Virus record (IMG/VR): IMGVR_UViG_3300045988_180880
Span: 288,001 to 352,000 of that record
DNA length: 64,000 nucleotides
Source of the DNA: a virus
Reading direction: 5' to 3' (one strand)
Shown: positions 1 through 64,000 of the stretch, piece after piece
How positions within the stretch are numbered: the first letter of the stretch is position 1
How the letters are laid out: each line of letters begins with the position of its first letter
Notes under the pieces: model-generated
The model's database searches: none
Seen by the model: the letters and a program-made list of their open reading frames with translations, nothing else
What the model was told of the DNA's origin: nothing
Position numbers and translations under genes: made by a program

Positions 1-2
1 GA

Positions 3-536
3 TTAAATGAGATTCTTTTAAAAGATATTAAAATAATTGATTATATACGAGACCATATAAATGACTATGTATTTTATGGAGGTTATTATAGTATGCTTCA
101 AACTCAAAGAGATGAAAAAGGTCATCTTGTATTTAGAACAGAAGAACTTAATAATCCAAATGCAGTAGTTATAAAGAAGAAAAAGAACGAGGATGGAAAT
201 ATAGAAGATATATTTTTAGCAATCGGAGATGATGGAAATCTATATGAAATTCCTAGTACTGAGGTAATATATATAAGTAATCCTAAACTTCGACTTACAA
301 ATGATCTCGAAGAAGGATGGAAAGAAAAGTCTAAACCAGAAAAGCCAAAATTAGGAAGAAATAAGGGATCAGAAAATAGAAATAAAGTTCTTAGGAAAGA
401 ATCATTTATGGCTTCTGAACCGTTATTTTATTCAAGTATTTTGAAGATAAAAGAATTAGTTATAAAAGAGCTTTTGATATCTCTTATTTCGTTAAGAGAT
501 CTTTCATCGCCTCAATTATTGGGATTAAATACCGAT
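3..536 (+). CDS. Morphogenesis protein (portal-like?), first exon in window; gene starts upstream of window
   Basis: Frame is open from nt 3; ORF-track 93..539 is its 3' part. It ends at the predicted 5' splice site ACCGAT|TAAAA (CCGAU pairs with guide GUCGG at 545-549). The portal call rests only on position and a weak motif. Confidence 0.4.
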
Positions 537-720
537 TAAAATTTGTCGGATTAGATAAATAAAATCTAATGGAACTTTGTAAATTGCTGGAAGATCAAGT
601 AAAGATAAATCAGCAAAAGATAGTAAAAACTACCTTCTCAACGACTAGATACAAAGAGAGAGTTTATATATAAATTCTTAAAGATATAGTCTAGTTTAAC
701 TAAATAATTGTTAATATTCG
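537..720 (+). ncRNA. Group I self-splicing intron, family A, ORF-less (A1)
   Basis: Group I core: P1 CCGAU/GUCGG with U.G, P2 ATTAGA/TCTAAT, P3 CTTTGTA/TACAAAG, P4 TGCTG/CAGCA, R TCTCAACGACTA, S GATATAGTCT (683-692). Terminal G720, P10 TTT/AAA. Removal joins ..LNTD|KSVPLE.. in frame. Confidence 0.8.
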
Positions 721-1039
721 AAAAGTGTCCCTCTAGAGACAATGAACGAATTATGCGCTCGATTACAGAAACTTGCAAACAATACGAATGAGTTGTCTTC
801 ATTCATCACATCTCAGTTCGATGTCACCTCGTTCATTGAGTCTGCATTAACTCAAAATGTTAAGGTTTTTCCTGACTATAATAGTACCATTACCTCAAGG
901 ACTTCACTACTCCCACTTGATAAATTAACAGACAAACTTTTAGATCTTATACAGAATCTTGATTATGTAAGAAATAGTGTTCTTTCTCCTCTTGGATTAC
1001 CATCTACTATATTAGATGGAACATCTGGCAGTAAGTGGT
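721..1039 (+). CDS. Portal-like morphogenesis protein, exon 2
   Basis: Same frame as ORF-track 742..1074. It ends 1 nt into a codon at AAGTGGT| (GGU pairs with GCC guide). Contains the stretch SPLGLPSTILDGTSGSKW. Confidence 0.45.
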
Positions 1040-1228
1040 TAATAAATTGGCCGTCTAGAGAAGCAATTCTTTAGATAATTAGTAAGTAAATTTGGTGAAA
1101 CTATTAATACTAGTAATACCAAGCCTTAGATTAATCTAATTAAGGTATAACGAATAAAGACTTACCAACTTATAAAAAGTTGAATTTATATTCTAAACTA
1201 TAATAAAAAGATTATAGAGATATCATTG
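1040..1228 (+). ncRNA. Group I self-splicing intron, family B, ORF-less (B1)
   Basis: P3 GTAAGT/ACTTAC, P4 TTGGT/ACCAA, perfect P8 hairpin. The core and 3' tail (TTCTAAACTATAATA..ATTG|) closely match the terL intron. The splice makes codon T|CA and restores the frame (phase 1 on both sides). Confidence 0.7.
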
Positions 1229-1656
1229 CAGTACTTCAACAGTCAGAAAGAGCTAATTCAAGAGTAACATCATTAATTTCAGGAATAAAAGATTCAATAG
1301 TAAATCTTGTTTGTAGTATTTATAAGGTAATATATAATGAAGATTTAGATCCAAGTTTAGTTCAAATTCATATATTCCAGAAAACAACTGTAGAGTATAA
1401 CAATCAGATAAATGAAGCTGAATCAGTTAGTGGTTTAGTTCAAGGTATCTCTGGAGTTTTATCTAATGCACTCCAAACTTTAGAACAAGCAACTCCATTA
1501 ATTGAACCAGAATCATATTTAAGTTATATTCAAAACTTACTTAAAGATATTGACCCAAGTACAGAATCTCTAATAAATGAAGATACGATTAAGCAGTATA
1601 TAGAATTTCTTAATCAAAAACTTCAGGCACAACGAGAACAGCTTGGACTCAGTTAA
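1229..1656 (+). CDS. Portal-like morphogenesis protein, exon 3 (C-terminus)
   Basis: An open frame of 142 codons with no ATG, absent from the ORF track. It reads ..VLQQSERANSRV...QAQREQLGLS* and is only reachable by splicing. Confidence 0.5.
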
Positions 1657-1671
1657 AATTATTCAAAGAAG

Positions 1672-2037
1672 ATGATAATTAAACGTAAATTATTTGCTTC
1701 TAATGATCCCACTCCAGAACAGTCTCCAGAAATTGGTCTAGCTAAACAAGAAATGACTTCTAAGGACTTGCAAATAGAACAAATGAGACTTCAACGTCAA
1801 ATCCTAGAAACTCAGAGAATGCGACAGAGAATGCAAGCTGAGGAAAGAATGCAAGAAATGAAGCAAGTCAATCAAACTCAGAAACTAGAACAGAAAAAGG
1901 ATGAAGCTCAAAAAGATAATCAATTAAAAGTAAAGAAAATTGACGCTCAGAATAGTAGGCAGGAAGTAAATAATATAGGATTGTACAAAACAAAATCAAA
2001 GCCTACGCCAACAGTATCAATGAAAACAAACTTGTAA
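1672..2037 (+). CDS. Leader-tagged (MIIKRKLFA) Q/E/R/M-rich coiled-coil protein
   Basis: ORF track. N-terminal family leader, then charged heptad-like sequence. Confidence 0.6.
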   Translation: MIIKRKLFASNDPTPEQSPEIGLAKQEMTSKDLQIEQMRLQRQILETQRMRQRMQAEERMQEMKQVNQTQKLEQKKDEAQKDNQLKVKKIDAQNSRQEVNNIGLYKTKSKPTPTVSMKTNL

Positions 2038-2130
2038 GATTATGATTAAAGAAAAGACATTTACAGAAGGAGTGGAAGATTCTAAAGAACAAGAAGAGAA
2101 AGGATTTGATCCACTAAGACCGTATATAAA

Positions 2131-2364
2131 ATGAAAATTAAAAGATTTTCCGGTTATTCAGAAGCTGCCCCTGAAGGTGTAACTTATCAAAAATCAAGTC
2201 AGGTAATTACAAGATATATTCTTGATCCTCTTGATTCTAGTGTAGATACCTTAGAAGAAACAGATAAACTTGGGGTAACTAAACGAAAGAGTGATAGAAT
2301 TAAGAAGGTAATAAAACCTCTTAAAAAATATTTTAAATATAAATCAAATAAAAACAGTAATTAA
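2131..2364 (+). CDS. Leader-tagged (MKIKRFS) small basic protein
   Basis: ORF track; its ATG overlaps the upstream mini-ORF stop (ATGA). Confidence 0.55.
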   Translation: MKIKRFSGYSEAAPEGVTYQKSSQVITRYILDPLDSSVDTLEETDKLGVTKRKSDRIKKVIKPLKKYFKYKSNKNSN

Positions 2365-2366
2365 GT

Positions 2367-2951
2367 ATGTATATTAGACGTAAAGTATTCTCATTACTAC
2401 AAGATGAGACAGGAGAAGAGAGATACTTCTCTACTACTGATGTAACACTGGAAAATGAGGAAGAGAGAACCTTTAGTGTTGCAGAAGATGCAGAAAGTTT
2501 GGAAGAAAAGGATTTCTCTGATAAAAAAAAAGAGGAAGATGATGAGCCAAAACTTACAACTAGTGATAAGATTAATATTAAGTTGAATAAAGCTCTGATT
2601 ACTAAGAAGGATCGCGAAGCATTTGTTGAAGCTTATGAAGATGGAAAATCTCATAAATACGGAAAACAGGCAGCTAAGTATGCAGCAATTGGTAATGGTA
2701 TAGGTGGCGGTATATTAGGTGCTGCAGTTGGTGGTAAAAAGGGTGCAGCTATTGGAGCCGGAATTGGCGCTGTTTCAGGTGCAGCAGGATCTTATGCTGG
2801 TACTAGAGCAGGTGTTGCACTTAATAAGCTTGCTAGAAAACATAGTGGTAGTCTTGATACTAAAACAAAATTAGCAGTAGATCGAGTAAAAGTAGCAGAT
2901 GGAAAAATGACAAAAGAAGAATTTGCTAAAAAATGGAGATCTAAGAAGTAA
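2367..2951 (+). CDS. Leader-tagged (MYIRRKVFS) protein with glycine-zipper segment
   Basis: Leader plus internal xFS sites (RYFS, RTFS, KDFS). Gly/Ala-rich stretch IGNGIGGGILGAAVGGKKGAAIGAGIGAVSGAAG. Confidence 0.6.
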   Translation: MYIRRKVFSLLQDETGEERYFSTTDVTLENEEERTFSVAEDAESLEEKDFSDKKKEEDDEPKLTTSDKINIKLNKALITKKDREAFVEAYEDGKSHKYGKQAAKYAAIGNGIGGGILGAAVGGKKGAAIGAGIGAVSGAAGSYAGTRAGVALNKLARKHSGSLDTKTKLAVDRVKVADGKMTKEEFAKKWRSKK

Positions 2952-2960
2952 AAGAAATAA

Positions 2961-2995
2961 TCTATAGAGGTAGTGTAATCAATCTCCTCTATAGA
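2961..2995 (+). terminator. Stem-loop after CDS 2367..2951
   Basis: 10-bp perfect stem TCTATAGAGG/CCTCTATAGA with a 15-nt loop; no clear T-run follows. Confidence 0.35.
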
Positions 2996-3096
2996 ACAAA
3001 CGCGCTAGATTTTTACAACCGAAGATTAATCGCACTAGGTGCAAAAAGTAAACGGTTGATAGTTGTAAAGCGCGAGAACTATAAAATAATAAATGT

Positions 3097-3614
3097 ATGA
3101 TAGGAACAGTTAACCCATTTAGTGACCCTGAATTTAAGAAACAAATTTTAGGGAAAGAAGGGAGAGCTGTTGATGACCCGGGAGATTATGAGATTTTGCA
3201 GCCGGAAGAGGATGTATCTAAAAACCTAAAAAATATTATAGGGTCAGCTCCAGTACTCCCTAAAACGGCTCGCAATATTATTATGGATGCTAGTGCTATT
3301 GCGAGTAATCAAAAAGAACAAAAAGCACTAGAATTAACTCATAAATTGAATGAAGTCTTTACTAGTTATAATAAAGAATATAATATAGATCTTCATGTTG
3401 ATTTCGGAAGCCTCTCAAATACTTTAGTTAATGTGGCAGATCCGAAGTCTAGACATATCTTAGAATTATATGTTTCTGAGGTATTTCAAAGTATAAGACC
3501 TATTTTAATTCTCAATATGATTTCTAAACTTTGTCTTTGTATTGATTATATACTCGATCCAATGAGACTCTTTGATAGTTCACAAATGACTTTACAAGAT
3601 TCATTTATTGCCGT
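3097..3614 (+). CDS. Hypothetical protein, exon 1
   Basis: ORF-track 3097..3633. Predicted 5' splice site TTGCCGT| (CCGU pairs with GCGG at 3625-3628), phase 2. Confidence 0.55.
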
Positions 3615-3805
3615 TAATATATCTGCGGCTTAGTTGAAATACTAAGAAAATTATACTAAAATGCTGAAAGATAGTTAAAACATAAATCAGCAAAAAGGAT
3701 TACTAATATAAATCCTTTCTCAACGACTAAATGTATAACTAAATTTGAAATATAATTTAGATGATATAGTCTAATTTAATAAAATAAATATTAAAAATAG
3801 ATATG
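3615..3805 (+). ncRNA. Group I intron, family A (A2)
   Basis: P2 CTTAGT/ACTAAG, P GCTGAAAG, Q AATCAGCA, P6 AGGATT/AATCCT, R TCTCAACGACTA, P8 CTAAATT/AATTTAG, S GATATAGTCT (3763-3772). Terminal G3805, P10 TCT/AGA. The splice removes an in-frame TGA. Confidence 0.8.
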
Positions 3806-3992
3806 AGAAAAAATTATGCAATTTATTCAACAATTAGAAGATATGAAGAGTCAGATAATTGTTAAAGGTTCTGATCTTGAATTGAAAAAAATTGCAGAAG
3901 AATCTGGAAATGAAGAGTTGAATAGTGAAGAGTCTAAGCAAATAGTAGCAGACTTTATGAGATTATTTCAAAAAGAACATGGAATAGAATAA
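3806..3992 (+). CDS. Hypothetical protein, exon 2
   Basis: GT|A junction codon, then EKIMQFIQQLEDMK...QKEHGIE*. Frame is consistent with the phase-2 donor. Confidence 0.55.
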
Positions 3993-4124
3993 AAAATGAG
4001 ATACACTATTCTCACGAACTATGTATCTCTACTTTAAATTATGATAATACCTACTACGACATAGGTAATTAGTACTATTTCTATATAAAAAGTGTAGTAA
4101 AGAAATAGCACTCGTTTATTCTAC

Positions 4125-4144
4125 TACACATATATAAGGCTTTT
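4125..4144 (-). promoter_or_regulatory. Copy of the conserved motif TACACATATATAAGGCTTTT
   Basis: One of 7 copies. This is the only copy without a minus-strand ATG 17-24 nt away. It lies 49 nt upstream of the tRNA cluster. Confidence 0.4.
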
Positions 4145-4192
4145 AAGTTTTATGATATTTTCTGATTTATATTTCATAATTAAATCAGAATT

Positions 4193-4266
4193 GCCTCTTT
4201 AGCTCAGTTGGCCAGAGCACGTGATTTGTAATCTCGGGGTCGTTGGTTCGAATCCGACAAGAGGCT
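4193..4266 (+). tRNA. tRNA-Thr: tRNA-Thr (anticodon TGT)
   Basis: Hand-folded cloverleaf: acceptor GCCTCTT/AAGAGGC, D arm GCTC/GAGC, anticodon loop TTTGTAA, T arm GTTGG-TTCGAAT-CCGAC. Confidence 0.85.
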
Positions 4267-4277
4267 CAAAAATAATA

Positions 4278-4350
4278 TTCTCCGTTAGCTCAGAGGCAGA
4301 GCATTTGACTGTTAATCAAAGGGTCGGTATATCGTAATTACCACGGAGAG
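4278..4350 (+). tRNA. tRNA-Asn: tRNA-Asn (anticodon GTT), atypical T arm
   Basis: Acceptor TCTCCGT/ACGGAGA is perfect; D arm GCTC/GAGC; anticodon stem TTTGA/TCAAA with loop CTGTTAA. The T arm (GGTA-TATCGTAAT-TACC) lacks the canonical TTCGAAT. Confidence 0.55.
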
Positions 4351-4358
4351 CTGTTTTA

Positions 4359-4443
4359 GGAGAGGTGGCAGAGTGGTCGATTGCGGCGGTCTTGAAAACC
4401 GTTGTACTGCGAGGTACCCGGGGTTCGAATCCCTGTCTCTCCG
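4359..4443 (+). tRNA. tRNA-Ser: tRNA-Ser (anticodon TGA), class II
   Basis: Acceptor GGAGAGG/TCTCTCC, anticodon loop CTTGAAA, long variable arm, T arm CGGGG-TTCGAAT-CCCTG. Confidence 0.85.
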
Positions 4444-4488
4444 CAATAATTTTAAAGATAAGAAAAATTATAAAAAAAACAATTAATT

Positions 4489-5273
4489 ATGGGAAAAGAG
4501 AAATATAACAAAGAAGAATTAATAAGATTATTAATTCATGAAGGAAAATCTTATAAAGAAGTTGCAGCTATGCGGGGTGATGGAAGCACTGGAGAAGCTA
4601 TACGTAAAGCAGCAAATAGATACGGGATAAAAGTATCAGATAGAAAGAAACTAAGAAAATGTGAATATTGTGGTAAAGAGCATGATGGTTCTTTTGGTTC
4701 TGGAAGATTTTGTTGTTCAGATTGTGCAAAGAAATATTCACTTAGTTTCAGCAAAGGTAAAAAACCAGAAGATAAATCTACTAAAGAAGAAAAAGTAGAA
4801 GAGTCTGTAAAGATAGCTCCTCCTAAGGAATGTACCACTGAATTGTCTAGATTTGATGGAAAATTAACTTCAGATTTATTAGGATATGTAGGTGAATGTG
4901 CGACAATGTTTCAATTAGCAAGAGTTGGAATTATGTCATCTAAACCTTGTGGAGTAGATAGATATGATGTAATTGCAGATATAGGAGGAATACTTTATAA
5001 AATTCAGGTTAAATCTACTGCTGGCTATATTGATAAAGATGGAGCATTATCGTACAATCTTCAAAATAAATCTGGATTATATAAAAAGGTGAAGTAGATT
5101 TCTTTGCCTTGTATAATTATGTACTTGATATTATACTATTAGTTCCCTTTAGTATACTTGAAGGTAAATATAAGGTGCGTATTCATTTTGGAAAAGAAAA
5201 AGATGAATCAGATTTATTCTTTTGGAAAGATTATATTTTATTTGATGTAGCGAAATCTTTATTATCCAGTTAA
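4489..5273 (+). CDS. PD-(D/E)xK (I-Ssp6803I-like) homing-endonuclease-like protein; needs a -1 shift at T_AAA_AAG (5082-5088)
   Basis: ORF-track 4489..5097 has a Cys-rich Zn motif (CEYCGK..CCSDC) and [18 protein letters not shown]. The -1 frame continues from 5088 for 61 more codons ([11 protein letters not shown]..), ending at 5271-5273. Sits among tRNA genes. Confidence 0.5.
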
Positions 5274-5286
5274 TTAATAATAAGTT

Positions 5287-5368
5287 TGTGTGATACTCAA
5301 GTGGTTAACGAGGATAGACTGTAAATCTATTAGCTTTGCTTTCGGGAGTTCGAATCTCTCTCACACAA
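5287..5368 (+). tRNA. tRNA-Tyr: tRNA-Tyr (anticodon GTA), class II
   Basis: Acceptor TGTGTGA/TCACACA, anticodon stem ATAGA/TCTAT with loop CTGTAAA, long variable arm, T arm GGGAG-TTCGAAT-CTCTC. Confidence 0.8.
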
Positions 5369-5388
5369 CATAAAATAAAATTATAAAT

Positions 5389-6372
5389 ATGAAAGTAAAA
5401 AGATTTAGTAAATTAGATACTCTACAAGATTCTATAAAAATTGTAAGTAAGAAAACAGGAGAATCTCTCACAATAAATAGATTTAAATCTTTTGTAGATA
5501 TTCTTGGAAAATTTATTAAGAGACTTAGAGAATGGAGTAATAAGAGACCGTCATTTGATATTTACTTAGGTTCTGAGAAAGTAGCAGAATTAAATCTTAT
5601 AGAAAAGTCCAAAGAAGAATTAAATATAATGTGGATTGAAACTTATGAAGATTATAGAGGTAAAGGATATTCTCAGGCTATTCTAACAGAGTTGATTAGA
5701 TTTGCTAAGTCTCAAGGTTATAAATATGTTACTCTTGAAGTGCCTGGTAGATCTCCTGATGCTAGACATATTTATGAGAAGCTTGGATTTAAGGATGATG
5801 GAGTCTTGACAACCCCAGAAGAAGATTTTTATTGGGGAGGTCTTACTAGAATGAAACTTAAATTGTTTGCAAATATTACTAATGTAACAAGTTTAACTCC
5901 ATTGAAAAATATAATAACAACTACTACTAGAAAAGCTACCGGACTATCTAATTCTAAAATAGCAACACAAGCAAAGAATGCAGCATTAGATTTACACTCT
6001 GTAACTAAAGATGCTCAAAATTCTTTTATATCTCCTAATGGTAATGGATATGTAACTAAAAGTTATTTTACTAAAAGACGTCCTAAAGGAAAGAAAGTTG
6101 AGTTTGTAGGAGATTTATTTGGGAATCCTAATCAATTACAGAAACCGAAAGTTATTAATAGCAGCAGTAGTAATAAAGGAGGAAATTCTTCAATTAGTAG
6201 TTTAGATGCTAAAAGAATGAATTTAAAACGGTATAATTCTCATAAAACAAGATCTTTGGAAGTAACACCTACTGCACCTGGACAAAATGAGTGGGTTAAA
6301 CGTGTAAAAACTAATGGACAAGCTAGGTGGGAAAATAATGGGTTATATATTCCTGGTTTTGAGAAATTATAA
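5389..6372 (+). CDS. Leader-tagged (MKVKRFS) GNAT-family acetyltransferase with basic C-terminal extension
   Basis: GNAT acetyl-CoA motif A-like sequence YEDYRGKGYSQAILTELIRFAKSQGYKYVTLEV..ARHIYEKLGF. Confidence 0.6.
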   Translation: MKVKRFSKLDTLQDSIKIVSKKTGESLTINRFKSFVDILGKFIKRLREWSNKRPSFDIYLGSEKVAELNLIEKSKEELNIMWIETYEDYRGKGYSQAILTELIRFAKSQGYKYVTLEVPGRSPDARHIYEKLGFKDDGVLTTPEEDFYWGGLTRMKLKLFANITNVTSLTPLKNIITTTTRKATGLSNSKIATQAKNAALDLHSVTKDAQNSFISPNGNGYVTKSYFTKRRPKGKKVEFVGDLFGNPNQLQKPKVINSSSSNKGGNSSISSLDAKRMNLKRYNSHKTRSLEVTPTAPGQNEWVKRVKTNGQARWENNGLYIPGFEKL

Positions 6373-6392
6373 AAAGAGAAAGGATCAAAATT

Positions 6393-6956
6393 ATGATTAA
6401 TTTCACAGACCATTTTGATCCCACTAAAAATATAGAAAAAGATTTAGCAAAAGTAGATCTTAGGGATCAATACACATCATTAACAGAAGATGAAAAGATA
6501 ATGGTATTTCTTCGTCTCAAAGGATTTACACACAGACCTCCAACGATAGAAAGATTATATTCTGATGATTATTATTTAGGTAGTCAGGAATTTTTTGATC
6601 ATGGAGATGTAATATTTCCTTTTTGGAAAGATGGATTGAAGAGAATTTTTCCAAATGAAGTTACAACAGCAAAACCATTACTCTGTTTGTCAGGAGCTAT
6701 TGGTATAGGTAAGTCTACGGTATCTAAATTAGCTATGACAAATACACTAGCTAGGTTAAGTTGTATGGCTAATCCGTGGAGAACATTTAAATTAGGTAAA
6801 AAACCACTTAGTTTTATCATCTTTCATAGAGATGAAGATGTAGCAAATGCTGAATTTCGAAGATGGATGCTAGATGATGTATTAAAGCAGAGTCCATTTT
6901 TTAGAAATTTACCACACAGACATAATATAAGAATATTAACTTCTGGTCCTAGGGGT
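6393..6956 (+). CDS. terL: Terminase large subunit, exon 1 (ATPase N-part)
   Basis: Walker A LSGAIGIGKST. It ends in phase 0 at AGGGGT| (GGGU pairs with guide GCCC at 6975-6978). Confidence 0.8.
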
Positions 6957-7167
6957 AATGTAGTATAAAAAGTTGCCCTCCATATTAAGAAATTATATGG
7001 TAATAAAGTAAGTAAATTCGGTGAAAGGATAATCCCAATACCGAGTCAAGGATCTTAGATAAATCTAAGTAATCTTTGATGTAACGAATAAAGACTTACT
7101 AACTTATATAATTATATAAGTTAAATTTATATTCTAAACTATAATAGAGTATTATAGAAATAGATTG
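6957..7167 (+). ncRNA. Group I intron, family B (B2)
   Basis: P3 GTAAGT/ACTTAC, P AAATTCGGTGAAA, Q AATACCGAG, P8 AACTTATATA/TATATAAGTT. 3' tail TTCTAAACTATAATAG..GATTG|, as in B1. Joins ..SGPRG|AGGLGTDLIF. Confidence 0.7.
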
Positions 7168-8490
7168 GCAGGTGGACTAGGAACTGACTTGATTTTTGCA
7201 ATCATGTCTGAGGTCAATTTTTGGCCTAACGAAGAAAAAGCCATGGAACGTGTAAATAGTACGTATATTCGTATTACATCTCGTTTTGATGTAAAAGAAA
7301 GTTTAACATTAGCCGGAAATCTAATAATTGATAGTTCTAGTAGAGGTGCAGGTGGTCCAACTGAAATATTTCTTGAGAATGCAGAACCTCAATTTACTTG
7401 GGATTGTAGACCTTCTCATTATGAAGTTAGAAAAAATCTGTACGAACGTTCAAGGGGAATAACTTTCTCAGTTTATACTGGAGATGGTAAATATCCTCCA
7501 AGAATATTAAATAAAAATGATAAAGAAGAGAACTATAAATTAGAAGATGATCAAGACCCTGATAGAGTGGAACATGTACCTATTCAATTATTTGGAGAAT
7601 TTAAATCTGATTTGATTAAAGCTCTTCAAGATAAATCTGGTATTAATACAGGATCATCAGATAGTTTTTTTGGAGGTACTATAGAACACTTATCTAAATG
7701 TTCAACAATAAAGAATAGAATTCCTGAAATTATTACAGTTGATTTTTATGATAAAGAAGATAGGATTATTAATCATGTAGAAAAAATGATTAATCTTATT
7801 CCAAAAGGTACTCCTATATGGCTAGGTCTTGACTTAGGTGTAGTAGATGATACAACTGGAATAGCAGCAGTTAGTTTTGATCATTGGGAAAATATAAATG
7901 GTACTTTAGTTCCTAAGGTTAAATGTCATTTTGTTTTAGGTGTATCTAGGTTAGAAGGACAAGAGACGAGTTTATTTCACATAGAGCAGTTTATAGAAGA
8001 TCTTAACAAGAAATTTAATATTATAGTTAGTGCTGACCAAGCTTTTTCTAAACAAATACTTCAATATTGTGAAAGAGAAGGAATTAGAAATAATGGGAGA
8101 ATTTCTACAGATAATACTCCTTGTGAACCGGCTCTTTATTTGAAGTATATAATAAACAATGAACTTCTTGAAATTCCTGAATATAAAAGATTACAAAGAG
8201 AGGCATATGATTTAAGATATGTTGGTCCAAAACGTAAAGTAGATCATCCTAAAAAAGCATCAATATCTCCATTATTTGATAATCCTGATGGTTCTAAGCC
8301 AGGAAGCAAGGATTTATGGGATGCTTTAGCTTCTAGTGTTTATTCTTTAAAATTATCTATTGATGAAGGAGAAGAGATGGGATATTCTTCAGGAATAGCT
8401 AAACAACTCGAATCTCTTACTAAAATAACAGCGGATCCAAGAGAAGAGTCACAAAAAGAACTTCAAAACATGTTGGAAAATATATTTTAA
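7168..8490 (+). CDS. terL: Terminase large subunit, exon 2 (Walker B region and nuclease domain)
   Basis: GTDLIFAIMSEV (Walker B-like). RNase-H-like nuclease motifs GLDLGVVDDTTGIAAV, SADQAF, KVDHP..SKDLWDA. The track's TTG 'start' at 7165 is intronic. Confidence 0.8.
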   Translation, partial: AGGLGTDLIFAIMSEVNFWPNEEKAMERVNSTYIRITSRFDVKESLTLAGNLIIDSSSRGAGGPTEIFLENAEPQFTWDCRPSHYEVRKNLYERSRGITFSVYTGDGKYPPRILNKNDKEENYKLEDDQDPDRVEHVPIQLFGEFKSDLIKALQDKSGINTGSSDSFFGGTIEHLSKCSTIKNRIPEIITVDFYDKEDRIINHVEKMINLIPKGTPIWLGLDLGVVDDTTGIAAVSFDHWENINGTLVPKVKCHFVLGVSRLEGQETSLFHIEQFIEDLNKKFNIIVSADQAFSKQILQYCEREGIRNNGRISTDNTPCEPALYLKYIINNELLEIPEYKRLQREAYDLRYVGPKRKVDHPKKASISPLFDNPDGSKPGSKDLWDALASSVYSLKLSIDEGEEMGYSSGIAKQLESLTKITADPREESQKELQNMLENIF

Positions 8491-8595
8491 GATTCTTTTT
8501 CCATAATATATAATCAATTCCTAGGATGGCCAGAGGAAAGTGGTCTATTGTTCGATCAAGTCCTAGGAACAGAAAAAAAAGAAAAGAGATATATT

Positions 8596-8805
8596 TCAAT
8601 CTCTTTCTTCCATACGTTTTACAAATTCCCATTCTTCTGGAGTAACATAATCCAGAACGCTTTTTGGAATTTCTACTTCTCTATCGTTTAACATTAATTT
8701 AACTTTAACAAATAATTTATTAGGAGTAATATCTACATCAGTTACTACTCCATAAAATCCTGTTTTACGAGATTTAACTTTATCTCCTACTTTTAAATTT
8801 TTCAT
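8596..8805 (-). CDS. Small KOW/SH3-like protein
   Basis: ORF track; VGDKVKSRKTGFYGVVTDV is KOW-like. The conserved motif lies 18 nt upstream of its ATG. Confidence 0.55.
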   Translation of the reverse strand: MKNLKVGDKVKSRKTGFYGVVTDVDITPNKLFVKVKLMLNDREVEIPKSVLDYVTPEEWEFVKRMEERD

Positions 8806-8823
8806 AATTTTCTATATTTATTA

Positions 8824-8842
8824 TTACACATATAAGGTTTTT
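8824..8842 (-). promoter_or_regulatory. Conserved motif TTACACATATAAGGTTTTT (minus-gene upstream element)
   Basis: One of 7 copies; lies 18 nt from the minus-strand ATG at 8805. Confidence 0.5.
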
Positions 8843-8849
8843 AGAGCTT

Positions 8850-9218
8850 ATGATAATACTACGAAAACAAAAATATAAAGAACTTCCCTGGACCAAAGAA
8901 AATATAGAAAAATATAAGTCACAGGAGAATATGTTAAAGCACGCAAGAAATACACCAGGAAAAACGGCTGGAAAATTATTAATAAACCCAGCCAAAGATG
9001 AGTTGGTGGGATATATAGCGTGCGAAGAAGATACTATTATTGCTCTAGAAGTTTCTCCGGGGTATAGAGGAAAAGGAATAGCAACTGATTTGATAAATTC
9101 TTCTGGGGCTAATAAACTTACAGTATCAAAGAAAAATATAAATGCGATAAATTTATATAAGAAACTTGGATTTGAAATTATATCAGAAACTCCAAAAATA
9201 TATTTTATGGAGAAATGA
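8850..9218 (+). CDS. Leader-like (MIILRKQKY) small GNAT acetyltransferase
   Basis: VSPGYRGKGIATDLI...INLYKKLGFEII matches the GNAT motif A/B pattern. Confidence 0.6.
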   Translation: MIILRKQKYKELPWTKENIEKYKSQENMLKHARNTPGKTAGKLLINPAKDELVGYIACEEDTIIALEVSPGYRGKGIATDLINSSGANKLTVSKKNINAINLYKKLGFEIISETPKIYFMEK

Positions 9219-9219
9219 T

Positions 9220-9291
9220 TGAACTATAGTATAATTGGCAATACACCAGATTTTGGTTCTGGGATTTCCTGTTCGAGTCAGGATAGTTCAA
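9220..9291 (+). tRNA. tRNA-Gln: tRNA-Gln (anticodon TTG)
   Basis: Acceptor TGAACTA/TAGTTCA, D stem GTAT/ATAC, anticodon stem CCAGA/TCTGG with loop TTTTGGT, T arm TCCTG-TTCGAGT-CAGGA. Confidence 0.8.
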
Positions 9292-9322
9292 CGAAAGAAA
9301 ATAATAATAACTAATAAAAACT

Positions 9323-9640
9323 ATGTTGAGAGTTAAAAGATTTAGTAAAGTTACTGATAAAGTTAAAGAAATAGGAAAATCTATTGAACATACAGTAACT
9401 CATCCTAAAGAAACTGGTAAGAAGGTGGTGGAGTATGTAAAGAAACACCCAGATGAAGCTATAATTCTTGGGACATCTGATATTGTTCCTGGAGTTGTTG
9501 CTGCCAAACTTGCAAAAGCTGGAAAAACAAAACAAGCAGCTATCGCAGGAACTATTGCAGCACTTCCTATTGGTGGTGCATATGTATCAGGGAAAATAGC
9601 TATTCGAAAATGGAATGAAAAAAGAAAGAAGAATAAATAG
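9323..9640 (+). CDS. Leader-tagged (MLRVKRFS) small protein with Gly/Ala-rich hydrophobic segment
   Basis: ORF track; sequence GVVAAKLAKAGKTKQAAIAGTIAALPIGGAYVSG. Confidence 0.55.
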   Translation: MLRVKRFSKVTDKVKEIGKSIEHTVTHPKETGKKVVEYVKKHPDEAIILGTSDIVPGVVAAKLAKAGKTKQAAIAGTIAALPIGGAYVSGKIAIRKWNEKRKKNK

Positions 9641-9648
9641 AATAGATT

Positions 9649-9721
9649 CGAGATGTAGTTCAGTAGATAGAACGCTTGGTTTGGGACCAAGAAGTCGCAC
9701 GTTTGAGCCGTGTCATCTCGA
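9649..9721 (+). tRNA. tRNA-Pro: tRNA-Pro (anticodon TGG)
   Basis: Acceptor CGAGATG/CATCTCG, D stem GTTC/GAAC, anticodon stem CTTGG/CCAAG with loop TTTGGGA, T arm GCACG-TTTGAGC-CGTGT. Confidence 0.8.
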
Positions 9722-9878
9722 CCTAGATAAATAGACGATGAGATATCGTGGAATTACTAACATGAATTATAAACCTTTAGGAAGAGTAAAAGTCGCGAGT
9801 TACTCTTCCACTACTAAGGATGACATGTTAATAATACAAGGATAGTTTGATATCTCGGGAAGCTATAAAATTTAATTC

Positions 9879-11327
9879 ATGATAGATACTAAATTATTAC
9901 CAGTACCTTTAGAGTATTCTTGTCCAATAGTAATGAGAGTAAAACTTCCCAGAAGAAATGATAGTGGGAGATTAAACTATTATACGTATGTTCCAGAATT
10001 AGGTACTTGGGTATTAGAAAAGATGAGAAATTCAGTTTTTAAGAAATTACAAAAATTAAATATAACTTTTAGGGACTGGGAAAATAGATGGTTACTTAAA
10101 TTACAACCATCTGATATGTATTCAGAACTTTGGGTAGATAAAATAATAGAAGTTTATTATAAAGATAAATTACCAAATACAAAAAGTTATATAAAAGATC
10201 AATTATTGTTAGATAATGATTATGTATTTACGGGTGTTATGGTTAAAGAGGATTTAATGGATATATTTATTAAATCTCGGGAGGGTAGTTTTATAGACAT
10301 AGTATATAATTATGATTTAGTACCTAAAATAATCGAAAAACTTACAGATGAAATATGTTTACAGTATTTAAATGATAATAATGAATATGAAAAATACTAT
10401 ACTACGTATTCAGATTTTATTTCAAGAGGGCTAAATTGTAGGTATTATGCTGCTAAACTTAGAAAAATAACGCTTAGTAATAAAGAATATCATTCGAGTA
10501 GATTAAAGACAACAGAAGCTTATATTACAGAATCAAAAGCTAAGTTTGGAGAAAATTCCTTTGAATATTTATCTGAATATACTGGAAGAATTGATAAAAT
10601 GACTTTTAAATGTAATAAGTGCGGAACAACTTTTTCGGTTTTAGCAAAAACACATTTAGAAAGTTCTCATGGTGGGTGTCCAGTTTGTAATACTAATTCT
10701 ATAAAAGAAGATAGAAAGTTTTCTAATCAAGACTTTCAAAATAGGTTGGATAATATTTATGGAATTGGAAAGTATAAGTTAATATCTAACTTTATCAATT
10801 GCAAGACTACTGTGGAAATTTTAGATCTTGAAACAAATACTATATTTAAACAAGATCCAGAGAATTTATTATATCATGGACTTACAGATCCTAGTACTGT
10901 TACTAAATCAAAGGGAGAACGATTAGTAGAGCTTTGGATTAATAAAAATTCAGATAAAATATTGGATTATAAGTGGAATACTAAAGTAAGTGGAATAGAG
11001 GGCAGGTGTAGAGATTATGTTATGATTGATTTTATTATTAACTATGGTGGGAAAACCATATGGATTGAATATAATGGAATTCAGCATTATACATATTTTT
11101 CACTATATCACAAATATGATAAAAATCTTTTTGATGACCAAAAAAGAAGAGATGAAAATGTAAGAATTTATTGCAAACAGAATAATATAATGTTGGTAGA
11201 AATTCCTTACACTATAAGTTCTTTTAAAAGAGTTTCTGAATTTTTAAATAAAGTAGTTTTTGAAAATATTGATCCAAGTACTTTAGTAGATTATAATCTT
11301 TTATATGAAACTACAAAAGGAAAATAA
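9879..11327 (+). CDS. Free-standing homing-endonuclease-like protein (Zn-ribbons plus Vsr/DUF559-like PD-(D/E)xK C-domain), paralog 1
   Basis: CNKCGTTF..GGCPVCN, and C-terminus DFIINYGGKTIWIEYNGIQHY..DDQKRRDENVRIYCKQNNIMLVEIPY. Paralogous to 26877 and 39120. Ends 20 nt before the 3-intron protease gene. Confidence 0.6.
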   Translation: MIDTKLLPVPLEYSCPIVMRVKLPRRNDSGRLNYYTYVPELGTWVLEKMRNSVFKKLQKLNITFRDWENRWLLKLQPSDMYSELWVDKIIEVYYKDKLPNTKSYIKDQLLLDNDYVFTGVMVKEDLMDIFIKSREGSFIDIVYNYDLVPKIIEKLTDEICLQYLNDNNEYEKYYTTYSDFISRGLNCRYYAAKLRKITLSNKEYHSSRLKTTEAYITESKAKFGENSFEYLSEYTGRIDKMTFKCNKCGTTFSVLAKTHLESSHGGCPVCNTNSIKEDRKFSNQDFQNRLDNIYGIGKYKLISNFINCKTTVEILDLETNTIFKQDPENLLYHGLTDPSTVTKSKGERLVELWINKNSDKILDYKWNTKVSGIEGRCRDYVMIDFIINYGGKTIWIEYNGIQHYTYFSLYHKYDKNLFDDQKRRDENVRIYCKQNNIMLVEIPYTISSFKRVSEFLNKVVFENIDPSTLVDYNLLYETTKGK

Positions 11328-11347
11328 TATAAAATTTAAATTGAAAT

Positions 11348-11569
11348 ATGAAATTTATTGCAAAATTGTTTTCGACAATGCTACCTGCATCTGACAGTAG
11401 TATGATACCTCGAGATGTTGCGGAATCTTTCTTTAGTAGCCAAGAGTTTAAACAAGCCTTAGAGGATAGAAAGCTCTTTGGAACATTAACACACTTAGCC
11501 AGAAATCTATCATCTGCCAAAAATGGTGGTCCTGCAGTATCTAAGACTATAGGGAAAGATGATCTCCTT
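11348..11569 (+). CDS. T4 gp21-like prohead protease, exon 1
   Basis: Begins MKFIAKLFS (leader-like). FGTLTHL aligns with T4 gp21 LGELNHP (catalytic His). Donor CTCCTT| (CCUU pairs with GAGG, directly before P2). Alternative donor at 11576. Confidence 0.55.
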
Positions 11570-11760
11570 TATTGCTAATAATGAGAGGCATAGATAAAAA
11601 GTTTATGAAAATGTTTTTAATTGCTGGAAAAAATAATAAATTAAATCAGCAAAAATAGATAATAAAATCTATTTCTCAACGACTAGAGTAAACACTAAGA
11701 ATACCGATTAATTCTTAGATAATATAGTCTATTATTGATTTTAAAATCAATTAGGTTAAG
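11570..11760 (+). ncRNA. Group I intron, family A (A3)
   Basis: P2 CATAGA/TTTATG, P AATTGCTGGAAA, Q AAATCAGCA, P6 ATAGAT/ATCTAT, R TTCTCAACGACTA, S AATATAGTCT. 3' end at G11760; alternative G11770. Confidence 0.7.
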
Positions 11761-11949
11761 TTATTAATTGGCGAAAGTTCACCTACACATGTGTTAACTA
11801 AAGTTTGGTTCGAAAATGACGGCTGGTGCTATGGGGAGTTTGAGGTTCTCTCCGAAGATGGCCTAGACGATGAAGCTATACAAAGAATCAGAAGAGTAAA
11901 GGGCCTTCTTAAAAATGGTTGCAAAATTGGAATTTCCTGTGTCGTTCTT
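11761..11949 (+). CDS. gp21-like prohead protease, exon 2
   Basis: THVLTKVWFENDGWCYGEFEVLSE and KIGISCVVL align with gp21 IIIEDMWWKGNDVYGRARVIEG and GVSSRGLG (catalytic Ser). Not in the ORF track (no ATG). Confidence 0.6.
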
Positions 11950-12132
11950 TAATTAACTGAGACTTAAGAAATTCATAAGTTCTTAAGAAAATTTCATAAA
12001 ATGCTGGAAAGGTTAGAATCAAATCAGCATCATCTAGCAGATAGCGAGATGTTCAACGACTAAAGATGGAACCTAGATTTTTAGGATAATATAGTCTAAA
12101 TTTAATAGCAAGCAATATATTAAAAAAAATTG
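11950..12132 (+). ncRNA. Group I intron, family A (A4)
   Basis: P1 TCUU/GAGA, P2 CTTAAGAA/TTCTTAAG, P AAATGCTGGAAA, Q AATCAGCA, R GTTCAACGACTA, S AATATAGTCT. G12132 is the only in-phase G; tail ends AATTG|. Confidence 0.8.
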
Positions 12133-12756
12133 GGATATTGGGAAAATTCTAGCGGAAGTGACTATTTAAAGCGTATGGTTGCGCTAAAAGGGGCTGACCT
12201 TACATTAAACCCTTCTTGGAAAAATGCGGGTATAGTTTCAATTGATGGTTCTGAGAGCGAAAAAACATTCTCTGAACTTGATATAGAGTATGATCCTGAA
12301 GCTTATAAGGATACAAAAATAAAAGTTAAGCAATTTTCTAACTTCGATTCGGGAGATTTATTAAAGTCTTCTAAGATTAATGGAAAGTTTACGCAATTAA
12401 AAGCTAAATCATTTTCATTTAATTCTGAAATAAATTCAATAGAAGATACTATCGTTAGTGAATCTGTAATAGAAGAACCTATTCAAAAAGATTTCTCAGT
12501 TGCTACAGTTAAAGAGAGAGTTAGAATTGGAAAGATGTCCCCTCGCCAAAGATTTCGTCTACTTGTTTTAGAATATAAGCAAGCAGTAAAACAAGCTGGT
12601 GGTTCTGAAAAGATGGATCCAGAAACACTTAAAATCATGAAGTCTTTGTTTACTACAGATCTTTTGGATATTATGAAGTCGATTACACCAGAAATCATGA
12701 ATGGAAAAAATCCAGGAACATTACTTGGTGCTTCTAGTTTAGGTAAGAATGTACGT
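12133..12756 (+). CDS. gp21-like prohead protease, exon 3 (plus scaffold-like extension)
   Basis: GYWENSS..KGADLTLNPSWKNAGIV aligns with gp21 GVDAVWGPSAPDAWV. Internal xFS sites (KTFS, KQFS, KSFS, KDFS). Donor GTACGT| (ACGU pairs with GCGU). Confidence 0.6.
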
Positions 12757-12930
12757 AAATAATATGCGTTTTTTATATGAATTGCTGGAAATATCTAAAT
12801 GAGATAAATCAGCATCAAATCATACTTAGATAAATCTAAAGAAGTGATTTGTTCAACGACTATGTATATAAACTGTCAAAATAGACAGAAGATATAGTCT
12901 AAATTATAAATAAATTTTATAAATACATTG
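12757..12930 (+). ncRNA. Group I intron, family A (A5)
   Basis: P AATTGCTGGAAA, Q AAATCAGCA, R GTTCAACGACTA, S GATATAGTCT (12891-12900). Tail ends CATTG|, P10 TAT/ATA. Phase 0 on both sides. Confidence 0.8.
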
Positions 12931-13137
12931 ATAAGTGTACAAAAATTGTTCTTACCATATAAGATGGCTATGTCTGAGGTATCTAAAACTAATGCAATAT
13001 CTAAGGCAAGATATCAAAAAATTCAAGCTGCTTATTCTGACTTTGTTAATGCAATGTTAGAGGAAATATTCGCGCCAAAGAATGGTACGAAGAAAGAAGA
13101 GCCAGTAGAAGAAGAAAACCCTGAAGAAAACAGTTAA
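12931..13137 (+). CDS. gp21-like prohead protease, exon 4 (C-terminus)
   Basis: ISVQKLFLPYKMAMSEV...EENPEENS*. The track's TTG start at 12928 is intronic. Confidence 0.55.
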   Translation: MSVQKLFLPYKMAMSEVSKTNAISKARYQKIQAAYSDFVNAMLEEIFAPKNGTKKEEPVEEENPEENS

Positions 13138-13143
13138 AAGATT

Positions 13144-14037
13144 ATGAAAGTAGAAAGACGTAAATTATTCTCTTCTTCGATTTCTCCACGGCGCAAGTTA
13201 TTTTCAGGTGGAGTAACTCAGGCAGAATATAAGAAAATTCAGTGTAGAGATTGTGGTTATATTATGGATACTTTAGCCACTACAACTAACTTCTTATGTC
13301 CTAAATGTGGAGCTGTAAATAGATTTAATGTTTTAGAAGTTACACCAAGTCCTGAAAATACTCCTGAAGCTGTACAAGTCGAAGTATCAAAAATTGAAGA
13401 AGTAGAAAAAGGATTCTCAAGACGTTCGTTATTCGGCGGAGATAATAATGCCGCTGTACAAAAAGAATTTTCAGAACCGTCGAACGAATTTGAGGTAAAA
13501 TTAAAAGAATTTTCTGGCAAAACTTTAAATGAATCAGAAGTTGTTAAGGCATTTGGTATTTCCGCCGAAGATTTAGTTGAAAAAGGTTTTGCTAGTATTG
13601 ATGAAGATAATAAAGTTACTATTCCTGAAACTGCATTCTTACAATCTAAATTATTCTCTAAGTTAATCGTATCAGTGACTAAGATTTTGGATTTAGACCC
13701 AATAGAAGGACCTAAGGAAGACATAATTAATATGTTAGAATCTAAAGGATCTTTAGGACCGAAAGGTATAATGCTAATTAAAAAAGCTCATTCTCTTCCA
13801 CTTGAAGAAATGAAAGAAGTTGAGTTCTCTAGCACTGAAGAAGTAGAGGATTGGATTAAAGATTCTGGAATTATTGGAGACTTAAAGATAGAGTTTGGTA
13901 ATTCTGCAATGGGAATTAAAGAATTTACAAAGATCCTAGAAGAGAGATATGATGATGCTCCAGATAATATAATAGATATATTAATTGATCGTGGAGTAAT
14001 CAAAATTCAAGGAAATCAAGTTGATATAATGAAATAA
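13144..14037 (+). CDS. Leader-tagged (MKVERRKLFS) head-assembly/scaffold-like protein with Zn-ribbon
   Basis: Seven xFS sites (RRKLFS twice, KGFS, KEFS twice, KLFS, VEFS). CRDCG..CPKCG. Lies between the protease and the acidic protein. Confidence 0.5.
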   Translation: MKVERRKLFSSSISPRRKLFSGGVTQAEYKKIQCRDCGYIMDTLATTTNFLCPKCGAVNRFNVLEVTPSPENTPEAVQVEVSKIEEVEKGFSRRSLFGGDNNAAVQKEFSEPSNEFEVKLKEFSGKTLNESEVVKAFGISAEDLVEKGFASIDEDNKVTIPETAFLQSKLFSKLIVSVTKILDLDPIEGPKEDIINMLESKGSLGPKGIMLIKKAHSLPLEEMKEVEFSSTEEVEDWIKDSGIIGDLKIEFGNSAMGIKEFTKILEERYDDAPDNIIDILIDRGVIKIQGNQVDIMK

Positions 14038-14056
14038 AATATTTATAAAACTCAGT

Positions 14057-16414
14057 ATGAAAAATACAAGATTTATGGAAGTCCTATTCTCAGCTGTAGA
14101 GGATAAGGATGAAGAATTAGCAAAGCAAGTAGCCAAAGATATTGAAGATGCTAAGGCTAATGGCTCTGTTGATACTGAAGAAGTAAAATATGAAAATATC
14201 GGTGACGGTAAAGTTTCAGTAACAGACAAAGAAAATGGCGAAGTTACTATCGTTGAAAAGGCTTCCGATGAGGACGATACTTATGATATGTATCCAGCTG
14301 AACAATCTGAACAAATCGAGGGATATCTTCATCCGGAAGGGGATGGAGTAACTCCGGGTAATCAGGTAGGTGCAGTTGACGAGGAAGTTGAAAGTCATAT
14401 GGATGGTAGTGCTGTTATTGCACCGAATCTTCCTGATGGTGGTTTAAATCCAGCAGCTGGTCATGAAGAAAGTGTAGAAATTACTGCACAAGAAGGTCCT
14501 GAAGCTGTAGAAGAATGCGAAGAAAAAGAATTCTCTGTAAGTACTGATAATAGCGTAGTTCTTAGAATTTTCTCAGATCAAGAATTTTGTGAAAGATTAT
14601 TCTCAGAAGTTATTGAATCAGAAGAAACAGCTAAAGTAGGTGATCTTAAAGTAGAGAAAACTGGTGAAAATGAAGTAGTTGTTACATCAGAATCTACAGG
14701 TGATCAAGCAAAGGTAGAGTTTAATGGTGAAGATATGGATGTTACTGAGCTAGAATCTAAGAATTTTAGTGAAGCAGAACAGTTTGATCCGTTGTTTGTA
14801 GTAGGAGTAGATCCAGTAAATCATGTTATTGTAGATGCTCCAGAGTATGACGAAGCATCAGCTCAAGAATTAGTTCAGAGTTTAACAGAAAAAGGAGTAG
14901 CAGGAGTTAGAATTTTTGATAACCCCGAAGACGCTCGTGAATATGCTATCGATCTCTTGAATGGTCTTGGTGTAGTTGAAGATGAACAACTTGGAGAACC
15001 TGAACAAGCAGAATTTTCAGATCATACTATTTACTTAACTGAATTCCAAGCTGATAATACAGACTTTATGTGTCGTTTCTTCTCTGAATCTGTAGATAGT
15101 ATTAGTGCAACTCAGGATGCTATTGAAGATGCTATTGAAAATGGTGATGAGATTGAAACAGATTCTGAAGTTATTACACCTATCGATTCTAAGACTGCAG
15201 TTATACAGGATAAAAATAAAGATGAATTTACTAAAGTTAGTTTAGAAGGTGAAGAAATGGAGCTTGAAAAGATAAGCGAAGATCAAGCAGAAGAGTTGAC
15301 AGATCATATCGTTGTTTCTGAAGAAGAGGAAGACGAAGATGAGGAAGAAGAAAAAGAATTCTCTGATGTTTGGTGTGACGAAGCAGAAACTAAATTTTTC
15401 TCAGAAAATGAAGAACTTACTCAGTATATGATTCGTTTGTTCTCTGAAGAGGCTGATTCTGCTGAAATTGAAAGCGCAATCCAAACTGGCGAACAAGTAG
15501 AAACAGATAAAGAAATTATTACGCCTATCGATTCTAAGACTGCAGTTATACAGGATAAAGAAAATGGCGAATTTACTAAAGCTGAGATGGATGAAGAAGT
15601 TCTTGATGTTAATCCTATCTCAGAAGCAGAAGCCGATAATCTAACAAACAGTATTGCAGTAGAAGATAAAGTTGAAAATCATGAAGAAAAAGAATTTTCT
15701 GAAGATATCTACTGTAATGAGGCAGAAACTAAATTCTTCTCTGAAGGTGAGGAATTTACTGAATATATGGTTCGTCTATTCTCTGAAGAAGATGGTCATT
15801 GTCCAGTAGAAAAAGCTATTGAAACTGGTAAGAAAGTAGAAACAGATAAAGAAATCATTACTCCAATTTCAGCTACAGAAGCAATTATAGAAGATAAGGA
15901 AAATGGTGAATTTACTAAGGCTACTATGAGTGAAGATGATATTGAATGTCATCCATTATCAGAAGAAGAAGCTGACAAACTTGAAGAACATTCTATTGAT
16001 AAAGAAGAAAAGAAATTCTCAGGAGATTATGAAGATCCTATTCTTAATAAATTCTTCTCAGATGTTGTAGGTGCAGTTCCTGTTCCTGCTGGAGAAGTAG
16101 ATCCTAATACTCCTGTAATTCCTTTAGCTGATCCTAATGCTGTAGCTCCTCAGGAAGTAGCAGTTCCGGCAGGTGTTGCTCCTGCACAAGGTGGTGCTAC
16201 TAGTGTTGAAGCTATTGAAGATAAAGCACTTCAGGCAGTTCAAAGTATCCAAGCAGTAGCAGAAGAAGCAGCTCAGCAAATTATGGAAGCAAAACAAGCT
16301 CCTGCACAGGCTCAAGAACAAGATCTTCAGGAAGCTCAGTTCTCAGAAAAGAAATTCAGTGATACAAATGATACTCTAGTATCATGGTTGACTGGAAATA
16401 GTTTTCGTAAGTAA
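14057..16414 (+). CDS. Highly acidic repeat protein, scaffold/internal-core polyprotein candidate
   Basis: 785 aa, D/E-rich, 17 FS dipeptides (EKEFS, TKFFS, xRLFS...). Three ~110-aa tandem repeats. Immediately upstream of the capsid gene. Confidence 0.5.
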   Translation: MKNTRFMEVLFSAVEDKDEELAKQVAKDIEDAKANGSVDTEEVKYENIGDGKVSVTDKENGEVTIVEKASDEDDTYDMYPAEQSEQIEGYLHPEGDGVTPGNQVGAVDEEVESHMDGSAVIAPNLPDGGLNPAAGHEESVEITAQEGPEAVEECEEKEFSVSTDNSVVLRIFSDQEFCERLFSEVIESEETAKVGDLKVEKTGENEVVVTSESTGDQAKVEFNGEDMDVTELESKNFSEAEQFDPLFVVGVDPVNHVIVDAPEYDEASAQELVQSLTEKGVAGVRIFDNPEDAREYAIDLLNGLGVVEDEQLGEPEQAEFSDHTIYLTEFQADNTDFMCRFFSESVDSISATQDAIEDAIENGDEIETDSEVITPIDSKTAVIQDKNKDEFTKVSLEGEEMELEKISEDQAEELTDHIVVSEEEEDEDEEEEKEFSDVWCDEAETKFFSENEELTQYMIRLFSEEADSAEIESAIQTGEQVETDKEIITPIDSKTAVIQDKENGEFTKAEMDEEVLDVNPISEAEADNLTNSIAVEDKVENHEEKEFSEDIYCNEAETKFFSEGEEFTEYMVRLFSEEDGHCPVEKAIETGKKVETDKEIITPISATEAIIEDKENGEFTKATMSEDDIECHPLSEEEADKLEEHSIDKEEKKFSGDYEDPILNKFFSDVVGAVPVPAGEVDPNTPVIPLADPNAVAPQEVAVPAGVAPAQGGATSVEAIEDKALQAVQSIQAVAEEAAQQIMEAKQAPAQAQEQDLQEAQFSEKKFSDTNDTLVSWLTGNSFRK
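15060..16030 (+). repeat. Three tandem ~330-nt coding repeats inside the acidic protein gene
   Basis: Repeated unit ..AETKFFSE.EE.T.YM.RLFSEE...VETDKEIITPIDSKTAVIQDKENGEFTKA...EEKEFS. The DNA is nearly identical over GATTCTAAGACTGCAGTTATACAGGATAAA. Confidence 0.75.
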
Positions 16415-16496
16415 TTAAATATAAATAGATAGGTTTATGGTTATCCTCAAAAACCATTTTACATAAACTAAAAATAATAAAAACATTATATATATT

Positions 16497-17945
16497 ATGA
16501 ATACACAGTATTTGCAAATGATGCAGACTCCTTCAATGATGGAGGCTCTTATTAATAGCTCAGTATCAGCAGAAGATGCTAACCTTCGTTCTCGTGAATA
16601 TGCTAAGATGTTCTCTCGTAACGATGAAATGAAAGATTTGTTTGGTCTAGGTAATGCAGGTAATTTGCTGCAGAAGACTTTCTCTGGTTATGCAGAAACT
16701 CCGTTGCTGTCTACTCAGTATTTCAATGCTTCTGTAGCTTCTTATGTAAGCTCATTCGCAGGTTATATGTCTATCGAACGTGACTTTGATCAGCCTAATG
16801 GTTTGTTCTATTGGTTCGACGTTTTGGGTGTAACTGATATGCGTTCTGTTATTCCTAACTTAGGTCCGGATAACTATCAGGATATTCAAGCTATGGGTAA
16901 CTTTACTTTGAATATTACTCCGACTACTAATGCTGACTACTCTTCTTTGATTGGTCGTAAGATTATCCCTGGTACAGTACGTGTTAAGATTGCTACTGCA
17001 ACTGAAAAATTCGAATTGATCGATAATGGTCAGGGTGCTTTCATGGCTGTTGCTGGTAAGATTTCTAACGGTACTATCAACTATTTGAATGGTCGTGTAG
17101 AATTTACTTTGGCTACTGCTTTGGCTGGTGATGCTGCTACTGAATCAATCACTATTGTAGGTAAGGAAGATGTTACTGGTACTCCTTGTAATACTATTGG
17201 TGCTTCTAATGCACATGCTAATGATAAGAGATTTATCGCTAAGATGCAACAGCTTGGTTTGGCTACTGTACCTGATATGTTGGTAGCTGAATATAACATT
17301 GCTGCTTTAGGTGCTATGAAGAAAGCAACTGGTTCTGATATGGCTACTTTCTTGTTCACTAAGCTTCGTGAATTGTATACTAAGGTAATTAACTATAAAT
17401 TGGTTTCTACTTTGGAAGAAGGTTATAATGGTAACGTTATGGCTGACTTGGATTTGACTCAGGGTGCTATGACTGGTCAGTTCATGGATTATCGTTCTAG
17501 AGTTGACTTGTTCGATGCTTACTTGATTAATGTTGAAAGTGCATTGGCAACTAAAGCTGTTAAGGGTGTTGATGTTACTGCCTATGTAGCTGGTAATATG
17601 GCATCTAATCAATTCCAGAAGGGTGGAATGATTGGTAAATGGGAACGTAATACTAAGATGACTTATATCAATGACCTGTTGGGTTGGTATAATGGTATTC
17701 CTGTACTTCGTTCTACTGATATTGCTGAAGCTCCGGGTGAAGGTACTTTCTATGCAATTCACAAAACAAAAGATGGTCAGATGGCTCCGCTTGCACGTGG
17801 TATCTATATGCCTTTGACTGATACTCCGACTATTGGTAACTACAATAACCCAACTCAGATGGCTTCTGGTATCTACTATCAGGAAGGTACTAAGTATATG
17901 GCTCCTGAATTGGTACAGAAGGTTACTTTCAAATTCGGTATCTAA
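16497..17945 (+). CDS. Major capsid protein (candidate)
   Basis: 482 aa, directly after the protease/scaffold genes. Codon usage shifts sharply to CGT/GGT/GCT/CTG/ACT. A strong terminator follows. xFS sites at aa 39-40 and 62-63 resemble prohead-protease cleavage of a delta-domain. Confidence 0.6.
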   Translation: MNTQYLQMMQTPSMMEALINSSVSAEDANLRSREYAKMFSRNDEMKDLFGLGNAGNLLQKTFSGYAETPLLSTQYFNASVASYVSSFAGYMSIERDFDQPNGLFYWFDVLGVTDMRSVIPNLGPDNYQDIQAMGNFTLNITPTTNADYSSLIGRKIIPGTVRVKIATATEKFELIDNGQGAFMAVAGKISNGTINYLNGRVEFTLATALAGDAATESITIVGKEDVTGTPCNTIGASNAHANDKRFIAKMQQLGLATVPDMLVAEYNIAALGAMKKATGSDMATFLFTKLRELYTKVINYKLVSTLEEGYNGNVMADLDLTQGAMTGQFMDYRSRVDLFDAYLINVESALATKAVKGVDVTAYVAGNMASNQFQKGGMIGKWERNTKMTYINDLLGWYNGIPVLRSTDIAEAPGEGTFYAIHKTKDGQMAPLARGIYMPLTDTPTIGNYNNPTQMASGIYYQEGTKYMAPELVQKVTFKFGI

Positions 17946-18011
17946 TTAAACCATAAAAATCATTTGGATCGTTAAACTCTCAGATCCCTAAAGAATAAAA
18001 TGATTTTAAAC

Positions 18012-18066
18012 AAAGAGAGGGATTCCCTAGGTCTTATAGACTTAAGGTTCCTTCTCTTTTTAATTT
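18012..18066 (+). terminator. Long imperfect hairpin plus T-run after the capsid gene
   Basis: AAGAGAGGGATTCCCTAGGTCT..AGACTTAAGGTTCCTTCTCTTTTTAATTTTT. Confidence 0.6.
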
Positions 18067-18074
18067 TTACAATT

Positions 18075-18440
18075 ATGGCAAGTACATTTAGATTAAAGAG
18101 AAAATTATATTCTGATGATAAAGGCGGAATGAGTACTGGGAAAAAATTAGCTTTAGGTGGCCTCGCAGCAGGTGCAGCCATTCTTGGGGCTAAAAAAGGT
18201 GCATTTGGTGCTAACATAATGGCTAAAACTAATACTGGACTAATGAAAGCTGGTAAAGCTGTTGGAGGAAAAGTTGGAGATAGAATGATGATGTCTGGAG
18301 CTAAGGATTTTGGAGTTGCACGAGCTAAACAAATTGATAATGCACTTTTAAAGAAAACAGGATCTCAGATGACAAAACAAGCTTTTAATGCAAAAGCTGA
18401 TCAAAAAGGTATGCAGGCACTTGGAAAAATTATGAAATAA
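18075..18440 (+). CDS. Leader-tagged (MASTFRLKRKLYS) Gly/Ala-rich small protein
   Basis: In-frame ATG at 18075 inside ORF-track 18000..18440. The upstream part overlaps the terminator hairpin. Confidence 0.55.
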   Translation: MASTFRLKRKLYSDDKGGMSTGKKLALGGLAAGAAILGAKKGAFGANIMAKTNTGLMKAGKAVGGKVGDRMMMSGAKDFGVARAKQIDNALLKKTGSQMTKQAFNAKADQKGMQALGKIMK

Positions 18441-18442
18441 TT

Positions 18443-18691
18443 ATGGCAACTTATAAGCTTAAAAGAAAAAATTTTGGATTATTTTCTCCATTCGCCAAAA
18501 CAGCGGCAAATTGGACTGCAGCAAAAGGAGCTTTTAAAGCAGGAGAAAATGCCAAAGGTTTTAAGAATTTAGCTTCTACTGTGGGAAGAGGCACTATTGG
18601 AATAGGTAAAGGATTAGGTGTTGCTGCCGCCGGAACTGCTGCATTAGGTGCTGGTACATTTTTAGCAGCAGAAAATAAAGCTAATAGTTAA
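18443..18691 (+). CDS. Leader-tagged (MATYKLKRKNFGLFS) Gly/Ala-rich small protein
   Basis: ORF track; sequence GIGKGLGVAAAGTAALGAGTFLAA. Confidence 0.55.
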   Translation: MATYKLKRKNFGLFSPFAKTAANWTAAKGAFKAGENAKGFKNLASTVGRGTIGIGKGLGVAAAGTAALGAGTFLAAENKANS

Positions 18692-18741
18692 GGAAGAAGT
18701 TAATCCCTGAAAATTAATTTTAAAATATTAAAATAAGTTTT

Positions 18742-19878
18742 ATGAGTGATGTAATTTACAGAGGTCTTAAACTCTCTTCTAATAAATGTAGGTATTTTCA
18801 AGTAAAAGAAGGACAAATAAGCTCTATAGTAGAGGATACTTCAAGATCTACTCTCACTCTAACTTATTCTCCAGGAAGTACTTCTGGAAGTTTATCAGAT
18901 CTTTTAGGAATACCGTGTACTGAAAAAAGAATCGACATGCTCCCTACAGGACTTCCTAAATTATTTAAAAATACTTATGTTACATTAAATGGACTTAAGT
19001 TAAGAAAATTAACTTATGATCCACATACTATTAATATAGTTATTGTAAATGACTCAGAATCTAGAGTTATCCAAAACTATAATTATACAACAATAGTAGT
19101 TTCGGAAGGAGATTATAAAAATCCTGAGTTTATAAATTTCTTGTTTTACTCTGGAAATCTTATATATCTTCAACCTATTGGACCTAGACCAAGCTGTTAT
19201 GAGATAAGAAATTTTCCTAAAATTATAATTAGTTCAGATGATGTTACACTTGAATCTGAATCTGAAACAATATTTACATTAAGAAGGAAATATAATGATT
19301 ATGTTATAAGAGCTGTAGATTATCAAGATCAATTTATTCTAGAATTACGTAAAATTTTAGATGATTATGGTTTAGAGTTAGTTAGAATTAATAAAGAAAC
19401 TACATTAACTAAAACATCACATGTTGTTTATCAATTTCTTCAGACTCCAGTGAAAGATAATCATCCTAAGTATTCTGATGATAAAGTAATGCAGCATAAA
19501 ATACCAGTTGAATTTTATCTAAGAAGTACTGATATGCCATTATTCTTTGACTTTAAAAATAGATATATGAATGTCACATTACTTACTAATTTCTGTGAAT
19601 TCAAAACATCAGATAGATATGGACAAAGATGGACAGCTGCAATAAAATGGGGAGGAATAACTGAAGATTTTAACCAGACATATCAACAAGATGATAATTC
19701 AAATTTCTCTTATCAATGTCAATTCAGATGTGAACTATTTTTCTATGAAGTAATTGATGATAGATATAAATTCCTAGAAGAAATAGTTCAGAATATAGAG
19801 TTTGAACGAAATAATCCAGATTATCATTATGAAGTTCCGGTTGATACTGAAACAACAATTATAAACAAAGGGTTATGA
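18742..19878 (+). CDS. Hypothetical structural protein (no leader)
   Basis: ORF track, 378 aa. Its stop overlaps the next start (ATGA). Confidence 0.5.
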   Translation: MSDVIYRGLKLSSNKCRYFQVKEGQISSIVEDTSRSTLTLTYSPGSTSGSLSDLLGIPCTEKRIDMLPTGLPKLFKNTYVTLNGLKLRKLTYDPHTINIVIVNDSESRVIQNYNYTTIVVSEGDYKNPEFINFLFYSGNLIYLQPIGPRPSCYEIRNFPKIIISSDDVTLESESETIFTLRRKYNDYVIRAVDYQDQFILELRKILDDYGLELVRINKETTLTKTSHVVYQFLQTPVKDNHPKYSDDKVMQHKIPVEFYLRSTDMPLFFDFKNRYMNVTLLTNFCEFKTSDRYGQRWTAAIKWGGITEDFNQTYQQDDNSNFSYQCQFRCELFFYEVIDDRYKFLEEIVQNIEFERNNPDYHYEVPVDTETTIINKGL

Positions 19879-20246
19879 TAAATTTTAGAAAGAAGAAATA
19901 CCTTATCCAAAATTTAATGCCGGACGCTATTGAATATTTAAAGAAACAAGGATTACGGCCTAATATTATAACTCCAGAGCAAGCAGATAGCGTTAGTAGA
20001 GTTAATTCTAAGGCTATGGTTTTAGTTTCATTTATAAAAAATGAGTCTGGATATTATCAAATTCAAGTACAGGATAAGGAATTATACAATTATACTCAAA
20101 AATTAATCAAAGATATTTTTAGAATGAGAATAACTGATATTAATAAAGAAACCAGAGTAATCACAGCAGAAACTGATCACTTAGGAATAGCTTTTGATAT
20201 TATAGAAATTCTCGCTACAAAATATAATTTATCAGTTGTGGCATGA
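19875..20246 (+). CDS. Leader-variant (MINFRKKKY) protein
   Basis: ORF track; translationally coupled. Confidence 0.5.
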   Translation: MINFRKKKYLIQNLMPDAIEYLKKQGLRPNIITPEQADSVSRVNSKAMVLVSFIKNESGYYQIQVQDKELYNYTQKLIKDIFRMRITDINKETRVITAETDHLGIAFDIIEILATKYNLSVVA

Positions 20247-20953
20247 TTAAATTTAGACAGAAAGAATTTACAGAATATGATGCAATGAGAAGTCTTTATG
20301 TAAAACTTATGCGATATTCTGATAGAAATAAATTCGGAGTAATAGATACTAGTGCATTAATTCCTGTTCTTAGAGGAAATAATGTAGTAATCGAAAGATT
20401 TGTAATTAGTACTTCTATGTTTGGAAAAGATAAATATAGAATGTATCTAAAAATTGGTGCCAAAGCAAAGTTACCAGATGAGGTTAGACTTCCAGGTAAA
20501 ACATATGATAAACGTCTTGGAAATATGCAATTAAACGTAAGTCATTCTATATTTGCGCCAAAAGATAGTGATCCAAATTGGAATAATAACAATAATGGAG
20601 GAAATAATAATACTTCTTTAGGAGACACTTCTGGACCTAGGAATGATAATCCTGAAGAAAGAAGAGGTGGAAAAAAGAAAGAAAAGAAGTATTCAGAATT
20701 TCCAGGATCAATTTTAGAGCAAAGAGAATTTAAGAGTAAAGGCGGTGATAAACAATATCCCTATCTATCTGGTTCATTCTCTCCTTCCTTTGATCTATCT
20801 TATGAAGTTTCTGAATTGCTTGGAGAGGCTATCAAATATGATAAAAAATCAAGATCATTGGTCTTAGAATTCAAATCTATCGAAGATGCTATTAATGCAT
20901 TGAATATATTACCCTTCGGATTAGGTTATAAGATATATTTACTTAATGCATGA
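20243..20953 (+). CDS. Leader-variant (MIKFRQKEF) protein with Asn-rich low-complexity centre
   Basis: ORF track; contains NWNNNNNGGNNNTS. Confidence 0.5.
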   Translation: MIKFRQKEFTEYDAMRSLYVKLMRYSDRNKFGVIDTSALIPVLRGNNVVIERFVISTSMFGKDKYRMYLKIGAKAKLPDEVRLPGKTYDKRLGNMQLNVSHSIFAPKDSDPNWNNNNNGGNNNTSLGDTSGPRNDNPEERRGGKKKEKKYSEFPGSILEQREFKSKGGDKQYPYLSGSFSPSFDLSYEVSELLGEAIKYDKKSRSLVLEFKSIEDAINALNILPFGLGYKIYLLNA

Positions 20954-21174
20954 TGATTGTAAAGAGATTTTCTCAAACCAAGATATTAAATACTAATAAC
21001 CCAGCTCTTGGTTTCACTAAAGGGAGAAAATATGATACAGATATGGATAGACTGGGTAGAATGAATACTTCTCAACGTGAATTAGCTGGAATCGGTAATT
21101 TAGGAAAAGAAATGAGAAAATTAAATCAAGAATTAAATCGTGGAGGAAGAGGTAAATGGCAAGATACAGATTAA
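20950..21174 (+). CDS. Leader-tagged (MMIVKRFS) small basic protein
   Basis: ORF track. Confidence 0.5.
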   Translation: MMIVKRFSQTKILNTNNPALGFTKGRKYDTDMDRLGRMNTSQRELAGIGNLGKEMRKLNQELNRGGRGKWQDTD

Positions 21175-21443
21175 AAAGAAAATGTTACAATGCACTAACT
21201 GAAGCTGCCGGAAATACACTAGGAGGAGTTACAGAAGGAGTTGGTAAAGCTCTTGATAATAAAGTAGCCGGAATTGCTGGTGGTGTTTTAGGAGCTACTA
21301 AATTAGGAGGAACTATTGGAACAATGATAGGGGGACCATTTGGAAGTATTTTAGGTATGGGAGCTGGTTATCTCTTAGGTTCTGCAGCTACTAGAGGTCT
21401 TGGAAAAGGTCTTAAAACTGCCGGTCAAGATATGCAAACTTAA
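21156..21443 (+). CDS. Leader-variant (MARYRLKRKCY) glycine-zipper protein
   Basis: Sequence GIAGGVLGATKLGGTIGTMIGGPFGSILGMGAGYLLGSAA. Confidence 0.55.
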   Translation: MARYRLKRKCYNALTEAAGNTLGGVTEGVGKALDNKVAGIAGGVLGATKLGGTIGTMIGGPFGSILGMGAGYLLGSAATRGLGKGLKTAGQDMQT

Positions 21444-21462
21444 TTATAGGAGGATTTAAATT

Positions 21463-22494
21463 ATGATTAAGTTTAGACAAAAAGAATTTTTTTGGGGAAT
21501 GGCTTTAAATGCTGCAGGGGCTATTGGTACAGGTCTTTCTCTAAAACAAGGTTCTGATCAAATGAAACAAGCTGAGGAACAAGCAGCACAGGCAGAGGAA
21601 CAAAATAGAAAGATGACCAAAGCTTTAAATAAAATTGCAGAGAACGCAAAAAATAATCCACAAGCAGCACAACAAGCAGCAGATGTAATGGGACAAAAAC
21701 AGTTTGCTCAAATAAATTTTGCAAAACTTACAGCAACTCTTAAGAATAATAAAACTTTAGGAAATGCTAAAGGTCTCGCTAAAGATGTTGGTAAAATTGT
21801 GTGGAAAGGAAAAAATAAGCTGATTGGTGGAACTATGATGGGAGCTACAATGGCAGGAGCTTCATATCTTACTGATAAAGCAATTCAAAAAGATATGAAG
21901 AAAAATGGAATGCCTCTTGAAAAAACCTATTCTGCTGGATCTATAATGAAAGCAGTAAAAGGTACTGGAAAAGTTTTAGGAGAAGCTGCAAAAAAAAATA
22001 AAGGAACGTTAATAACGATGGCTGCTCTAGGTTCTGCTCCCATGGCTCTCGGATACTCTGCTGAAAAAGCTCAATATAAAGATCAGATGGCATTAACTCA
22101 GAGAAACTATGCAGTCCCTGGAGTAATGGCAGTTAAAAGATTACTTACTGGCGCTTCTAAATCTGTAAGAAATTCACAGATATTTAAAACTCCTGGACAA
22201 ACAATTTTAGGTGGACTTTCTAATTTATCTGGCGGAGGTGGTCGAAAAGGTGTATACAAATTCGGTCATCAGTTAAATAGATATGGAAAACACTCAGGTT
22301 CAGTATGGTCTCAAAAAGCAGGTAAATTCATTATGGATAACCCCAAAACAGCCTTAGCAGGTAGTATTCCAGTCGGTGCTGCAGTTTTAGGAGCAACATG
22401 GGGAACTGGAGAGAAAATAGTAAATAAAACAGCTCGGGCTCTAGATAAAGATGCTTTCAAATATCAAGATTCTAAAAATCAAGAAATACAATGA
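21463..22494 (+). CDS. Leader-variant (MIKFRQKEF) protein with Gly/Ala-rich hydrophobic segments
   Basis: ORF track, 343 aa. Confidence 0.55.
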   Translation: MIKFRQKEFFWGMALNAAGAIGTGLSLKQGSDQMKQAEEQAAQAEEQNRKMTKALNKIAENAKNNPQAAQQAADVMGQKQFAQINFAKLTATLKNNKTLGNAKGLAKDVGKIVWKGKNKLIGGTMMGATMAGASYLTDKAIQKDMKKNGMPLEKTYSAGSIMKAVKGTGKVLGEAAKKNKGTLITMAALGSAPMALGYSAEKAQYKDQMALTQRNYAVPGVMAVKRLLTGASKSVRNSQIFKTPGQTILGGLSNLSGGGGRKGVYKFGHQLNRYGKHSGSVWSQKAGKFIMDNPKTALAGSIPVGAAVLGATWGTGEKIVNKTARALDKDAFKYQDSKNQEIQ

Positions 22495-22904
22495 TTATAA
22501 AAAGAAAATTATTCACTAAATACGACGATACTGATAATCTTAAAAGAATGAAGGATTCAGATATTCTTGCTGAAAAACCAAAACAGGCTCCTGGATATGG
22601 TTCTGTAGCTGGGGCTGCTCTTGGTGGGGCTGCTCTTGGTGGAACAGTTGGTTCTGTAGCTGGAGCTTTTGGAAAGAATAAGGCAGGTCGTAGTTTACTC
22701 GGAAGAATGGGTAAAGGTGGAAAAACTGGATTAGTTGTTGGTGGTCTTCTAGCAGGTGGAATGGCTCTTCGAAATAGAAATAAACAAGCTGAAAATAATG
22801 AATGGTATAATAAAAGACTTAATTATGCTCAAAGACAGGCTAGACGAAGAGAAAAACAAGATTGGAAGACGAATATGACTCAAAGAGATGGTTATTCCTA
22901 TTAA
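22491..22904 (+). CDS. Leader-tagged (MIIKRKLFT) glycine-zipper protein
   Basis: Sequence GSVAGAALGGAALGGTVGSVAGAFG..GLVVGGLLAGGMAL. Confidence 0.55.
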   Translation: MIIKRKLFTKYDDTDNLKRMKDSDILAEKPKQAPGYGSVAGAALGGAALGGTVGSVAGAFGKNKAGRSLLGRMGKGGKTGLVVGGLLAGGMALRNRNKQAENNEWYNKRLNYAQRQARRREKQDWKTNMTQRDGYSY

Positions 22905-22918
22905 AACTAATAAAAATT

Positions 22919-23872
22919 ATGGCAAAATTTAAACCAAAGAAAATAATCAGAGATGTAAAGGAGTTTTATAAAAATAATCCTACGGCAAAAATTACTACTG
23001 CCACTGCTGGATTTTCTGGAACTAATCTTGCTATTAATGCTACTAGAAAAAATTCTGATAAAAAATATCAAGAAGAACAACTAGAAGCAATGGATAAATT
23101 AACTAAAGCACTTGGAGGAGTTAATAAAACTTTAAAAGAGGTAGAAGTAAAAGAACCAAAAAAGACAACCTCTTATAAATTTAAAAAAATCTTTTCCGAG
23201 AGAAATGATAATAATATGATTACATTTAGAAGAAAAGACTTTAGTATATTATCTGATACTGTTAAAGGAGCTATAATTGGTGGAAACGTAGCTACCCTAA
23301 GTTTACCATTATCCGGAAAAGATGCTAAAAATATTAAATATGAAGGGAGTAATCCTACTTTCCGAAAATTAAATGCTCTAAGTCCATTTGCTAAACGACT
23401 TGGAGTAGTAGCCGCCGGAACATTAGTCGGAGCAGCTCTTGGAGCCTTAGTTGGTACTATAAAAAAAGGTGATGAGGCTATTTCCAGAAAGTTAACAGTT
23501 GACAATAGATTAATGGATAGAGTAGTAGAGGATCTTAAGAAAACAGGTTTTAAAGAAGGCTCCGATTTTACAAGAGATCCTAAAACGGCGGATTCTCTTA
23601 AATCAGCAATAAGTGTAGCTATAACAAGAAATTCTGGTGAACTTAGACTTCTAGTAAATACAATAGCAGATAATAAACTAAAAGATATAACAAAAAACAT
23701 AATACGAAATCTACCAAACTCAAGTGCAGTAACAGAAGAAAGTAAAAGTAGATATAATGAGATTTCTATAACTACTATATCTGATGGAACCGCTGATGTT
23801 GGTTTAATAGCTGGAATATGTGAAAAATTTATAAGAAATAAATATCCAGTATATCTCGTAGAAGTTGGTTAA
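22919..23872 (+). CDS. Protein with N-terminal MAKFKPKK and a second internal leader (KKIFS..MITFRRKDFS at nt 23216)
   Basis: ATG at 22919 is preferred over the track start 22862, which overlaps the upstream gene. Confidence 0.5.
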   Translation: MAKFKPKKIIRDVKEFYKNNPTAKITTATAGFSGTNLAINATRKNSDKKYQEEQLEAMDKLTKALGGVNKTLKEVEVKEPKKTTSYKFKKIFSERNDNNMITFRRKDFSILSDTVKGAIIGGNVATLSLPLSGKDAKNIKYEGSNPTFRKLNALSPFAKRLGVVAAGTLVGAALGALVGTIKKGDEAISRKLTVDNRLMDRVVEDLKKTGFKEGSDFTRDPKTADSLKSAISVAITRNSGELRLLVNTIADNKLKDITKNIIRNLPNSSAVTEESKSRYNEISITTISDGTADVGLIAGICEKFIRNKYPVYLVEVG

Positions 23873-23901
23873 ATAAAACAATTAATTATTATATTTAAAT
23901 T

Positions 23902-25909
23902 ATGGCACAATGGACTGAAACTCTCGAACCGTATGTAAAAGTTATAGAGAGAGTACATACCGCAGCTCTTAATCCTACTGCAGGTGAAAGTTTAATTATC
24001 GGAGTGACTTTAATTTCTGATGCAGGCCCAGCAGTTCCTACACTGATCTCTAGTCAATCTGAATTCTTAAAAACTTATGCTTCAGGGGACTTAACAGAAG
24101 ATTATATGGCATCCTTGAATAATCTTTATCATGATGCTAATAATACAGGAGATAAAAATGTAGCTGCAACAATGTGGATGAATGCTTATAGATTGGCTGG
24201 CTCTAATGTTATGCTGGTTTGTAGAGCATCTAAAGCTAACGATATCTACTACGCTAAACCCATGACTAAAACTGATTATAGTACATATATCCTTAGAGAT
24301 GGTGCTTTAATGAAGGGATTTAGAGATGCTGATAAAGGTGTCGTTAAGTTTGTTCTTGATATTGATGGTGATGATGCAGAACATGATCAAGATGGATGGT
24401 CAATTAATTTGAATGGAGTAGGTATTCTTGGTAATCGTACCACCGATGATGGTCCTCAATATGATTACTATGTAAGAACTCTCCCCGACTTAGTAAATCA
24501 AATGAATGAAACTAATAAATTCTTCTCTCCATCTTATAAATTCTTCACAGATCCTAATAATATCATCTCTGAAAATGAAACAACTGATCCCGATAAAGCA
24601 AAGGCAGTTGTATTCTATGAACTTTATCTAGGACAGGATATGCTAGATACTTCAGACTCTAGATGTCCACTAGGAAAGCAGTATATCGTGATTTGTGAAC
24701 CTGATTGGACTAGTGATAATCCTAATCAAAAACTTATAGATATTAATGCTTCCGCTTGGTCTGGTTTCGAAGAACAGAAATATTATGCAGTTAATCAATA
24801 TAACTCTAATACTGATCTGAGAGTTAGAATTAGACGTTTTAATCATGATGCAGTAGTTACCAAAGAATTAACTAACCCCGCTTTGAACGAAAACTCTGAT
24901 TCTCCTTATATGGTACTATCGGCCGTTCTAGATACCTATACTAAGAAAGGAACAGTAGAACCGTCAGAAAGTATCCTACAGCGAGATTTTTATGAAGTCG
25001 CTGTTCTTGATCCTAATATTTCTGACGAAGTACAGTTCTTTAATATAGGTAAAGTAACCGGCCGTGGAGATATGGAAGTATCAGAACTCAATGAACTCCT
25101 AAGTATGATTCAACTTCAACTCCCTGACGATATGAGAGAGCTTGGATTGAACTACTATGGATACGGAGCTGATGATAAAGTATGGGTAGAACTTGATCCT
25201 AATGACCCAAATGCAGGTTCTTATAAGCAAACAGTTTCTTCAATGACTGATCTTTACAACTCAATAGGTATGTCAGTTGGAGATGTTTACCGAGTTGGAT
25301 CTGGAAGTTCATATAAGTACTATGAATATCAAGAAAATGGTGGAGATCAAGTTTATGCAAAATTAGGCGTAGATCCAACTGAAACAGATATTCTTGACGT
25401 ATCTGAATCGGATCTTAAGAAAGCACTTGACGAAATCAATATTCAGGAAATTTATGTGGTTGAAGGATTATGTGACCTTGGAAATACATCACTAAGTTTC
25501 CAGAATTACTTGGCTAATATGGCTATCAACTCTAACTATTTCTATCCAATATCAACAGTTCAGAGCACAAATTATATGACTATCGCTAATAATGCAACTA
25601 AGATAGCACAAGATTCATATAAACTCTATCTATCTGCACCTTGGGATATCGACTCTGGTACATTTGGATGGAAATATTATTGCTCACCTGCTGTTGTTTA
25701 CTGGGAAGCTGTAGCTAGAAACCGTAGAAATAATGCAGAATTTGCTCCTGTACTTGGACAAACTAATGGTATTGTTCAGTATCAGAGACCTATGACAGAG
25801 TTTAATAAAAAAACTCGTCAACTTCTATTATCTAAACGAGTAAATACTGTACTCTGGAATTATCAAACTAATGCTTGGAACATGAATGATAAACAAAATT
25901 GTCCAATTT
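23902..25909 (+). CDS. Tail sheath protein, exon 1
   Basis: 670-aa ORF with a sheath-like N-terminus (GVTLISDAGPAVPTLISSQSEFLKTY) and C-region (SPAVVYWEAVARNRRNNAEFAPVLGQTNG..LLSKRVNTVLW). Donor AATTT| (pairs with GAAT), phase 1. Confidence 0.7.
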
Positions 25910-26098
25910 ATTGAAATTGAATTTTTATGAACTGCTGGGATTTATATAAAAAAAATAAAAATCAGCAAAAAGGATTACTAATATAAATCCTTTCTCAACG
26001 ACTAAGTATAAAAGATAAATAAATTTTATTATTTTTCAAGATATAGTCTAGCGAAATTACCAAATAATTTTCTAAAACGAATTATACTAAGCAAAGTG
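25910..26098 (+). ncRNA. Group I intron, family A (A6)
   Basis: P3 TTTTAT/ATAAAA, P AACTGCTGGGA, Q AAATCAGCA, P6 AGGATT/AATCCT (same as A2), R TCTCAACGACTA, S GATATAGTCT. G26098 is the only phase-compatible terminal G. Boundaries +/-20 nt. Confidence 0.7.
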
Positions 26099-26331
26099 TG
26101 GATAATATTGTTTCAGATGAAGGTAACTCTCGTTTAGCTATTCGTATCTCAAAAGCTATGCCTGTACTACTTAAACAGTATATAGGCTGGAGAATTGCAC
26201 CAAAACTATGGGAAAGTGCGATTGGAACTATCGATTACTGGTTTAAATCAACTATTCTCCCAATGTCTTATAATATCGATGATTACCGTATTATCATCGA
26301 TGAGACAAATAACCCTGTTCAAATTCAGCGT
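26099..26331 (+). CDS. Tail sheath protein, exon 2
   Basis: ..DNIVSDEGNSRLAIRISKAMPVLLKQYIGW...IIIDETNNPVQIQR. Donor CAGCGT| (GCGU pairs with GCGC). Confidence 0.65.
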
Positions 26332-26510
26332 AAATAATTGCGCCTTGGATTTTTATATTACCAAGAAAAATAAGAGAATTGCTGGAAGATAATAAAATAA
26401 ATCAGCAAAGAAAGTTTACAAAAATTTTCTCTCAACGACTATGTACTTATTAAAATGATATAGTCTGATCTTAAATATTAATCTTATATTTAAGTTTAAC
26501 AATAATGCAG
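26332..26510 (+). ncRNA. Group I intron, family A (A7)
   Basis: P2 CTTGG/CCAAG, P AATTGCTGGAAG, Q AAATCAGCA, R TCTCAACGACTA, S GATATAGTCT, P9 CTTAAATA/TATTTAAG. Terminal G26510, P10 ATT/AAT. Joins IQR|NKMVVNV. Confidence 0.8.
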
Positions 26511-26569
26511 AATAAAATGGTGGTTAACGTTTTGGTTAGATACCAGAGAGCTTTGAAATATGTCATCGT
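26511..26569 (+). CDS. Tail sheath protein, exon 3 (59-nt mini-exon)
   Basis: NKMVVNVLVRYQRALKYVI, typical of a sheath C-terminal strand. Donor ATCGT| (UCGU pairs with GCGA), phase 2. Confidence 0.6.
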
Positions 26570-26737
26570 AAAGTATATGCGATTATTATACCAATTGCTG
26601 GAACTTAATAAATCCAAAGAATCAGCAAAAATAGATATAATTCTATTTCTCAACGACTAGATGTATAATTAAAATTTCATGAAGATTTTAAAAGATATAG
26701 TCTGAACATGAGTAGATAATACTTAGCAAACATATTG
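26570..26737 (+). ncRNA. Group I intron, family A (A8)
   Basis: P3 TATAC/GTATA, P AATTGCTGGAAC, Q GAATCAGCA, P6 ATAGAT/ATCTAT-like, R TCTCAACGACTA, S GATATAGTCT. Tail ends TATTG|, P10 TAT/ATA. Confidence 0.8.
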
Positions 26738-26816
26738 ATATCACGACATTTTCGACGTTGGTATGCAACTTGCAGTCTCAGAGTACGAAGATACTAGAGG
26801 AGCAGCCCTTGAATAA
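26738..26816 (+). CDS. Tail sheath protein, exon 4 (C-terminus)
   Basis: GT|A junction codon, then YHDIFDVGMQLAVSEYEDTRGAALE*. A genomic TGA lies just upstream, so it is only reachable by splicing. Confidence 0.55.
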
Positions 26817-26826
26817 TAAATAACAT

Positions 26827-26858
26827 GATAGTATGCTGGAGAGATCTGGCATACTATC
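26827..26858 (+). terminator. Hairpin after the sheath gene
   Basis: 10-bp perfect stem GATAGTATGC/GCATACTATC followed by CTTT. Confidence 0.55.
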
Positions 26859-26876
26859 CTTTATAAATAATAGAAT

Positions 26877-28175
26877 ATGCAAAAATTTACAAAAGATGAA
26901 ATAATATATAATATTATTTCAAAATTAACTAAAGATATTGAATTCCTAGGATTAGAAAACTATTCAAAAGATATATCTACAAAAAAATTAAAAATTATTT
27001 TAAGATGTAAATTACATAATATAAGTAAAATTATAAAATATTCTAGTTTTATATTAAATGGATGGCATTGTCCTGAATGTTCAAAAATAAAAAGAACACT
27101 TCCAGAAAATATAGCAATAGAAAGAATACAAAAATCCATATTAAAGAAAAATAATGAAGGGAGTAATATATCTTTTTTAGGATTTGTAAATTTTTGGAAA
27201 GGCTCATCAACAAAATTGATTTTAAAATGTAATATTCATAATATTATTTGGAAAACAACGACCTATAATGGATTTATTTCGAATAATTTAATTGGTTGTC
27301 CTGAATGTTCAAAAGAAAGAAAAAAAAGAAAATTAACTAATTTAGAAGCAGAAAATAATATAATCGAATTTCATAAATCATCTTCTACAAATGAATCGTC
27401 AATATTTTGTAATATTCATAATAGCTACACAGGTTATAATTCTCCAGTTGAATTAGTTTGTTATAAACATGGAAAATTTTCATGTTATTATAGTTATTTA
27501 ATGACTGATAAAAGTAGAAATATTATACTATGTCCTAAATGTAGAGAATTATTTGAACGTGAACAGGAAAAGAAAAGATATCATAACTTAATAATAGATA
27601 GAGTAAATCATTTAAATAAAAAATATAATATATCTTTAGAATTTTTAGGATTTAAAGAAGAATTTAATTATCAAAATACATATCTAATACTAAAATGTAA
27701 TATTCATAATCATATTTGGGATACTACTAGACTAGGTATATTTTTAAAACATGAAGGAAAATACTGTATATATTGTTCAAAAACTAGTAGTATTTCGTTT
27801 ATGGAAAATTCTTTATACTCTATTTTAAATAGTTATTATTTAAACATAATTCGTCAATATAAATTAATAATAAATAATAGAATATTTTATTTAGATTTTT
27901 ACATACCAAAATTAAATGTAATAATAGAGTATGATGGAAAACAACATTATGAATTTACTTCTTTCTTTCAACCCACATATCAAAATTTCGTAAATCAAGT
28001 TAACCGAGATAGATGTTTAGAACAATATTGCAAAGAAAATAATATAAAACTTCTTCGAATTTCTTATAAAGACAATAATAGAATCCCTGAAATCATAAAG
28101 ATATTTTTCGAAGAAGGAAAAGATATAACAACAAAAGTAGAACCTAAATTATTACCAGTATTATATCATGGATAA
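26877..28175 (+). CDS. Free-standing homing-endonuclease-like protein (Zn-ribbon repeats plus Vsr/DUF559-like domain), paralog 2
   Basis: Repeated CPECSK/CPKC ribbons. C-terminus LDFYIPKLNVIIEYDGKQHYEF..VNRDRCLEQYCKENNIKLLRISY. Starts 61 nt after the sheath gene. Confidence 0.6.
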   Translation: MQKFTKDEIIYNIISKLTKDIEFLGLENYSKDISTKKLKIILRCKLHNISKIIKYSSFILNGWHCPECSKIKRTLPENIAIERIQKSILKKNNEGSNISFLGFVNFWKGSSTKLILKCNIHNIIWKTTTYNGFISNNLIGCPECSKERKKRKLTNLEAENNIIEFHKSSSTNESSIFCNIHNSYTGYNSPVELVCYKHGKFSCYYSYLMTDKSRNIILCPKCRELFEREQEKKRYHNLIIDRVNHLNKKYNISLEFLGFKEEFNYQNTYLILKCNIHNHIWDTTRLGIFLKHEGKYCIYCSKTSSISFMENSLYSILNSYYLNIIRQYKLIINNRIFYLDFYIPKLNVIIEYDGKQHYEFTSFFQPTYQNFVNQVNRDRCLEQYCKENNIKLLRISYKDNNRIPEIIKIFFEEGKDITTKVEPKLLPVLYHG

Positions 28176-28908
28176 AACATTATTAATAGATCTTAAAAAG
28201 AAGTTATTTATCAGGAGTGCTCTTATAAGTTTGACGTCTCTTGATGAAATTTTAGCCTTGAACGATTTTTTGAGTCCAGATGAGATATTACTGGAGATAA
28301 TTAAGGAGTCGTTAAGAGAATTTGAACATACCTTGCCATTGATTCTGGAGATGAAAATGAACCGTTCTCAGATGTGTAGTTGTGAGAACATGGGACTTGA
28401 AGGGTATTGTGAGATTAAGAGTAATTTTACATTATTTCTTGATTGTAAAATATCGGAAGATCAGATTATATTAATTCCAAACTCTATTCCTATGTACAGG
28501 GTGGGGTCTATATCTTATCCAGCTCCAGGAAACTATACTTACTTCACAGATTATAGACGTCCTTATGTTTTTATGATGGATATGCCCAGTTACGATCAAT
28601 TCTATATTAGAGGAATATGTAGTCGACCAATAATTCCTGACTTTCTTCCTGATAAAACGTTTAATCCAGGATCATCTAAAGCAGCTATTTATTGGCTGAA
28701 TGTAGAAGAAGGGTCGAGAGGTACATTTTTTATGGATCTCTGTATGACTCATTTACTAGACTATATTAGGAACCTAAAGGCTTCATTAATGTTACCTAAT
28801 GTTGGTTTGGAAGTTCTTAATAATATCGACGCTGCATATCAAGAGCTTAGATCTAGGTGTGATAATTATATACTCCAATCTGGATGGTATGGAGATTTAC
28901 TTGTTTAA
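28168..28908 (+). CDS. Hypothetical structural protein
   Basis: ORF track, 246 aa; its start overlaps the upstream stop. Confidence 0.5.
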   Translation: MDKTLLIDLKKKLFIRSALISLTSLDEILALNDFLSPDEILLEIIKESLREFEHTLPLILEMKMNRSQMCSCENMGLEGYCEIKSNFTLFLDCKISEDQIILIPNSIPMYRVGSISYPAPGNYTYFTDYRRPYVFMMDMPSYDQFYIRGICSRPIIPDFLPDKTFNPGSSKAAIYWLNVEEGSRGTFFMDLCMTHLLDYIRNLKASLMLPNVGLEVLNNIDAAYQELRSRCDNYILQSGWYGDLLV

Positions 28909-28919
28909 TATATAAAATT

Positions 28920-29381
28920 ATGATAATAAAAAGAAAGTTGTATTCTCTTACAGGAACTAGAGTATTGGCTGGATTTAATAAAAAAGTTCTTAGAAAGACT
29001 CCAATGGCTGCAAAAAGATCCGCCATAAAAACACAAAATAAAGTCTTAGAAGCTACAGCAAGAGGTTTAAATAAGATAGAAGGAGTAAAAATGGCGGCAA
29101 ATCAAGCAGCCATTAATCCAGGAAGAGTTGTAAATACTAAAGTAATTCAACCATCTATAGAAGCACCTATAACTTCTGTAGCTATGAAAACAGTACCTAT
29201 TCCTGGAACATCTGCTTTAGTTAGTGTAGTAGGAAAACCAGAGAAAACTATATGGAAAAAGATTGGAGTTGGTGATAAAATGTCTAAGGCTGCATCTAAG
29301 TATGTAGATAGTAAAGGAGGTAGAGTTGTAGAAGATGTAGTAAATAGCTCGACTAATTATTTAAAAAATCTTATGGTATGA
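28920..29381 (+). CDS. Leader-tagged (MIIKRKLYS) protein
   Basis: In-frame ATG at 28920 within ORF-track 28884..29381 gives the canonical leader. Confidence 0.55.
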   Translation: MIIKRKLYSLTGTRVLAGFNKKVLRKTPMAAKRSAIKTQNKVLEATARGLNKIEGVKMAANQAAINPGRVVNTKVIQPSIEAPITSVAMKTVPIPGTSALVSVVGKPEKTIWKKIGVGDKMSKAASKYVDSKGGRVVEDVVNSSTNYLKNLMV

Positions 29382-30571
29382 CAAAATTTAGACAAAAACA
29401 ATATACAATTCCGGAGGGTCACTATACAGGTCCTAAGGATATGGATAAGGTTCCAGGAGCTATAGAAGTAATCGGAAAATCTGCCTTAGCTGGTGCTGGT
29501 ATTGGAGGAGTTACAGGTAGTCTCCTAAAAGATGCTAGTATTACCAGTGGTGCTATAACTGGAGGTAAATATGGAACTATAGCAGGTGTAGTATTAAAAT
29601 TCTTCTTAAACTATTTACACAATCCAATGTCATCTATTAAATTTCAAGAAGTAGATAAATTAATTCGTCGTGAGTTTGGTATTTATAGAGCTTCTGGAGT
29701 AACTATAGGAGATTCATTAGATAAAAGAGCAAAAATAGATGAGAAGTTTAGTTTTAATGATCGAAATGTAACAGCTTATAAATTAAATTTTTCAATACAA
29801 GATAATTCCATTACCATGTATACTTTTGGAATGACCTCTAAGGAATTGGAAAAGACTTCAGATAGTTTAGACTATTACTGTAAGAAGTATACAGGGATGG
29901 AATATAGTAGTTATGCAATCAATTCTAGAAATAATTCTTATTCAGTGGCTATTGTATTTACAAATTATCAAGTTATAGCCAACTTTATAATGGAACTCAG
30001 TAATACTCTTGGAGTAAAAATAAATCTTCTTGATAACAAAGCTTTAGTTGAAAATAGAATTAAGGAAGTTGAACAGAAGGATTTTTCAGTTAAGTCTTTA
30101 AATAAATATGATTTAAAGAAATTCATTGGAAAGACAGGAAAATTTCTATTTTCCGGTAAATCTGAAGATCTTATCGGTTTAATTTATAGTGCTGCAGTAA
30201 CTTTTTCTAATGATCCTGATATAATTCCTACATATCGAGGAGATTTTGGAAATAAGTACTTAGAAAATAGCCTTAAAAGACTTCGTTATGTTGAAGGTTT
30301 AGATTATACTGTTGGGGAATTTGGTGGAGATATAGGTATTAATATGTCAATGATCTCTGGAATATTCGTAATAACAGTAAATAAAGAGGATACCGACGAA
30401 CTTAAGAAGATTGATTCTATTTTCTGGAATCACTTAAAAACGATAGTAAATAGGGTAGATACTGGAAAAGTAGTTGTATATAACTACACAATTAAAACAA
30501 GAAATGAATTTGATTTTATCTTAAAAAAATTCATGTCAACTGATGTAAAACCTAATATATTTGAAAAATGA
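29378..30571 (+). CDS. Leader-variant (MTKFRQKQY) protein with glycine-zipper segment
   Basis: Sequence SALAGAGIGGVTGSLL..GGKYGTIAGVVL; 397 aa. Confidence 0.55.
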   Translation: MTKFRQKQYTIPEGHYTGPKDMDKVPGAIEVIGKSALAGAGIGGVTGSLLKDASITSGAITGGKYGTIAGVVLKFFLNYLHNPMSSIKFQEVDKLIRREFGIYRASGVTIGDSLDKRAKIDEKFSFNDRNVTAYKLNFSIQDNSITMYTFGMTSKELEKTSDSLDYYCKKYTGMEYSSYAINSRNNSYSVAIVFTNYQVIANFIMELSNTLGVKINLLDNKALVENRIKEVEQKDFSVKSLNKYDLKKFIGKTGKFLFSGKSEDLIGLIYSAAVTFSNDPDIIPTYRGDFGNKYLENSLKRLRYVEGLDYTVGEFGGDIGINMSMISGIFVITVNKEDTDELKKIDSIFWNHLKTIVNRVDTGKVVVYNYTIKTRNEFDFILKKFMSTDVKPNIFEK

Positions 30572-30939
30572 TAGTACCTAGAATTCGATATTTTTCAGAT
30601 TTACAAGCTAGAAAGATGATAACGAAATTAACAGAGAAATTGGATAAAGATCGTATCGGGGATTATGAAGTTTCTAGTAAAATTCCCAAAGATGTAATTA
30701 GTATATATCCTGATCCATCTTCAATTAAAATATATATTCCAAAAGATCTTGAATATAGTCAGTACGAAATTGATGATTTCATTAGATCTATGGCAGCTCA
30801 TATTAGAACAACTACGATCCTAGAGAGAGATATATATGTAATGAAACTATCAGGATCTCTTACTTTTGAACAGATATATAAATTAATACGTGAAATAATT
30901 GATACAGAAGAATTTTGTACTATTATTGACTGTGATTAA
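30568..30939 (+). CDS. Leader-variant (MIVPRIRYFS) protein
   Basis: ORF track; ATGA coupling. Confidence 0.5.
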   Translation: MIVPRIRYFSDLQARKMITKLTEKLDKDRIGDYEVSSKIPKDVISIYPDPSSIKIYIPKDLEYSQYEIDDFIRSMAAHIRTTTILERDIYVMKLSGSLTFEQIYKLIREIIDTEEFCTIIDCD

Positions 30940-30963
30940 TCTTTAAACTAAATATATACTATT

Positions 30964-31395
30964 ATGGCGGATATGATTTCAAAAAACTTAGATAAGGCAA
31001 ATAGGCTTTATTCTATTGGAATGAAAAATATAAAATTACAATTAAAACTTCTTGGGACTGAATTTGTAGTACTCAGACCAAAGAGTAATTCAAAATGGAA
31101 AAATGTTTTTGGAGGTACATATTCATCAAGTAGTACATTAGAGAACGATTATGATCAATTTACTACAATATTGATATTAAATCAGAATGAACTAAGAGAT
31201 GTATGGAATCGAAACAGAGATAATCTAGAAGTATATACAGATGATGGATCTCTTGAAGTAGGGGATGAATTACAATATACTCGTGGAAAATATACATTCA
31301 GATTTAAAATATCTCTTAAAATGGGTTACTCTGAAGTAGCTGAAGTATTCTATGTTTATACATTGAATAGTATTATTGAAACTTTAGATATGTAA
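30964..31395 (+). CDS. Hypothetical structural protein
   Basis: ORF track, 143 aa. Confidence 0.5.
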   Translation: MADMISKNLDKANRLYSIGMKNIKLQLKLLGTEFVVLRPKSNSKWKNVFGGTYSSSSTLENDYDQFTTILILNQNELRDVWNRNRDNLEVYTDDGSLEVGDELQYTRGKYTFRFKISLKMGYSEVAEVFYVYTLNSIIETLDM

Positions 31396-31397
31396 TT

Positions 31398-34300
31398 ATG
31401 AGAGAAAGAAATATAGAAAATGAGATTCTGAAGCAAAATAAAATTCCTGGATGTGATCAACTTACTAGACCTGAGGAAGTAAAAGCTCTTAGTAAATATC
31501 TTAAAAGTATTAGAACAACTCAAGAAAATCATACTTCCCTAGAGAAAGATAATCTAGAACTCCCTGGAAGAACAACAGGGAGGATTCCAGAAATTAATTC
31601 TCTCGAAGATCATGTAGAAGGATTAGATGGAATTAGGGGTGTAAAGAATTTATATAAAGAAAGTAGTAGAATATCTTTGAGTGATGATCAAGGAGAAAAG
31701 ATACCTACAGGATTATATACAGAAAAGTCACGTGAAAATTTAGAGGATAAAAGAAAAATATTCTTAGAGAATAAACGTGAGGATCTTAAAAATACTTTAG
31801 AGGATCCTAAACTTGAAAAACACAGAGAAAATCTTGATACAGATTCTTCGGGGATAGATGAACTTAACAAAGAAAAAGTAAATCTAGAAGGAGTTAGGGA
31901 TGTAAGAAATCTTTATATAAATACAAAAGAAAAACTTAAGGTTCCAGAAGAAGATCTAAAACTAGGAAAAGAAAAGGAATCTCTTATTGATAATCATAAT
32001 CCAGAACTAGACCTAACGAGAATAGATCTTGAAGGGTTTAGAGATTTATCTTATAAAGAACAACTAGAGGTAGATTCTAAAAATGAATTAGATACTACTA
32101 GGATATCATTAAAGAAGACCACGGAAAATCCTGAATTATCTAATCACAAGGAAAATCTTAAGAAAACTCCCGAAGAATTAGATAAATTAGGGAGTTATAA
32201 AGAGTCTTTGGGGAATGTAGAAGATAAACTAGAGGAGCTTAATGGTACTAAGGTTAAGCTTAGAAATCCAGTAAGTGATATTGAACTCTCTAAAACCAAA
32301 GTATCTTTAGAGAGAACTGCAGAAGATAAGGAGTTAGAAACTTATAGGGAAAATCTTAAGAAAACTCCCGAAGAATTAGATAAATTAGAGAATCACAAAG
32401 AATCTCTTAGGAGTGGGGAAGAATTAGAAAACCTACCTAAAGATAAAATAGCTCTTGAAGGTATTGCGGAAACATTAGAAGAACTAGGAAATACTAGAAT
32501 AGACTTAGATGGTACTGAAGAATCTGAAATATTTACTTTAGAGGATTATAGAGAAAACCTAAGTGTAGAAGATAATAATTCTCTTGAAGATAAAAGGATA
32601 GACCTAGAAGATACAAAGGAGTCTGAACCTAAAGCGCTAGAGGATGAAAGAATTGATCTAAATGGCACTAAAGAATCTGAGATATCTACTTTAGAGGATT
32701 ATAGAGAAAACTTAAGTGTAGAAGATAATAATTCTCTTGAAGATACTAGAATAGACCTAACAGGAACAAAAGAAGCTGAAGTATCCGAACTTGAAGATTA
32801 TCTTGATGAATTAGATAATACAAAAGATTATGAAGCTTCTGAGTTAGAGGATACTAGGATAGACTTAACTGGGACTAAAGAAGCAGAACCTGAATCTTTA
32901 GAAGACAAGAGAATAGACTTAGAGGATACTGAAGAATATGAATCGAGTTCTTTAGAGGATGAAAGGATAAATCTAGAAAGTACAGAGGAATTCGAACCTG
33001 GAAGTCTTGAAGATTTTATAGATAAACTTGAAGACTCTAGAGATACCGAACTTGAAGATGAAATACTTGAACTTCCTGAAACTTCTGGAGATGAGTATGA
33101 AGGTTATAATCCATTAGGTCCAGATGAATTAGATAGTCTTGGTGGGAATATCAATAATTTCTATGATTCTCTTCTTGAAGTTCCTGAAACAGGTGATGCT
33201 CCTAGACAATCTGGGGATTATACTCCTCTTGGTCCAGAAGAATTAGATAGTCTTGGTGGAGATCTTGGAAATTTTTACGATTCTATTCTTGAAGTTCCAG
33301 AAGATACTGAACATATTATTGAAGAGCTAAATGATGATATTAAAGAAAAAATTCCTGAAGCACAAGTAGATGAAAGTCAAAAAGATTGGAAATATTTAAA
33401 GGAATTAACCGAAGATGATCTCTATAAAGAAACTATTCGTTTACTTAGTGAGAAAGAAGCTGGAGAGTGGGGTAAGAAAATGCAATCTTTAGTAAGTGCA
33501 TATCTTAGTTCAGAAGCCATATCTCCTGATCGAGCAGAAGAATATATAAATAAACTTGGAAAGGAGATCTTAATTCAACAAGAGTCTTCGAGAGTGGAAG
33601 GTCCTTCTATGAAATTACCAAAATTTGGATTAGAATCTCTTAACTTAAGTAATTATCTTAGGTGGACAGCTGAGAAAACTATTGGATGGACTGGAGTACA
33701 TGGATCAGCGAGACAACTTCTTCTTAATGAAACAATAGCTGCACTTGTAGTAGCTAGAGATGAGTTAGAAAAATTATCTAAATCAAATCGATATAGATTA
33801 CCTGGAAATGATAGAGGTTTATTAGGTGATTTAGTATCTGGAGGAGTTTCTGGTGCTCTTGATAACTTGGGAGATAAACTAGGTGATGCAGTTAATACAA
33901 TAGTTGGGAGCAAATCTGTAGATATCTCTAATCCTATAAATAGACCAGAAAAAAATGAGCATAGAGATGGATGGGAAGAAGGAAATATACGACCATCAGG
34001 AAGTAATCCATTTCTACCAACACAAAGTCATTCAGAGTTTTCTCAAAAAGAAGGTAATCTATTATCCAAGATAACTAAAAGTAGTGGAAGTAGTGGGGAT
34101 AGTAATAAATTCTGGAAAAAAGTAGGAAGTGCAGCAAAAGATATGCTTCTAGGCTCTAGCAGTGGAGAAACAACTTATAAATTTAAATCTAATTATGTAT
34201 CTGGAAAAGGAATAAATATCACATTAGAGGAATTATGTGGAATTTCTGGCACAGATGATGCAAATACTGTAGAAGGATTGTATAATGTATTAAAATCTAG

Positions 34301-35090
34301 CCCATTTATTACTACTCCAGATAAATTTACCTCAACTGGATATTCAGATTATAGAACTCAAACATTAGATACTAATGCATACTGGGAAGTTGTTTTAGAA
34401 CCCTATGTAGGTCCTGAAAATGGAAATCTTAATTATCTTCCTGGAATTCATGAAATCAATACTAGAAATATAGCTCAACACGGAGTAAATACTGCTTATA
34501 ATAGATGGATTCCTTATGTTAGTTTTGATCTTCAAAAATCTAAATTAACAAATAAAACACTCAATCTATATGATGGTGAAATCAGTTATCCTGTTTCAAT
34601 GGAATTTACTAATGAATTTAGATTAACTATAGCTGACGATCAATATAAGTCTTGGAGACGATATTTTGAAGAATGTGCTAAAGCTGCAATTTATAATAGT
34701 GAAGGACATGATGAATCTTATTATAAAGAAGGCGGTACTGAAGGAGTTTTAGGATTAACTGCAATAGATACTAATAACGTATGTATTGCTATGTATAAAA
34801 ATATATGCTTCAGATGTAGAATATACGTTATGACACCGCAATATAGTACAATTCAAAAATTTGATTTACTTTTAGTAATGAAAGATTTTTCTGAAGAATA
34901 TACAGGAGATATTGGAGATGGTGCAGGAGATCTTACAGTATCATTTAGTATTGTAGGAGAGAATCCAAATGAAGGAGAAATTCCAAAAGTTAAAGTAATA
35001 CAGCATAAAGCTCCTGATAATTCTTCAAAAACGGATTATGGTTCTATAGTAGAAAGTGGAGTAAATTCAGTAATGAAACTAATTAAATAA
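31398..35090 (+). CDS. Large virion protein with Glu/Leu-rich tandem repeats and globular C-terminal domain
   Basis: 1230-aa ORF. The N-terminal ~600 aa is made of degenerate LED/ENL repeats. Confidence 0.55.
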   Translation: MRERNIENEILKQNKIPGCDQLTRPEEVKALSKYLKSIRTTQENHTSLEKDNLELPGRTTGRIPEINSLEDHVEGLDGIRGVKNLYKESSRISLSDDQGEKIPTGLYTEKSRENLEDKRKIFLENKREDLKNTLEDPKLEKHRENLDTDSSGIDELNKEKVNLEGVRDVRNLYINTKEKLKVPEEDLKLGKEKESLIDNHNPELDLTRIDLEGFRDLSYKEQLEVDSKNELDTTRISLKKTTENPELSNHKENLKKTPEELDKLGSYKESLGNVEDKLEELNGTKVKLRNPVSDIELSKTKVSLERTAEDKELETYRENLKKTPEELDKLENHKESLRSGEELENLPKDKIALEGIAETLEELGNTRIDLDGTEESEIFTLEDYRENLSVEDNNSLEDKRIDLEDTKESEPKALEDERIDLNGTKESEISTLEDYRENLSVEDNNSLEDTRIDLTGTKEAEVSELEDYLDELDNTKDYEASELEDTRIDLTGTKEAEPESLEDKRIDLEDTEEYESSSLEDERINLESTEEFEPGSLEDFIDKLEDSRDTELEDEILELPETSGDEYEGYNPLGPDELDSLGGNINNFYDSLLEVPETGDAPRQSGDYTPLGPEELDSLGGDLGNFYDSILEVPEDTEHIIEELNDDIKEKIPEAQVDESQKDWKYLKELTEDDLYKETIRLLSEKEAGEWGKKMQSLVSAYLSSEAISPDRAEEYINKLGKEILIQQESSRVEGPSMKLPKFGLESLNLSNYLRWTAEKTIGWTGVHGSARQLLLNETIAALVVARDELEKLSKSNRYRLPGNDRGLLGDLVSGGVSGALDNLGDKLGDAVNTIVGSKSVDISNPINRPEKNEHRDGWEEGNIRPSGSNPFLPTQSHSEFSQKEGNLLSKITKSSGSSGDSNKFWKKVGSAAKDMLLGSSSGETTYKFKSNYVSGKGINITLEELCGISGTDDANTVEGLYNVLKSSPFITTPDKFTSTGYSDYRTQTLDTNAYWEVVLEPYVGPENGNLNYLPGIHEINTRNIAQHGVNTAYNRWIPYVSFDLQKSKLTNKTLNLYDGEISYPVSMEFTNEFRLTIADDQYKSWRRYFEECAKAAIYNSEGHDESYYKEGGTEGVLGLTAIDTNNVCIAMYKNICFRCRIYVMTPQYSTIQKFDLLLVMKDFSEEYTGDIGDGAGDLTVSFSIVGENPNEGEIPKVKVIQHKAPDNSSKTDYGSIVESGVNSVMKLIK
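31560..33310 (+). repeat. Degenerate coding tandem repeats (LEDxRIDLxGTKExE and similar)
   Basis: Duplicated blocks: ENLKKTPEELDKL (2 copies), TLEDYRENLSVEDNNSLED (2 copies), (Y)xPLGP(D/E)ELDSLGG..NFYDS(L/I)LEVPE (2 copies). Confidence 0.7.
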
Positions 35091-35099
35091 AATAAGATT

Positions 35100-37454
35100 A
35101 TGTATTTAAGATTAGGAACAACTAATATAAAGTACTCCACTGAACAAGATGATTTTACAGTATTTTCTGAAGTTGTAGATTCTAAGATGTCATATGAGAA
35201 ACCAGTACTTGTGAGAACTCCTGATGAACTTGACATCTGGTTTGGATCAGATTTTCCAGGGAAAGATTATTACGATGAACTTTTAGAATCTGGAGTTACT
35301 TTATTTTTATATAGACCAATTAAGGTTGAACAAAATACTAATGCTCCTGACTATATTGATCTAAAAGAATATTCTATAGATCAAAAATTATACTATAACT
35401 TAACAGAACTTCCAGAAGTCGGAGAAGATAAAGTTTTGTATAAAGTAGTAACAGGAGAAGGCGAATATAAAGAAGGAAATTTGTGGTATACTCTTTATAT
35501 ATATTATCTAGGAGAATATATGAAAATCCTAGAATTACCACAAAATCTTGACACTAATAATACGAGTTCTCTAGAAAATAGAGATGTATTAAATATAAAT
35601 TATCCAGGTTTTATTGGACCTGAATATTGTTATCCGAAATATATAGAGGAAGGAGATGTTGATTATACTGAAAAAATTGATGAAGAAGTATTATTATCTC
35701 ATCTTCCTGATCTGCTAAGAGTATCAAAAGGGTATGAAACTTTAGCTTATTCCTTAGTATATAACCCTGAGATAGATTTTTACCCGGTAGACGAGGGATT
35801 AACTTCTAAATATATAATCCTGAAAAAACTTAAAAATGACTCTTATGAAAATATAATGATTTGGTTTAAAGAGGAAATTAATAGTATCCCTAATATTCCA
35901 AGTCAATATTATGATGAAGCAATTGAGGTTGAAATTAAAGCAAAAGAAAGTAATAAGGAAATTTTCAAGAGGTTAGTAGAAGTTATAATTCCAAGTCAAT
36001 TAGGTTATACTATCGAAGGAAATATCTCGGAGGGTTACAAAATATACACATCATATTCTATTCAAGTTACCTATTTTACTAATATTACTGGTCTATTATT
36101 CGAACCAGATTTTAACACTACACACAATATACTATCAAAAATCTCGAGTGGAAGTACTAGAATGAGATTTATATCGAAAACAACTGGTACTGAAGGTGGA
36201 GATTCCGAATATTTAGATAGTGATATTAGTGTAAATATTGAGAAACTGAAGGGAGATGATAAATATAGAGTAACAATCGAGAGGTATAAATATCAAGAAA
36301 TTTATGAAGGTGGTTTATTTACTATTGGACAGGAAAGGCTTGATACTATAATTACTTCAGAGTCTAAGTTAGTTAGATGTATTCTTTCAACATCTTACGT
36401 AAATCGAGAGACAGATGAAGAGGTAGAGTATAAAAAAGGTTCTAAAGAATCTGAATTACCCTCTGGAACATGGTATCTTAAACGAGCCTGGAAAGAAACG
36501 GCCGAAGATATAAATGGGGAATATTGGAAAGCGGCAGAGGCTATTTTTGGATCTGACAACGCTGGAATTATTGATTATTTCTTAGTCCCTGATATCTATA
36601 AATACTCGGCCGGAATGAAGACAGGCTCGGAGACTAGTTATTATCCAGAATATGAGAGATTTTTAGGATATGCGAAGAGTTTAGGTTTTCAAGTATTATT
36701 CCAAAATTCTGATAATGGATGGACCTACGTAGAAACTCAAGAACTTCCATCGGCCGAAGATATAACCTCAGGAACAATTTATATAGTATCACAACCTACT
36801 GGAGGAGTAAAATTCTATAAAGTAGAGAATGGAAACTTAATAGAAACAACTGACCCTGAGGAAACTAATACGGCCGGAAATAACTACGTCTTTAATTATA
36901 CCTCTGATGCTGATAATCGACTCTTATATTTTTATCGAGGGCAGACAATTTTTGGGCAAGATAGACCTGGATATTACTTACATATTAGAGGGCTCTTACA
37001 AGATATTTACTCAATAACTAGCGATCAAATCTTATATCAAACACCTACAACAGATCCTTACACCTTTGAATCACCAGAAGATAAACTTGAGGAATACAAA
37101 AGTAATTATCTAGTATTCAATAACCAGATATATTACTATAAAAAATATCAAAATGGACAAGACTTCAATACTTCAGGGTGGATGAGATTCTGTATAGGAA
37201 AAGTAGCGAGAGAATTGGAAAAGAATAAATGGAAAATTCTTAGTACTAAATCAGCCGGAGATATAAGAGCTAGAATAGAACAGATCTTAAATAGGATATC
37301 AACTGGGTACTCATATATAGATTCATTAGTTATTACTGGATTTTACCTAGACTTACCAAATAATAGACTAGGACTTGAAGTGGAATCTAGAATGAGTGAC
37401 TTAGTAGATAATGATATGACGATCGATATAACTTTAAATTACGATAAAAAATAA
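35100..37454 (+). CDS. Large tail/baseplate-associated structural protein (function unknown)
   Basis: 784-aa ORF just upstream of the tube gene. Contains four CGGCCG sites within 36499-36876. Confidence 0.5.
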   Translation: MYLRLGTTNIKYSTEQDDFTVFSEVVDSKMSYEKPVLVRTPDELDIWFGSDFPGKDYYDELLESGVTLFLYRPIKVEQNTNAPDYIDLKEYSIDQKLYYNLTELPEVGEDKVLYKVVTGEGEYKEGNLWYTLYIYYLGEYMKILELPQNLDTNNTSSLENRDVLNINYPGFIGPEYCYPKYIEEGDVDYTEKIDEEVLLSHLPDLLRVSKGYETLAYSLVYNPEIDFYPVDEGLTSKYIILKKLKNDSYENIMIWFKEEINSIPNIPSQYYDEAIEVEIKAKESNKEIFKRLVEVIIPSQLGYTIEGNISEGYKIYTSYSIQVTYFTNITGLLFEPDFNTTHNILSKISSGSTRMRFISKTTGTEGGDSEYLDSDISVNIEKLKGDDKYRVTIERYKYQEIYEGGLFTIGQERLDTIITSESKLVRCILSTSYVNRETDEEVEYKKGSKESELPSGTWYLKRAWKETAEDINGEYWKAAEAIFGSDNAGIIDYFLVPDIYKYSAGMKTGSETSYYPEYERFLGYAKSLGFQVLFQNSDNGWTYVETQELPSAEDITSGTIYIVSQPTGGVKFYKVENGNLIETTDPEETNTAGNNYVFNYTSDADNRLLYFYRGQTIFGQDRPGYYLHIRGLLQDIYSITSDQILYQTPTTDPYTFESPEDKLEEYKSNYLVFNNQIYYYKKYQNGQDFNTSGWMRFCIGKVARELEKNKWKILSTKSAGDIRARIEQILNRISTGYSYIDSLVITGFYLDLPNNRLGLEVESRMSDLVDNDMTIDITLNYDKK

Positions 37455-37462
37455 TAAAAACT

Positions 37463-37602
37463 ATGGCAAGCGTAGCAAGTTTAGTCCGCGGAAGTGACGG
37501 ATACATGAAATTTATTGACTATCAAAGTACATATAAAGATAATAATAAAGAATTCCTTCGTGGTGACATGTGGGAACTTCAATTCATTAATGTACCTAAG
37601 AT
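37463..37602 (+). CDS. Tail tube protein (T4 gp19-like), exon 1
   Basis: MASVASLVRGSDGYMKF..FLRGDMWELQFINVPK. Donor CTAAGAT| forms a 7-bp P1 with GTCTTAG (U.G at the site), phase 2. The genomic frame stops 16 codons later. Confidence 0.65.
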
Positions 37603-37763
37603 AAATAATTGTCTTAGTAAAACTTTGTAAACTGCTGGAAGATCAAGTAAAGATAAATCAGCAAAAATAGATAAAAAATCTATTTCTCAACGACTATTAG
37701 CAAAGAAAAGAAATAGCCATAGATTTCTTTTATGATATAGTCTAAACATAGAACAAATGTTTG
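37603..37763 (+). ncRNA. Group I intron, family A (A9)
   Basis: P3 CTTTG/CAAAG, P AACTGCTGGAAG. The 5' half is nearly identical to A1. P6 ATAGAT/ATCTAT, R TTCTCAACGACTA, P8 AAGAAAT/ATTTCTT, S GATATAGTCT. Terminal G37763. Confidence 0.8.
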
Positions 37764-37965
37764 AGTTTATTTCCCTGGTACTGATATTTTCAATGCTAGA
37801 TTAAATGCCGTTCAGGTAGGTATTGATTATAGTGTATCAGGTTTTGAAAAGAGAATGCGTGGTAATTATACTATCATTCAGAAGACAGGTCAAAACACAG
37901 CTGGAACCCTGTCGTTGGCTTTTGTAGATAAGGAAGATCAGGCAATTACTTACTGGTTTGATAAT
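37764..37965 (+). CDS. Tail tube protein, exon 2
   Basis: AT|A junction codon, then VYFPGTDIFNARLNAVQVGIDYSVSGFEKRMRGNYTIIQK..AFVDKEDQAITYWFDN. Donor GATAAT| (pairs with GTTGTC). Confidence 0.6.
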
Positions 37966-38182
37966 TTAAAAGTTGTCCATTAAGAGATTAAAAGTTCCTT
38001 AATGAATCTTTGTGAACTGCTGGAAATTTTAATCGCTCAAGAATGATAAAAACTAAGAGCGGAAAAATAATCAGCAGAAATAGATATGATTCTATTTTTC
38101 AACGACTAAGTACAAAGAAAGAGGATAAGCCATAGTTCCTCTTATGATATAGTCTAGTATGATTTAAAACAAAAACCATAAG
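37966..38182 (+). ncRNA. Group I intron, family A (A10)
   Basis: P2 CATTAAG/CTTAATG, P3 CTTTG/CAAAG, P AACTGCTGGAAA, extended P5, Q TAATCAGCA, R TTTCAACGACTA, S GATATAGTCT. 3' end at G38182 (alternative G38183). Confidence 0.7.
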
Positions 38183-38368
38183 GACTATCGCCAGAAAATT
38201 GCAGATCGTGATACTAAATATTCTTTCAGAAAGGATGACTTAGTATGCGACCTTAGATTAATCTTAACTAACTCAAGCCGTATCAAAGTTCGTACTCTTA
38301 ATTTCTATAACTGTATTCTTCAGGATGCACCGATTGATGAAAATGGGCAGACTGAGGACGGAACCGAT
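38183..38368 (+). CDS. Tail tube protein, exon 3
   Basis: DYRQKIADRDTKYSFRKDDLVCDLRLILTNSSRIKVRTLNFYNCILQDAPIDENGQTEDGTD. Donor CCGAT| (CGAU pairs with GTCG), as in A1. Confidence 0.6.
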
Positions 38369-38559
38369 TAATAGCTTAGTCGCTTAAATAATAAAATTTA
38401 AGAAAATTATACTAAAATGCTGGAAAAATCTTGGTTATACCAAGTATAAATCAGCAAAAACTATTAAAAATAGTTTCTCAACGACTAAATGTATAACTTA
38501 AGAAGTATTAATTCTTAAGATGATATAGTCTATAATATATTAATGTATATTAACAAATG
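38369..38559 (+). ncRNA. Group I intron, family A (A11)
   Basis: P2 CTTAAAT/ATTTAAG, P3 TTATAC/GTATAA, P AAATGCTGGAAA, Q AAATCAGCA, R TTCTCAACGACTA, P8 CTTAAGAA/TTCTTAAG, S GATATAGTCT, P9 TAATATA/TATATTA. Terminal G38559. Confidence 0.8.
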
Positions 38560-38583
38560 CGAGCAGATATCCAAGTCAGCTTT
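38560..38583 (+). CDS. Tail tube protein, exon 4 (24-nt micro-exon)
   Basis: RADIQVSF resembles T4 gp19 ..EIQTFEV. Donor GCTTT| (CUUU pairs with GAAG, directly before P2). Confidence 0.5.
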
Positions 38584-38764
38584 TTCAAATGAAGAAGCAT
38601 AAAGTAATATAAACTTTATGAAAAATTCTATTAAAATGCTGGAATATCAAATAGATAATCAGCAAAAATTAGAAAAGATCTAATTTCTCAACGACTAAAT
38701 ATAGAACTAAGTTTGAAATATAATTTAGATGATATAGTCTATTCATTGATAAAAATAATTAATG
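38584..38764 (+). ncRNA. Group I intron, family A (A12)
   Basis: P2 CATAAAG/CTTTATG, P3 TTCTAT/ATAGAA, P AAATGCTGGAAT, Q TAATCAGCA, R TTCTCAACGACTA. P8 is identical to that of A2. S GATATAGTCT. Terminal G38764 gives a consistent frame. Confidence 0.75.
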
Positions 38765-38785
38765 ACTTTAAAGCAATTTGAACAT
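38765..38785 (+). CDS. Tail tube protein, exon 5 (21-nt micro-exon)
   Basis: TLKQFEH resembles T4 gp19 TLALDYWE. It is bounded by independently predicted sites: G38764 and donor GAACAT| (pairs with GTGTTT). Confidence 0.45.
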
Positions 38786-38953
38786 TTTGGAAAATTTCAT
38801 GGTGTTTTCTACAAGAATTGCTGGAAAATTTGTATCTTTGTATACAAATAATCAGCATCCTAGATATTAACATAAATCTAGGTTCAACGACTATGTATGT
38901 AGACTGAGGAAATTCCTTAGGTGATATAGTCTGTCATGAGGTGAAATTCATTG
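38786..38953 (+). ncRNA. Group I intron, family A (A13)
   Basis: P3 TCTACA/TGTAGA, P AATTGCTGGAAA, Q TAATCAGCA, R GTTCAACGACTA, P8 GAGGAAATTCCTTAG, S GATATAGTCT (38923-38932). The 3' end is uncertain (candidate Gs at 38933-38964). Confidence 0.7.
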
Positions 38954-38965
38954 ATTAACGTATGA
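38954..38965 (+). CDS. Tail tube protein, terminal exon (very short; position uncertain)
   Basis: With a CATTG| acceptor it reads INV*. The alternative acceptor G38960 gives YERTFDNI*. Confidence 0.25.
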   Translation: MNV

Positions 38966-39119
38966 AAGAACTTTTGATAATATTTAAAAAAATAACTTAA
39001 TAAACTAGAAGTATCTAATTTATTATTTCTTATGATTGCAAGGAAGGGTGGATCTGATCAATCTGCCCTTCTTCATAAGAAATATATTAGATATTTCCTT
39101 AAAAAAAATTGCAATCAAT

Positions 39120-39962
39120 ATGAAACTTAGAGCAAAAGATACTGAAAGTTTTATTCAAAAAAGTAAAGATAAATATGGTGAAGATGCTTTAGATTATTCT
39201 GAAGTAAACTATATTGATAAATTAACTCCTGTAAAACTAATATGTAAGAAATGTGGGAATATATTTTATCAATCACCAGCAGAACATTTAAGAGATAGAA
39301 AGAAAATATCTTGTCCTAAATGTGCAGTAATAGATTCCAGAGAAAGAAGGTCTATTAAACAGAAAGAAGTTTGGTTAAGGAAATGTAAAGATAAGTTTGG
39401 AGATAAATTTGATTACTCTAAAGTTAATTACATAAATAATAAATTAGATGTATGGATTTATTGTAATAGTTGTAAAAAATGGTTTAAACAATCTCCACAT
39501 CATCATATTAGAAATATTCATGGATGTCCTTTCTGTGCAATGAAAGAGAAATCTGGATATGAATTTATGGTTGAGAGTTATCTTGAATATTTAGTAAAAA
39601 ATGATAAAACGTTATCATATAATTCAGAATACAGTATTTTAAATAGGATAGCGGGAAGGAATTCTAACAAAATAATGATAGATTTTAAATTAAATATAAA
39701 TAACTTAGAATATTGGATAGAAGTTAATGGTCAGCAACATTACAAATTTATAAATTTCTTTCATAAAACAAAAGAAGATTTCCAAAAACAATTAAAAAGG
39801 GATGAAAATGTTAGAGAATACTGTAAAGAAAATAATATAATTCTCATAGAAATTCCATATACTTACAATACATATGAGAAAATATCTGAAGTTCTAAGAA
39901 GAATTTTAATTGGTGGTGAATCTCCAAATATAATAGTTCAGCCAAAAATAATACAACCATAA
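39120..39962 (+). CDS. Free-standing homing-endonuclease-like protein (Zn-ribbons plus Vsr/DUF559-like domain), paralog 3
   Basis: ATG at 39120 (MKLRAKDTESF..). CKKCGN..CPKCA, CNSCKK..CPFCA. C-terminus MIDFKLNINNLEYWIEVNGQQHY..LKRDENVREYCKENNIILIEIPY. Confidence 0.6.
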   Translation: MKLRAKDTESFIQKSKDKYGEDALDYSEVNYIDKLTPVKLICKKCGNIFYQSPAEHLRDRKKISCPKCAVIDSRERRSIKQKEVWLRKCKDKFGDKFDYSKVNYINNKLDVWIYCNSCKKWFKQSPHHHIRNIHGCPFCAMKEKSGYEFMVESYLEYLVKNDKTLSYNSEYSILNRIAGRNSNKIMIDFKLNINNLEYWIEVNGQQHYKFINFFHKTKEDFQKQLKRDENVREYCKENNIILIEIPYTYNTYEKISEVLRRILIGGESPNIIVQPKIIQP

Positions 39963-39971
39963 ACAATAAAG

Positions 39972-39998
39972 GAGAGTAACTTTGATCGGTTACTTTTC
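39972..39998 (+). terminator. Hairpin GAGTAAC..GTTACTTTT (repeated element)
   Basis: Stem AGTAAC/GTTACT plus a T-run. The same element occurs at 41485-41510. Confidence 0.5.
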
Positions 39999-40018
39999 TA
40001 CTAAAACAATTATTTATT

Positions 40019-40534
40019 ATGAACCTACTAGATATATTACTCCCACTCCCTAGACGAAGAAGAGAAAAGGAAGAATTGAAAAAACTAGAGCCAGAAATAA
40101 AAAATCTTGAAGAAAAACTTGGATTAATTGGAAGAACTGGAACAGAAGTTTATTATGATCCACTCTATGAACGAAATAGAGGAAGAAAATATGATCTTAA
40201 AGGCCGAAAGGAATACCTAGAAGACCTCAGAAAACGATTAAACAATGGGTATAAGAGTTCGAATGTAATACGAGCTAGTGGATATTTTAGTCCAGGTAAT
40301 TCTAATGAAAAAGATACTTTTAACCCAATCATAAAAGAATTACCTAAACCAAGTAAGGTAGTGTATGTAGTATTAATAAGAAAAACTATTGATATCCCAA
40401 AAACGATAAAAATAGAGAACAGTACTGAATATAAAATAAAAAGTACAAACTCTGAATGTGATAATATAGAGGATTACTATATTATAAAAGAATTGGATGA
40501 AAACGCTAAAAAATTTATTAAATCTCTAATATGA
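40019..40534 (+). CDS. Hypothetical protein (MNLLDILLP family)
   Basis: ORF track. Paralogous to the truncated copy at 41528. Confidence 0.5.
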   Translation: MNLLDILLPLPRRRREKEELKKLEPEIKNLEEKLGLIGRTGTEVYYDPLYERNRGRKYDLKGRKEYLEDLRKRLNNGYKSSNVIRASGYFSPGNSNEKDTFNPIIKELPKPSKVVYVVLIRKTIDIPKTIKIENSTEYKIKSTNSECDNIEDYYIIKELDENAKKFIKSLI

Positions 40535-41454
40535 TCATATTAAGAAAATACCCAGAGGAACAGAAAGAATTTAGTATACTTTCAGAAATATCTCAATTGG
40601 GTTTAAGGAAAGGAACGAAAAATTATATCAGGAAACAAAAAAGAGATGTGGTGAACAAATTAATTCAAAATAAACGAGATTTTCTTGCAAAAACGAAGAA
40701 GACAGAAAGAAAATTGACTAATCTTCGAAAAGAAACAAAAGAGAATGAATTAATAGCCAATAATCTGAAAAAAGAAGCTAATAGAGTAAACACTGATATA
40801 ATACCCGATAATAAATTTTCTAAACTAGTACATCAGCCTAAAGGAGATAAATCCTATATTCTCGATAAAGAAAAGAGAAATCTACTTAAGCAAATGTCTA
40901 ATGATAAAAATTTGGATAAAGCTAGTAGAGAGTTAGCCAGATCAAGTTCGGCCAAAGATGCAATTATAAATCTTAACTCTGATGCAATAGGAAAAGACAC
41001 CCCGTTTGTTGCCCATGAACTAGGTCATGTTAAAAATAGTAAAAAATCTATTAATTCTGCAATTCAAAAACTAGCTGATAAATCTAATAATAGTAAAGGA
41101 ATATTAGCTGATATTGGGAAAAGAACTATTGGAATTCAAGAAGAAAATAATGCCTGGAAAAATGGAATAAAGGATTTAAAAAAGGCTGGTGCAACGAAAG
41201 AAGAGATTAAACATGCCAAAAGTCTAGAAAATGCTGCAGTAGATACATATAGAAAAGGAAATAGTTTAAGAAATAACTTAAATGAAAAGCTATTAAATAA
41301 ATTACATCCAAAAGAAATAGATAACTATAAAGTATTTCCTGGATCTCATAAAGAAGAAAAAGATTTAATGGAACTTTTTGGAGATAAAGGAAGAACTGAA
41401 AGACAGAAATATAATTTAAGAAGAAAAATAATAAATAAAAGGAAATCTAAATAA
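40531..41454 (+). CDS. Leader-variant (MIILRKYPEEQKEFS) HExxH zinc-metalloprotease-like protein
   Basis: FVAHELGHVKN, then downstream EENNAWKNGIKDLKKAGATKEE (candidate third ligand Glu). Family shared with 42379, 46777 and 52678. Confidence 0.55.
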   Translation: MIILRKYPEEQKEFSILSEISQLGLRKGTKNYIRKQKRDVVNKLIQNKRDFLAKTKKTERKLTNLRKETKENELIANNLKKEANRVNTDIIPDNKFSKLVHQPKGDKSYILDKEKRNLLKQMSNDKNLDKASRELARSSSAKDAIINLNSDAIGKDTPFVAHELGHVKNSKKSINSAIQKLADKSNNSKGILADIGKRTIGIQEENNAWKNGIKDLKKAGATKEEIKHAKSLENAAVDTYRKGNSLRNNLNEKLLNKLHPKEIDNYKVFPGSHKEEKDLMELFGDKGRTERQKYNLRRKIINKRKSK

Positions 41455-41484
41455 TTATATACTATTATAAAAAAAACAATAAAG

Positions 41485-41510
41485 AAGAGTAACTTTGATC
41501 GGTTACTCTT
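41485..41510 (+). terminator. Hairpin AAGAGTAAC..GTTACTCTT (repeated element)
   Basis: 9-bp perfect stem. Duplicate of the 39972 element. Confidence 0.5.
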
Positions 41511-41527
41511 CTACTAAAACAATTACT

Positions 41528-41701
41528 ATGAGCCTACTAAATATATTACTTCCTAGACAAAGGATGATAAATCAAGAAATAAAAAGTCTTGAAGAAAAAC
41601 TTGGATTAACCGAAAGAGATACAAAAACTCTTTTCTATGATCCACATTATATTAGAAATAAATCATTTCAAACAAGAAAAGATTATCTAAACTATAACTA
41701 G
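41528..41701 (+). CDS. Truncated paralog of 40019 (MSLLNILLP..)
   Basis: 57 aa. Shares the 5' flank, the N-terminus and the EEKLGL..YDP.Y motif with 40019. Confidence 0.4.
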   Translation: MSLLNILLPRQRMINQEIKSLEEKLGLTERDTKTLFYDPHYIRNKSFQTRKDYLNYN

Positions 41702-41764
41702 AAAAAAATGATAGGGCGCTAAAATGCTTCTCTAAAAGTAAGAAAAAACATTAGAAGGATAAAA

Positions 41765-41793
41765 AAGAAGATCAACTTTTCGTCAATCTTCTT
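41765..41793. terminator. Hairpin between convergent genes
   Basis: Stem AAGAAGAT/ATCTTCTT (8 bp), flanked by an A-run and a T-run. Confidence 0.45.
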
Positions 41794-41801
41794 TGTAGGG
41801 A

Positions 41802-42071
41802 CTATTTAAGTGATTCTTTATATTCTTTTATCTCTTTACCACATTGATAGATCAATTCAGAAATACCTTCTGCACTTTCTAATGTATCTGTATTATCTAA
41901 TACATTAGATACAACTTTACACCAATGTCTATCTTTTTCAGAAAGAGAATCTGGATTTTTCTTATATTTATACATCATTTCTGCACCTAAATTATACCCT
42001 GCACCTTTTACCAATTTAAAAGCTGCTATAATTGATATAGTAGCTAATCCAATTTTTAATAATGTTTTCAT
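41802..42071 (-). CDS. Small protein with N-terminal hydrophobic (signal/TM-like) segment
   Basis: MKTLLKIGLATISIIAAFKLV.. The conserved motif lies 21 nt upstream of its ATG. Confidence 0.55.
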   Translation of the reverse strand: MKTLLKIGLATISIIAAFKLVKGAGYNLGAEMMYKYKKNPDSLSEKDRHWCKVVSNVLDNTDTLESAEGISELIYQCGKEIKEYKESLK

Positions 42072-42092
42072 ATCTTTTATATATTTTATTTA

Positions 42093-42111
42093 TTACATAT
42101 ATAAGGCTTTT
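42093..42111 (-). promoter_or_regulatory. Conserved motif TTACATATATAAGGCTTTT
   Basis: One of 7 copies. Confidence 0.55.
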
Positions 42112-42127
42112 ACTCCTTCCAAAAATT

Positions 42128-42170
42128 AATATCGGGGGGGGGTAAAAGTATAAACAATTCCTCTTCGATA
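42128..42170 (+). promoter_or_regulatory. G9-tract element (degenerate copy)
   Basis: GGGGGGGGG at 42134-42142, 39 nt upstream of the leader-gene ATG at 42181. Confidence 0.4.
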
Positions 42171-42180
42171 CAAATATTAA

Positions 42181-42315
42181 ATGATTATAAAACGTAAACT
42201 ATTTTCTAAAGATTCAAAAGTTCTCGTCCCTTATTTTGAACCTGGCATTACTGAAACTGGTAGACGATACGTAACACTAATCACTAACGATGGAAGAAAG
42301 AAGCGGCAATATATA
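42181..42315 (+). CDS. Leader-tagged (MIIKRKLFS) 44-aa ORF, possibly a remnant
   Basis: Hand translation; below the ORF-track size cutoff. Confidence 0.35.
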
Positions 42316-42378
42316 GATCCGTATAGAAAGAGAACTAAAAAAGAATTAGAAAACTAACTTAACTTATTAATTAAAATT

Positions 42379-43177
42379 ATGATAATCAAAAGAAAACTGT
42401 TTAGTAAAAAAAGAGGAGAATAAAAACTTCAATGACACTAGTTCAAAAGCAAAAGGAACTGCTTTATATCTTGGAGGTGCGGTAGCGGGTCAAGGTATCG
42501 CTGCACCTATAATGATGAAACATATGCAAGACGAACCCTCAGAAGAATCTGCAAAAATAGCTGAAAAACTAAAAAGATTAGCTTCTAGACGAGGACATAA
42601 AGTAGATAATATTACATATACTGGAATGGGACCTGCATATCAAAATAATAAAATTTATACAAGTGGAACAAAAGCAGCTGATGTTCTTTCACATGAAATG
42701 GGACATGCTCACTATGATAAAAGAAAAGTAAAATCAGTAAGTGATGCTATTGGTAAAGTTGCTCATAAAGCTTATCTAAAAACTGGTGGAATGTTGAATC
42801 ATACAGTTCTAGCTCCTACAGCAGGAATAATAGCAGGTGTTAGATCAGGTAAAAAAGCAGCAGAAAAAGAAGCAGCCGGAGAAAAAGAATCAAAACTCTC
42901 CAGACATAGTGGATGGGCATCTGGTTTAGCTGTTCAATCTCCAGGGCTAGTATCAGAGGCTATGGCAAGTAAACATGGTCTAGATTTAATGAAAAAAGCT
43001 GGTGCCTCTAAGAAATTAATGAAAGCTAGTCGAAAAAACCTAGGTGTAGCTTTAGGAACTTATGCTGGAGTTGCTGTAACTAATGCAGGAATGTCAGAAT
43101 TAGCTAGAGGAATTGCATATAGAAAGAAAAAGAAAAAATTAGAGAAGGAAAAAGATAAAAAGAAAGATGATAAATAA
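42379..43177 (+). CDS. Leader-tagged (MIIKRKLFS) HExxH metalloprotease-like protein; frame broken at an A7 run (42406-42412)
   Basis: ATG at 42379 gives MIIKRKLFSKKRGE*. A +1 shift in the A7 run joins it to ORF-track 42512..43177 (..EENKNFNDTSSKAKGTALYLGG..VLSHEMGHAHYD..SEAMASKHGLDLMKKAGASKK). Confidence 0.5.
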
Positions 43178-43191
43178 CTAATATCATCTTT
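43163..43191. terminator. Hairpin overlapping the stop of 42379..43177
   Basis: Stem AAAGATGAT/ATCATCTTT (9 bp), between convergent ORFs. Confidence 0.45.
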
Positions 43192-43205
43192 CTTATAAAT
43201 CGTAA

Positions 43206-43280
43206 CTAAAATATCTTTCCAAAATGACGAAAGTATTTAAAAAAGTTACGATAACCAATAAATAATCCTAATCCTTTCAT
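43206..43280 (-). CDS. 24-aa basic/hydrophobic peptide (MKGLGLFIGYRNFFKYFRHFGKIF)
   Basis: Its ATG sits 20 nt from a conserved motif copy, the same spacing as the other minus-strand genes. It is the last 24 codons of track ORF 43206..43460. Confidence 0.35.
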   Translation of the reverse strand: MKGLGLFIGYRNFFKYFRHFGKIF

Positions 43281-43300
43281 AATCTTATATATTTTATATA

Positions 43301-43319
43301 TCACATATATAAGGCTTTT
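43301..43319 (-). promoter_or_regulatory. Conserved motif TCACATATATAAGGCTTTT
   Basis: One of 7 copies. Confidence 0.5.
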
Positions 43320-43344
43320 AAGGAATATAGAGTGTAAAACTATA

Positions 43345-43406
43345 AATCCTGGGAAAGTTTGGGATATAACTGCCCAGGAACTAATTAAATAAAAATAAAG
43401 AGCTAT
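43345..43406 (+). repeat. 62-nt repeat with hairpin CCTGGG..CCCAGG (copy 1)
   Basis: Nearly identical to 52621-52679. Here it is followed only by a 14-codon remnant ORF (MIFQKKYKNLERNI*). Confidence 0.7.
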
Positions 43407-43555
43407 ATGATATTCCAAAAGAAGTACAAAAATCTGGAAAGAAACATTTAAGTAATGCATTTAGAATCCATGAAATTAATGAAGTTAAGAAAATAATCTC
43501 AGATAATACTAATAGACTTCTTGGAAAAATAGAAATAAATAAAGAGATTTGGAAA

Positions 43556-43846
43556 CTAATCCAAATCTCTAATCTCAATAGCATAATAACCTTCAGGAAT
43601 ATTCCATACCCCTGGATCTAATGCATTTGTGGGTATTTCTGTATTTTCATTGATAGGATACAAGTCTACTCTTTTATGATCAAGCCAATCTGAACAAGGA
43701 GTTTTTGATGTATTATGATAATCCTTTAAAAAGATTAATTCATTTCTTTTTACTCTCATACTTTTATTAGATTTATTAAGATTTTCTACTATTTTTTCAA
43801 ATCTTAGCATAGGATTTTCTATAGAGCTAATATCTTTATCATCCAT
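43556..43846 (-). CDS. Small protein with C-terminal YPINENTE(I/V)P.NAL..WNIPEGYY.IEI domain
   Basis: Start taken at Met27 of track ORF 43556..43924. Its C-terminal domain is paralogous to 43860..44063. Confidence 0.5.
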   Translation of the reverse strand: MDDKDISSIENPMLRFEKIVENLNKSNKSMRVKRNELIFLKDYHNTSKTPCSDWLDHKRVDLYPINENTEIPTNALDPGVWNIPEGYYAIEIRDLD

Positions 43847-43859
43847 AATTTTATAATAT

Positions 43860-44063
43860 TTAAATGTTAATTTCAATAGTGTAGTAACCTTCTGGAATAT
43901 TCCATATCTCAGAAGATAATGCATTTTTAGGTACTTCTGTATTTTCGTTAATAGGATATAACATTACTATTTTATAATTACATTCTAAATGAGATCTTAT
44001 TATATCTTTCTCTTCATCAGTAAGTTTTTTCTCAATTACCGCTTCTTTGACTATTCTTTTCAT
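43860..44063 (-). CDS. Small protein, paralogous domain to 43556..43846
   Basis: ORF track. The conserved motif lies 24 nt upstream of its ATG. Confidence 0.5.
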   Translation of the reverse strand: MKRIVKEAVIEKKLTDEEKDIIRSHLECNYKIVMLYPINENTEVPKNALSSEIWNIPEGYYTIEINI

Positions 44064-44087
44064 AATTCTACGTATTTAAAATTTATA

Positions 44088-44106
44088 TTACATATACGAG
44101 GCTTTC
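44088..44106 (-). promoter_or_regulatory. Conserved motif variant TTACATATACGAGGCTTTC
   Basis: One of 7 copies. Confidence 0.45.
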
Positions 44107-44596
44107 AAATTGATAAAAAGGAGGTTTTATATAGGTTTGTCCCTTATTTATGAGGACAAAGGAGTTTCCCTTATCCTACACCTCTAACCGCTACCGCTAG
44201 AGGTGTCTTAGAAAAGAAACATTGAATAAGATATATAGGAAATTTTAATATAATATCATTTTAATTAAGTTGACACCCCTTTGGCCTCTGGGGGCCAGGG
44301 GTGGTGTTTCTAGATTAAAAGCTCATAGAAATCCTAAACATAAATATTCCATGTCTCCGACATAATCTTATGTTCTTTATCTATATGAGCAAGTGTCGCA
44401 AATTCTTTAGATAATATCTTTTATAGTGGAGAGTCAAAAATAATAAATTAAATCGACAAAATGCGTATAATATCCTTTCAATCCCTTATGATTGAAAAGG
44501 GAATCCTCCTATGTCTTCAATTTAAAGAGACATAGAAATTCTTTTAACTGGATTCTCTATTAGATTATAATAAATTTAATAAAAAATTATACGTAT

Positions 44597-46669
44597 ATGT
44601 CAATACTAAAATTACCTAATATCGTAGTACCAAGAGGTATTAGATATATTTCAGAAATGGATAGTTTATTTAGATTTTATAAACTACCTGTAAAGTGTAT
44701 AATTAATAAGCAACTTCCTGGATGTGGTTTTACAGAATACTGTATTAATGGACCAGAAAATGTTATTCTGTGTAGTCCTAGAAAAATGCTCTTAAAGAAT
44801 AAGAAGGATCAACATGGTAGAGATGTTTATTTGGTTGTAAATGAACTTGAGAAGGAAATAGAGGTTGATAAAGATCTCTCCAAGATAGATAAAATTAGAT
44901 CTCAAGTATTTATGGATACTCTTAAAGAAGTAGTTCATGGAAAGGATACAGTTTATAATAAATTAATGAATGAAATTAAAGATTATCTAAATGAGAGGAA
45001 GTACTTAGGGGATAAGCCCGCTAAGATCTTAGTTACATATGATTCATATAGAATAGTAAAAGATATTCTAAAAAGTCTTGGAATATTTCAGAGTTTCTAT
45101 ACAGTAATAGATGAATTTCAAACTATCCTACATGATTCTAAATTTAAATCAGATACTGAATTAGAATTCTTAGATATTCTTAAGCAATCTCATAGTGCAT
45201 TATTTGTATCAGCTACTCCTATGTTAGAGGAATATCTTAATATGTTAGATGAGTTTGATGGTTTACCTTATATTAATATGGATTGGGGTAAGGAGGATTC
45301 AACACGAATTATTAAACCAAATCTTAAGGTTTTATCTATGAAATCTACTGGATCTAAAGCAGAAGAGATCATAAAAACATATAAAGAGGGTAACTTTGAA
45401 AAATTTATCAAAATGGTTAATGGATATCCTAGGGAAATAATATCAGATGAAGCAGTGCTTTATGTAAACAGTGTGAATCATATTATATCTATCATCAAGA
45501 AATGTGATTTACAACCTGAAGAAGTAAATATCCTCTGTTCTAATACTCCTGAGAATCTAAAAAGAATACAAAAGAAATTAGGAAAGAAGTTTGTAATAGG
45601 GGAAGTTCCATTGAAAGGAGTAAAATCTAAAATGTTTACATTTTGTACAAGAACGGTTTACCTAGGCGCGGATTTCTATAGTTTATGTGCTAGATCTTTT
45701 ATCTTTAGTGATAGTAATATAGATAGTCTAGCCGTAGATATCTCAGAAGACTTGCCTCAGATATTAGGACGTCAGAGATTGTTTGATAATCCTTGGAAAA
45801 ATAATGCAATATTTTATTATAGACCTACATGTGACTATAGAAAGGTTAGTCAAGAGGAATTTGATAGAGAGATTGAGAGAAAGAAAAAAGCTACTAATGA
45901 TTTACTACTGTCATATAGTTCAACTCCTGATGAGGCAAAATTAACGTTGGCTGAGAGATATCAAAAAATGGCAAAGTCATTTAATTATAAAGATGACTAT
46001 GTAGCAGTAAATGAACACTCCAGGTCTACTCTAATTCCTGTTATTAATAACCTAGTTCTGGTAAATGAAATTAGAGCCTTCAGGATACAACAATATGACT
46101 ATAAGGATAGATTTACAGTATTTAGTTCAGTACATAATACACTAGATACAAATGATCTAATAAATCGAGAGGTTTCTGAATTTTTAAGTATGTATCAAGA
46201 ATTAAAAACATACTATGATAAAATAAAATTACTATGTGAATATAACTTATCTGAGCAGGGGGTTAGAATAATATTAGATCAGTTAGGAGGAGATGAGATA
46301 GCATCTCACTATATAGCATTGGGTCCTGATAGATTAAGGAAACTTTATTATAATAAAACTAACATTAAGAAGGAACTAGGTATAGTAACCTTCAGTAGGG
46401 AACTCTTAGTTAATACAGTTCTCTCCAAGTTTTCTATTGGAGATAGAATAGGTCAAGCAAGGATAAAAGAAATTCTTAAAAGTCTATATAATTCTATTGG
46501 ATATTCTGCTATTCCAAAGGCTACTGATTTGGAAGAATTCTTTAATATAAAAAGAGCAAAAGTTAGTGAAGTTCTTTTAGATGGTACAAAAAAAAGAATA
46601 GATGCATTAGAGATAATAGGAGTTAAGCCAGAGTATCAAGGAATATATAATAACCTGAAAAAACAATAA
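44597..46669 (+). CDS. Superfamily-2 (DEAD/DEAH-like) helicase
   Basis: Motif I-like LPGCGFTE, motif II VIDEFQ, motif III FVSATP, motif VI QILGRQR. Confidence 0.55.
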   Translation: MSILKLPNIVVPRGIRYISEMDSLFRFYKLPVKCIINKQLPGCGFTEYCINGPENVILCSPRKMLLKNKKDQHGRDVYLVVNELEKEIEVDKDLSKIDKIRSQVFMDTLKEVVHGKDTVYNKLMNEIKDYLNERKYLGDKPAKILVTYDSYRIVKDILKSLGIFQSFYTVIDEFQTILHDSKFKSDTELEFLDILKQSHSALFVSATPMLEEYLNMLDEFDGLPYINMDWGKEDSTRIIKPNLKVLSMKSTGSKAEEIIKTYKEGNFEKFIKMVNGYPREIISDEAVLYVNSVNHIISIIKKCDLQPEEVNILCSNTPENLKRIQKKLGKKFVIGEVPLKGVKSKMFTFCTRTVYLGADFYSLCARSFIFSDSNIDSLAVDISEDLPQILGRQRLFDNPWKNNAIFYYRPTCDYRKVSQEEFDREIERKKKATNDLLLSYSSTPDEAKLTLAERYQKMAKSFNYKDDYVAVNEHSRSTLIPVINNLVLVNEIRAFRIQQYDYKDRFTVFSSVHNTLDTNDLINREVSEFLSMYQELKTYYDKIKLLCEYNLSEQGVRIILDQLGGDEIASHYIALGPDRLRKLYYNKTNIKKELGIVTFSRELLVNTVLSKFSIGDRIGQARIKEILKSLYNSIGYSAIPKATDLEEFFNIKRAKVSEVLLDGTKKRIDALEIIGVKPEYQGIYNNLKKQ

Positions 46670-46776
46670 AACAATATTTTATGAGGTAAGTGTTCGATCT
46701 TACCTGAGACATAATAATTCTCATTCGCCAGTAAAGGTGAGTGGGAATTTTATTTTGAATAAAATTAGTACAAGAT

Positions 46777-47646
46777 ATGATAATAAAACGTAAACTAATT
46801 TTTGATAGTCCTGAACAAAGAGAGTTTGGGATTCCTTGGAAAAAGTATGCGAAATATGGAATGAGGTCTGTTAAAGACCACGGGTTAAGAAAAGGAATAA
46901 GAAAACTTCGATTTAAGATTTCTGATGATATTGATAAATCAATTAAAGCAAATGAAAAGGCTCATAAGGCTCTTGATGAATATACTAATAATACTGAATT
47001 TCCCAAACGATCAGAAGTAATGGAAGCTTTAGGTCAAGAAGCAAAGAAAAGAGGAATAGTTGTAATAAAAGGTAAAAAAGAATATAAACAGATATTGAAA
47101 GGTGGAGAAAAAATAAAACGCTCTTCTTATGATAGAAGTGAACCTTGGGCAGTTCCTAAAGAATATATAAAAAAGAAAGATATAATTAAGTATACTAAAT
47201 CTAATTTTCCAGAGGATAGAGAACTTGGAAAAGCATTATCTAAAGGAAAAGCTGTAATAAATCAAAAAGGAAGTCAGGCAGTACTTGCTCATGATATTGG
47301 ACATATTATGAATCGAAGTAAGACAAAAACAGGGATTGTATCTAAAGTAAATGATGTAACAAAATCGATTTATCAAGATAGTAGAAATAAAAAGGGATTA
47401 GGAAATTATTTACTAACTTCTGCAACAGGAAAGATTTTATTAAAAGAAGAAAAGAATGCTACTAAAAATGCAATGAGTCTTTTAAAATCAGCTAATGCAA
47501 CTCCAAATGAAATGATTGCAGCCAGAAAAGAATTAGGAGCAGATTTTGGAACATATATGCATGGTTATAAAGCAAGTAAGGGAAGAATATTAAAGGGAGT
47601 AGTAAAACCGAATAGAATAAAGAAGAAAAATAAAAAGAGACGTTAG
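46777..47646 (+). CDS. Leader-tagged (MIIKRKLIF..QREFG) HExxH-family protein with HDxxH variant
   Basis: VLAHDIGHIMN and EEKNATKNAMSLLKSANATPNE are homologous to the 40531/52678 family. The catalytic Glu is replaced by Asp. Confidence 0.5.
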   Translation: MIIKRKLIFDSPEQREFGIPWKKYAKYGMRSVKDHGLRKGIRKLRFKISDDIDKSIKANEKAHKALDEYTNNTEFPKRSEVMEALGQEAKKRGIVVIKGKKEYKQILKGGEKIKRSSYDRSEPWAVPKEYIKKKDIIKYTKSNFPEDRELGKALSKGKAVINQKGSQAVLAHDIGHIMNRSKTKTGIVSKVNDVTKSIYQDSRNKKGLGNYLLTSATGKILLKEEKNATKNAMSLLKSANATPNEMIAARKELGADFGTYMHGYKASKGRILKGVVKPNRIKKKNKKRR

Positions 47647-47966
47647 GCCTCTTTTTCTTGAATTTTAGAAATTAAACTATTAATATATTTTTCAGCTAAT
47701 TCTTTTGTCTTAAATTTATTATTGAAAGATCCAATAATATAATATTTCTCTGGATCTTCTAGATTTATATTATATAATAGTTTAAAAGTTTCTAAATCTT
47801 CTTTCTTAATATTTAATATTTTCATATCTTTAGGAACATCGTATTCTTCTTTAGATACTTGAATTAATGTAATAAACGAAATCCCTTGTTCAAAAACTTT
47901 AGCTGTAGTGAACATTTTAGATATCTGTTTATTAGGTTTTACAATTTTAATAATATCTTTTTTCAT
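47643..47966 (-). CDS. Small protein convergent with, and overlapping by 4 nt, the HDxxH gene
   Basis: ORF track, 107 aa. The conserved motif lies 18 nt upstream of its ATG. Confidence 0.55.
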   Translation of the reverse strand: MKKDIIKIVKPNKQISKMFTTAKVFEQGISFITLIQVSKEEYDVPKDMKILNIKKEDLETFKLLYNINLEDPEKYYIIGSFNNKFKTKELAEKYINSLISKIQEKEA

Positions 47967-47984
47967 ATTCTTATATATTTATCA

Positions 47985-48003
47985 TTACATATATAAGGCT
48001 TTT
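47985..48003 (-). promoter_or_regulatory. Conserved motif TTACATATATAAGGCTTTT
   Basis: One of 7 copies. Confidence 0.55.
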
Positions 48004-48057
48004 AGTTTATTATATTCCGTTCTTTATTTATGATCGGAAAAGTAAAAAATCATATTC

Positions 48058-48100
48058 TCTAAAGGGGGGGGGTATGAAGTTTAATATTCCCCTTAAATAG
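48058..48100 (+). promoter_or_regulatory. G9-tract element with 8-codon uORF (MKFNIPLK*)
   Basis: G9 at 48064-48072, then T-ATGAAGTTTAATATTCCCCTTAAATAG. The main ATG follows 12 nt later. Confidence 0.5.
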
Positions 48101-48112
48101 TATATAAATAGT

Positions 48113-49057
48113 ATGATAATAAAAAGAAAATTATTCTCTAAGAAATTAACAGCCGAAGAGAGAAAACAGAGAGCTGCAGATCAGATTGATAAAACTCGTA
48201 AAGGAGTATCTACTGCGCATGGAATTTTAGCTGGTGGTACTGTAGCTGGGGTAGGTCTTTTAGGTTCTGATATTGCCAGAAATGAAGCTATGTATAAAGT
48301 AACTAAACAAACTAATAAACATGTAGATAAAATTAGCGAAAATTATGGTAATAAACTAGATAAGATAAGAAATACTGGAGATAAAGTTCGAGAATTGGCT
48401 AAGAAGAGATTGAAGAAAACTGGAAATCCTATAAAAGATCTTGCTAATGAACTTGATATTGATAGAAAGGTTGATTATGTCGAAAATGTCTATAAAACAG
48501 GAGCTGGAGAAGAATATAATGCTAAAATCGAAACTCTTAAAAAAGCTTCTAATAGATTAAAGGATAGAATTTCAAAGAAAGCTTCAAAGAGAAATAAGAA
48601 GATCTTGGTAGGAGCAGCTTTATTAGGAACAGCGGCGGGATTAGCTTCAAACCATTCAATGAAGAAACGTGCAGAAAAACTTAGAGAGAATAAATTTTCT
48701 AAGGCTGATAATGATTTAGATGAAGAAACATATCTTGGGATGTCAGAAGAATTTGATGATTCTAAATTCTCTCGAAAGTCAGATAAATGGCTTAAAGAAA
48801 GAGCTAGATATAATGAAGGTTTGACTGATAGAGAGAAAAAGAATATAAAGAAGACTGCTGCTAAAGCGATGATAGGTTTAGGTGTGACAGGAGCTTCAAT
48901 TGGATTAGCTAAGAAATTATCTTTAAAAAGAGGTTTAATAGGAGCTGGAATCGGTGCTGCTACAGGTGCCGGAATTGCTGCAGCTGCACATCTTCATCAT
49001 AAATCAGAAGCAAGAAAGGCTCGTAAAGAATTAGAGCGTAGAGAAAAAGAAGATTAA
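48113..49057 (+). CDS. Leader-tagged (MIIKRKLFS) coiled-coil protein with Gly/Ala-rich hydrophobic segments
   Basis: ORF track, 314 aa; contains ILAGGTVAGVGLLG and GLIGAGIGAATGAGIAAAA. Confidence 0.55.
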   Translation: MIIKRKLFSKKLTAEERKQRAADQIDKTRKGVSTAHGILAGGTVAGVGLLGSDIARNEAMYKVTKQTNKHVDKISENYGNKLDKIRNTGDKVRELAKKRLKKTGNPIKDLANELDIDRKVDYVENVYKTGAGEEYNAKIETLKKASNRLKDRISKKASKRNKKILVGAALLGTAAGLASNHSMKKRAEKLRENKFSKADNDLDEETYLGMSEEFDDSKFSRKSDKWLKERARYNEGLTDREKKNIKKTAAKAMIGLGVTGASIGLAKKLSLKRGLIGAGIGAATGAGIAAAAHLHHKSEARKARKELERREKED

Positions 49058-49085
49058 TTAATAAAAAAATGAGAGTTTAACGATT

Positions 49086-49847
49086 ATGAATATTTTAACA
49101 TCACAATTACCATCAGGAGGATATGGATATAAATTCCCAAGTGTTAAGGTTAGTCCTATGACATTCTTAGAGATAACGAGATATCTTGAGAATCTTCCTT
49201 CTGATGATCCACTAGAAAAATACTTATATGATATCAACTTACTTATCCAGGAAGATGAAACTATCCTAGATTGTTATTTAATGGATGTAGATTTCTTGAT
49301 ATTTTATAAAAAGCTTTGTACGGTTTCTGGAGAATTATCTTATGAAATTGAGGTAACATGTCCAGAATGTGGAAAGAAAATGAAAAAAACTATATCCTTC
49401 GAGAAAGATATACACTTTAAACAGATCGATCAAAAGATTATGAATGGTGCTTTTATTGAACTCGGTGGACATAGATACGAGACTATAGTTCCGACAGTTA
49501 GAGAATTTATGAAGGTTTTTCAAACTTACCTTAGATATCGAACTGTAACTGATCTTAAGATGATTAAAACTATAGCACTGATTAAAGATTTTGATTATCA
49601 GGGAACACAGATTGAAAAAGATGTCCTTGGGGCTACTCACTCTGATGTTACACTTCTCTTAGCTTTACGTGACTTATATTATGATCGTCTTGAGCCAGTT
49701 CAATTGTTTTGTTCAGAATGTAATAAAGGTAAAAAACCGAAGGAAAGGAGGAGTGTGGCAGTAAGTGTAGAATCTCTTACTGTCGACTTCTTTCGAGACA
49801 TCTGTAACAATTCCCCAATTGATGGATCTAAAATTTTATTTAAATAA
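49086..49847 (+). CDS. Zn-ribbon protein, possible baseplate-hub/tail-assembly factor
   Basis: N-terminal QLPSGGYGYKFP, and CPECGK...CSECNK. The functional guess relies on a remembered T4 gp26/gp51-type motif only. Confidence 0.3.
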   Translation: MNILTSQLPSGGYGYKFPSVKVSPMTFLEITRYLENLPSDDPLEKYLYDINLLIQEDETILDCYLMDVDFLIFYKKLCTVSGELSYEIEVTCPECGKKMKKTISFEKDIHFKQIDQKIMNGAFIELGGHRYETIVPTVREFMKVFQTYLRYRTVTDLKMIKTIALIKDFDYQGTQIEKDVLGATHSDVTLLLALRDLYYDRLEPVQLFCSECNKGKKPKERRSVAVSVESLTVDFFRDICNNSPIDGSKILFK

Positions 49848-50103
49848 ATTTCTTAAGGCAGATGGAATAGAGAATTATACATTGAGTTCTCTTAAAGCTC
49901 TTAGGGAATGTTATGAGAATTTTCTTGATACTACTGAAGGAACTGATCCAGACTTCCCATTACTTAATTTTGGTGGTAAGAAGGGACAGAGGCTTAAGGG
50001 TATATCAGCAGCACAGCGCCAAGCCTACTATGAATCTGAAGCTGAGAGAAAAGAAATGATGGGTGAGGGAGGAATAATAAATGTAAACATTTTAGACTTA
50101 TGA
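49822..50103 (+). CDS. Hypothetical protein overlapping the 3' end of 49086..49847 in the +1 frame
   Basis: ORF track (ATG at 49822). Its stop overlaps the next ATG (ATGA). Confidence 0.4.
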   Translation: MDLKFYLNKFLKADGIENYTLSSLKALRECYENFLDTTEGTDPDFPLLNFGGKKGQRLKGISAAQRQAYYESEAERKEMMGEGGIINVNILDL

Positions 50104-50887
50104 TTATAAAACGTAAATTATTTAGTCAGAAAAAAAAGAATCTGATGACAAACTTAAGAGGGCCGCATCAATAGCCGGAGGAGCGGTAGTTACTAAAGAA
50201 GGATTGAATATACTAGATAATGTACATCAATCTGGAGAAGTATCTGGTAGGGTTAGATTATATCATGGAACTACTAAGAAAAATAAGAAGAAAATACTAG
50301 AAGAAGGTTTGAAAGGTGAAAAAGCTCTTACTAGTGATGCTATTACTAATTAAAGAATAGGTGATGTTGGTAAAAAGTTTGGGAAGAAGATAGTATATAC
50401 TGGAAAAAAGAGAGCGCCAGCGATTGACATGATAGTATCTCACGCAATGAATGCTGAAACACCTTCTATGGTTAGGATGTCAATTCCCTACAAAGAGTAT
50501 CAGAACATGAGGTCTAGGAGAGTATATGAGAATCCTGAATTTACTATCGCTCACAATGCAAAAACTAAAAAAGAGTTTGCTGAGGATATGAAGAATAATA
50601 TATTTCATCCAATGACTAAGAGAGAAGCTAATAAATATTATGATAAGTTTTCTGGTGCTAAAGGAACTTCTGGAACAAGAATTTTTGAAGGTGATATTGA
50701 ATCTAAATATATAAAAGGAGGAAAAGGTTATCAAAAAAATTCTATCAAAGAGGTTGGAAAATATATTAAAAAGAATCCTAAACGTTTTGCTAAGGGTCTT
50801 GGAAAAGCTTCTCTTGGTGCTGGATTAATTGCAGGAGGAGCGGCATTAGCTATCAAAGGTGGAAAAAAGAAAGATAATACTGAATAA
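50100..50887 (+). pseudogene. Leader-tagged ART-fold paralog, disrupted (A_AAA_AAG shift site plus in-frame TAA at 50351)
   Basis: MIIKRKLFSQKKK, then the -1 frame reads ESDDKLK..GRVRLYHGTTKKNKKKILEEGLKG..AITN*, then in the same frame RIGDVGKKFGKKIVYTG.. which continues into ORF-track 50429..50887. Confidence 0.55.
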
Positions 50888-50917
50888 ATTAATCTATAAT
50901 AAAAACTTCTATCTTCC

Positions 50918-50965
50918 TGTAAACGGGGGGGGGTATGAAGTTTAATAATTCCCCTATATAATATT
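50918..50965 (+). promoter_or_regulatory. G9-tract element with 8-codon uORF (MKFNNSPI*)
   Basis: G9 at 50925-50933, then T-ATGAAGTTTAATAATTCCCCTATATAA. The main ATG follows 6 nt later. Confidence 0.5.
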
Positions 50966-50967
50966 TT

Positions 50968-51897
50968 ATGATTATTAAGAGAAAATTATTTTCTAAAAAA
51001 GAAGATAATAAGAAATTAAAAGAAGGAGTAGGATTATCTTCTATTATAGGAGGTGGATATTTAATTTCTAAATCAAATAATAAAGGAGATTTAACAGGAA
51101 GGCATAAATTCTATCATTCAACTGAAAAGAAGAATGTTAAATCTATTTTAGAAAGTGGTCTTAAAGGTTCTAAAGCATTAGAGGATGGAAACTTTACAAA
51201 TTCATTTCTTCATGGTGCCGGAAAAGATGATGGAAGGGAGTTAGTATATTTAGCAAAAAATAAAAAATCAGCTAGGAATGTTTCGGATGCTAGGATTGAA
51301 GCTGGTAGAGGAAAATCAAAGACTCTAAAAGTAGAAATACCACATGAAGACTATAAAAAAATGAAAATAGCTAATGGAAATCCAGAACTAGAAGGAGCCA
51401 AAACATATAAAGAATTTCTAAATAATAGAAGTTATAGAGAGGATAATAAATATAATAGATCTCTTTGGAAAGATTTAGGAGGAGATAGGAATTCTAACAC
51501 TAGAATGATTGAAGGAAATATAGATTCTAAACATATCGTTGGTGGGAAAGGATATAAAAAATTAAGTACTAAAGAGTTAAGAGGTTATATCAAGAAAAAT
51601 CCCAAAAAATTTTTAAGAGGGGCTGGAAAATTATCTTTAGGTGTCTCCGGAGTTTATATAGGAGGAAAATTACTTCGGAATAATGCAGAAAATTCTAAAT
51701 CTAACAGTATCGATAATTCAGAAAAAATTTTAGTAAGTGCTGGAGCAATTGGATCTGGAATTAAAACTGCTAGGACTGAATTAAAGAAAGTTAAACAAAA
51801 TGATGTTATTGGTAGATCTAAAATTGACCAATTTTCTTCTGGATCTTTCAGAAAAAAAGCAAAAATCGTAAAAGATCTTGTTAAAAAGAAGGAGTAA
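50968..51897 (+). CDS. Leader-tagged (MIIKRKLFS) ADP-ribosyltransferase-fold candidate (H-Y-E, Tpt1/DarT/PARP-like); possible -1 extension to 52109
   Basis: RHKFYHSTEKKNVKSILESGLKG (H-x-[ST]...I..GL), RELVYLAKN (Tyr) and TRMIEGNI (Glu). T_AAA_AAG at 51882-51888 opens a 74-codon -1 frame that has no ATG of its own near its start. Confidence 0.4.
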   Translation: MIIKRKLFSKKEDNKKLKEGVGLSSIIGGGYLISKSNNKGDLTGRHKFYHSTEKKNVKSILESGLKGSKALEDGNFTNSFLHGAGKDDGRELVYLAKNKKSARNVSDARIEAGRGKSKTLKVEIPHEDYKKMKIANGNPELEGAKTYKEFLNNRSYREDNKYNRSLWKDLGGDRNSNTRMIEGNIDSKHIVGGKGYKKLSTKELRGYIKKNPKKFLRGAGKLSLGVSGVYIGGKLLRNNAENSKSNSIDNSEKILVSAGAIGSGIKTARTELKKVKQNDVIGRSKIDQFSSGSFRKKAKIVKDLVKKKE

Positions 51898-52111
51898 GTA
51901 ACTTTGATGATATTTATAAGAGAGCGGGAGAAGCTGTAGAAAATGATATTAATATTGAAAGAAAAGCACAAGAGAAAGGAATGAATATATTAAAAAAAGC
52001 AAAGAAATTAGGAAAACAGAAATCTATAGCAAAAGGAGCTTTAGTAACTTCTTCCTTATTAGGTGCTTATGCTGGATATAGAAAATATAGAAAAGATAGG
52101 GAGGAATAATT

Positions 52112-52594
52112 ATGAGAGTATTAAGACAAAAAGTATTTTCTTTACTAACTGAACGAATTAGAGAAGAATACTTAATAAAACCTGGAGATTTCGATAAATT
52201 TCCAAAAATCGTTCAAAATTATTACTTACAGGGAATTAATAAGGATTTTTATGATTTAATTAATCTCCAAGGATGTCATGGATTTAATCCATTTCCAACT
52301 CCAATATTAGATAAAAAACCTAATAAAGATGGATATATTCCTTTATTTGCAGAAAATCAAGATTATGCTGACTTAGATAATCCTACAGTTTACTATAAAG
52401 ATGGAGTATTATTCAAGAAGACTGGGATATTTTTCAAAAAGATAGTTCCTATGAGTGACTTGAAATTTAAGAGTTTTCTTCTCAATAGTATGATTAATGA
52501 AGATGATTTAGGTCAGGAGTGGAAACAACATCCTAATGGAAATAGGATAATAGCTCTTGAAGAAAAGATGGAGAGGAAAATTAATAGATTATAG
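52112..52594 (+). CDS. Leader-variant (MRVLRQKVFS) hypothetical protein
   Basis: ORF track, 160 aa. Confidence 0.5.
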   Translation: MRVLRQKVFSLLTERIREEYLIKPGDFDKFPKIVQNYYLQGINKDFYDLINLQGCHGFNPFPTPILDKKPNKDGYIPLFAENQDYADLDNPTVYYKDGVLFKKTGIFFKKIVPMSDLKFKSFLLNSMINEDDLGQEWKQHPNGNRIIALEEKMERKINRL

Positions 52595-52620
52595 AAAATT
52601 AATCCTCCTTAAAAACATAC

Positions 52621-52679
52621 AATCCTGGGAAAGTTTGGGATATAACTGCCCAGGAACTAAATTAAAAATAAAGAGCTAT
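52621..52679 (+). repeat. Repeat with hairpin CCTGGG..CCCAGG (copy 2), 5' flank of 52678 gene
   Basis: Nearly identical to 43345-43406. Confidence 0.7.
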
Positions 52680-53616
52680 GATTATACTATTGAAAAATAA
52701 ATCATTAACAGGGAGAGAAAAATCTATAGTAGAACAGAAAGAATTTAGCTTGCCAAGTAGTATAATGAAATCTATAAGAAATTTTATTGCTCCTATTAAT
52801 AAAAGAGATGGATCTAATAAAATAAAGAATCCATTAGTATTGTACGCTAGAGATCAGAAAGCTAGAAGAATTAGAGCAAATAGAAAACTAGGAATTGATT
52901 TAAAAACAAATGTTCCCAAGAATCCTAAGTTAAATCAGAGTCTAACAAAAGAGATAACAAAGGATGGAGAAAATTGGGTATTGGATAATAATGGCTGGTA
53001 TAAATTTCAAAATAACGTTGCGAGAGAATCAGCTGCTCCAGTAAATAGAGTTACATTAGGGATAAATAATCTTAAATATACAAAAATTTCTCCAAAAGAC
53101 TGTATAGATCTTTCAGAATCAAAAGCACTACTAGCTGCTAAAACAAAGAAAAATATAATAAACCTTGAAGGAAGTTTGTTAGATTCTACAACTCCTATGT
53201 CTCATGAATATGGACATATATTAAATTCTAAAAATCCAAGAACTAGAAAGGTAGGGATGAGAATTAGAAGATTACAGAATCAAGAAAACAAAACGACCTC
53301 TAATAGATTCTTTGGAAAAGCAAAATCTACATGGAATATTGCTAGATTAAATAACTCTATTGTTTCTGAAGAGAAGAATGCTTGGAAGAACGGAATAAAT
53401 GCATTGAAAAGAAATGGTGCTACTTCAGAAGATCTAAAGTATACTAATAAATATAAAAATGCAGCTTTAGATACATATAAGAGTAGTAGAAATTTAAAAA
53501 TTGTATCGAAAGTATATGACATGTTTAAATCAAAAAATTCGGTTAATCCAATAGAATCATTAATGAAAGATAGAAAATATAAATGGAATGCAGTAGATCT
53601 AGGGTCTAATTTGTAA
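52678..53616 (+). CDS. Leader-variant (MIILLKNK..EQKEFS) HExxH zinc-metalloprotease-like protein
   Basis: PMSHEYGHILN and EEKNAWKNGINALKRNGATSED. Closest paralog is 40531..41454. Confidence 0.55.
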   Translation: MIILLKNKSLTGREKSIVEQKEFSLPSSIMKSIRNFIAPINKRDGSNKIKNPLVLYARDQKARRIRANRKLGIDLKTNVPKNPKLNQSLTKEITKDGENWVLDNNGWYKFQNNVARESAAPVNRVTLGINNLKYTKISPKDCIDLSESKALLAAKTKKNIINLEGSLLDSTTPMSHEYGHILNSKNPRTRKVGMRIRRLQNQENKTTSNRFFGKAKSTWNIARLNNSIVSEEKNAWKNGINALKRNGATSEDLKYTNKYKNAALDTYKSSRNLKIVSKVYDMFKSKNSVNPIESLMKDRKYKWNAVDLGSNL

Positions 53617-53624
53617 AAAAAAAT

Positions 53625-53658
53625 AAAAAGTAGAAATCTTTGTTAATCTCTACTTTTT
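53625..53658. terminator. Hairpin between convergent genes
   Basis: Stem AAAAAGTAGA/TCTACTTTTT (10 bp). It overlaps the stop of the minus-strand gene. Confidence 0.5.
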
Positions 53659-54019
53659 ACAAATCATACTTACTTAAATAATCCTTTATTATTTTTAGAT
53701 CCCCATTATCAAATTCAATTATATTATTAGGTATATCGAATTGCCATTCTCCTGGCGCAGTATAAACGTAATTACACTCTTTACCATCATCTTCTATAAT
53801 TTGAATATCTGAGGTATTACCTTTATACTCTACCATTGGTCTAAGTCTAATTATTCTTTTATCACTACTAATAGGATTTTTAGTAAATATGAATAGTTCT
53901 ACTGATTTAGGTTTATCTTCTTCATCCCTAAATGTTAATTCAGCGTCTTCGGTAAATTCAAATTGACATGAAGACACATCTAATTCACTTTTTTTAATAA
54001 ATCTTATTCCTATTTTCAT
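53657..54019 (-). CDS. Small protein convergent with the HExxH gene
   Basis: ORF track, 120 aa. The conserved motif lies 17 nt upstream of its ATG. Confidence 0.55.
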   Translation of the reverse strand: MKIGIRFIKKSELDVSSCQFEFTEDAELTFRDEEDKPKSVELFIFTKNPISSDKRIIRLRPMVEYKGNTSDIQIIEDDGKECNYVYTAPGEWQFDIPNNIIEFDNGDLKIIKDYLSKYDL

Positions 54020-54036
54020 ATTTCTTTGGTTTTATA

Positions 54037-54054
54037 TTACATATATAAGGCTTT
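54037..54054 (-). promoter_or_regulatory. Conserved motif TTACATATATAAGGCTTT
   Basis: One of 7 copies. Confidence 0.55.
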
Positions 54055-54103
54055 GAAGTTATATGAAGATTAAAGAGAGATAAAAAAATAAGGAGGCTAT
54101 ATT

Positions 54104-54919
54104 ATGTTTGGATTTATCAGAAGATATGTAAAGAGAAAGAAGTTTAGGTCTAAGGTAGAAGTAGAACTACATGATATATTAAGAAACTTTTTTGATTTTA
54201 ACGGAAATATATATATTTATTTAGATGAGTATAGTACGGAGAGATTATTGGATTGTGTAGAAGGTCTAAAAAGTCTTCATAACAAGTATTTAGGGAAAGA
54301 TATCCAATTTTTTCATAATTGCGAAGATATTCAATATATCTTATATTCTAATATTGATCAATTAAGTAATATTATAGAAACCGATTTGGAGTCTCGAGAG
54401 TATTTATATAATTTTCTGAAAGATTATATATCTAAAAGAGTTTCTCTTAATGAATTAGATCTAAGTAGGGAATATAATAAAGAATTTTTTAATATTTTCT
54501 CAACTATCGTAAATATAATAGATGATGGCGGTATAGGTATTAATTATAAAAATTTTATTAATTCTTATCTATATTCATCTAGTATATTATTTAATGAAAT
54601 GAATGATATATTGAATGAGTATATAAAATTATATCCACTAAGTAATAAGGATATAGTTCGGGAAAAAGTGACTGTACATGAACCAAAAATGATAAAAGTT
54701 TCGGGTGATTATATACCAACAAGTGAATTCGTAGATTATTCAGTATTATATGTAAAAACTCCAAAAGATAGATATGAATTATTATCTCCTTATTCTTTAG
54801 AGGATGAAAAATATTATATCAATGAGTTTCGCAAAGAAGATGATACTAAGAAAGATTTTAACTTGGATAATATACTTTCTATAGAACACTTTATAAGAAA
54901 CTATATAAAACAAAAATAA
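54104..54919 (+). CDS. Hypothetical protein
   Basis: ORF track, 271 aa; Asn/Ile/Tyr-rich. Confidence 0.5.
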   Translation: MFGFIRRYVKRKKFRSKVEVELHDILRNFFDFNGNIYIYLDEYSTERLLDCVEGLKSLHNKYLGKDIQFFHNCEDIQYILYSNIDQLSNIIETDLESREYLYNFLKDYISKRVSLNELDLSREYNKEFFNIFSTIVNIIDDGGIGINYKNFINSYLYSSSILFNEMNDILNEYIKLYPLSNKDIVREKVTVHEPKMIKVSGDYIPTSEFVDYSVLYVKTPKDRYELLSPYSLEDEKYYINEFRKEDDTKKDFNLDNILSIEHFIRNYIKQK

Positions 54920-54922
54920 ACA

Positions 54923-57900
54923 ATGGCTGCAGAAGATATAGAAAATAAAGTAAGAAAAATGTCTTCCCAGAAACCAGAGGATGGGAAAGACTTACAACAA
55001 CTCCAAGAAGCACAAAACCAGATTGTTCAGATAAATGCAGAACGTCAGGGAAACTTACAAACAGCTAGACTCGAAAATAATGCTGATGCGGCTAATAATG
55101 AAACTATGAGTCAAGCTGTAGAGATGGCTGCACTTGGAGGATTAGGTGGAGCAGCAGTACAACAACAAGTACAGGCAATGAATCCACAAACTCAGGCTGT
55201 CTTAGGAAAATATGGACTTGGACAACCTAAAGTACAGCGAACATCTTCAAGGAGTGTACAAGTAACTCCACAGAAGATAACAATAAATAATAACACTACG
55301 AACACAACGACTAATAACGTTGCTGTTCCCGCTGCTAATATTGGTGGTCCTGTCCAAGGGAGAACATTAGCAGTAAAACAAAATCCAGATGAAGGACAGG
55401 CTCGATTTAAAACTTGGATATCTAATGCCTTTGCTAAACAGAATCAACAAGCAGCGGCCAGAGAAAAAGAATATCAACGTCGTGAGTGGTCCTTGACAAG
55501 AAGTACTAATAAATTAATGAAACACTTATCTGACTTAGGAAAGAGTGTTTCAGAGAGATTAGACCCTAGGAAATTAGCATCTTCGGTAGGTGGACAATTT
55601 AAAACTATTCTCTTCCTCTTTGGTACTATGTTCTTAGCAAAAAATTGGAAAAGAATTATTAAATTTGCTGCTAATGTAGAGACTTTCTTTTTTGGAGAAC
55701 CTGATCCAAATGATCCCAAAGCTCCAAGAGGCAGATCTGGATTTTCTAAAATGTTAATTAGTTTATTTGGAGGAGATCCTAATAGCAATAAATCTACTAT
55801 ACTAGGTTCATTAAAAGACTTGCTTTATACAGGTGATGAAAAGCGTCCTGGAGCATTCGACTACTTATTTTTAAAGATAAAGAATTATTTTTCAGAAGGT
55901 GCAGAGGCGATAAAAAATTTAGAGTTGCCAAAAATAGATACAGATGATCTTTTAGGTTCTTTAAAAAATATAGTTGGATATTTTGGAAACGTTATATCTA
56001 CGCTATTTACTGGAGCAGATGGATTAAAAAAAGGAATTGATAATCAGATAAAAGAGGTTTCTAAAAATTCTAAATATGGATTAACTAGTGATGGTAAGAA
56101 AGATTTATCGTGGATAGATGATCGTGCGGATGTTAATGAAAAATTATCAAATTTTTATACACAACATTTTAGAGAATCTTATGGAAATTTAAAAGGTTAT
56201 GAAGACTTAATAGATTCTAAAGGTAGGTTAACTGATATTGCTAGAGGAGATATAATTCATACAAGGGATAAAGATGCTAATAATTATGTAAGATATTCAG
56301 ATGTTACTGAATCAGGAGAATTGACTGGTACTGTAGGTTCTACATTTAGAGCTTCTAATGCTGTATCAAGTATGTTAGGTGATAAAAAAACTGTCAATAC
56401 TGTTGGAGTTACTAGTTTACTCGGAGATATTGAAAAGGCAGTAGATAAAAATGAAGAATCAGGAGATAAGAAGGGTATAGCTATCGAATCTTCAGAATTT
56501 TTAACAAGAACAGGACTAACTTTAGATGATATTGATGAATTGAAAAAACGTGGAGATATCACTGAAGGTAGTTTTAAATATGTTTTAGAACCAAAAACTT
56601 TAGAGGAATTAGCTTTTGAGTATAAAAATCAACCCCCAGGACCAGAAGAGGCTGCATTAAAAGCTGGATTACAAACTCATTTAGAAAATGTTACTGGTAT
56701 AGGGGATTTAAAGAAATGGGGTTTTAGATTGGCAGGGTTAGCTGGAGGTATTGCACTTTGTTTTGTTCCAGGAGGACAAGCATTAGCAATTCCTTTGATA
56801 GCTGGTGGATTAACTGCTGGTGAGTTAACTGCGCAGGCATCTCAATCACCATGGGTTAGAGGTGGATTAGCTGCTTTAAATACAAAAAAAGCAAGAGTAC
56901 TTCCTAGATATACTATGAGATTAGTTGATGTAAATGACCCTAGACCAGGAGTAGATTTAGGTCGTATGGGAGATATGTCAACAATTACTGTACCTAAAAA
57001 TCAGAAAGATGCTACTATAGTTAATGGTTATAGAATTAAAAAAGGGGTAATAAATAGGATTAAAGACAGAATTGGTGGTTTTAAAACGAAAGATAAAGAT
57101 GGAAATGTATCTTATAAATCATTTGATATAACTGATTCTGAAATAAGAACTAATATGGATAAGCATGTTAGAGGCATACAAACAGCTCTTCATGGAAAAG
57201 TGGCTGAAAATGTAGATTATGATTTGAATAATTACAAAGGCATCCAAAATGTACTGGATCTTAAAGCCAAAAATCGTGCTTATGAACAAGAAGTATGGAA
57301 TAATTCTCCTATGAAAAAAAGTGGCGAATATATAGGTGATGCAGTAGATGGTGTGAAAGGGTATATTACAGGAAATAGACCACCTGAAAAGATAACTGAT
57401 GAGGTGAGAAAGGCTAGAATACTAAAAGCCATGGATTTTGCTATGAAGGAACTTGGGATGACTAAAGAACAAGCTGCCGGGTTAGTTGGTAATTTTTTAA
57501 GAGAGTCTCAATTAGTTACTACTGCTAAGAATCCAGACTCTCCAGCAACTGGAATAGCTCAGTGGTTAGGAGTTAGAAGAAGAGCTTTTGAACATGGTAA
57601 ACTTAGTGAGAAAGAAAAAAAAGCTGGATGGAAACATTATGATGGACCAGGTTCAGGTAAATCTTTGGGAGATGCATCCTTTGAAGAACAACTTCAATTT
57701 GTTAAGTGGGAAATGGAAAATATTCCGGCTTATAGAGAAGGTTTGAAGAAAATAAAAGCTTCAAAAGATCATCTTGAAGCAGCTCGAAATGTTTTTGGAT
57801 ATTATGAATTTTCAGCAGGTCCAGAAAAATCAGCTCAACATATGGAAGATAAAGGGCAAGATGGTTGGGGATCCTTGAAAAAAGGAGAAAATTTTGCAGG

Positions 57901-58447
57901 AGATGCTTTATTAACTTACAACTCTTTTAAAGGTGATACTCTAGAAAATACCAATACTAATTCCACAAATTCTGAAGAGTCTATTTATATGGCTGATGCT
58001 TCATCTACAACTCCAGATAATTATGTAGAACAGAGAACAGATAAAGGATCTAGTATATCTACTTATGATTGGAGTACTGCAGGTGTTAATTCTTTTGGAA
58101 GTGATTCTGGATTGATAATGGCTCAGAGTAGTATTTTAGCTCCAGAAAAAGTTACACCAACTACACCAACTTCAGAAAAATCTATTCCAGGTAATACTTC
58201 AGAATCTGCTGGACGAGAATTAATAGCTGATGCAGAAAAAGATAAGACGGAAGATCTTTATACAAAAGTTTCTGATATTAATGAAAATATAAAACTTCTT
58301 TCAAAAACATCTATAGCACAAGCAGAAGCAATTAATAATGTTTCTACAGCCATAGCATCTCTTAAGTTTGGAGGAAATATAAATATGGGTGGTGGAGATG
58401 GAAGAACTAAAGTACAGAGTATTACTACTCCCCCTTATAGAGGATAA
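54923..58447 (+). CDS. Tape-measure-like protein with tail-lysozyme (peptidoglycan hydrolase) domain
   Basis: 1174 aa with hydrophobic Gly-rich segments (LAGLAGGIALCFVPGGQALAIPLIAGGLTAG). AAGLVGNFLRESQL..PATGIAQWLGVRRRAF matches the phage tail lysozyme motif pattern (GN..ES / G.AQW). Confidence 0.6.
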   Translation: MAAEDIENKVRKMSSQKPEDGKDLQQLQEAQNQIVQINAERQGNLQTARLENNADAANNETMSQAVEMAALGGLGGAAVQQQVQAMNPQTQAVLGKYGLGQPKVQRTSSRSVQVTPQKITINNNTTNTTTNNVAVPAANIGGPVQGRTLAVKQNPDEGQARFKTWISNAFAKQNQQAAAREKEYQRREWSLTRSTNKLMKHLSDLGKSVSERLDPRKLASSVGGQFKTILFLFGTMFLAKNWKRIIKFAANVETFFFGEPDPNDPKAPRGRSGFSKMLISLFGGDPNSNKSTILGSLKDLLYTGDEKRPGAFDYLFLKIKNYFSEGAEAIKNLELPKIDTDDLLGSLKNIVGYFGNVISTLFTGADGLKKGIDNQIKEVSKNSKYGLTSDGKKDLSWIDDRADVNEKLSNFYTQHFRESYGNLKGYEDLIDSKGRLTDIARGDIIHTRDKDANNYVRYSDVTESGELTGTVGSTFRASNAVSSMLGDKKTVNTVGVTSLLGDIEKAVDKNEESGDKKGIAIESSEFLTRTGLTLDDIDELKKRGDITEGSFKYVLEPKTLEELAFEYKNQPPGPEEAALKAGLQTHLENVTGIGDLKKWGFRLAGLAGGIALCFVPGGQALAIPLIAGGLTAGELTAQASQSPWVRGGLAALNTKKARVLPRYTMRLVDVNDPRPGVDLGRMGDMSTITVPKNQKDATIVNGYRIKKGVINRIKDRIGGFKTKDKDGNVSYKSFDITDSEIRTNMDKHVRGIQTALHGKVAENVDYDLNNYKGIQNVLDLKAKNRAYEQEVWNNSPMKKSGEYIGDAVDGVKGYITGNRPPEKITDEVRKARILKAMDFAMKELGMTKEQAAGLVGNFLRESQLVTTAKNPDSPATGIAQWLGVRRRAFEHGKLSEKEKKAGWKHYDGPGSGKSLGDASFEEQLQFVKWEMENIPAYREGLKKIKASKDHLEAARNVFGYYEFSAGPEKSAQHMEDKGQDGWGSLKKGENFAGDALLTYNSFKGDTLENTNTNSTNSEESIYMADASSTTPDNYVEQRTDKGSSISTYDWSTAGVNSFGSDSGLIMAQSSILAPEKVTPTTPTSEKSIPGNTSESAGRELIADAEKDKTEDLYTKVSDINENIKLLSKTSIAQAEAINNVSTAIASLKFGGNINMGGGDGRTKVQSITTPPYRG

Positions 58448-58468
58448 ATTATTTAAACAATCATAATT

Positions 58469-59608
58469 ATGGCTGGTATTACTGATGAAGAACTAGATAG
58501 GGAACTAGCAAGATGTGGATTTAACCCTAAGGATGATAATAGTGGGGCAGTTGTTTCTAGACATCATGCATTTTATTATGATAGACAAATAGATAAAGTT
58601 CTTACTCATATAACTCTTCATGCTAATTCTTATTTAGATGGAAAAGGGGAATGGCAAAAAATGGGTTCATCCTATTCTTTAGATGAAGAAGGTTATAATA
58701 CAGTACCTCTTTATAAAGGAATTCTAAATGAAGATTTTATTGTTCAAGCTGGTAATTCCTGGACTGATTTTGGAGATGATCCTATAGGTGGTATGTGGAA
58801 TAATCTAAAACCTTATGCTCCATATGCGAAAGAACTTACGAAAACAGCTGAATCAATGTTGAGAGATACAACTGGAGACAGTACTGTTGAAAAACTAGCA
58901 AAAAAAGTATTATCTGGTATAGCTACTGCAACTGGTACAGCATCTAAACTCCTTAATAGATCTCTTGTAACTCAGGGGTGTAGATTTTCTTACTATTCTG
59001 GAACTAGTACTAGTTTTGGAAATTTAGCTATGAAATTTACAGTACTTCCTGATTATTCTGGTGGAGTATTTAAAACGGTTTCAGAACAGCTTCAAGAGTT
59101 ATATCCATATATAATGGGTAAATATACTCAAGGAGTTGTTGATGAAAATGGAACAGTACTAGGATCAAAAATTGAATCTAATAAAGAAGGCGTTAATACT
59201 GGAATTACTGGAGAAGATGGAAAATTGCTTAATACATTTTTTAGTTGGCAAATGCCTCCTGCTGGATATGAGCCGGATCTTTTAAATATGGATACTATCT
59301 TAACTGGTACACTCAAGCTAAAATTTGGGGCTTTTTATGCACTAAATTCTCTTGTATGTACTAATGCTCAATTTAGTTTTTCAAAGCAAGTAGTAAAATA
59401 TTGGGATGCATCAAAGAAAATGAATACTTTAAGTCCATTATACTGTGATGTTATTCTTAATTTCCAACCATCTACTAAATACTCTGATATATCACTTCAG
59501 AAATTTATTAGTGGACAGTCTACAAAAGATTTTATTACTGCTGCGAAAAATAATATGAGAGATGGTCTGAAAAGAGAAAAAGATAAAATAGATAACTTAT
59601 TAAAATAA
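58469..59608 (+). CDS. Tail/baseplate protein, paralog A (tube-baseplate junction candidate)
   Basis: Shares NSWT(S)DFGD, KPYAPY, LNR(S/A)LVT..GRFSYYSGT..FGNL..KFT, LKLKFG..Y with 59613..60812. Confidence 0.4.
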   Translation: MAGITDEELDRELARCGFNPKDDNSGAVVSRHHAFYYDRQIDKVLTHITLHANSYLDGKGEWQKMGSSYSLDEEGYNTVPLYKGILNEDFIVQAGNSWTDFGDDPIGGMWNNLKPYAPYAKELTKTAESMLRDTTGDSTVEKLAKKVLSGIATATGTASKLLNRSLVTQGCRFSYYSGTSTSFGNLAMKFTVLPDYSGGVFKTVSEQLQELYPYIMGKYTQGVVDENGTVLGSKIESNKEGVNTGITGEDGKLLNTFFSWQMPPAGYEPDLLNMDTILTGTLKLKFGAFYALNSLVCTNAQFSFSKQVVKYWDASKKMNTLSPLYCDVILNFQPSTKYSDISLQKFISGQSTKDFITAAKNNMRDGLKREKDKIDNLLK

Positions 59609-59612
59609 TAAT

Positions 59613-60812
59613 ATGCCATTAAATACAGCAGAAAAACCGGGAAAAATAAAAACTCCTAATCCTCCATCATTAGGAAGTATGGTTAAATCATCTCCTTCTG
59701 CCCCAAGAATTGAAGTTCCACAACAAAAACATTATGGAGAAGGAATGAGTAGTGGAACCAAAGTTAGTGGATTTTACTATGATACTAATCGTGGTAATGA
59801 TTTAATGTCAGTTTCTCTTCATTATAACTCCGTTCTTTATGATGATGGATCTTGGGGTGAATATCACGGTGCAAAAGACGATGATGGGTATTCTTATGAA
59901 CCATTATGTAGAGCTATTATGTCTGAAGATTATCAAGCTGCTATTTCTAATTCTTGGTCTGAATTTGGAGATGAAAAGATTAATGATGTATTTAATCAAT
60001 TTAAACCTTATGCACCATATCTATCATTTTTCTCTAAAGAACTTGAAAAAATGAATAGTGCAGAAGAGGAAATGAAGACTGGATCAGAAGAGGATAGGAT
60101 GGCTATATTTAGTACTATTGGACAAATATTTGATAAAACAACTGATGTTCTAGAAAAATTAGCAAAAGCAGGAACTGATTATTTAAATAGAGCTTTAGTA
60201 ACTAAGACTGGAAGATTTTCTTACTATTCTGGTACTGGAGTTGGATTTGGTAATCTAACGATAAAATTTACTATATTTTCTGATTATGTAGATGGGAAAT
60301 TCAAATCTGTATATGATCAGATTATGGAATTATATCCATATTGTTTTGGAAAATTAGTTAAGTTTTTAAATGATAGTGGAGAGCCAGCAAGTAAAGATGA
60401 TACTGAAGTAGCGTTGATAAAAGAATTAGTTGATAGATATTTTGGTTGGCAGATCCCTCCTGGTGGATTTAAAGCTGAGTTGGATAATATAGATAAAATA
60501 CAATTTGGAACTCTTAAACTTAAATTCGGCTCACTTTATGCTATTGATAATCTTGTTTGTGAGAGTGCTACTTTCCAAATGTCTAAACAAATGATGAAGA
60601 GATGGGATACTGGATCTAAAGAAAATGATCTATGTCCTTTATCTTGTGATATTACAATGACTTTCAAACCAGCATCTAAATTTACTGATGTTAGACTTAA
60701 GAGATTAATAGGAGGAGATGCTACACAAAAAGAAAGACAAGCGATGGAGTTAATATTACAAGATAATATAAATAAAAAAATAGAAGAAAATAAAAAATTA
60801 TTAGGAGGATAA
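59613..60812 (+). CDS. Tail/baseplate protein, paralog B
   Basis: Tandem paralog of 58469..59608. Confidence 0.4.
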   Translation: MPLNTAEKPGKIKTPNPPSLGSMVKSSPSAPRIEVPQQKHYGEGMSSGTKVSGFYYDTNRGNDLMSVSLHYNSVLYDDGSWGEYHGAKDDDGYSYEPLCRAIMSEDYQAAISNSWSEFGDEKINDVFNQFKPYAPYLSFFSKELEKMNSAEEEMKTGSEEDRMAIFSTIGQIFDKTTDVLEKLAKAGTDYLNRALVTKTGRFSYYSGTGVGFGNLTIKFTIFSDYVDGKFKSVYDQIMELYPYCFGKLVKFLNDSGEPASKDDTEVALIKELVDRYFGWQIPPGGFKAELDNIDKIQFGTLKLKFGSLYAIDNLVCESATFQMSKQMMKRWDTGSKENDLCPLSCDITMTFKPASKFTDVRLKRLIGGDATQKERQAMELILQDNINKKIEENKKLLGG

Positions 60813-60813
60813 A

Positions 60814-61119
60814 ATGTATACTAAAAAAGATGAGATAATTAGCAATAAGGAAAATCTTTCAAACTATATAGATGGAATAGATGTATATAACTCTAGTATA
60901 TTAGTATACTTAAATAATCCAATTATAGAAAGAGAATCTTATGAAATAACAGCATATGAATATAGACCAGATCTTATTGCAGAGGATTATTATGGTTCTA
61001 CTTCATATGCTGGCCTCCTAATGTTACAGGCTGCTAGAGGGCTTGAAACTTATAAAAGAGGCGCAATTTTAAAATTAATTCCAAAAAGAGTATTAGATAA
61101 CATATTAGGAAGTTTATGA
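60814..61119 (+). CDS. LysM-like tail protein X candidate
   Basis: YEITAYEYRPDLIAEDYYGSTSYAGLLMLQAARGLETYKRGAILKLIP fits the LysM/gpX pattern. Positioned between the TMP and the hub. Confidence 0.4.
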   Translation: MYTKKDEIISNKENLSNYIDGIDVYNSSILVYLNNPIIERESYEITAYEYRPDLIAEDYYGSTSYAGLLMLQAARGLETYKRGAILKLIPKRVLDNILGSL

Positions 61120-62207
61120 AATATATTAATTCTTATAAGGTTTCTATTAATTTCACTCCATGGTTTGACTCTGGGTATAAATTTGATAATATCCATATGT
61201 ACGAAGAACTTGGCGGAAAAATAGCTAGTGGGGAAATTAGTATGTCACATGACGGTTCTGGGGAAGCTCTTAAATTAATTACAGATCAATATACTGGACA
61301 GATAACTTTGGAGAAGGAAGGTGGAAATATTTATATTATTGATGTTTTCATAATTAATAAAAAATATTTTAAAAACTTTTTAACTCTAAACTTTATCTGT
61401 ATAAAAGATAAGAAATTTTATACAGAACTTATACAAGCTGAGTGGGATGATATCACTTCAGCTATTGAATCTTTATATCCAGGAAAAAAGGATATAAGAT
61501 GTAAATGTGATATTAATAATAAACTTACAATTTTTCAAAACTCAGAAACAAATCAATCATTATGTTCTAAATTATCATATGGATTTAAGAAAAAGTCTAT
61601 ATTTGCTTATGGATGGGAAGGGTATTTAATGAAGGAGATTATAGGTATTGATCATGGAGGAAATCAAGAACCATATTATAGTATAGAGGGTTCTTCTGAA
61701 TTCTTACAATTAGATTCTTATAACCTAAATTATAATCCTTTAATTTATTATACTCCAACTAATCCATGGGAACCGGTTAAAGGAGATGAGAATAATGGGG
61801 AGCAAGCAAATAATAGTACAGATGATTATACAGATCTTCAACCTAAAAATTCTAGAACTCTCCAATTTTATGAAGATTATACAATTGTTGGAAAAGATTT
61901 TGAACAACTTATGCATAACTATTGGAGAAACTTAGGATATATGAATTCTGATTTCTTCACTGCATTTAGAATAAAAGATTTTGATATGCCTAAATATAAA
62001 CTTGGTGATATCTTGAAGTATAAACGTGGTGAGCAAAAAACAGAATTACCATTTAAATTATTCTTAGTTCGATCTAATGAATTATTTATGGCTATTGAAG
62101 ATTCCAGTTCTGTAGGCCCTGATGGAGAGAGTTTTTCTTGGACTTCATTGTTATCAGGTGTAGAGGAAAAAGAAGAAATATTACCAATTGTAGATCCAAC
62201 AAATTAA
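61116..62207 (+). CDS. Baseplate hub (gpD/Mu gp44-like) candidate
   Basis: Size (363 aa) and position between the X-like gene and the spike; no motif recognised. Confidence 0.3.
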   Translation: MKYINSYKVSINFTPWFDSGYKFDNIHMYEELGGKIASGEISMSHDGSGEALKLITDQYTGQITLEKEGGNIYIIDVFIINKKYFKNFLTLNFICIKDKKFYTELIQAEWDDITSAIESLYPGKKDIRCKCDINNKLTIFQNSETNQSLCSKLSYGFKKKSIFAYGWEGYLMKEIIGIDHGGNQEPYYSIEGSSEFLQLDSYNLNYNPLIYYTPTNPWEPVKGDENNGEQANNSTDDYTDLQPKNSRTLQFYEDYTIVGKDFEQLMHNYWRNLGYMNSDFFTAFRIKDFDMPKYKLGDILKYKRGEQKTELPFKLFLVRSNELFMAIEDSSSVGPDGESFSWTSLLSGVEEKEEILPIVDPTN

Positions 62208-62217
62208 ATAGAAAAAT

Positions 62218-62859
62218 ATGAAAGAAGCAGATTTATACTATACTGGAACAATTGTAGAAGTTTTAGATAAAGTATTGTATGAAATAAAGGTGGATATCCC
62301 AGGAATAAAATCGGGAGTTAAGGCATTTCCATTTAGAGGAGAAGTAGATGAGCCAAGAGTAGGTGATTTCGTATTTCTTAAGTGTCTTGATCCAGTATTT
62401 CAGAGTTATTACTTATATCAAAAAATAAAAGAAAATGATTATATAGGTTTTAGAAGTAATGGAAAAATGGTAGATATTACACCTGATTATATAAGGGTTG
62501 CTATTTTTGATCCAGGAACTGAGTATAATGATCCAAATAATAATCCTAGACCTGAACCAACCGATTGGGTGACTATAGATAAAGATGGAAACATGGATAT
62601 TAATATGAGATCTAATGTAACTATCAATATAGGAAAAAATTGTGATGTTACTATAAATGGGAAAACAAATGTAGAATTAGTTGGATCTGCAGTAGTTAAA
62701 GGATCTGATATTACACTTAAAGGTCCTGGAACATTAACAGTAAAGGGTAAAGTAGTAGCGGGAGGACATACAGCTCTCGGACCTTTTGTATTATCACCTA
62801 CTTTCTTAACTCCAGGATCTCCTATACCTACATCAGATACTATATTATTAGAGAGTTGA
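62218..62859 (+). CDS. Baseplate spike (gpV / Mu gp45 / gp5-like)
   Basis: N-terminal OB-like sequence GTIVEVLDKVLYEIKVDIPG..PRVGDFVFLKCLD. C-terminal beta-helix-like repeats NVTINIGKNCDVTINGKTNVELVGSAVVKGSDITLKGPGTLTVKG. Confidence 0.55.
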   Translation: MKEADLYYTGTIVEVLDKVLYEIKVDIPGIKSGVKAFPFRGEVDEPRVGDFVFLKCLDPVFQSYYLYQKIKENDYIGFRSNGKMVDITPDYIRVAIFDPGTEYNDPNNNPRPEPTDWVTIDKDGNMDINMRSNVTINIGKNCDVTINGKTNVELVGSAVVKGSDITLKGPGTLTVKGKVVAGGHTALGPFVLSPTFLTPGSPIPTSDTILLES

Positions 62860-62865
62860 TATATT

Positions 62866-63642
62866 ATGAAAAATTTATTAAGTGCATTGTCTGCTAAAGC
62901 AGCTCAATCAATATCATTAAAGAAATATCAAGATTCTCTTCCTGAGTTTAAGGATGAATCTAATGAAATAAAAGATCCTGAAGCAAAAAAGAAATATAAA
63001 GAAACTCTAGATAATGCTAAGGAGGATATGAAGAAAAGAGGAGAGGAAATGTTGGATAAAGCTAATGAAAAACTTGGTCAGATGTATAATCAAATGATAG
63101 AAGATTTCAATGAGCTTGGACAAGATTTAGGTCATCTTTCAGTAGGAACAGCTCAATTTGCTGCGAGAATTGCAATGGTTCCTCCAGCATTGATTTCTGT
63201 AACTCCTATGGGTCCTGGCGTTTCTGCTCAATTAGCTCCTCCATTACTTCAACAACTTAAAGCTGAAGGAGATAATCTTAGTGCAGTTTATGATAGAGTT
63301 GATGCTAAGGTAAGTAAACTAGGATTAAAATCTCTTATGGGAACTATACCGGTCGTTGGATCTGTAATGAGTATTGTAGAAACTACACAGGCAGTTGCTA
63401 AACCATTAATTGCACTAGTTGGAGCTAATGTTGGTGATATCATTGATGATCTTCCTATTCCTGAAATAGAAATACCAATACCTATTCCTGACTTAAGTGC
63501 AGCAAATTGTTCTGCTTTTTCTCCAAAAGATTTAGATCTTACGAATATATCAGCATCTAACTGTAGTAAATTTGTAGCTCTCAATGATGATGATCCTACA
63601 GTTAAATGTAATAATTGTAAAAATTATAAATCAAGATTATGA
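62866..63642 (+). CDS. Hypothetical baseplate-module protein with Cys-rich C-terminus
   Basis: ORF track, 258 aa. Confidence 0.45.
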   Translation: MKNLLSALSAKAAQSISLKKYQDSLPEFKDESNEIKDPEAKKKYKETLDNAKEDMKKRGEEMLDKANEKLGQMYNQMIEDFNELGQDLGHLSVGTAQFAARIAMVPPALISVTPMGPGVSAQLAPPLLQQLKAEGDNLSAVYDRVDAKVSKLGLKSLMGTIPVVGSVMSIVETTQAVAKPLIALVGANVGDIIDDLPIPEIEIPIPIPDLSAANCSAFSPKDLDLTNISASNCSKFVALNDDDPTVKCNNCKNYKSRL

Positions 63643-63983
63643 ATTACCTACTTTCAACAGGTCAAATAACAAATCAAGTGGAGTATTATATTATAGATCT
63701 TTTCAAACTCTACTTAAATATCTGGCCAAAGGATATTCCAGGAGCATCTAAAATTGGATTTAACTTTATTTTTACTAATACCAAGAAAAAAGATTTAGCA
63801 TCTGAAATTACTGGTAGGGTAGAACAGTTAATAACAAAAATAAAAGAGAAATTTACAAAAACACTTGATATAAAAATTGTTTCACTCGACTTAATAGATG
63901 AAACAAAAGTAAAACTAGTAATAAGTGTTAATCAGGTAGAGTCTGATGATATACTAGTTGATATAAATGAAACAACAGGATAA
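63639..63983 (+). CDS. gp25/gpW-like baseplate wedge protein candidate
   Basis: 114 aa, positioned after the spike. The pattern ..IWPKDIPGASKIGFNFIF..ITGRVEQLI..LDIKIVSLDLIDETKVKLVISV resembles the GPW_gp25 layout. Confidence 0.4.
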   Translation: MNYLLSTGQITNQVEYYIIDLFKLYLNIWPKDIPGASKIGFNFIFTNTKKKDLASEITGRVEQLITKIKEKFTKTLDIKIVSLDLIDETKVKLVISVNQVESDDILVDINETTG

Positions 63984-64000
63984 TTATTATGAAATCATTA

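Follow-up and report, generated by a model that had tools for sequence, protein, structure and literature searches.

Genes for homing-endonuclease-like proteins adjoin genes rich in ORF-less group I introns in a viral genome segment

Organization of the locus

The window, i.e., the whole 64,000-nt stretch of viral DNA that was analysed, contains three genes that are densely interrupted by introns, each with a free-standing nuclease-type gene (HEG1, HEG2, or HEG3) directly beside it (Table 1). A covariance model recognizes exactly 13 group I introns of family 1 in the window, all on the plus strand, of which the protease-like and sheath genes carry three each and the tube gene carries five. A second intron family adds two members, which brings the total to at least 15 introns in the window; 11 of these 15 lie in the three genes that adjoin the paralogs. 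The introns of these genes are ORF-less group I introns of 160–220 nt. Their interruption of the neighbouring genes, already proposed in the preliminary description, is confirmed by the covariance model together with intron-less homologs: a 405-aa homolog of the protease-like gene (locus L094) and an intact 195-aa homolog of the tube gene (L062) align over the splice junctions, and full-length intron-less sheath homologs of 771–796 aa exist. Each intron of the protease-like gene is present in some relatives and absent in others.

The tube gene matches the PHROG tail tube profile (E 0.007), and the match of the protease-like gene to the PHROG head-maturation-protease profile is weak (E 0.049). 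A low-confidence model of a sheath homolog finds its best Foldseek matches among the sheath proteins of T4, KP1, and contractile injection systems. The gene joined across the second-family intron (6393–6968/7165–8490) is terminase-like by a weak PHROG match alone.

Table 1. Positions of nuclease-type genes, interrupted genes, introns, and an inverted repeat in the window
Feature	Position	Strand	Details and basis
Family-1 group I intron core, in gene 93–539/742–1074	574–712	+	Covariance model
Second-family mini-intron	1046–1220	+	nhmmer E 1e-36, model built from polymorphic inserts
Family-1 group I intron core, after ORF 3097–3633	3651–3792	+	Covariance model; absent in L100, L103, L107
Free-standing PDDEXK_5 (I-Ssp6803I-type) nuclease gene	4489–5097	+	N-terminal FCS zinc finger; unrelated to the paralogs; PF11645 at 1.5e-7
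Second-family mini-intron joining ORFs 6393–6968 and 7165–8490	6973–7159	+	Second-family model
HEG1, free-standing nuclease-type gene, 482 aa	9879–11327	+	One Zn-ribbon module + C-terminal PD-(D/E)xK; PHROG 559 at 5.5e-28
Protease-like gene, spliced product about 400 aa	11348–13137	+	Introns 11571–11760, 11950–12132, 12758–12930
Tail sheath gene, spliced product about 794 aa	23902–26816	+	Introns 25891–26079, 26332–26507, 26570–26737
Inverted repeat GATAGTATGC...GCATACTATC, between sheath stop and HEG2 start	26827–26858	+	Read from sequence
HEG2, free-standing nuclease-type gene, 432 aa	26877–28175	+	Four Zn modules (CapR/DUF723/DUF4379-like) + PD-(D/E)xK; CapR 3e-13, DUF559 0.002, PHROG 559 1.6e-41
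Tail-tube-like gene, spliced product about 195 aa, five introns	37463–38987	+	Exact introns 37604–37763, 37963–38182
Other three tube-gene introns, given by cores	38407–38551, 38626–38760, 38808–38952	+	Covariance model
HEG3, free-standing nuclease-type gene, 280 aa from ATG	39120–39962	+	Two Zn modules + PD-(D/E)xK; Pfam, PHROG, AlphaFold2 model, Foldseek

The coordinates bear out that each paralog lies immediately beside one of the three most intron-rich genes. The ATG of the protease-like gene (11348) follows the HEG1 stop (11327) after the 20 nt originally stated, whereas the other two spacings need slight correction: HEG2 (ATG 26877) starts 60 nt, not 61, after the sheath stop (26816), and HEG3 (ATG 39120) starts 132 nt, not about 150, after the tube stop (38987). 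The inverted repeat ahead of HEG2 is also kept ahead of other HEG alleles in relatives. Of the 53 gene junctions in the window, only six have an intron core within 300 nt, and all three paralogs are among these cases (p ~0.0015, permutation estimate); the association between paralogs and introns in the window is non-random. The putative capsid gene (16497–17945), the tape measure gene, and the baseplate genes of the window have neither introns nor paralogs.

Nuclease genes and their domains

HEG1, HEG2, and HEG3 are mutual paralogs by phmmer, with HEG3 matching HEG1 at E 3e-39 and HEG2 at E 2e-15; six-frame translation of the window yielded no further paralog. In each, zinc-finger modules fitting the pattern C..[CH]x12-30C..C, one in HEG1, four in HEG2, and two in HEG3, precede a C-terminal PD-(D/E)xK domain of DUF559/Vsr-like type, which carries the common motif IEY[ND]GxQHY ... 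RD ... YC..NNI.L..I.Y. The phmmer comparison, the motif, and the module counts thus agree with the architecture first described.

The family matches PHROG 559, 9084, and 7140 at 1e-9 to 1e-41. Pfam profiles identify CapR, DUF723, and DUF4379 zinc modules, but the DUF559 match is weak and below threshold. The AlphaFold2 model of HEG3 (pLDDT 94) has weak Foldseek matches to the PDB (E ≥ 7e-3), of which the best-ranked and commonest are PD-(D/E)xK nucleases, such as AF1548, Bax1, R2 endonuclease, RecU, Hjc, and Can2. Residues E148, D188, and E201 are invariant across the family alignment, are retained in HEG1, and line up with the catalytic residues of T7 endonuclease I. Furthermore, matches in BFVD range from 1e-18 to 1e-10, and some bear the name ‘Group I intron-associated VSR homing endonuclease’. 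Vsr and I-Bth0305I themselves are absent from the Pfam and PDB sequence and fold matches: the PDB chains of the I-Bth0305I/EDxHD family give no sequence match at E ≤ 10, and I-Bth0305I is missing among the top 50 fold matches. The earlier label ‘Vsr/DUF559-like’ is therefore sound as to the PD-(D/E)xK fold and the sub-threshold DUF559 match, but not as to a recovered relationship with Vsr or I-Bth0305I. Collectively, the sequence and the model support the prediction that HEG1–HEG3 are free-standing homing-endonuclease-like genes, in which a variable zinc-finger array is joined to a PD-(D/E)xK nuclease domain.

The fourth nuclease gene (4489–5097) exceeds the Pfam PDDEXK_5 cut-off (32.0 bits against 26.1) and matches I-Ssp6803I (PDB 2OST) weakly (E 0.036). 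As first reported, it is an unrelated I-Ssp6803I-like gene within the tRNA cluster, where it lies between tRNA-Ser and tRNA-Tyr; it shows no linkage to the nearest intron (3651–3792), the two being present independently among relatives.

Mobility and turnover among relatives

Comparison with about 130 related loci shows that the HEG genes are mobile and behave as fast-turning-over cassettes with a peak of divergence around them. The HEG3 cassette (about 39005–39960) is precisely absent in L034, L037, L040, L052, L055, L058, and L059, and in L056 it is represented by two adjacent ORF fragments, probably a frameshifted copy. HEG1 carries an internal deletion of 9999–11178 in four loci, and in some relatives it is replaced by a 1707-nt allele, whose presence goes with about 1 kb of protease sequence that cannot be aligned. 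Five alleles with unrelated zinc-finger arrays occupy the slot that follows the sheath gene; their N-terminal arrays are 24–34% identical and their C-terminal domains 48–81%. Identity to the window falls from 97–99% in the flanks to 91–93% within about 1 kb of HEG2, and the HEG2 core is alignable in about 30% of loci.

The same observations bear on the idea that these proteins are domesticated DNA-binding or nuclease proteins, such as CapR-like regulators or factors for the exclusion of competitor phages, whose siting beside intron-rich genes would be a relic. PMC10448857, citing the work on CapR, describes a phage satellite in which zinc modules of the CapR type were recruited as a repressor, and the sheath slot is occupied even where the sheath proteins of the lineages share just 52–68% identity, which suggests long-term retention. 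Yet the catalytic E, D, and E are invariant, and presence/absence, internal deletion, frameshift, and allele replacement form the pattern of a selfish element rather than of a fixed host function; we consider domestication very improbable.

Distribution of introns around the nuclease slots

All seven sheath intron sites fall in the last 557 of 2382 coding nucleotides, the 23% nearest HEG2 (0.234^7, about 4e-5, under a uniform distribution), and the remaining 1.8 kb of this conserved gene is intron-free. Across 115 loci, 90 of 96 nuclease-gene occurrences lie within 600 nt of an intron, a distance expected by chance for about 21% of sequence; the occurrences represent about five slots, copied with high redundancy, and because the loci are phylogenetically redundant, such counts overstate the number of independent events. 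Two extra nuclease-gene slots found in relatives only are both adjoined by introns. In relatives, a further paralog lies about 550 nt to the left of the first base of the window, ahead of the gene that holds the intron core at 574–712. In four more distant lineages, five of the five introns found are within about 450 nt of the sheath slot, and six distant-relative loci that lack the nuclease gene have no introns. Additionally, introns are present in the gene on the opposite side of the nuclease gene.

Among close relatives, however, the presence of the nuclease gene and that of introns vary independently. Tube loci devoid of the HEG3 cassette (n = 7) retain 4–7 introns, and three of these (L040, L052, and L055) share intron patterns with loci in which the gene is present (L041, L045, and L057). 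Introns persist beside the deleted HEG1, and in L121 the slot is empty although an intron adjoins it; conversely, L130, L132, and L133 possess a nuclease gene between intact, intron-less neighbours. When ten lineages are compared, introns occur in four of seven with the nuclease gene and in one of three without, a difference that is not significant. The association anticipated for related phages thus appears as clustering at the slots, including the extra slots and distant lineages, but not as co-occurrence in close relatives or in the three intron-less lineages.

This independence, like the intron-less lineages that carry the nuclease gene, would be expected if introns and nuclease genes had no functional link and settled separately at the same conserved, highly expressed virion genes, since both kinds of element require conserved targets and insertions are tolerated or hard to lose there. 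Homing-endonuclease genes generally cluster near essential phage genes (PMC10448857), and no intron is detectable within 4 kb of the free-standing homologs of three unrelated large phages. Such an account leaves unexplained the crowding of all sheath sites at the end facing the nuclease gene, the introns in the gene on its other side, and the other essential genes of the window that have neither introns nor nuclease genes; it seems unlikely to us.

Possible mechanisms of intron spread

In strict collaborative homing, the intron splits the cleavage site of the nuclease and shields its carrier, and gene and intron invade intron-less genomes as a unit. This mechanism was demonstrated for F-CphI and the psbA intron of cyanophage S-PM2 (Zeng, Bonocora and Shub 2009, as covered in PMC6083498), where, as here, the homing-endonuclease gene is free-standing and directly adjoins a gene with an ORF-less group I intron, and mutual benefit is proposed. 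F-CphI differs in having an Endo VII (HNH-type) motif instead of PD-(D/E)xK with zinc-finger arrays, in being paired with one intron rather than 3–7 per gene, and in its demonstrated cleavage at the intron insertion site, which is hypothetical for the present enzymes. The distance of 20–132 nt between nuclease gene and intron-filled gene fits this mechanism, as do two introns (e and g) that are near-universal among nuclease-gene carriers. Moreover, wherever allele C occupies the sheath slot, the downstream gene has an intron near its 5' end, around 28226, a pairing seen in two genetic backgrounds (L003/L010 and L018). Nevertheless, up to 6–7 introns lie beside one nuclease gene, so that most cannot be its target; alleles and introns show no one-to-one match; the flanks of eight insertion sites share no common motif; and some nuclease-gene lineages are intron-less. 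The HEG3 cassette occurs with and without the same intron sets, which indicates that it entered or left genomes already bearing introns. We regard strict collaborative homing as a doubtful explanation of the arrangement.

The reading that we favour, with some reserve, is a nuclease-driven recombination hot spot in which introns hitch-hike; it is preferred over strict collaborative homing because nuclease genes and introns vary independently and some lineages are intron-less. Each nuclease gene holds a fixed intergenic slot beside an essential virion gene. During mixed infection, the enzyme may cut a related genome in or near the neighbouring gene, and repair from the donor would copy the nuclease gene together with a few hundred bp of flanking DNA, making roughly 1 kb around each slot a hot spot of gene conversion. 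We propose that ORF-less mini group I introns inside this tract could be co-copied, by trans-homing or hitch-hiking, and would thereby accumulate there; some may also interrupt the target of the enzyme itself and so protect the carrier genome. The arrangement fits, but does not prove, a role of the nucleases in helping introns spread. Introns from different sites are 51–76% identical and have their closest relatives mostly in other genes, which leaves no trace of recent local spread.

A precedent is mobE of T4, which promotes trans homing of the defunct I-TevIII intron in nrdB (PMC2790892), a demonstration of trans-homing that would also suit strict collaborative homing. As in the hitch-hiking model, a free-standing endonuclease there mobilises flanking DNA that includes an immobile neighbouring intron; unlike the present case, the enzyme is of the HNH type, the single intron has a degenerate endonuclease ORF, and the effect was shown by genetic crosses.

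Relation to known phages and enzyme families

The window is very probably from the Jug (jumbo gut) phage group, given that the genome size of relatives (up to 378 kb), the 30% GC content, and the gut-metagenome origin all agree with this group. The group has been published together with its introns and stand-alone endonucleases (Sci Adv 2026, PMC12880540): the paper describes group I introns of about 206 nt, with an average of 18.5 in each genome, a prohead protease gene that is fragmented, and many stand-alone endonuclease genes, with HNH, PDDEXK_5, GIY-YIG, and LAGLIDADG enzymes listed. Its main text does not mention a family combining zinc fingers with a DUF559-like domain, intron clustering around such a family, or collaborative homing.

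The ‘HEG islands’ of ICP1 and other phages, in which CapR/DUF723 zinc-finger arrays are borne by T5orf172 endonucleases (PMC10448857), resemble the present loci in their repeated and shuffled CapR, DUF723, and DUF4379 zinc fingers as DNA-binding modules, in nuclease genes that bound genetic exchange beside essential genes, and in a free-standing endonuclease gene adjoining an intron-containing terL. Their nuclease is T5orf172 (GIY-YIG-like), not PD-(D/E)xK, and dense intron arrays are not described there. The I-Bth0305I/EDxHD (Vsr-like) enzymes are likewise phage-borne and intron-associated and share the domain order, the DNA-binding region being N-terminal and the restriction-endonuclease-like (Vsr-related) nuclease C-terminal, but I-Bth0305I has NUMOD/helix-turn-helix modules and is intron-encoded (PMC3239194). 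Proteins of Herelleviridae annotated as ‘Group I intron-associated VSR homing endonuclease’ or ‘group I intron protein’ (for example, those of Bacillus phage Mawwa and Staphylococcus phage VL10) belong to the same family as HEG1–HEG3 (tblastn; BFVD E 1e-10 to 1e-13), and their genes are linked to a terL with several introns. There, the ORF lies inside an intron between terL exons, whereas here the nuclease genes stand outside the genes that are interrupted, and the introns contain no ORF; in Mawwa, an Rfam group I match of 49.6 bits immediately precedes the homolog, which lies within a terL intron.

Group I introns in the interrupted genes

The genes beside HEG1, HEG2 and HEG3, three free-standing nuclease genes, are split into pieces in different frames, and the gaps between the pieces contain the group I core elements AATTGCTGGAA, AATCAGCA, TCAACGACTA and GATATAGTCT, which are invariant across introns. 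The introns contain a conserved P/Q/R/S core with the P3, P4 and P7 pairings: those of P4 and P7 do not vary in family 1, the larger of two sets of small ORF-less introns in the window, and P3 is a helix of 6-8 bp built from differing sequences in 12 of 13 introns. Since Rfam recovered no introns when the whole window was scanned, whether with the gathering score or with E <= 1 as the limit, dedicated models were built; on a 951-nt stretch, RF00028 reached 21.5, 19.9 and 12.8 bits, short of its cut-off of 50. The family covariance model finds exactly 13 copies in the window, all on the plus strand. A second family, detected neither by Rfam nor by the family-1 model, was first seen as a polymorphic insert in relatives and has two members in the window. 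Its introns are ORF-less and ~170-210 nt long, with the core GTAAGTAAATTCGGTGAAAG ... AATACCGA ... GTAACGAATAAAGACTTAC, and occur also in the related locus L036 (8280-8488); one window member joins two ORFs into a single terminase-like gene, and in the tube gene the family is polymorphic among relatives.

Precise removal of the introns restores the reading frame, and relatives that are 99% identical to the window and lack individual introns have the exons fused exactly and in frame. The last intron base is G in all eight introns checked, and the 5' exon ends in T at six of them; the exon flanks of the insertion sites share no common motif. An alternative genetic code was rejected as the cause of the broken ORFs, as the frame shifts from exon to exon and the breaks in the ORFs are exact indels of 160-220 nt with group I cores. 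Recent local duplication of introns inside a gene was likewise rejected, given that the cores are only 51-76% identical and their nearest relatives lie mostly in other genes; the same divergence suggests that the introns are old relative to the phage population.

The packing of introns is dense. A 14-nt micro-exon (AAATATGTCATCGT) separates two group I introns in L001 (~8643-8840) and also in L005, L029 and L030, and up to six introns are crowded into ~500 nt of sheath coding DNA. The 588-nt tube gene of L037 is expanded by seven introns to 1995 nt of DNA for 195 codons.

Positions of features in the window
Feature	Position	Remarks
Second-family intron	1046-1220	
Intron	3651-3792	on one side of the PDDEXK_5 gene
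PDDEXK_5 gene	4489-5097	in tRNA cluster
ORF of 327 aa	5389-6372	replaced in L099 and L104
ORF	6393-6968	first part of terminase-like gene
Second-family intron	6973-7159	on the other side of the PDDEXK_5 gene
ORF	7165-8490	second part of terminase-like gene
HEG1	9879-11327	482 aa; one zinc module; adjoins protease-like gene
N-terminal 230 aa of HEG1	9879-10570	
Internal deletion of HEG1	9999-11178	four loci
Acidic protein of 785 aa	14057-16414	
Equivalent of 14-nt micro-exon region	26545-26570	seen in relatives
Inverted repeat ahead of HEG2	26827-26858	
HEG2	26877-28175	432 aa; four zinc modules; adjoins sheath gene
HEG3 cassette	39005-39960	absent in seven loci
Inverted repeat ahead of HEG3	~39037-39073	
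HEG3	39120-39962	280 aa; two zinc modules; adjoins tail-tube-like gene

Identity of the interrupted genes

The exon pieces of the interrupted genes gave no matches in Pfam, PHROGs or PDB sequence searches; only intact homologs from relatives yielded tube and protease matches, both weak. Such homologs comprise a tube-like protein of 195 aa (L062), a protease-like protein of 405 aa (L094) and sheath proteins of 771-796 aa in distant relatives. The sheath name is partly verified, through fold matches of a low-confidence model (pLDDT 55) to the sheaths of T4, KP1, pyocin and contractile injection systems. The tube name is likewise partly verified by a PHROG match (E 0.007) of the intact homolog, and the protease name, also partly verified, draws on a PHROG match (E 0.049) together with the place of the gene ahead of scaffold-like and capsid-like genes. 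Annotation that relies on Rfam and on ORFs overlooks these introns, and with them the true virion genes of such phages.

Between the protease-like and putative major capsid genes lies a gene for a very acidic 785-aa protein with long internal repeats and recurring KEFS/FFSE and 'ITPIDSKTAVIQDK' blocks, which may be a scaffold or decoration protein. Inverted repeats occupy the space between structural-gene stop and nuclease-gene start at HEG2 and HEG3, and the one ahead of HEG2 is retained before a different allele in L007; a role of these repeats as terminators, or in restricting nuclease-gene expression, is possible.

Domains and predicted fold of the nuclease paralogs

The three proteins are related at the level of phmmer searches (first against third, E 3e-39; second against third, E 2e-15), and all share the C-terminal domain, including the motif given in the preliminary description; no fourth copy exists elsewhere in the window. 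Zinc modules of the form C-x2-[CH] ... C-x2-C precede this domain. The Pfam profile search advised at that stage assigned the modules to CapR (3e-13), DUF4379 (1.7e-7), DUF723 and Zn_ribbon_8, while DUF559 (PF04480) appeared below its gathering score (18.3 bits against 20.6) and in HEG2 only. PHROGs 559, 9084 and 7140, labeled as HNH, homing or intron-encoded endonucleases, match the paralogs at 1e-9 to 1e-41. The GC content of the nuclease genes (24-28%) is below that of their surroundings. The N-terminal 230 aa of HEG1 have no Pfam match and no equivalent in HEG2 or HEG3.

An AlphaFold2 model of the 280-aa HEG3 protein (mean pLDDT 94) displays two zinc modules followed by an alpha/beta domain, which over residues 137-263 runs helix, three strands, helix, strand; the model thus predicts a restriction-endonuclease-like alpha/beta core in the C-terminal domain. 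Its PDB fold matches are weak (E >= 7e-3), and PD-(D/E)xK nucleases rank best and recur most among them, namely AF1548, Bax1, the R2 retrotransposon endonuclease, RecU, Hjc, Can2, McrC and BstEII. An alignment of 45 sequences, numbered on the 280-aa protein, reveals E148, D188, E201 and G204 as invariant and Q206, H207 and D228 as nearly so, and the acidic residues among them probably represent the conserved catalytic residues of the PD-(D/E)xK superfamily. The top PDB sequence-profile match, not significant (E 0.77), is T7 endonuclease I; in this alignment S-GE, DF and E-x-G fall on its catalytic residues, E148, D188 and E201 pairing with E20, D55 and E65 of that enzyme. The lysine position of the PD-(D/E)xK signature is occupied by N or D, as in the 'E-x-D-G' motif of DUF559.

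The domain had been described as Vsr/DUF559-like. The Vsr half of that label extends no further than a PD-(D/E)xK fold and the sub-threshold DUF559 match: neither Vsr nor I-Bth0305I appeared in the PDB sequence profile search at E <= 10 or among the top 50 Foldseek matches. Membership of the EDxHD (I-Bth0305I) type or of Vsr is therefore not supported and, given that the fold matches are PD-(D/E)xK nucleases, the domain was filed as DUF559-type PD-(D/E)xK. The N-terminal modules differ as well, being NUMOD/helix-turn-helix in EDxHD enzymes and CapR, DUF723 and DUF4379 zinc fingers in the paralogs; the latter are the repeated, shuffled DNA-binding units of T5orf172 endonucleases (PMC10448857).

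A large protein database holds 96 homologs, nearly all metagenomic, of which one carries PF04480 and one is named very-short-patch-repair endonuclease by JGI. A library of predicted viral structures gave strong matches to the HEG3 model (1e-18 to 1e-10), under names such as 'Group I intron-associated VSR homing endonuclease', 'Group I intron protein' and 'Homing endonuclease'. The homolog of Bacillus phage Mawwa lies between two terL fragments, immediately following an Rfam group I intron match (49.6 bits), and that of Staphylococcus phage VL10 is likewise located between terL fragments; thus, the family includes intron-encoded members. To our knowledge, no member of this zinc-finger and DUF559-like family has been tested biochemically.

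Clustering of introns at nuclease slots

The three genes adjoining the paralogs hold 11 of the 15 window introns, which bears out their description as the most intron-rich genes. All three paralogs, as against 6 of the 53 gene junctions in the window, have an intron core no more than 300 nt away (p ~0.0015). In relatives, the same nuclease family occupies two further slots, i.e., fixed intergenic places of a nuclease gene, which are located ~550 nt left of the first base of the window and upstream of the ORF starting at 6393, and introns adjoin both. A free-standing endonuclease gene next to a gene with ORF-less introns is thus found in the window, at two more slots and in the lineages L125, L128 and L131. 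In 115 loci the nuclease genes occur 96 times, and in 90 cases an intron is no more than 600 nt away, whereas by chance ~21% of the sequence would be that close; the count is highly redundant, since the occurrences represent roughly five independent slots.

The strongest evidence for an association beyond chance comes from the sheath gene. Seven insertion sites are used across the population, with one to six filled per genome, and all seven fall within the last 557 of 2382 coding nt, at the end facing the nuclease gene (~4e-5 under an even spread). This crowding at the end nearest the nuclease gene is left unexplained if nuclease genes and introns, unrelated to one another, each prefer the same genes, an explanation that we regard as unlikely. 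In some genomes, introns also split the gene on the far side of the nuclease gene from the sheath. Among distant lineages, whose sheath protein is 52-79% identical, the nuclease family fills the slot downstream of the sheath in six of nine, and all five introns found at these loci lie within ~450 nt of the slot; two distant lineages have neither nuclease gene nor introns.

Mobility of the nuclease genes and their relation to introns

The nuclease genes behave as optional genes at fixed sites. The HEG3 cassette is precisely absent from some loci, its copy in L056 consists of two adjacent ORF fragments, probably through a frameshift, and the L051 copy is truncated; HEG1 carries an internal deletion in four loci, and around half of the loci have a 1707-nt allele in its place, together with ~1 kb of unalignable protease sequence. 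The sheath slot houses five alleles (360-437 aa), whose C-terminal domains are 48-81% identical and whose zinc-finger arrays are 24-34% identical. Presence and absence at fixed sites and decayed copies, as deduced from these comparisons, are the pattern expected of homing endonuclease genes. Identity to the window drops from 97-99% in the flanks to 91-93% within ~1 kb either side of HEG2, and the HEG2 core is alignable in just ~30% of loci.

Among close relatives, the introns do not track the nuclease gene. Tube loci free of the cassette keep four to seven introns in patterns identical to those of cassette-bearing loci, and the deleted HEG1 is still flanked by introns. Three lineages have a nuclease gene beside intact, intron-less genes, and one has an intron beside an empty slot; at the sheath slot, introns occur in four of seven lineages with the nuclease gene and in one of three without it, a difference that is not significant at this sample size. 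Three free-standing homologs in other large phages had no intron detected nearby by a method that is insensitive. One-to-one pairing of nuclease allele with intron pattern was not found, with allele C as the single exception. In related phages the association takes the form of introns clustered at slots; among close relatives, nuclease genes and introns vary independently.

Strict collaborative homing of the F-CphI type, in which cleavage falls where the intron inserts and carriers are shielded by their intron (PMC6083498), is unlikely, though it may apply to individual introns. The allele-C cassette fits it, as it always travels with an adjacent intron at the beginning of the gene downstream; against it, the presence of HEG1 and HEG3 is independent of intron pattern, and nuclease-positive lineages without introns exist. 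The best-supported reading of the sequence comparisons is trans-homing of the mobE type, for which mobE is the precedent (PMC2790892). Free-standing homing-endonuclease activity would turn the adjoining DNA into a gene-conversion hot spot, in which ORF-less introns would build up and be copied along.

The intron arrays might further record an arms race, in which swapped zinc-finger arrays cut new sites within the few hundred base pairs alongside and each mini-intron was fixed by splitting one, a proposal that we consider quite improbable. Were it true, ORF-less introns would be immunity elements against diversifying homing endonucleases and turnover of nuclease alleles would drive the colonization of new intron sites, so that 560 nt of coding sequence would come to hold as many as seven introns and exons down to 14 nt.

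The spread and persistence of endonuclease-free group I introns in phages are understood only from a few single-intron cases (F-CphI/psbA and mobE/I-TevIII). This abundant human-gut phage population supplies natural replicates, with several slots, nuclease genes that are present, absent or decayed, five swapped alleles at one slot, and adjoining genes with zero to seven introns, besides natural intron-less alleles; trans-homing and hitch-hiking of introns with nuclease-driven repair are therefore directly testable with defined substrates and population sequence data. The endonucleases with zinc-finger arrays and a DUF559-like domain are widespread and biochemically uncharacterized, and their DNA recognition is modular and apparently reprogrammable.

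The PDDEXK_5 gene of the tRNA cluster

A fourth nuclease gene, described as unrelated to the paralogs and I-Ssp6803I-like, was confirmed as such: it exceeds the gathering score of PF11645 (PDDEXK_5; 32.0 bits against 26.1, E 1.5e-7), matches I-Ssp6803I (PDB 2OST) weakly (E 0.036), bears an FCS-type zinc finger at its N-terminus and is flanked by tRNA-Ser and tRNA-Tyr. Its placement between two intron-containing genes is loosely right, in that introns lie on either side. Whether the gene is present does not depend on the nearer intron, at 3651-3792, since relatives display both other combinations, gene without intron (L100, L103 and L107) and intron without gene (L096, L105 and L109), and a link between the two was rejected. 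No other nuclease family is recognizable among the 46 further ORFs of the window.

A second, highly divergent PDDEXK_5-like ORF lies directly upstream of the PDDEXK_5 gene in L100, L103 and L107 (~8326-9914) and is truncated or frameshifted in L095, L102, L106 and L108. In L099 and L104 (10450-11868), a block with another nuclease paralog takes the place of the 327-aa ORF, and the next gene has an intron at the equivalent of window position 6707; L095, L098 and L109 have the same intron but lack that nuclease gene.

Probable relationship to Jug phages

Virion genes of the window include those for a phage tail lysozyme, a baseplate protein of the T4 type and a tape measure protein, and six tRNA genes are present. 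No close relative was found among 50,697 deposited phage genomes by megablast and by tblastn of structural genes; in IMG/VR, numerous contigs, the longest of 378 kb, carry relatives with 95-100% identity. In size, GC content, habitat and features, the phage matches the Jug (jumbo gut) phages, which were published in 2026 (PMC12880540). Their description reports genomes of 360-402 kb with 30% GC, Bacteroides or Phocaeicola as predicted hosts, a mean of 18.5 group I introns of ~206 nt per genome, numerous endonuclease genes that stand alone and a prohead protease gene broken into fragments; splicing is shown by metatranscriptomics, with reads backing 37 of 76 introns. Collaborative and trans homing, Jug phages with their mini-introns and stand-alone endonucleases, and zinc-finger-array endonucleases are already known. 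Relative to the published main texts, the new elements are that Jug phages have free-standing genes of the zinc-finger and DUF559-like family, that intron arrays cluster at the slots of this family, and that evidence at the population level points to turnover of cassettes and alleles.

The window has a GC content of ~30%, and nearly all its long ORFs are on the plus strand. GC skew is positive in each 2-kb bin from 2001 to 64000, and the cumulative skew climbs steadily over all 64 kb, in agreement with the strand of the long ORFs.

Follow-up and report, generated by a model that had tools for sequence, protein, structure and literature searches.

The 64-kb window analyzed here, a stretch of viral DNA, carries a head module in which a prohead protease gene split into four exons is followed by genes for a 297-aa protein, a 785-aa acidic protein, and the major capsid protein (Table 1). 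An initial annotation of this DNA had noted that the dipeptide Phe-Ser (FS) recurs in these proteins and had proposed that it marks a changed cleavage specificity of the prohead protease. In addition to the head module, the window encodes a set of mostly small proteins with a short N-terminal leader that ends in the same dipeptide. In the following, an arrow in a sequence motif marks a known or predicted scissile bond.

Table 1. Genes, exons and motif sites in the 64-kb window.
Feature	Coordinates	Strand	Content
194-aa protein	2367..2951	+	Leader MYIRRKVFS
GNAT acetyltransferase, candidate packaged enzyme	5389..6372	+	Leader MKVKRFS; PF00583, E = 9e-9
Protease exon 1 (residues 1-74)	11348..11569	+	N-terminal K6-L-F-S9 motif; catalytic His49 (GTLTH)
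Protease exon 2 (residues 75-137)	11761..11949	+	Catalytic Ser133 (GISCVV)
Protease exon 3 (residues 138-345)	12133..12756	+	End of catalytic domain, disordered linker, start of C-terminal helical domain
Four predicted self-processing sites in linker	12262..12498	+	K181-T-F-S, K203-Q-F-S, K229-S-F-S, K256-D-F-S
Protease exon 4 (residues 346-413)	12931..13137	+	End of C-terminal helical domain, acidic tail
297-aa protein	13144..14037	+	Leader MKVERRKLFS; Zn ribbon; six [KR]xFS (seven FS)
785-aa acidic repeat protein, candidate scaffolding core	14057..16414	+	17 FS, 14 [KR]xFS
Major capsid protein	16497..17945	+	HK97 fold with insertion domain
K37-M-F-S40, second, weaker site in leader helix	16605..16616	+	Modelled within helix 25-48
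K60-T-F62-S63, predicted maturation site	16674..16685	+	Would strip leader of about 62 residues
317-aa protein	22919..23872	+	Internal KIFS and KDFS, N-terminal of glycine-rich segment
Small leader-bearing protein	48113..49057	+	Leader MIIKRKLFS
Further leader-bearing small proteins	Starts at 2131, 9323, 18075, 20953, 28920, 30568, 50968, 52112		

The counts behind the initial proposal were reproduced. FS occurs exactly 17 times in the 785-aa protein, where composition predicts 2.3, although part of these copies are not independent because the protein contains internal repeats of about 110 residues. It occurs seven times in the 297-aa protein (1.35 expected from composition), six times in the spliced protease (four copies in exon 3 and two in exon 1), and in the capsid protein at residues 39-40 (AKMFS) and 62-63 (QKTFS, followed by GYAETP). 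The proposed context, i.e., Lys, Arg or Glu two residues ahead of Phe and acidic residues after Ser, stood in its first part only. Lys or Arg lies two residues N-terminal of Phe in 33 of the 39 FS sites, which is sharper than claimed; an acidic residue follows Ser in 18 of 39, which stems from the acidic nature of the 785-aa protein and is not part of the motif. The working motif is thus [KR]-x-[FY]-S rather than plain FS, and it is found both between positions 11348 and 16685, the interval to which it had been assigned, and beyond.

Measured against 20,000 shuffles per protein, this motif is strongly enriched. The 785-aa protein has 14 copies versus 0.22 expected, the 297-aa protein six versus 0.22, and the spliced protease five versus 0.44 (p ≤ 1e-4 for each). 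In the whole capsid protein, two copies are found versus 0.20 expected (p = 0.017), and the first 80 residues alone give p = 0.0017. With the 194-aa protein included (four sites versus 0.14 expected), the protease and the proteins of 297, 785 and 194 aa exceed the number of copies expected from shuffling 11- to 67-fold; in the same test, the validated T4 motif is just 2.8-fold enriched in T4 gp22. In scans of the scaffold-like 297-aa and 785-aa proteins, FS ranked first among all dipeptides in an unbiased search (z = 12.4) and K-x-F ranked first among gapped pairs (z = 9.0). T4 head proteins have zero copies of [KR]x[FY]S, and, as judged by motif statistics and not by cleavage, neither the T4-type motif [LI]xE nor the phiKZ-type motif [AGS]xE is enriched in any of the candidate substrates (ratios 0.5-1.8). 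The codons at the motif are mixed, Ser being encoded by TCN as well as AGT codons and Phe by TTT as well as TTC; thus, the constraint acts on the protein, and a nucleotide-level cause of the leaders was rejected. We also considered a T4-like register, F-S-E, with Phe at P3 and Glu at P1. This register was rejected because Asp or Glu follows Ser in fewer than half of the sites (18/39), and it is also contradicted by FSG in the capsid protein and by most leaders, which read FST, FSK or FSL.

Unsplit homologues of 405-440 aa span all four exons of the protease, for which the splice junctions were derived. The catalytic residues named in the initial annotation hold: in hhalign, His49 (FGTLTH49) pairs with His85 of gp21 and Ser133 (GIS133C) with Ser140 (E = 0.01), and both are invariant in 66 protease homologues; Asp159 is invariant as well and pairs with gp21 Asp169. 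An AlphaFold2 model is confident for residues 1-175 (pLDDT about 85-93), mostly below 50 for residues 184-258, and helical for residues 260-392. Searched with Foldseek against the PDB, the model matched T4 gp21 (5jbl; probability 1.0, TM-score 0.59 on the target), chains A and B of this entry being the sole matches at E ≤ 0.001, and structural matches in BFVD bear the names Peptidase U9 or T4 prohead protease. By this model, the fold of the protease domain is that of T4 gp21. Among curated family models, no Pfam entry matched the protease at E ≤ 0.01, PHROG 207 (head maturation protease) matched it weakly (E = 3e-4), and a profile of the protease family gave chance matches only against PDB sequences. 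Kinship with gp21 is visible by fold and by weak profile alignment and not by sequence-family models. A protease-scaffold fusion of Tenacibaculum phage pT24 was also among the structural matches.

The four linker sites are conserved in homologues. Ser184, Phe205 and Ser206 are invariant in the 66 homologues (47-87% identity), Phe183, Phe231 and Ser232 are at least 90% conserved in the same set, and all four sites are kept in 24 aligned homologues with identities down to 44%; the intervening spacers, by contrast, differ in both length and sequence. The linker K-x-F-S sites behave in this comparison as linear motifs. Cleavage at Phe183 would leave the catalytic domain free, with a length of about 175 residues.

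The 297-aa and 785-aa proteins are termed scaffold-like here, a name that reflects solely their gene order, composition and motif content. The 785-aa protein has a pI of 4.05 with 27% Asp plus Glu and is organized in three to four of the internal repeats with three FS apiece; cuts at all motifs would leave it in pieces of 10-159 residues. Its gene lies between the protease and capsid genes, as does that of T4 gp22. The protein has no Pfam or PHROG match and no detectable sequence homology to gp22, and its likeness to gp22 would be a functional analogy only. The Zn ribbon in the 297-aa protein comes from weak Pfam matches. In the related genome L001, the motif persists in both proteins: six sites are likewise present in the orthologue of the 297-aa protein, one of them as KKYS, and the orthologue of the 785-aa protein has 886 aa and 14 sites.

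In the capsid protein, the motif coincides with the boundary between leader and core. The AlphaFold2 model (pLDDT 85.7) has its best Foldseek match in the P1 head (9ukm, E = 6e-19) and also matches Staphylococcus phage S6 (7x30), T4 gp23 and HK97. Its sole long low-confidence segment, residues 54-67, separates helices 4-48 from the core. Across 84 capsid representatives that average 21% identity, position 62 is Phe in 74 (88%) and Tyr in six more, which places it among the roughly 13 best conserved columns; position 63 is Ser in 63 and Ala in 13 (S/A 90%), and position 60 is Lys or Arg in 53. The weaker site, K37-M-F-S40, is kept in all Jug-type homologues listed (Jug phages are introduced below) and in about a third of the wider family (Phe in 30/84, Ser in 27/84). 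An alternative Glu site in the capsid protein, Y-A-E67↓T, was rejected because column 67 is mixed, with Asp in 29 and Glu in 22 of 84. A scan of IMG/VR with P0253 gave no match, and tblastn against 50,697 phage records found no cultured relative of the protease, nor any of the capsid protein or of two of its distant homologues.

The initial annotation placed the capsid cut after Ser (FS↓G). The site itself is supported; as to the bond, the P3-x-P1 patterns of T4, SPN3US and P1, with Ser or Ala at P1′, rather favor F↓S. A cut at F↓S would give a mature capsid protein that starts at Ser63 (SGYAETPLLSTQYFNASVASYVSSFAGYMSIER, beginning SGYAETPLL), and a cut at S↓G one that starts GYAETPLL. A version of the same scheme, in which the same enzyme reads the same motif and cuts K-x-F-S↓x with Lys at P4, Phe at P2 and Ser or Ala at P1, is the strongest of the alternatives, although we consider it unlikely. 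It agrees with the tolerance of position 63 for Ser or Ala, with the small residues in capsid column 64 (Gly 58, Ser 13, Thr 5 of 84) and with the acceptance of a small P1, Ala, by herpesvirus assemblins of the shared fold. However, characterised gp21-type enzymes use P3 and P1, leave P2 free and have Ser or Ala at P1′, a register into which K-x-F↓S falls and K-x-F-S↓ does not, and Phe/Tyr is the most invariant position of the motif, as expected of P1. The F↓S bond is accordingly the one we use below.

The motif is also frequent at N-termini. It lies within the first 12 residues of 11 of the 60 ORFs in the window, versus 0.67 expected, and the leader-bearing ORFs share the consensus M-[IKY]-[IV]-x-[KR]-[KR]-x-F-S, or, more loosely, M-x-x-[KR]-[KR]-x-F-S. 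L001 has the same leaders. In the 194-aa protein, the leader is followed by three further sites in the acidic first 50 residues and then by a basic glycine-zipper domain. The 317-aa protein, taken alone, gives a weak enrichment (p = 0.02). By analogy, the leaders resemble the capsid-targeting sequences of T4 internal proteins, which are found on several non-essential head proteins.

This resemblance bears on a second alternative, in which K-x-F-S is an uncleaved docking motif: through it, the protease, the portal or the inside of the shell would hold the scaffold, the cargo and the leader of the capsid protein in place, with the scaffold removed elsewhere or not at all. The appearance of the N-terminal leaders as targeting signals would fit such a function, as would a near-invariant Arg31 in the capsid leader, which hints at a binding role for the leader, and the modelled position of some copies in ordered elements. 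The models place sites in disordered linkers at domain boundaries, in the protease linker and in capsid residues 54-67. Not every copy is obviously accessible, however, because the K-L-F-S at the N-terminus of the protease belongs to a core beta strand that is modelled with confidence (residues 2-9, pLDDT about 92) and K37-M-F-S40 falls in a confident capsid helix. Against docking, the 14-17 copies in the acidic protein, the four in the protease linker and the one at the leader/core boundary reproduce the layout of sites in T4 gp21, gp22 and gp23; a neighboring gene encodes a gp21-fold protease that retains its catalytic His and Ser, and no other candidate motif is enriched. Moreover, targeting and cleavage are not mutually exclusive in T4. 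We regard docking without cleavage as improbable and cleavage by the gp21-fold protease as the better account of the same sites.

Comparison of distant lineages points in the same direction. In L006, the capsid site is KTFS and the scaffold motif R-R-[FY]-S; in L008, the capsid site is A-N-F-S-G and the scaffold motif mostly [ND]-[FY]-S; in L015, the capsid site is K-M-F-A and the scaffold motif K-x-F-[S/A]; and in L014, the capsid site is F-F-A-S and an upstream protein has FS, YS and FA. As far as these sequences indicate, capsid site and scaffold motif shift together. This pattern is difficult to reconcile with a third alternative, in which a protease of the host, Bacteroides or Phocaeicola, and not the phage enzyme reads the motif. 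There is a precedent: the capsid and scaffold proteins of Staphylococcus phage 80alpha are reportedly trimmed after Phe by the host protease Prp at a motif shared with ribosomal protein L27. However, the surroundings of the motif change from one phage lineage to another together with the scaffold, a conserved protease is encoded by the phage itself and has copies of the motif in its own linker, like the self-processing T4 gp21, and the Prp-type consensus LNLQFFA is absent from the sequence. Processing of the Prp/L27 type is unlikely, and we give very little credence to a host protease in general. That the FS excess is a functionless by-product of composition or of the 785-aa repeats, each with its three FS, is barely conceivable, since the enrichment extends to the unrelated, non-repetitive protease linker, to the 297-aa and 194-aa proteins and to the leaders, and since the motif survives in the capsid family at 21% mean identity and uses mixed synonymous codons.

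Altogether, the changed specificity proposed in the initial annotation is supported by enrichment, conservation, placement, covariation and the gp21 fold, and none of the computational tests applied contradicts it. We consider it probable that the gp21-fold protease reads [KR]-x-[FY]-[S/A] in place of the (L/I)-x-Glu of T4, most likely cutting the F↓S bond with Lys/Arg at P3. We infer from these patterns that the motif is cleaved, that the gp21-fold protease is the enzyme, that F↓S is the bond, and that the leader-bearing proteins are packaged. In the prohead, the protease would first free its catalytic domain from the C-terminal helical domain by cutting at the four linker sites. It would then reduce the 785-aa acidic core and the 297-aa protein to small fragments, remove the helical leader of the capsid protein at K60-T-F62↓S63 and, finally, relieve the set of small proteins of their 6-10-residue leader, M-x-x-[KR]-[KR]-x-F↓S. 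By analogy to the capsid-targeting sequence of T4, the clipped leader is probably also a head-targeting signal.

The features of the window are consistent with the published description of the uncultured Jug gut phages. Its GC content is about 30%, essential genes, that of the prohead protease among them, are interrupted by group I introns of about 180-190 nt, and contigs of 330-400 kb encode capsid proteins identical or 80-92% identical to the one described here. According to that description, Jug phages of Bacteroides and Phocaeicola have genomes of 360-402 kb with ~30% GC, their essential genes contain group I introns of ~200 nt, their capsid protein is highly conserved, they rank with the most abundant huge phages in the human gut at about 1.1% of metagenome reads, and they have no member in culture (PMC12880540). 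The word stem "proteom" does not occur in the paper, and the passages considered here report no cleavage motif or leader (PMC12880540). Our literature search found no proteomics of Jug phages, and a full-text search of papers on prohead and maturation proteases found none with "Phe-Ser". On this background, we tentatively suggest that a large and entirely uncultured clade, comprising Jug phages and relatives with capsid proteins of about 20% identity, may have re-tuned a gp21/assemblin protease from Glu to an aromatic P1, with the motif [FY]↓[S/A] across the clade and a P3 that differs by lineage, and that the leader may label cargo that is packaged and possibly injected. If so, this cargo would comprise at least 11 proteins in the 64-kb window, including the GNAT acetyltransferase and glycine-zipper membrane proteins.

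Changed specificity, if true, would mean that evolution can alter which P1 residue the gp21/assemblin fold accepts. The motif predicts, from sequence alone, the mature N-terminus of the capsid protein, the active protease domain and the fate of the scaffold, and it singles out proteins that are likely contents of the head and that may even reach Bacteroides cells. If the leader does label cargo, the head contents of uncultured gut phages would become predictable from their sequences by themselves. Covariation of capsid site and scaffold motif offers a general route to infer prohead-protease specificity in uncultured phages, and the prediction made here can be checked against existing gut metaproteomes.

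Among the closest known systems, T4 shares the overall layout. The T4 gene order 21, 22, 23 corresponds to protease, acidic core and capsid in the window, with the 297-aa gene added, and the protease fold with its aligned catalytic His and Ser matches. The gp23 leader has 65 residues, compared to the 62 predicted here, and is cleaved at L-T-E↓A; many copies of the protease motif are spread over the acidic core protein, as over gp22, and in both systems small proteins begin with a short leader at whose end the motif lies. By contrast, the recognized sequence is (L/I)-x-Glu in T4 and is predicted to be [KR]-x-[FY]-[S/A] in the window, the window protease adds a C-terminal helical domain of ~150 residues via a site-filled linker, the core protein is three times as long as gp22 and repetitive, and the window proteins have no sequence homology to those of T4 that is detectable by Pfam. 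As far as we found, the gp21-type phage proteases characterised to date all cleave after Glu.

Related prohead proteases are found in the giant phages phiKZ and SPN3US. The phiKZ enzyme, gp175, has the motif S/A/G-X-E. SPN3US gp245 cleaves behind A-X-E and prefers Ser at P1′, and many SPN3US head and ejection proteins are processed, with propeptides that are mostly N-terminal and of which several have multiple copies of the motif (PMC10052503). These systems share with the scheme predicted for the window a gp21-related protease, a three-residue P3-x-P1 motif and a preference for Ser at P1′; they differ in combining Glu at P1 with a small P3, as opposed to the aromatic P1 and basic P3 predicted here. 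The phiKZ capsid protein is a distant structural match only of the window capsid protein. In phage P1, gp23 is cut at M-L-E↓S (AMLE↓SVAAEM) with the loss of 120 residues and Ser at the mature N-terminus, and DarB bears an N-terminal capsid-targeting signal (PMC9024508). Pro, the P1 protease, cuts after Glu, unlike what is predicted for the window enzyme. Among the structural matches of the window capsid protein, the P1 head ranks first.

Outside phages, the herpesvirus assemblins belong to the gp21 fold superfamily, cut at the consensus (V/L/I)-x-Ala↓Ser and release themselves from a scaffold-like C-terminal extension. No herpesvirus protease was among the listed PDB fold matches of the window protease. 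The assemblins share with the predicted window sites the P3-x-P1↓Ser register, and they fill it differently, with Ala at P1 and a hydrophobic P3 where the window proteins would have Phe/Tyr at P1 and a basic P3.

The region in which the initial annotation noted recurring F-S dipeptides is a head-morphogenesis module (see the table). Our best reading of the sequences is that its gp21-fold protease recognises [KR]-x-[FY]-[S/A]. This enzyme would free its own catalytic domain of ~175 residues, cut both the 785-aa and the 297-aa protein down to pieces of 9-159 residues, remove the capsid leader of ~62 residues and clip the leaders off cargo proteins. The 785-aa and 297-aa proteins are scaffold-like in position, composition and motif content, and we regard them as putative scaffold.

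The FS counts first given (17 in the 785-aa protein and 7 in the 297-aa protein) are exact, and the recurrence extends beyond the range first described, to the 194-aa protein. Because Lys or Arg stands two residues ahead of Phe at 33 of 39 FS sites, [KR]-x-[FY]-S is the more accurate form of the motif; the acidic residues originally included after FS do not belong to it, since they directly follow Ser at under half of these sites. In this form, the motif is enriched over shuffled sequences in the 785-aa, 297-aa and 194-aa proteins and the spliced protease (p ≤ 1e-4 for each). In an unbiased scan, FS ranks above all other dipeptides (z = 12.4), and K-x-F above all other gapped pairs (z = 9.0). 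As calibration, the validated T4 motif [LI]xE occurs 16 times in gp22 with 5.7 expected, only 2.8-fold. The T4 head proteins contain zero copies of [KR]x[FY]S, and the window's proteins show no enrichment of [LI]xE or [AGS]xE. Synonymous codons at the motif are mixed, indicating that selection acts at the protein level. Residues 33-57 of the 297-aa protein (13240-13314), elsewhere full of predicted cleavage sites, form a CxxC...CxxC zinc ribbon kept in the orthologue at the related locus L001.

Features of the head module and motif-bearing genes (single positions are ORF starts; counts are [KR]x[FY]S observed, with the mean after shuffling in parentheses)
Feature	Position	Strand	Start	Count	Basis
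ORF	2131		MKIKRFS		
194-aa protein, small basic	2367-2951		MYIRRKVFS	4 (0.14)	
GNAT acetyltransferase	5389-6372		MKVKRFS		
Small basic protein	9323-9640		MLRVKRFS		
Homing endonuclease, free-standing	9879-11327				PHROG 559 HNH endonuclease, E = 5.5e-28, plus zinc ribbon
Protease gene, four pieces	11348-13137		MKFIAKLFS	5 (0.44), spliced	
Protease exon 1	11348-11569	+			Homologue alignment
Insert	11570-11760				RF00028, E = 0.15
Protease exon 2	11761-11949	+			Homologue alignment
Insert	11950-12132				RF00028, E = 1.3e-3
Protease exon 3	12133-12756	+			Homologue alignment
Insert	12757-12930				RF00028, E = 9e-5
Protease exon 4	12931-13137	+			Homologue alignment
297-aa protein	13144-14037		MKVERRKLFS	6 (0.22)	
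785-aa acidic protein	14057-16414			14 (0.22)	
Capsid protein, 482 aa	16497-17945				
Small basic protein	18075-18691		Related start		
ORF	20953		MIVKRFS		
ORF	28920		MIIKRKLYS (related start)		
ORF	30568		MIVPRIRYFS		
Small basic protein	48113-49057		MIIKRKLFS		
Small basic protein	50968-51897		MIIKRKLFS		
ORF	52112		MRVLRQKVFS		

The protease gene is split into four exons by three group I-like introns of 174-191 nt. Exon limits were set by alignment to uninterrupted homologues of 405-440 aa, which span all four ORF pieces and confirm the junctions; the joined exons encode a 413-aa protease. Every insert is preceded by a T at the exon end and has G as its last nucleotide, and all share the conserved cores TGCTGGAAA, AATCAGCA, TCAACGACTA and ATATAGTCTA; their matches to the Rfam group I intron model are sub-threshold. 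The homing endonuclease gene lies directly upstream of this intron-rich gene.

An AlphaFold model built from 66 homologues has a confident N-terminal domain (residues 1-175), a linker (184-258) with pLDDT mostly <50 and a helical C-terminal domain (260-392). A PDB fold search at E ≤ 0.001 returned only T4 gp21 (5jbl, chains A and B; probability 1.0; TM 0.59 on target), and BFVD matches were Peptidase U9/T4 prohead protease and protease-scaffold fusions of Tenacibaculum jumbo phages; no Pfam model matched. The profile alignment with gp21 is weak (E = 0.01) and places GTLTH49 on H85 and GIS133 on S140. Since H49 and S133 align to this pair and are invariant across the 66 homologues, the catalytic His and Ser had been assigned correctly. 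Among 24 aligned homologues, down to 44% identity, the linker sites KTFSE, VKQFS, AKSFS and QKDFS are all retained in every one, although F may be replaced by Y and, in rare cases, S by T, while the spacers differ in sequence and length; most also keep the N-terminal K-L-F-S. The 66-sequence alignment shows no variation at S184, F205 or S206 and at least 90% conservation of F183, F231 and S232. Immediately before the third F-S site, a conserved KSSKI(N/D)GxFTxLKAK (residues 216-230; 12367-12411; S216, S217, K218 and I219 at least 90% conserved) is modelled as a beta hairpin within the otherwise disordered linker and might serve in docking or inhibition.

In the capsid protein, both motifs are present in every Jug-type homologue listed. 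Across 84 family representatives (mean identity 21%), column 62 is F in 74 and Y in 6, column 63 S in 63 and A in 13, column 60 K/R in 53 and column 64 G in 58; F62 ranks within the top ~13 residue columns for conservation over the full length of the protein. Modelled at pLDDT 85.7, the capsid protein has a sole long low-confidence segment, residues 54-67, separating the leader helices (4-48) from an HK97-type core that begins at helix 72-85 and resembles the capsid proteins of phage P1, Staphylococcus phage S6 and T4. Arg31 (16587-16589) is kept in 81 of 84 representatives, above most core residues; such conservation in a leader predicted to be removed suggests a specific contact by this leader in the course of assembly. 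Two motif copies lie in elements modelled as ordered: the second capsid copy, within helix 25-48, and the protease K-L-F-S (residues 2-9; 11351-11374), which may be no free substrate because the model confidently makes it a core beta strand. T4 gp21 carries L-I-E at the equivalent place, residues 7-9.

Comparison of related loci yields an invariant core, [FY]-[S/A], with an upstream preference that differs by lineage. L001 (protease 47% identical) has capsid site KSFS and enrichment of 4, 6, 14 and 2 in four head proteins. L006 (capsid 42% identical) has KTFS and eight R-R-[FY]-S-type sites in the upstream acidic or scaffold-like protein. In L008 (capsid 24% identical), the site is A-N-F-S-G and the corresponding protein has 11 FS and 6 YS, where the preceding residue is in most cases N or D rather than K/R. 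The more distant L015 combines K-M-F-A-E with three K-x-F-S and two K-x-F-A, and L014, also more distant, F-F-A-S with FS, YS and FA. Capsid site and scaffold thus agree within each lineage, the pattern expected if one enzyme reads both substrates. The changed cleavage specificity proposed earlier remains a prediction, now supported by independent comparative evidence.

Regarding the scissile bond, the T4 capsid protein gp23 is cleaved at L63-T64-E65|A66. The SPN3US protease cuts after A-X-E, preferably with Ser at P1' (PMC10052503), and in gp23 of phage P1 the cut falls at AMLE|SVAAEM (PMC9024508; sequence translated here). We favour F|S because characterised relatives read P3-x-P1 with a small P1', a register that K-x-F|S fits, and because Phe/Tyr is the most invariant position; a bond after Ser, as drawn in the initial annotation, is less likely.

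Among + strand ORFs of ≥70 aa in the window, 11 of 60 carry the motif within the first 12 residues vs 0.67 expected, and leaders of the same kind are present in L001. In the 194-aa protein, four sites fall within an acidic N-terminal stretch of 50 residues, after which comes a basic glycine-zipper domain, a layout that recalls T4 internal proteins with capsid-targeting sequences. The small basic proteins of the table form a family with glycine-zipper or Gly/Ala-rich hydrophobic segments behind the motif and might act on membranes as head or ejection proteins; genes 48113 and 50968 look paralogous, both beginning MIIKRKLFSKK. Judging by its leader, the GNAT acetyltransferase is a candidate for packaging into the head and delivery to the host; another GNAT-like ORF (8850-9218) starts MIILRK, without F-S. 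Six tRNA genes are present, four within 4193-5368 and two (9220-9291, 9649-9721) flanking the small gene 9323-9640.

Searching 50,697 phage records by tblastn found no cultured relative of the capsid protein or protease. Metagenomic contigs of up to 365-398 kb encode capsid proteins identical or 80-92% identical to that of the window, in which GC is ~31% and nearly all genes are on the + strand. The available text of PMC12880540, which recently described the uncultured Jug (jumbo gut) phages of Bacteroides/Phocaeicola and already reports such introns, mentions no cleavage motif and lacks the word stem 'proteom'. ORF 7165-8490, with only weak terminase large-subunit matches (PHROG 2699, PHROG 9), may represent one piece of terL, a gene reported to be split in Jug phages. 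The window resembles these phages, as described in that text, in ~30% GC, group I-like inserts of ~180-190 nt within essential genes and a 'fragmented' prohead protease, and the contig sizes also fit (PMC12880540). The predicted re-tuned protease would belong to an abundant, uncultured group of human-gut phages, and the sequences point to a system of T4-type proteolytic head maturation with re-tuned specificity.

What the first reader, a model, noticed from the sequence alone, without database searches (positions are those of the whole stretch)
37463..38990. Tail tube gene split by five introns into exons as short as 21-24 nt
About 590 nt of gp19-like coding sequence is spread over ~1.5 kb in six exons of 140, 202, 186, 24, 21 and ~12-27 nt. 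The micro-exons RADIQVSF and TLKQFEH together reproduce the conserved C-terminal ..IQTFEVTLALDYWE pattern of T4 gp19. Their boundaries come from three independent P1/terminal-G predictions that all agree in phase. With exons this short, the guide sequence of one intron lies only a few nt from the 3' splice site of the previous intron. Ordered or cooperative splicing is therefore probably needed to make an abundant structural protein.
Basis: partly seen in the sequence, partly recalled or inferred. Interest (0 to 1): 0.85.

Follow-up and report, generated by a model that had tools for sequence, protein, structure and literature searches.

The report
Five-intron phage tail tube gene
The tail tube gene of a roughly 380-kb human-gut phage is split by five very small self-splicing (group I) introns, leaving coding pieces as short as 24 and probably 12 bases; this is real, but it is a more extreme case of something already known from phage Twort and from the recently described "Jug" gut phages.

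Summary
Window 37463-38987 (+) holds a 588-nt tail tube ORF split by five ORF-less group I introns of 161, 220, 191, 190 and 175 nt.

Removing them gives a 195-aa protein that lines up end to end with more than 380 uninterrupted 195-aa homologues. It also aligns without gaps to an intron-free relative at the DNA level.

- Exon 2 ends at 37962 (199 nt, ..WFD|DYRQK..), not 37965.
- Exon 5 is most likely 12 nt (38774-38785, QFEH), not 21 nt.
- Exon 6 is 38961-38987 (YERTFDNI*).

The introns belong to a family with at least 13 copies in this window. Their helices show strong compensatory variation.

The same locus occurs in independent gut assemblies, one a 380,733-bp contig. This fits the published Jug phages, which are known to be rich in group I introns. 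Near-identical haplotypes carry 4-7 introns yet encode the same protein, so this is not a pseudogene.

The closest precedent is Twort orf142, also a tail tube gene. It has three group I introns and exons of 41, 23 and 20 nt. Obligatory ordered splicing is untested; I found only a 3-nt overlap between two competing helices in exon 5.

The parts
35100..37454 (+). Tail sheath gene (784 aa) immediately upstream
   Evidence: AF2 model pLDDT 82.6. Foldseek top hits are T4 gp18 and other sheath proteins, E 1e-7 to 1e-5, probability 1.0. No Pfam or PHROG hit.
37463..37602 (+). Tube gene exon 1 (140 nt, M1..I47, phase 2)
   Evidence: The ORF starts at ATG 37463. The exon end is fixed by blastn against intron-free relatives and by the P1 helix CTAAGAT/GTCTTAG with a terminal U.G pair.
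37603..37763 (+). Intron 1, group I, 161 nt, no ORF
   Evidence: RF00028 29.3 bits; family model R1 115.9 bits. P3, P6, P8 and P9 hairpins fold as expected. Ends in G; P10 AGTT/AATT.
37764..37962 (+).
   Evidence: blastn: window 37962 and 38183 are adjacent bases in the intron-free L001 and L007.
37963..38182 (+). Intron 2, group I, 220 nt (has P2 and an extended P5)
   Evidence: RF00028 36.1 bits; R1 94.3 bits. P1 GAT|AAT pairs with GTTGTC, with the U.G pair at T37962/G37975. P10 GACT/AGTT forms only with this site.
38183..38368 (+). Exon 3 (186 nt, D114..D175)
   Evidence: tblastn and blastn colinearity.
38369..38559 (+). Intron 3, group I, 191 nt; in-frame TAA right at the 5' splice site
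   Evidence: RF00028 29.9 bits; R1 94.8 bits. P1 CGAT/GTCG plus 3 bp on the intron side. Stop after 0 nt of intron.
38560..38583 (+). Exon 4 (24 nt, RADIQVSF)
   Evidence: Colinear with L007 ..CGTAGTGATATTAATGTAACTTTC... Identical or differing by one base in haplotypes that have this intron 3; in L077 and L088 the same codons lie in a 30-nt exon.
38584..38773 (+). Intron 4, group I, 190 nt (the alternative 3' end at G38764 is not excluded)
   Evidence: R1 98.5 bits; missed by Rfam. P1 GCTTT|TTC pairs with GAAGAAGC, with a single U.G pair at T38583. The P9 stem TCATTGAT/ATTAATGA contains G38764. P10 ATTTGAA/TTCAAAT, 7 bp, 2 of 2000 shuffles.
38774..38785 (+).
   Evidence: It restores 195 aa and aligns without a gap to P0001 ..TFQFEHY.. 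and to L007 DNA. These 12 nt are invariant across haplotypes, whereas the 9 nt upstream vary, including a 3-nt indel.
38786..38960 (+). Intron 5, group I, 175 nt
   Evidence: RF00028 27.1 bits; R1 87.5 bits. P1 GAACAT/GTGTTT; P10 TATGAAA/TTTCATG, 7 bp in register.
38961..38987 (+). Exon 6 (24 nt plus TAA; YERTFDNI*)
   Evidence: Among the candidate 3' G positions examined (38925-38984), only G38960 gives the homologue C-terminus FEHYERTFDNI.
39008..39097 (+). Long stable hairpin between the tube gene and the endonuclease gene
   Evidence: RNAfold -38.5 kcal/mol, z = -6.15, 0 of 200 shuffles fold as well. Function unknown.
39120..39962 (+). Free-standing HNH/DUF723-type homing endonuclease gene (280 aa)
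   Evidence: phrog_559 HNH endonuclease 3.5e-35; Pfam DUF4379 1.7e-7. Called with DUF723 in public contigs. No DUF723 gene is called downstream of the tube gene in L001-type relatives.

Best explanation
Window 37463-38987 is the functional tail tube gene of a huge human-gut myovirus, most probably a Jug phage. It lies directly after the sheath gene and is interrupted by five compact, ORF-less group I introns of one proliferating family.

Inferred mechanism (standard group I chemistry, not tested here):
- The pre-mRNA is transcribed as one unit.
- Each ribozyme folds its own P3-P9 core.
- It selects its 5' splice site through a P1 helix with a U.G wobble, and is attacked there by free guanosine.
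- It then ligates the exons at its terminal G, helped by a P10 pairing.
- The product is a 588-nt ORF in six exons of 140, 199, 186, 24, 12 and 27 nt, encoding a 195-aa tube protein.

In-frame stops 0-63 nt into each intron stop any ribosome that reads past an unspliced junction.

The introns are recent, mobile and individually dispensable. Near-identical haplotypes carry 4-7 introns at partly different sites, and more distant relatives carry 0-2.

Within the 12-nt exon, the P10 of intron 4 and the P1 of intron 5 compete for 3 nt. Splicing of one may therefore assist the other, but a strict order is not demonstrated.
For: Group I identity:
- Ordered core motifs occur five times.
- RF00028 hits with E 4.5e-7 to 2e-4.
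- Family model R1 finds all five, plus eight more in the window, at 72-116 bits.
- On 46 family members, 84% of cells are paired against 38-49% when the partners are slid. 28 of 30 pairs show compensatory changes. The covariation score is 0.567 against 0.165 in shuffles, reached by 0 of 500.
- Each intron has P3, P5, P6, P8 and P9 helices of different sequence.
- Every 5' exon ends in a U paired with G in P1, and every intron ends in G.

Junctions:
- blastn to intron-free relatives fixes 37602/37764, 37962/38183 and 38368.
- The spliced CDS aligns gaplessly with L007.
- More than 380 homologues, most of them 195 aa.
- P10 statistics.

Functionality:
- L085 (6 introns) encodes a protein 100% identical to the window's. 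L088 (7 introns) differs by one residue.
- The exons are intact in several independent assemblies.
- There is no second copy in the window.

Gene identity: tube fold and sheath gene upstream.

Genome context:
- 380,733-bp gut contig and 31% GC.
- PMC12880540 reports Jug phages of 360-402 kb and about 30% GC, with 18.5 group I introns per genome of about 206 nt. Splicing was confirmed by metatranscriptome reads for 37 of 76 predicted introns.
Against: - No RNA or protein data exist for this locus, so splicing is inferred.
- All five introns score below Rfam's gathering threshold (27-36 against 50 bits). One was not reported by Rfam at all.
- The 3' end of intron 4 is ambiguous. The three bases before G38764 (AAU) can pair with the AUU that follows P7, as a P9.0-like contact does in sister introns (my reading of the sequences). 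The 9 nt in question stay in frame in all five haplotypes seen.
- P1 of intron 2 at the preferred site has only 3 exon-side base pairs.
- The covariation alignment was fitted to the model's structure, which biases it towards that structure.
- Tube identity rests on a model of a 90%-identical homologue with pLDDT 72.7 and TM about 0.5-0.6. That fold is shared with tube-like paralogues such as the tube terminator and baseplate tube proteins.
Confidence: 0.88

Rival explanations
1. One reading: the 5' splice site of intron 2 is after AAT37965 (..WFDN|DYRQK..) and intron 4 ends at G38764. Exon 5 is then 21 nt (TLKQFEH) and the protein has 199 aa.
For: - GATAAT/GTTGTC is a 6-bp P1 if the splice site is T37965.
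- The AAU before G38764 can pair with the AUU after P7, like P9.0 in sister introns (my reading of the sequence).
- The 9 nt ACTTTAAAG stay open and in frame in all haplotypes, including a 3-nt insertion in L088.
Against: - Intron-free relatives have no codon between GAT and GAC.
- None of 20 aligned homologues has the extra N or the extra TLK.
- No P10 forms with T37965, whereas GACT/AGTT forms with T37962.
- G38764 is paired inside an 8-bp P9 stem that is kept through one-sided changes in other haplotypes.
- P10 is 4 bp (258 of 2000 shuffles) against 7 bp (2 of 2000) for the 12-nt exon.
Confidence: 0.08
2. The locus is a decayed pseudogene of the tube gene littered with dead intron copies. 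The working tube protein is encoded elsewhere in the roughly 380-kb genome.
For: - Gene callers find only a 55-aa ORF here.
- The rest of the genome was not examined.
- The introns score below Rfam's threshold.
Against: - All six exons join into one intact ORF with the same length and ends as the homologues.
- Haplotypes with 4 to 7 introns at different sites encode the same protein.
- The intron helices keep pairing through compensatory changes.
- The locus holds the usual sheath-tube position.
- There is no other copy in the window.
Confidence: 0.03
3. Splicing of the five introns must follow a fixed order or be cooperative, because the micro-exons are too short to serve two ribozymes at once.
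For: - In the 12-nt exon, the P10 of intron 4 (positions 3-9) and the P1 of intron 5 (positions 7-12) overlap by 3 nt.
- Two folded ribozymes would be tethered by only 12 nt (inference).
- Relatives have exons of 9 and 12 nt.
- Twort orf142, with 23- and 41-nt exons, is reported to show exon skipping (PMC11878797, citing Landthaler and Shub 1999).
Against: - The overlap is partial. A 4-5-bp P1 and a 4-5-bp P10 could coexist.
- Exon 4 (24 nt) shows no overlap.
- P10 is not essential in many group I introns (general knowledge).
- Intron sets differ freely between haplotypes, which argues against co-adapted partner introns.
- There are no kinetic data.
Confidence: 0.3
4. The intervening sequences are not removed at the RNA level. 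The fragments are translated separately, or the gene is expressed by some other recoding.
For: There is no direct RNA evidence for this locus.
Against: - Exons of 12 and 24 nt have no start codons.
- Exon boundaries follow group I rules exactly (U.G wobble, terminal G).
- The sequences have a conserved ribozyme core.
- Introns of this kind are shown to be spliced in Jug phage metatranscriptomes (PMC12880540).
Confidence: 0.01

Closest known systems
Staphylococcus phage Twort orf142 (tail tube protein) with three self-splicing group I introns (Landthaler and Shub 1999, PNAS 96:7005; named as a tail tube gene with exon skipping in PMC11878797)
   Same: - It is a tail tube gene lying directly after the sheath gene.
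- It has several group I introns clustered in the 3' end of the coding sequence, with very short exons between them.
- My reconstruction from AY954970 gives exons of 345, 41, 23 and 20 nt, which make 142 aa.
   Different: - Twort has 3 introns that score 64-101 bits on RF00028, above threshold. Here there are 5 (up to 7 in sister haplotypes) of only 161-220 nt, scoring 27-36 bits.
- Exons go down to 12 nt here and 9 nt in L088.
- The two tube proteins show no detectable sequence similarity (hhalign probability 0.3).
- The family model hits only one Twort intron, weakly (38 bits). These are therefore independent invasions, not orthologous introns.
Group I introns of Jug (jumbo gut) phages (PMC12880540, Sci Adv 2026; preprint PMC12363816)
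   Same: - Same genome size class (380,733-bp contig), GC content, human-gut origin, small mean intron size (about 206 nt) and fragmented essential genes.
- Splicing was verified there by metatranscriptome reads for about half of the predicted introns.
   Different: - The main texts discuss terL, nrdD, DNA polymerase, portal and protease genes. They do not mention the tail tube gene, multi-intron micro-exon genes or intron-site polymorphism. The supplementary tables could not be read.
- That study reports 18.5 introns per genome. This 64-kb window alone has at least 15, so the published counts may be low.
Intron-rich fungal mitochondrial genes (for example cox1) with mini-exons between group I introns (PMC8971849 and PMC12308204 came up in the search and were not read)
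   Same: Many group I introns in one gene, with exons of a few to tens of nucleotides between them.
   Different: These are organellar genes whose introns are often long, carry ORFs and depend on maturases. Here the introns are ORF-less mini-introns in a phage late structural gene.
Unannotated introns in the terL region of Staphylococcus jumbo phage vB_StaM_PB50 (OR770614.1)
   Same: The same intron family: two hits of about 71 bits (E 3e-11) with model R1, and 72% nucleotide identity to intron 3.
   Different: A different host phylum, and a different gene (terminase).

Membership tests
Group I self-splicing intron | Conserved catalytic core helices (P3, P4, P6, P7, P8) in the canonical order | tested here: met
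   RF00028 alignments cover model positions 1-253. Family model R1 scores 87-116 bits. 28 of 30 modelled pairs show compensatory changes and 84% of cells are paired, against 38-49% when slid. The P7 strands GACTA/TAGTC are invariant.
Group I self-splicing intron | 5' splice site after a U that forms a U.G wobble in P1 with an internal guide sequence; intron ends in G | tested here: met
   Met for all five introns. The P1 exon-side helices are 7, 3, 4, 5 and 6 bp.
Group I self-splicing intron | Score at or above Rfam RF00028's gathering threshold (50 bits) | tested here: not met
   27-36 bits for four introns; the fifth is not reported. Twort's introns score 64-101 bits in the same test. I read this as small, AT-rich, divergent members rather than non-members.
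Group I self-splicing intron | Precise excision restores the host reading frame, colinear with intron-free alleles | tested here: met
   DNA; protein.
Group I self-splicing intron | Guanosine-dependent self-splicing of the RNA | not testable with these tools
   Needs in-vitro transcription with GTP labelling, or RNA-seq.
Myovirus tail tube protein (T4 gp19 / Hcp-like fold) | Tube-protein beta-barrel fold | tested here: met
   The model of P0001 (90% identical to the spliced product) has pLDDT 72.7. Foldseek probability is 1.0 to the T4 neck-tail complex, the P1 tube and CIS tubes (E 1e-6), and to BFVD entries named 'tail tube protein' (E 1e-8 to 1e-6).
Myovirus tail tube protein (T4 gp19 / Hcp-like fold) | Sequence match to a curated tube family | tested here: inconclusive
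   phrog_1842 (tail tube) E = 0.0084. No Pfam hit, and no meaningful PDB sequence hit (best E 0.07, to an unrelated nanobody).
Myovirus tail tube protein (T4 gp19 / Hcp-like fold) | Gene lies next to the tail sheath gene | tested here: met
   The upstream 784-aa protein models as a sheath (T4 gp18 and others).
Jug phages (PMC12880540) | 360-402 kb genome, about 30% GC, human or animal gut, many small group I introns | tested here: met
   An identical locus lies on a 380,733-bp gut contig. Window GC is 31%. There are at least 15 introns in 64 kb.
Jug phages (PMC12880540) | Placement within the Jug clade by TerL, MCP or RpoC phylogeny, or by genome identity | not tested
   No Jug reference sequences were at hand. 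The tube protein has no match in the INPHARED phage set.
Twort orf142-type multi-intron tube gene | Orthologous introns or insertion sites | tested here: not met
   No protein similarity. Only one weak covariance-model hit (38 bits) to a Twort intron. The resemblance is one of architecture, not of descent.

The most novel reading that the evidence does not exclude
The last 31 codons or so of this tube gene are a hot spot where ORF-less mini group I introns repeatedly jump into new sites. I count about 10-12 distinct insertion sites in the gene: after codons 47, 113, 165, 168, about 171 (the second type-B intron of L088), 175, 178, 182/183, 187, 189 and 190. Nine or ten of them lie in the last 31 codons. 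Occupancy ranges from 0 to 7 introns per gene among related phages.

This pattern would point to frequent ectopic transposition, for example by reverse splicing or by free-standing endonucleases acting in trans, rather than classical single-site homing. The resulting tandem ribozymes, separated by 9-24-nt exons, might splice interdependently or skip exons. All junctions from intron 2 onwards are phase 0, so skipping would give in-frame tube variants or a splicing-limited timer for tail assembly.
Probability: 0.2. Interest if true: 0.8.

Novelty: new member of a known kind. Interest (0 to 1): 0.55.

Why it matters
- **Annotation.** Public assemblies call only a 55-aa stub here, so the tube protein of a very common gut phage group is missing from protein catalogues. 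Intron counts for these phages are probably too low, because Rfam's threshold finds none of the 15 or more introns in this window.
- **Mechanism.** A 588-nt gene carrying 5-7 ribozymes, with exons of 9-24 nt, is a compact natural test bed. It lets one ask how neighbouring group I introns fold without mispairing their near-identical cores, whether P1 and P10 of adjacent introns compete, and whether exon skipping occurs as reported for Twort.
- **Evolution.** Near-identical haplotypes differing only in intron content give a rare view of intron gain and loss as it happens. The parallel with Twort suggests that tail tube genes may be favoured targets.

Tried and rejected
- **Rfam thresholds.** At gathering threshold, and over the whole window with the E-value threshold, Rfam returns only tRNAs. 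The introns appear only in a short-range, permissive search.
- **RNAalifold on a MAFFT alignment.** It recovered only the invariant P4 and P7 because the variable helices were misaligned. I replaced it with a hand-seeded covariance model. My first structure string wrongly nested the P3/P7 pseudoknot; P7 was then left out.
- **Sequence-based naming of the tube and sheath proteins.** Pfam, PHROGs, PDB sequence search and tblastn against INPHARED gave nothing useful. Structure prediction was needed.
- **Landthaler and Shub 1999.** The paper is not held. I rebuilt Twort's exon map from AY954970 (the first two stretches fetched were the wrong region).
- **Supplementary tables of the Jug phage paper.** These are not held, so I cannot say whether these five introns are among its 2,513.
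- **Pfam on the ORFs flanking the other window introns.** This did not identify their host genes.
- **Promoter and terminator scan.** Uninformative.
- **Haplotype variation in the 9 nt before exon 5.** It never breaks the frame, so it does not settle 12 nt against 21 nt.
- **My first L001 splice coordinates.** They were off by 2 nt. I corrected them by reading: the L001 intron is 6535-6721.
Full report
**1. What is in the sequence**

Between 37463 and 38987 on the + strand, three reading frames hold stretches of one protein. Between these stretches lie AT-rich segments, each carrying the ordered motifs TGCTGGAA, ATCAGCA, CAACGACTA and GATATAGTCT. A permissive Rfam scan of 37300-39200 reports four full-length matches to RF00028 (group I intron). 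They score 27-36 bits, with E from 4.5e-7 to 2e-4, below the 50-bit gathering score. The default scan of the whole window reports none. The fifth copy (38584-38773) is missed by Rfam but has the same motifs.

**2. Exon-intron map**

It hit 384 proteins, nearly all of 195 aa, at up to 88% identity and 100% coverage, on contigs of up to 391 kb. The alignment showed three things:
- The homologues end ..FEHYERTFDNI. Among the candidate 3' G positions examined (38925-38984), only G38960 reproduces this. Exon 6 is therefore 38961-38987.
- They read SF-x-FEH, without the extra TLK.

DNA-level comparison settles the first four junctions. In the intron-free relatives L001 and L007, window positions 37602/37764, 37962/38183 and 38368 are contiguous.

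The revised exons are:
- exon 1: 37463-37602 (140 nt)
- exon 2: 37764-37962 (199 nt)
- exon 3: 38183-38368 (186 nt)
- exon 4: 38560-38583 (24 nt)
- exon 5: 38774-38785 (12 nt)
- exon 6: 38961-38987 (27 nt, including the stop)

These sum to 588 nt, or 195 codons plus a stop. The spliced sequence aligns gaplessly with the 588-nt gene of L007 at 79% identity. The introns are 161, 220, 191, 190 and 175 nt, with 21-31% GC.

**3. The one uncertain junction**

In favour of G38773:
- It gives the same length and residues as the homologues (P0001 reads ..TFQFEHY..).
- G38764 is paired inside an 8-bp P9 stem, TCATTGAT/ATTAATGA. Other haplotypes keep that stem through one-sided changes.
- The 8-nt tail after P9 matches those of sister introns.
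- The 12-nt exon gives a 7-bp P10 (ATTTGAA with intron bases 1-7, TTCAAAT). Only 2 of 2000 shuffles reach this. The alternative gives 4 bp, reached by 258 of 2000.

In favour of G38764:
- The AAU before it can pair with the AUU after P7, as a P9.0-like contact does in sister introns.
- The 9 nt in question stay in frame in all five haplotypes.

I put the 12-nt exon at about 0.75-0.8.

**4. Are they really group I introns?**

- Every 5' exon ends in a U that pairs with G in a P1 helix, and every intron ends in G.
- P10 pairings exist for introns 1, 2, 4 and 5. That of intron 5 is 7 bp in perfect register, which independently confirms G38960. For intron 2, P10 (GACT/AGTT) forms only if the splice site is T37962.
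- The segments between the conserved motifs fold into P2, P5, P6, P8 and P9 hairpins. P3 pairs across the core, with a different sequence in each intron.
- A covariance model seeded from ten window copies finds exactly 13 copies in the window at 72-116 bits, including three that were not in the seed. It finds 46 copies in the window plus eleven related loci.
- On that alignment, 84% of cells pair, against 38-49% when the partners are slid. 28 of 30 pairs show double changes. The covariation score is 0.567 against 0.165 for shuffles, reached by 0 of 500. The caveat is that the alignment was fitted to the model.

**5. What the gene is**

The AF2 model of P0001 (90% identical to the spliced product; pLDDT 72.7) matches tube and Hcp-fold proteins. 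These include chains of the T4 neck-tail complex, the P1 inner tube, contractile-injection-system tubes, and many BFVD entries named tail tube protein. The 784-aa protein encoded just upstream models as a tail sheath, with T4 gp18 and others at E down to 1e-7. Sequence libraries alone were nearly blind to both proteins. The sheath-then-tube order is the usual myovirus arrangement.

**6. Which genome**

The exact sheath protein and the whole five-intron locus recur in several human-gut assemblies at 99.9-100% identity. One is a 380,733-bp scaffold. The window has 31% GC. This fits the Jug phages described in PMC12880540:
- genomes of 360-402 kb and about 30% GC
- Bacteroides or Phocaeicola hosts
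- 2,513 group I introns in 136 genomes, averaging about 206 nt
- 37 of 76 predicted introns confirmed by metatranscriptome reads

Membership by marker phylogeny was not tested. Neither that paper nor its preprint mentions the tube gene. In the public contigs only a 55-aa exon-1 ORF is called.

**7. Population variation**

Among 80 IMG/VR loci encoding relatives:
- 57 have no detectable intron.
- Six have one intron: after codon 165, 189 or 190.
- Seventeen, all about 96-100% identical to the window in their best-matching exon segment, have several introns.

L001 has one intron after codon 178. L005 adds a second, which creates a 14-nt exon. L085-type haplotypes add a sixth intron of a different type after codon 168, giving exons of 140, 199, 165, 21, 24, 12 and 27 nt. 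They encode a protein identical to the window's. L088 has seven introns and exons of 140, 199, 156, 9, 12, 30, 12 and 27 nt, and lacks only one residue. All seven of its introns are sub-threshold RF00028 hits. Different interruptions with the same product argue strongly for a functional, spliced gene and for recent gain and loss of introns.

**8. How it most likely works**

Shown:
- the ribozyme cores
- the P1 and P10 pairings and the terminal G of each intron
- exact restoration of the ORF
- in-frame stops 25, 18, 0, 6 and 63 nt into introns 1 to 5

Inferred: the standard two-step, guanosine-initiated self-splicing of each intron from a single late transcript.

- The guide sequences lie about 30 nt downstream of the previous 3' splice site, not a few nt.
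- What is close is the exon strand of P1.
- In the 12-nt exon, the P10 of intron 4 (positions 3-9) and the P1 of intron 5 (positions 7-12) share 3 nt. Full formation of both at once is therefore impossible, and removing either intron would free the other.
- No such overlap exists in exon 4.

A strict order is possible but not required by anything I could compute.

The introns have no ORFs. A free-standing HNH/DUF723 endonuclease gene follows the tube gene and might mobilise them in trans. That is speculation.

**9. Comparison with what is known**

The closest precedent is Twort orf142. PMC11878797 describes it as a tail tube gene with exon skipping, citing Landthaler and Shub 1999. From AY954970 I reconstructed the following:
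- sheath ORF011, then orf142 starting at 16272
- three RF00028 introns of 64-101 bits
- exons of 345, 41, 23 and 20 nt, making 142 aa

So a cluster of group I introns in the 3' end of a tail tube gene, with exons of about 20 nt, has been known since 1999. The present case differs in degree: 5-7 introns, exons of 12 and 9 nt, and introns of 161-220 nt. It is also independent in origin. The two proteins show no sequence similarity and only one Twort intron gives a weak model hit. The same intron family does occur in the terL region of Staphylococcus jumbo phage PB50. Mini-exons between group I introns are also reported in fungal mitochondrial genes; the search returned such papers, which I did not read.

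**10. Verdict**

It is wrong in two junction details and speculative about ordered splicing. This is a new and extreme member of a known kind. Its value lies in annotation, since a missing major virion protein and undercounted introns both follow from it. It is also a compact natural system for studying closely packed group I introns and intron turnover.

Noticed in passing
window 572-720, 3649-3800, 11609-11756, 11989-12125, 12770-12928, 25920-26065, 26367-26494, 26583-26731 (+): Eight more copies of the same mini group I intron family lie outside the tube gene, all on the + strand (72-112 bits with model R1). With the five tube introns this makes 13 in 64 kb. Rfam's gathering threshold finds none. 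Pfam did not identify the genes they interrupt.
   Followed up: partly
window ~1081-1101 and ~7007-7027 (+): Two matches to the core motif AGTAAGTAAATTYGGTGAAAG of a second intron type ('type B'). In sister haplotypes L085 and L088 this type is inserted in the tube gene after codon 168. The window therefore holds at least 15 group I introns, against a published average of 18.5 per whole Jug genome.
   Followed up: partly
window 26367-26731 (+): Two family introns lie only about 50-60 nt of exon apart, which makes another short internal exon in an unidentified gene. The boundaries were not determined.
   Followed up: no
window 585-691 vs 37633-37742; 3662-3771 vs 38418-38530 and 38637-38739; 3662 vs 25933: Introns share whole helices in a mosaic pattern. 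The intron at 585 has the P3 and P5 of tube intron 1. The intron at 3662 has the P3 of tube intron 3 and nearly the P8 of tube intron 4. The introns at 3662 and 25933 have an identical P6. This suggests recombination or gene conversion between copies.
   Followed up: no
window 39120-39962 (+): A free-standing HNH/DUF723-type homing endonuclease gene (phrog_559, E 3.5e-35) lies directly after the tube gene. L001-type relatives have no such gene called there. A similar DUF723/CapR-domain ORF lies at 26877-28175, next to another intron cluster.
   Followed up: partly
window 39008-39097 (+): A stem-loop of about 36 bp (-38.5 kcal/mol, z = -6.15) lies between the tube stop codon and the endonuclease gene. 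It has no T-run on the + strand. Its role (terminator, processing site or mobile-element boundary) is unknown.
   Followed up: partly
L088 2199-4170 (IMGVR_UViG_3300045988_179979) and L085 2199-3927: Sister haplotypes carry seven and six introns in the same 585-588-nt gene, with internal exons of 9, 12, 30 and 12 nt (L088) or 21, 24 and 12 nt (L085). The protein is identical to the window's, or lacks one residue.
   Followed up: yes
L001 6535-6721; L005 ~5510-5700 and ~5715-5885: In 86%-identical relatives, the tube ORF as called (protein cluster P0002, 185 aa) is a truncated product that reads into an intron inserted after codon 178. L005 has a second intron, which creates a 14-nt exon.
   Followed up: yes
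L097 1501-1631 and 1946-2081 (Staphylococcus phage vB_StaM_PB50, OR770614.1 ~42733-43313): Two unannotated introns of the same family (about 71 bits) lie after a 228-nt fragment annotated 'terminase large subunit' and flank a short ORF annotated 'homing endonuclease', in a cultured jumbo phage of a Gram-positive host.
   Followed up: partly
window 4193-5369 and 9220-9723 (+): Six tRNA genes (Thr-TGT, Asn-GTT, Ser-TGA, Tyr-GTA, Gln-TTG, Pro-TGG) lie in two clusters.
   Followed up: no
window 31398-35090 (+): The 1230-aa ORF just upstream of the sheath gene has a long acidic region of degenerate repeats (..LEDxRIDLxGTKExE..). It has no family match. Its length varies between haplotypes (1230, 1266 and 1332 aa in L011-L014).
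   Followed up: no
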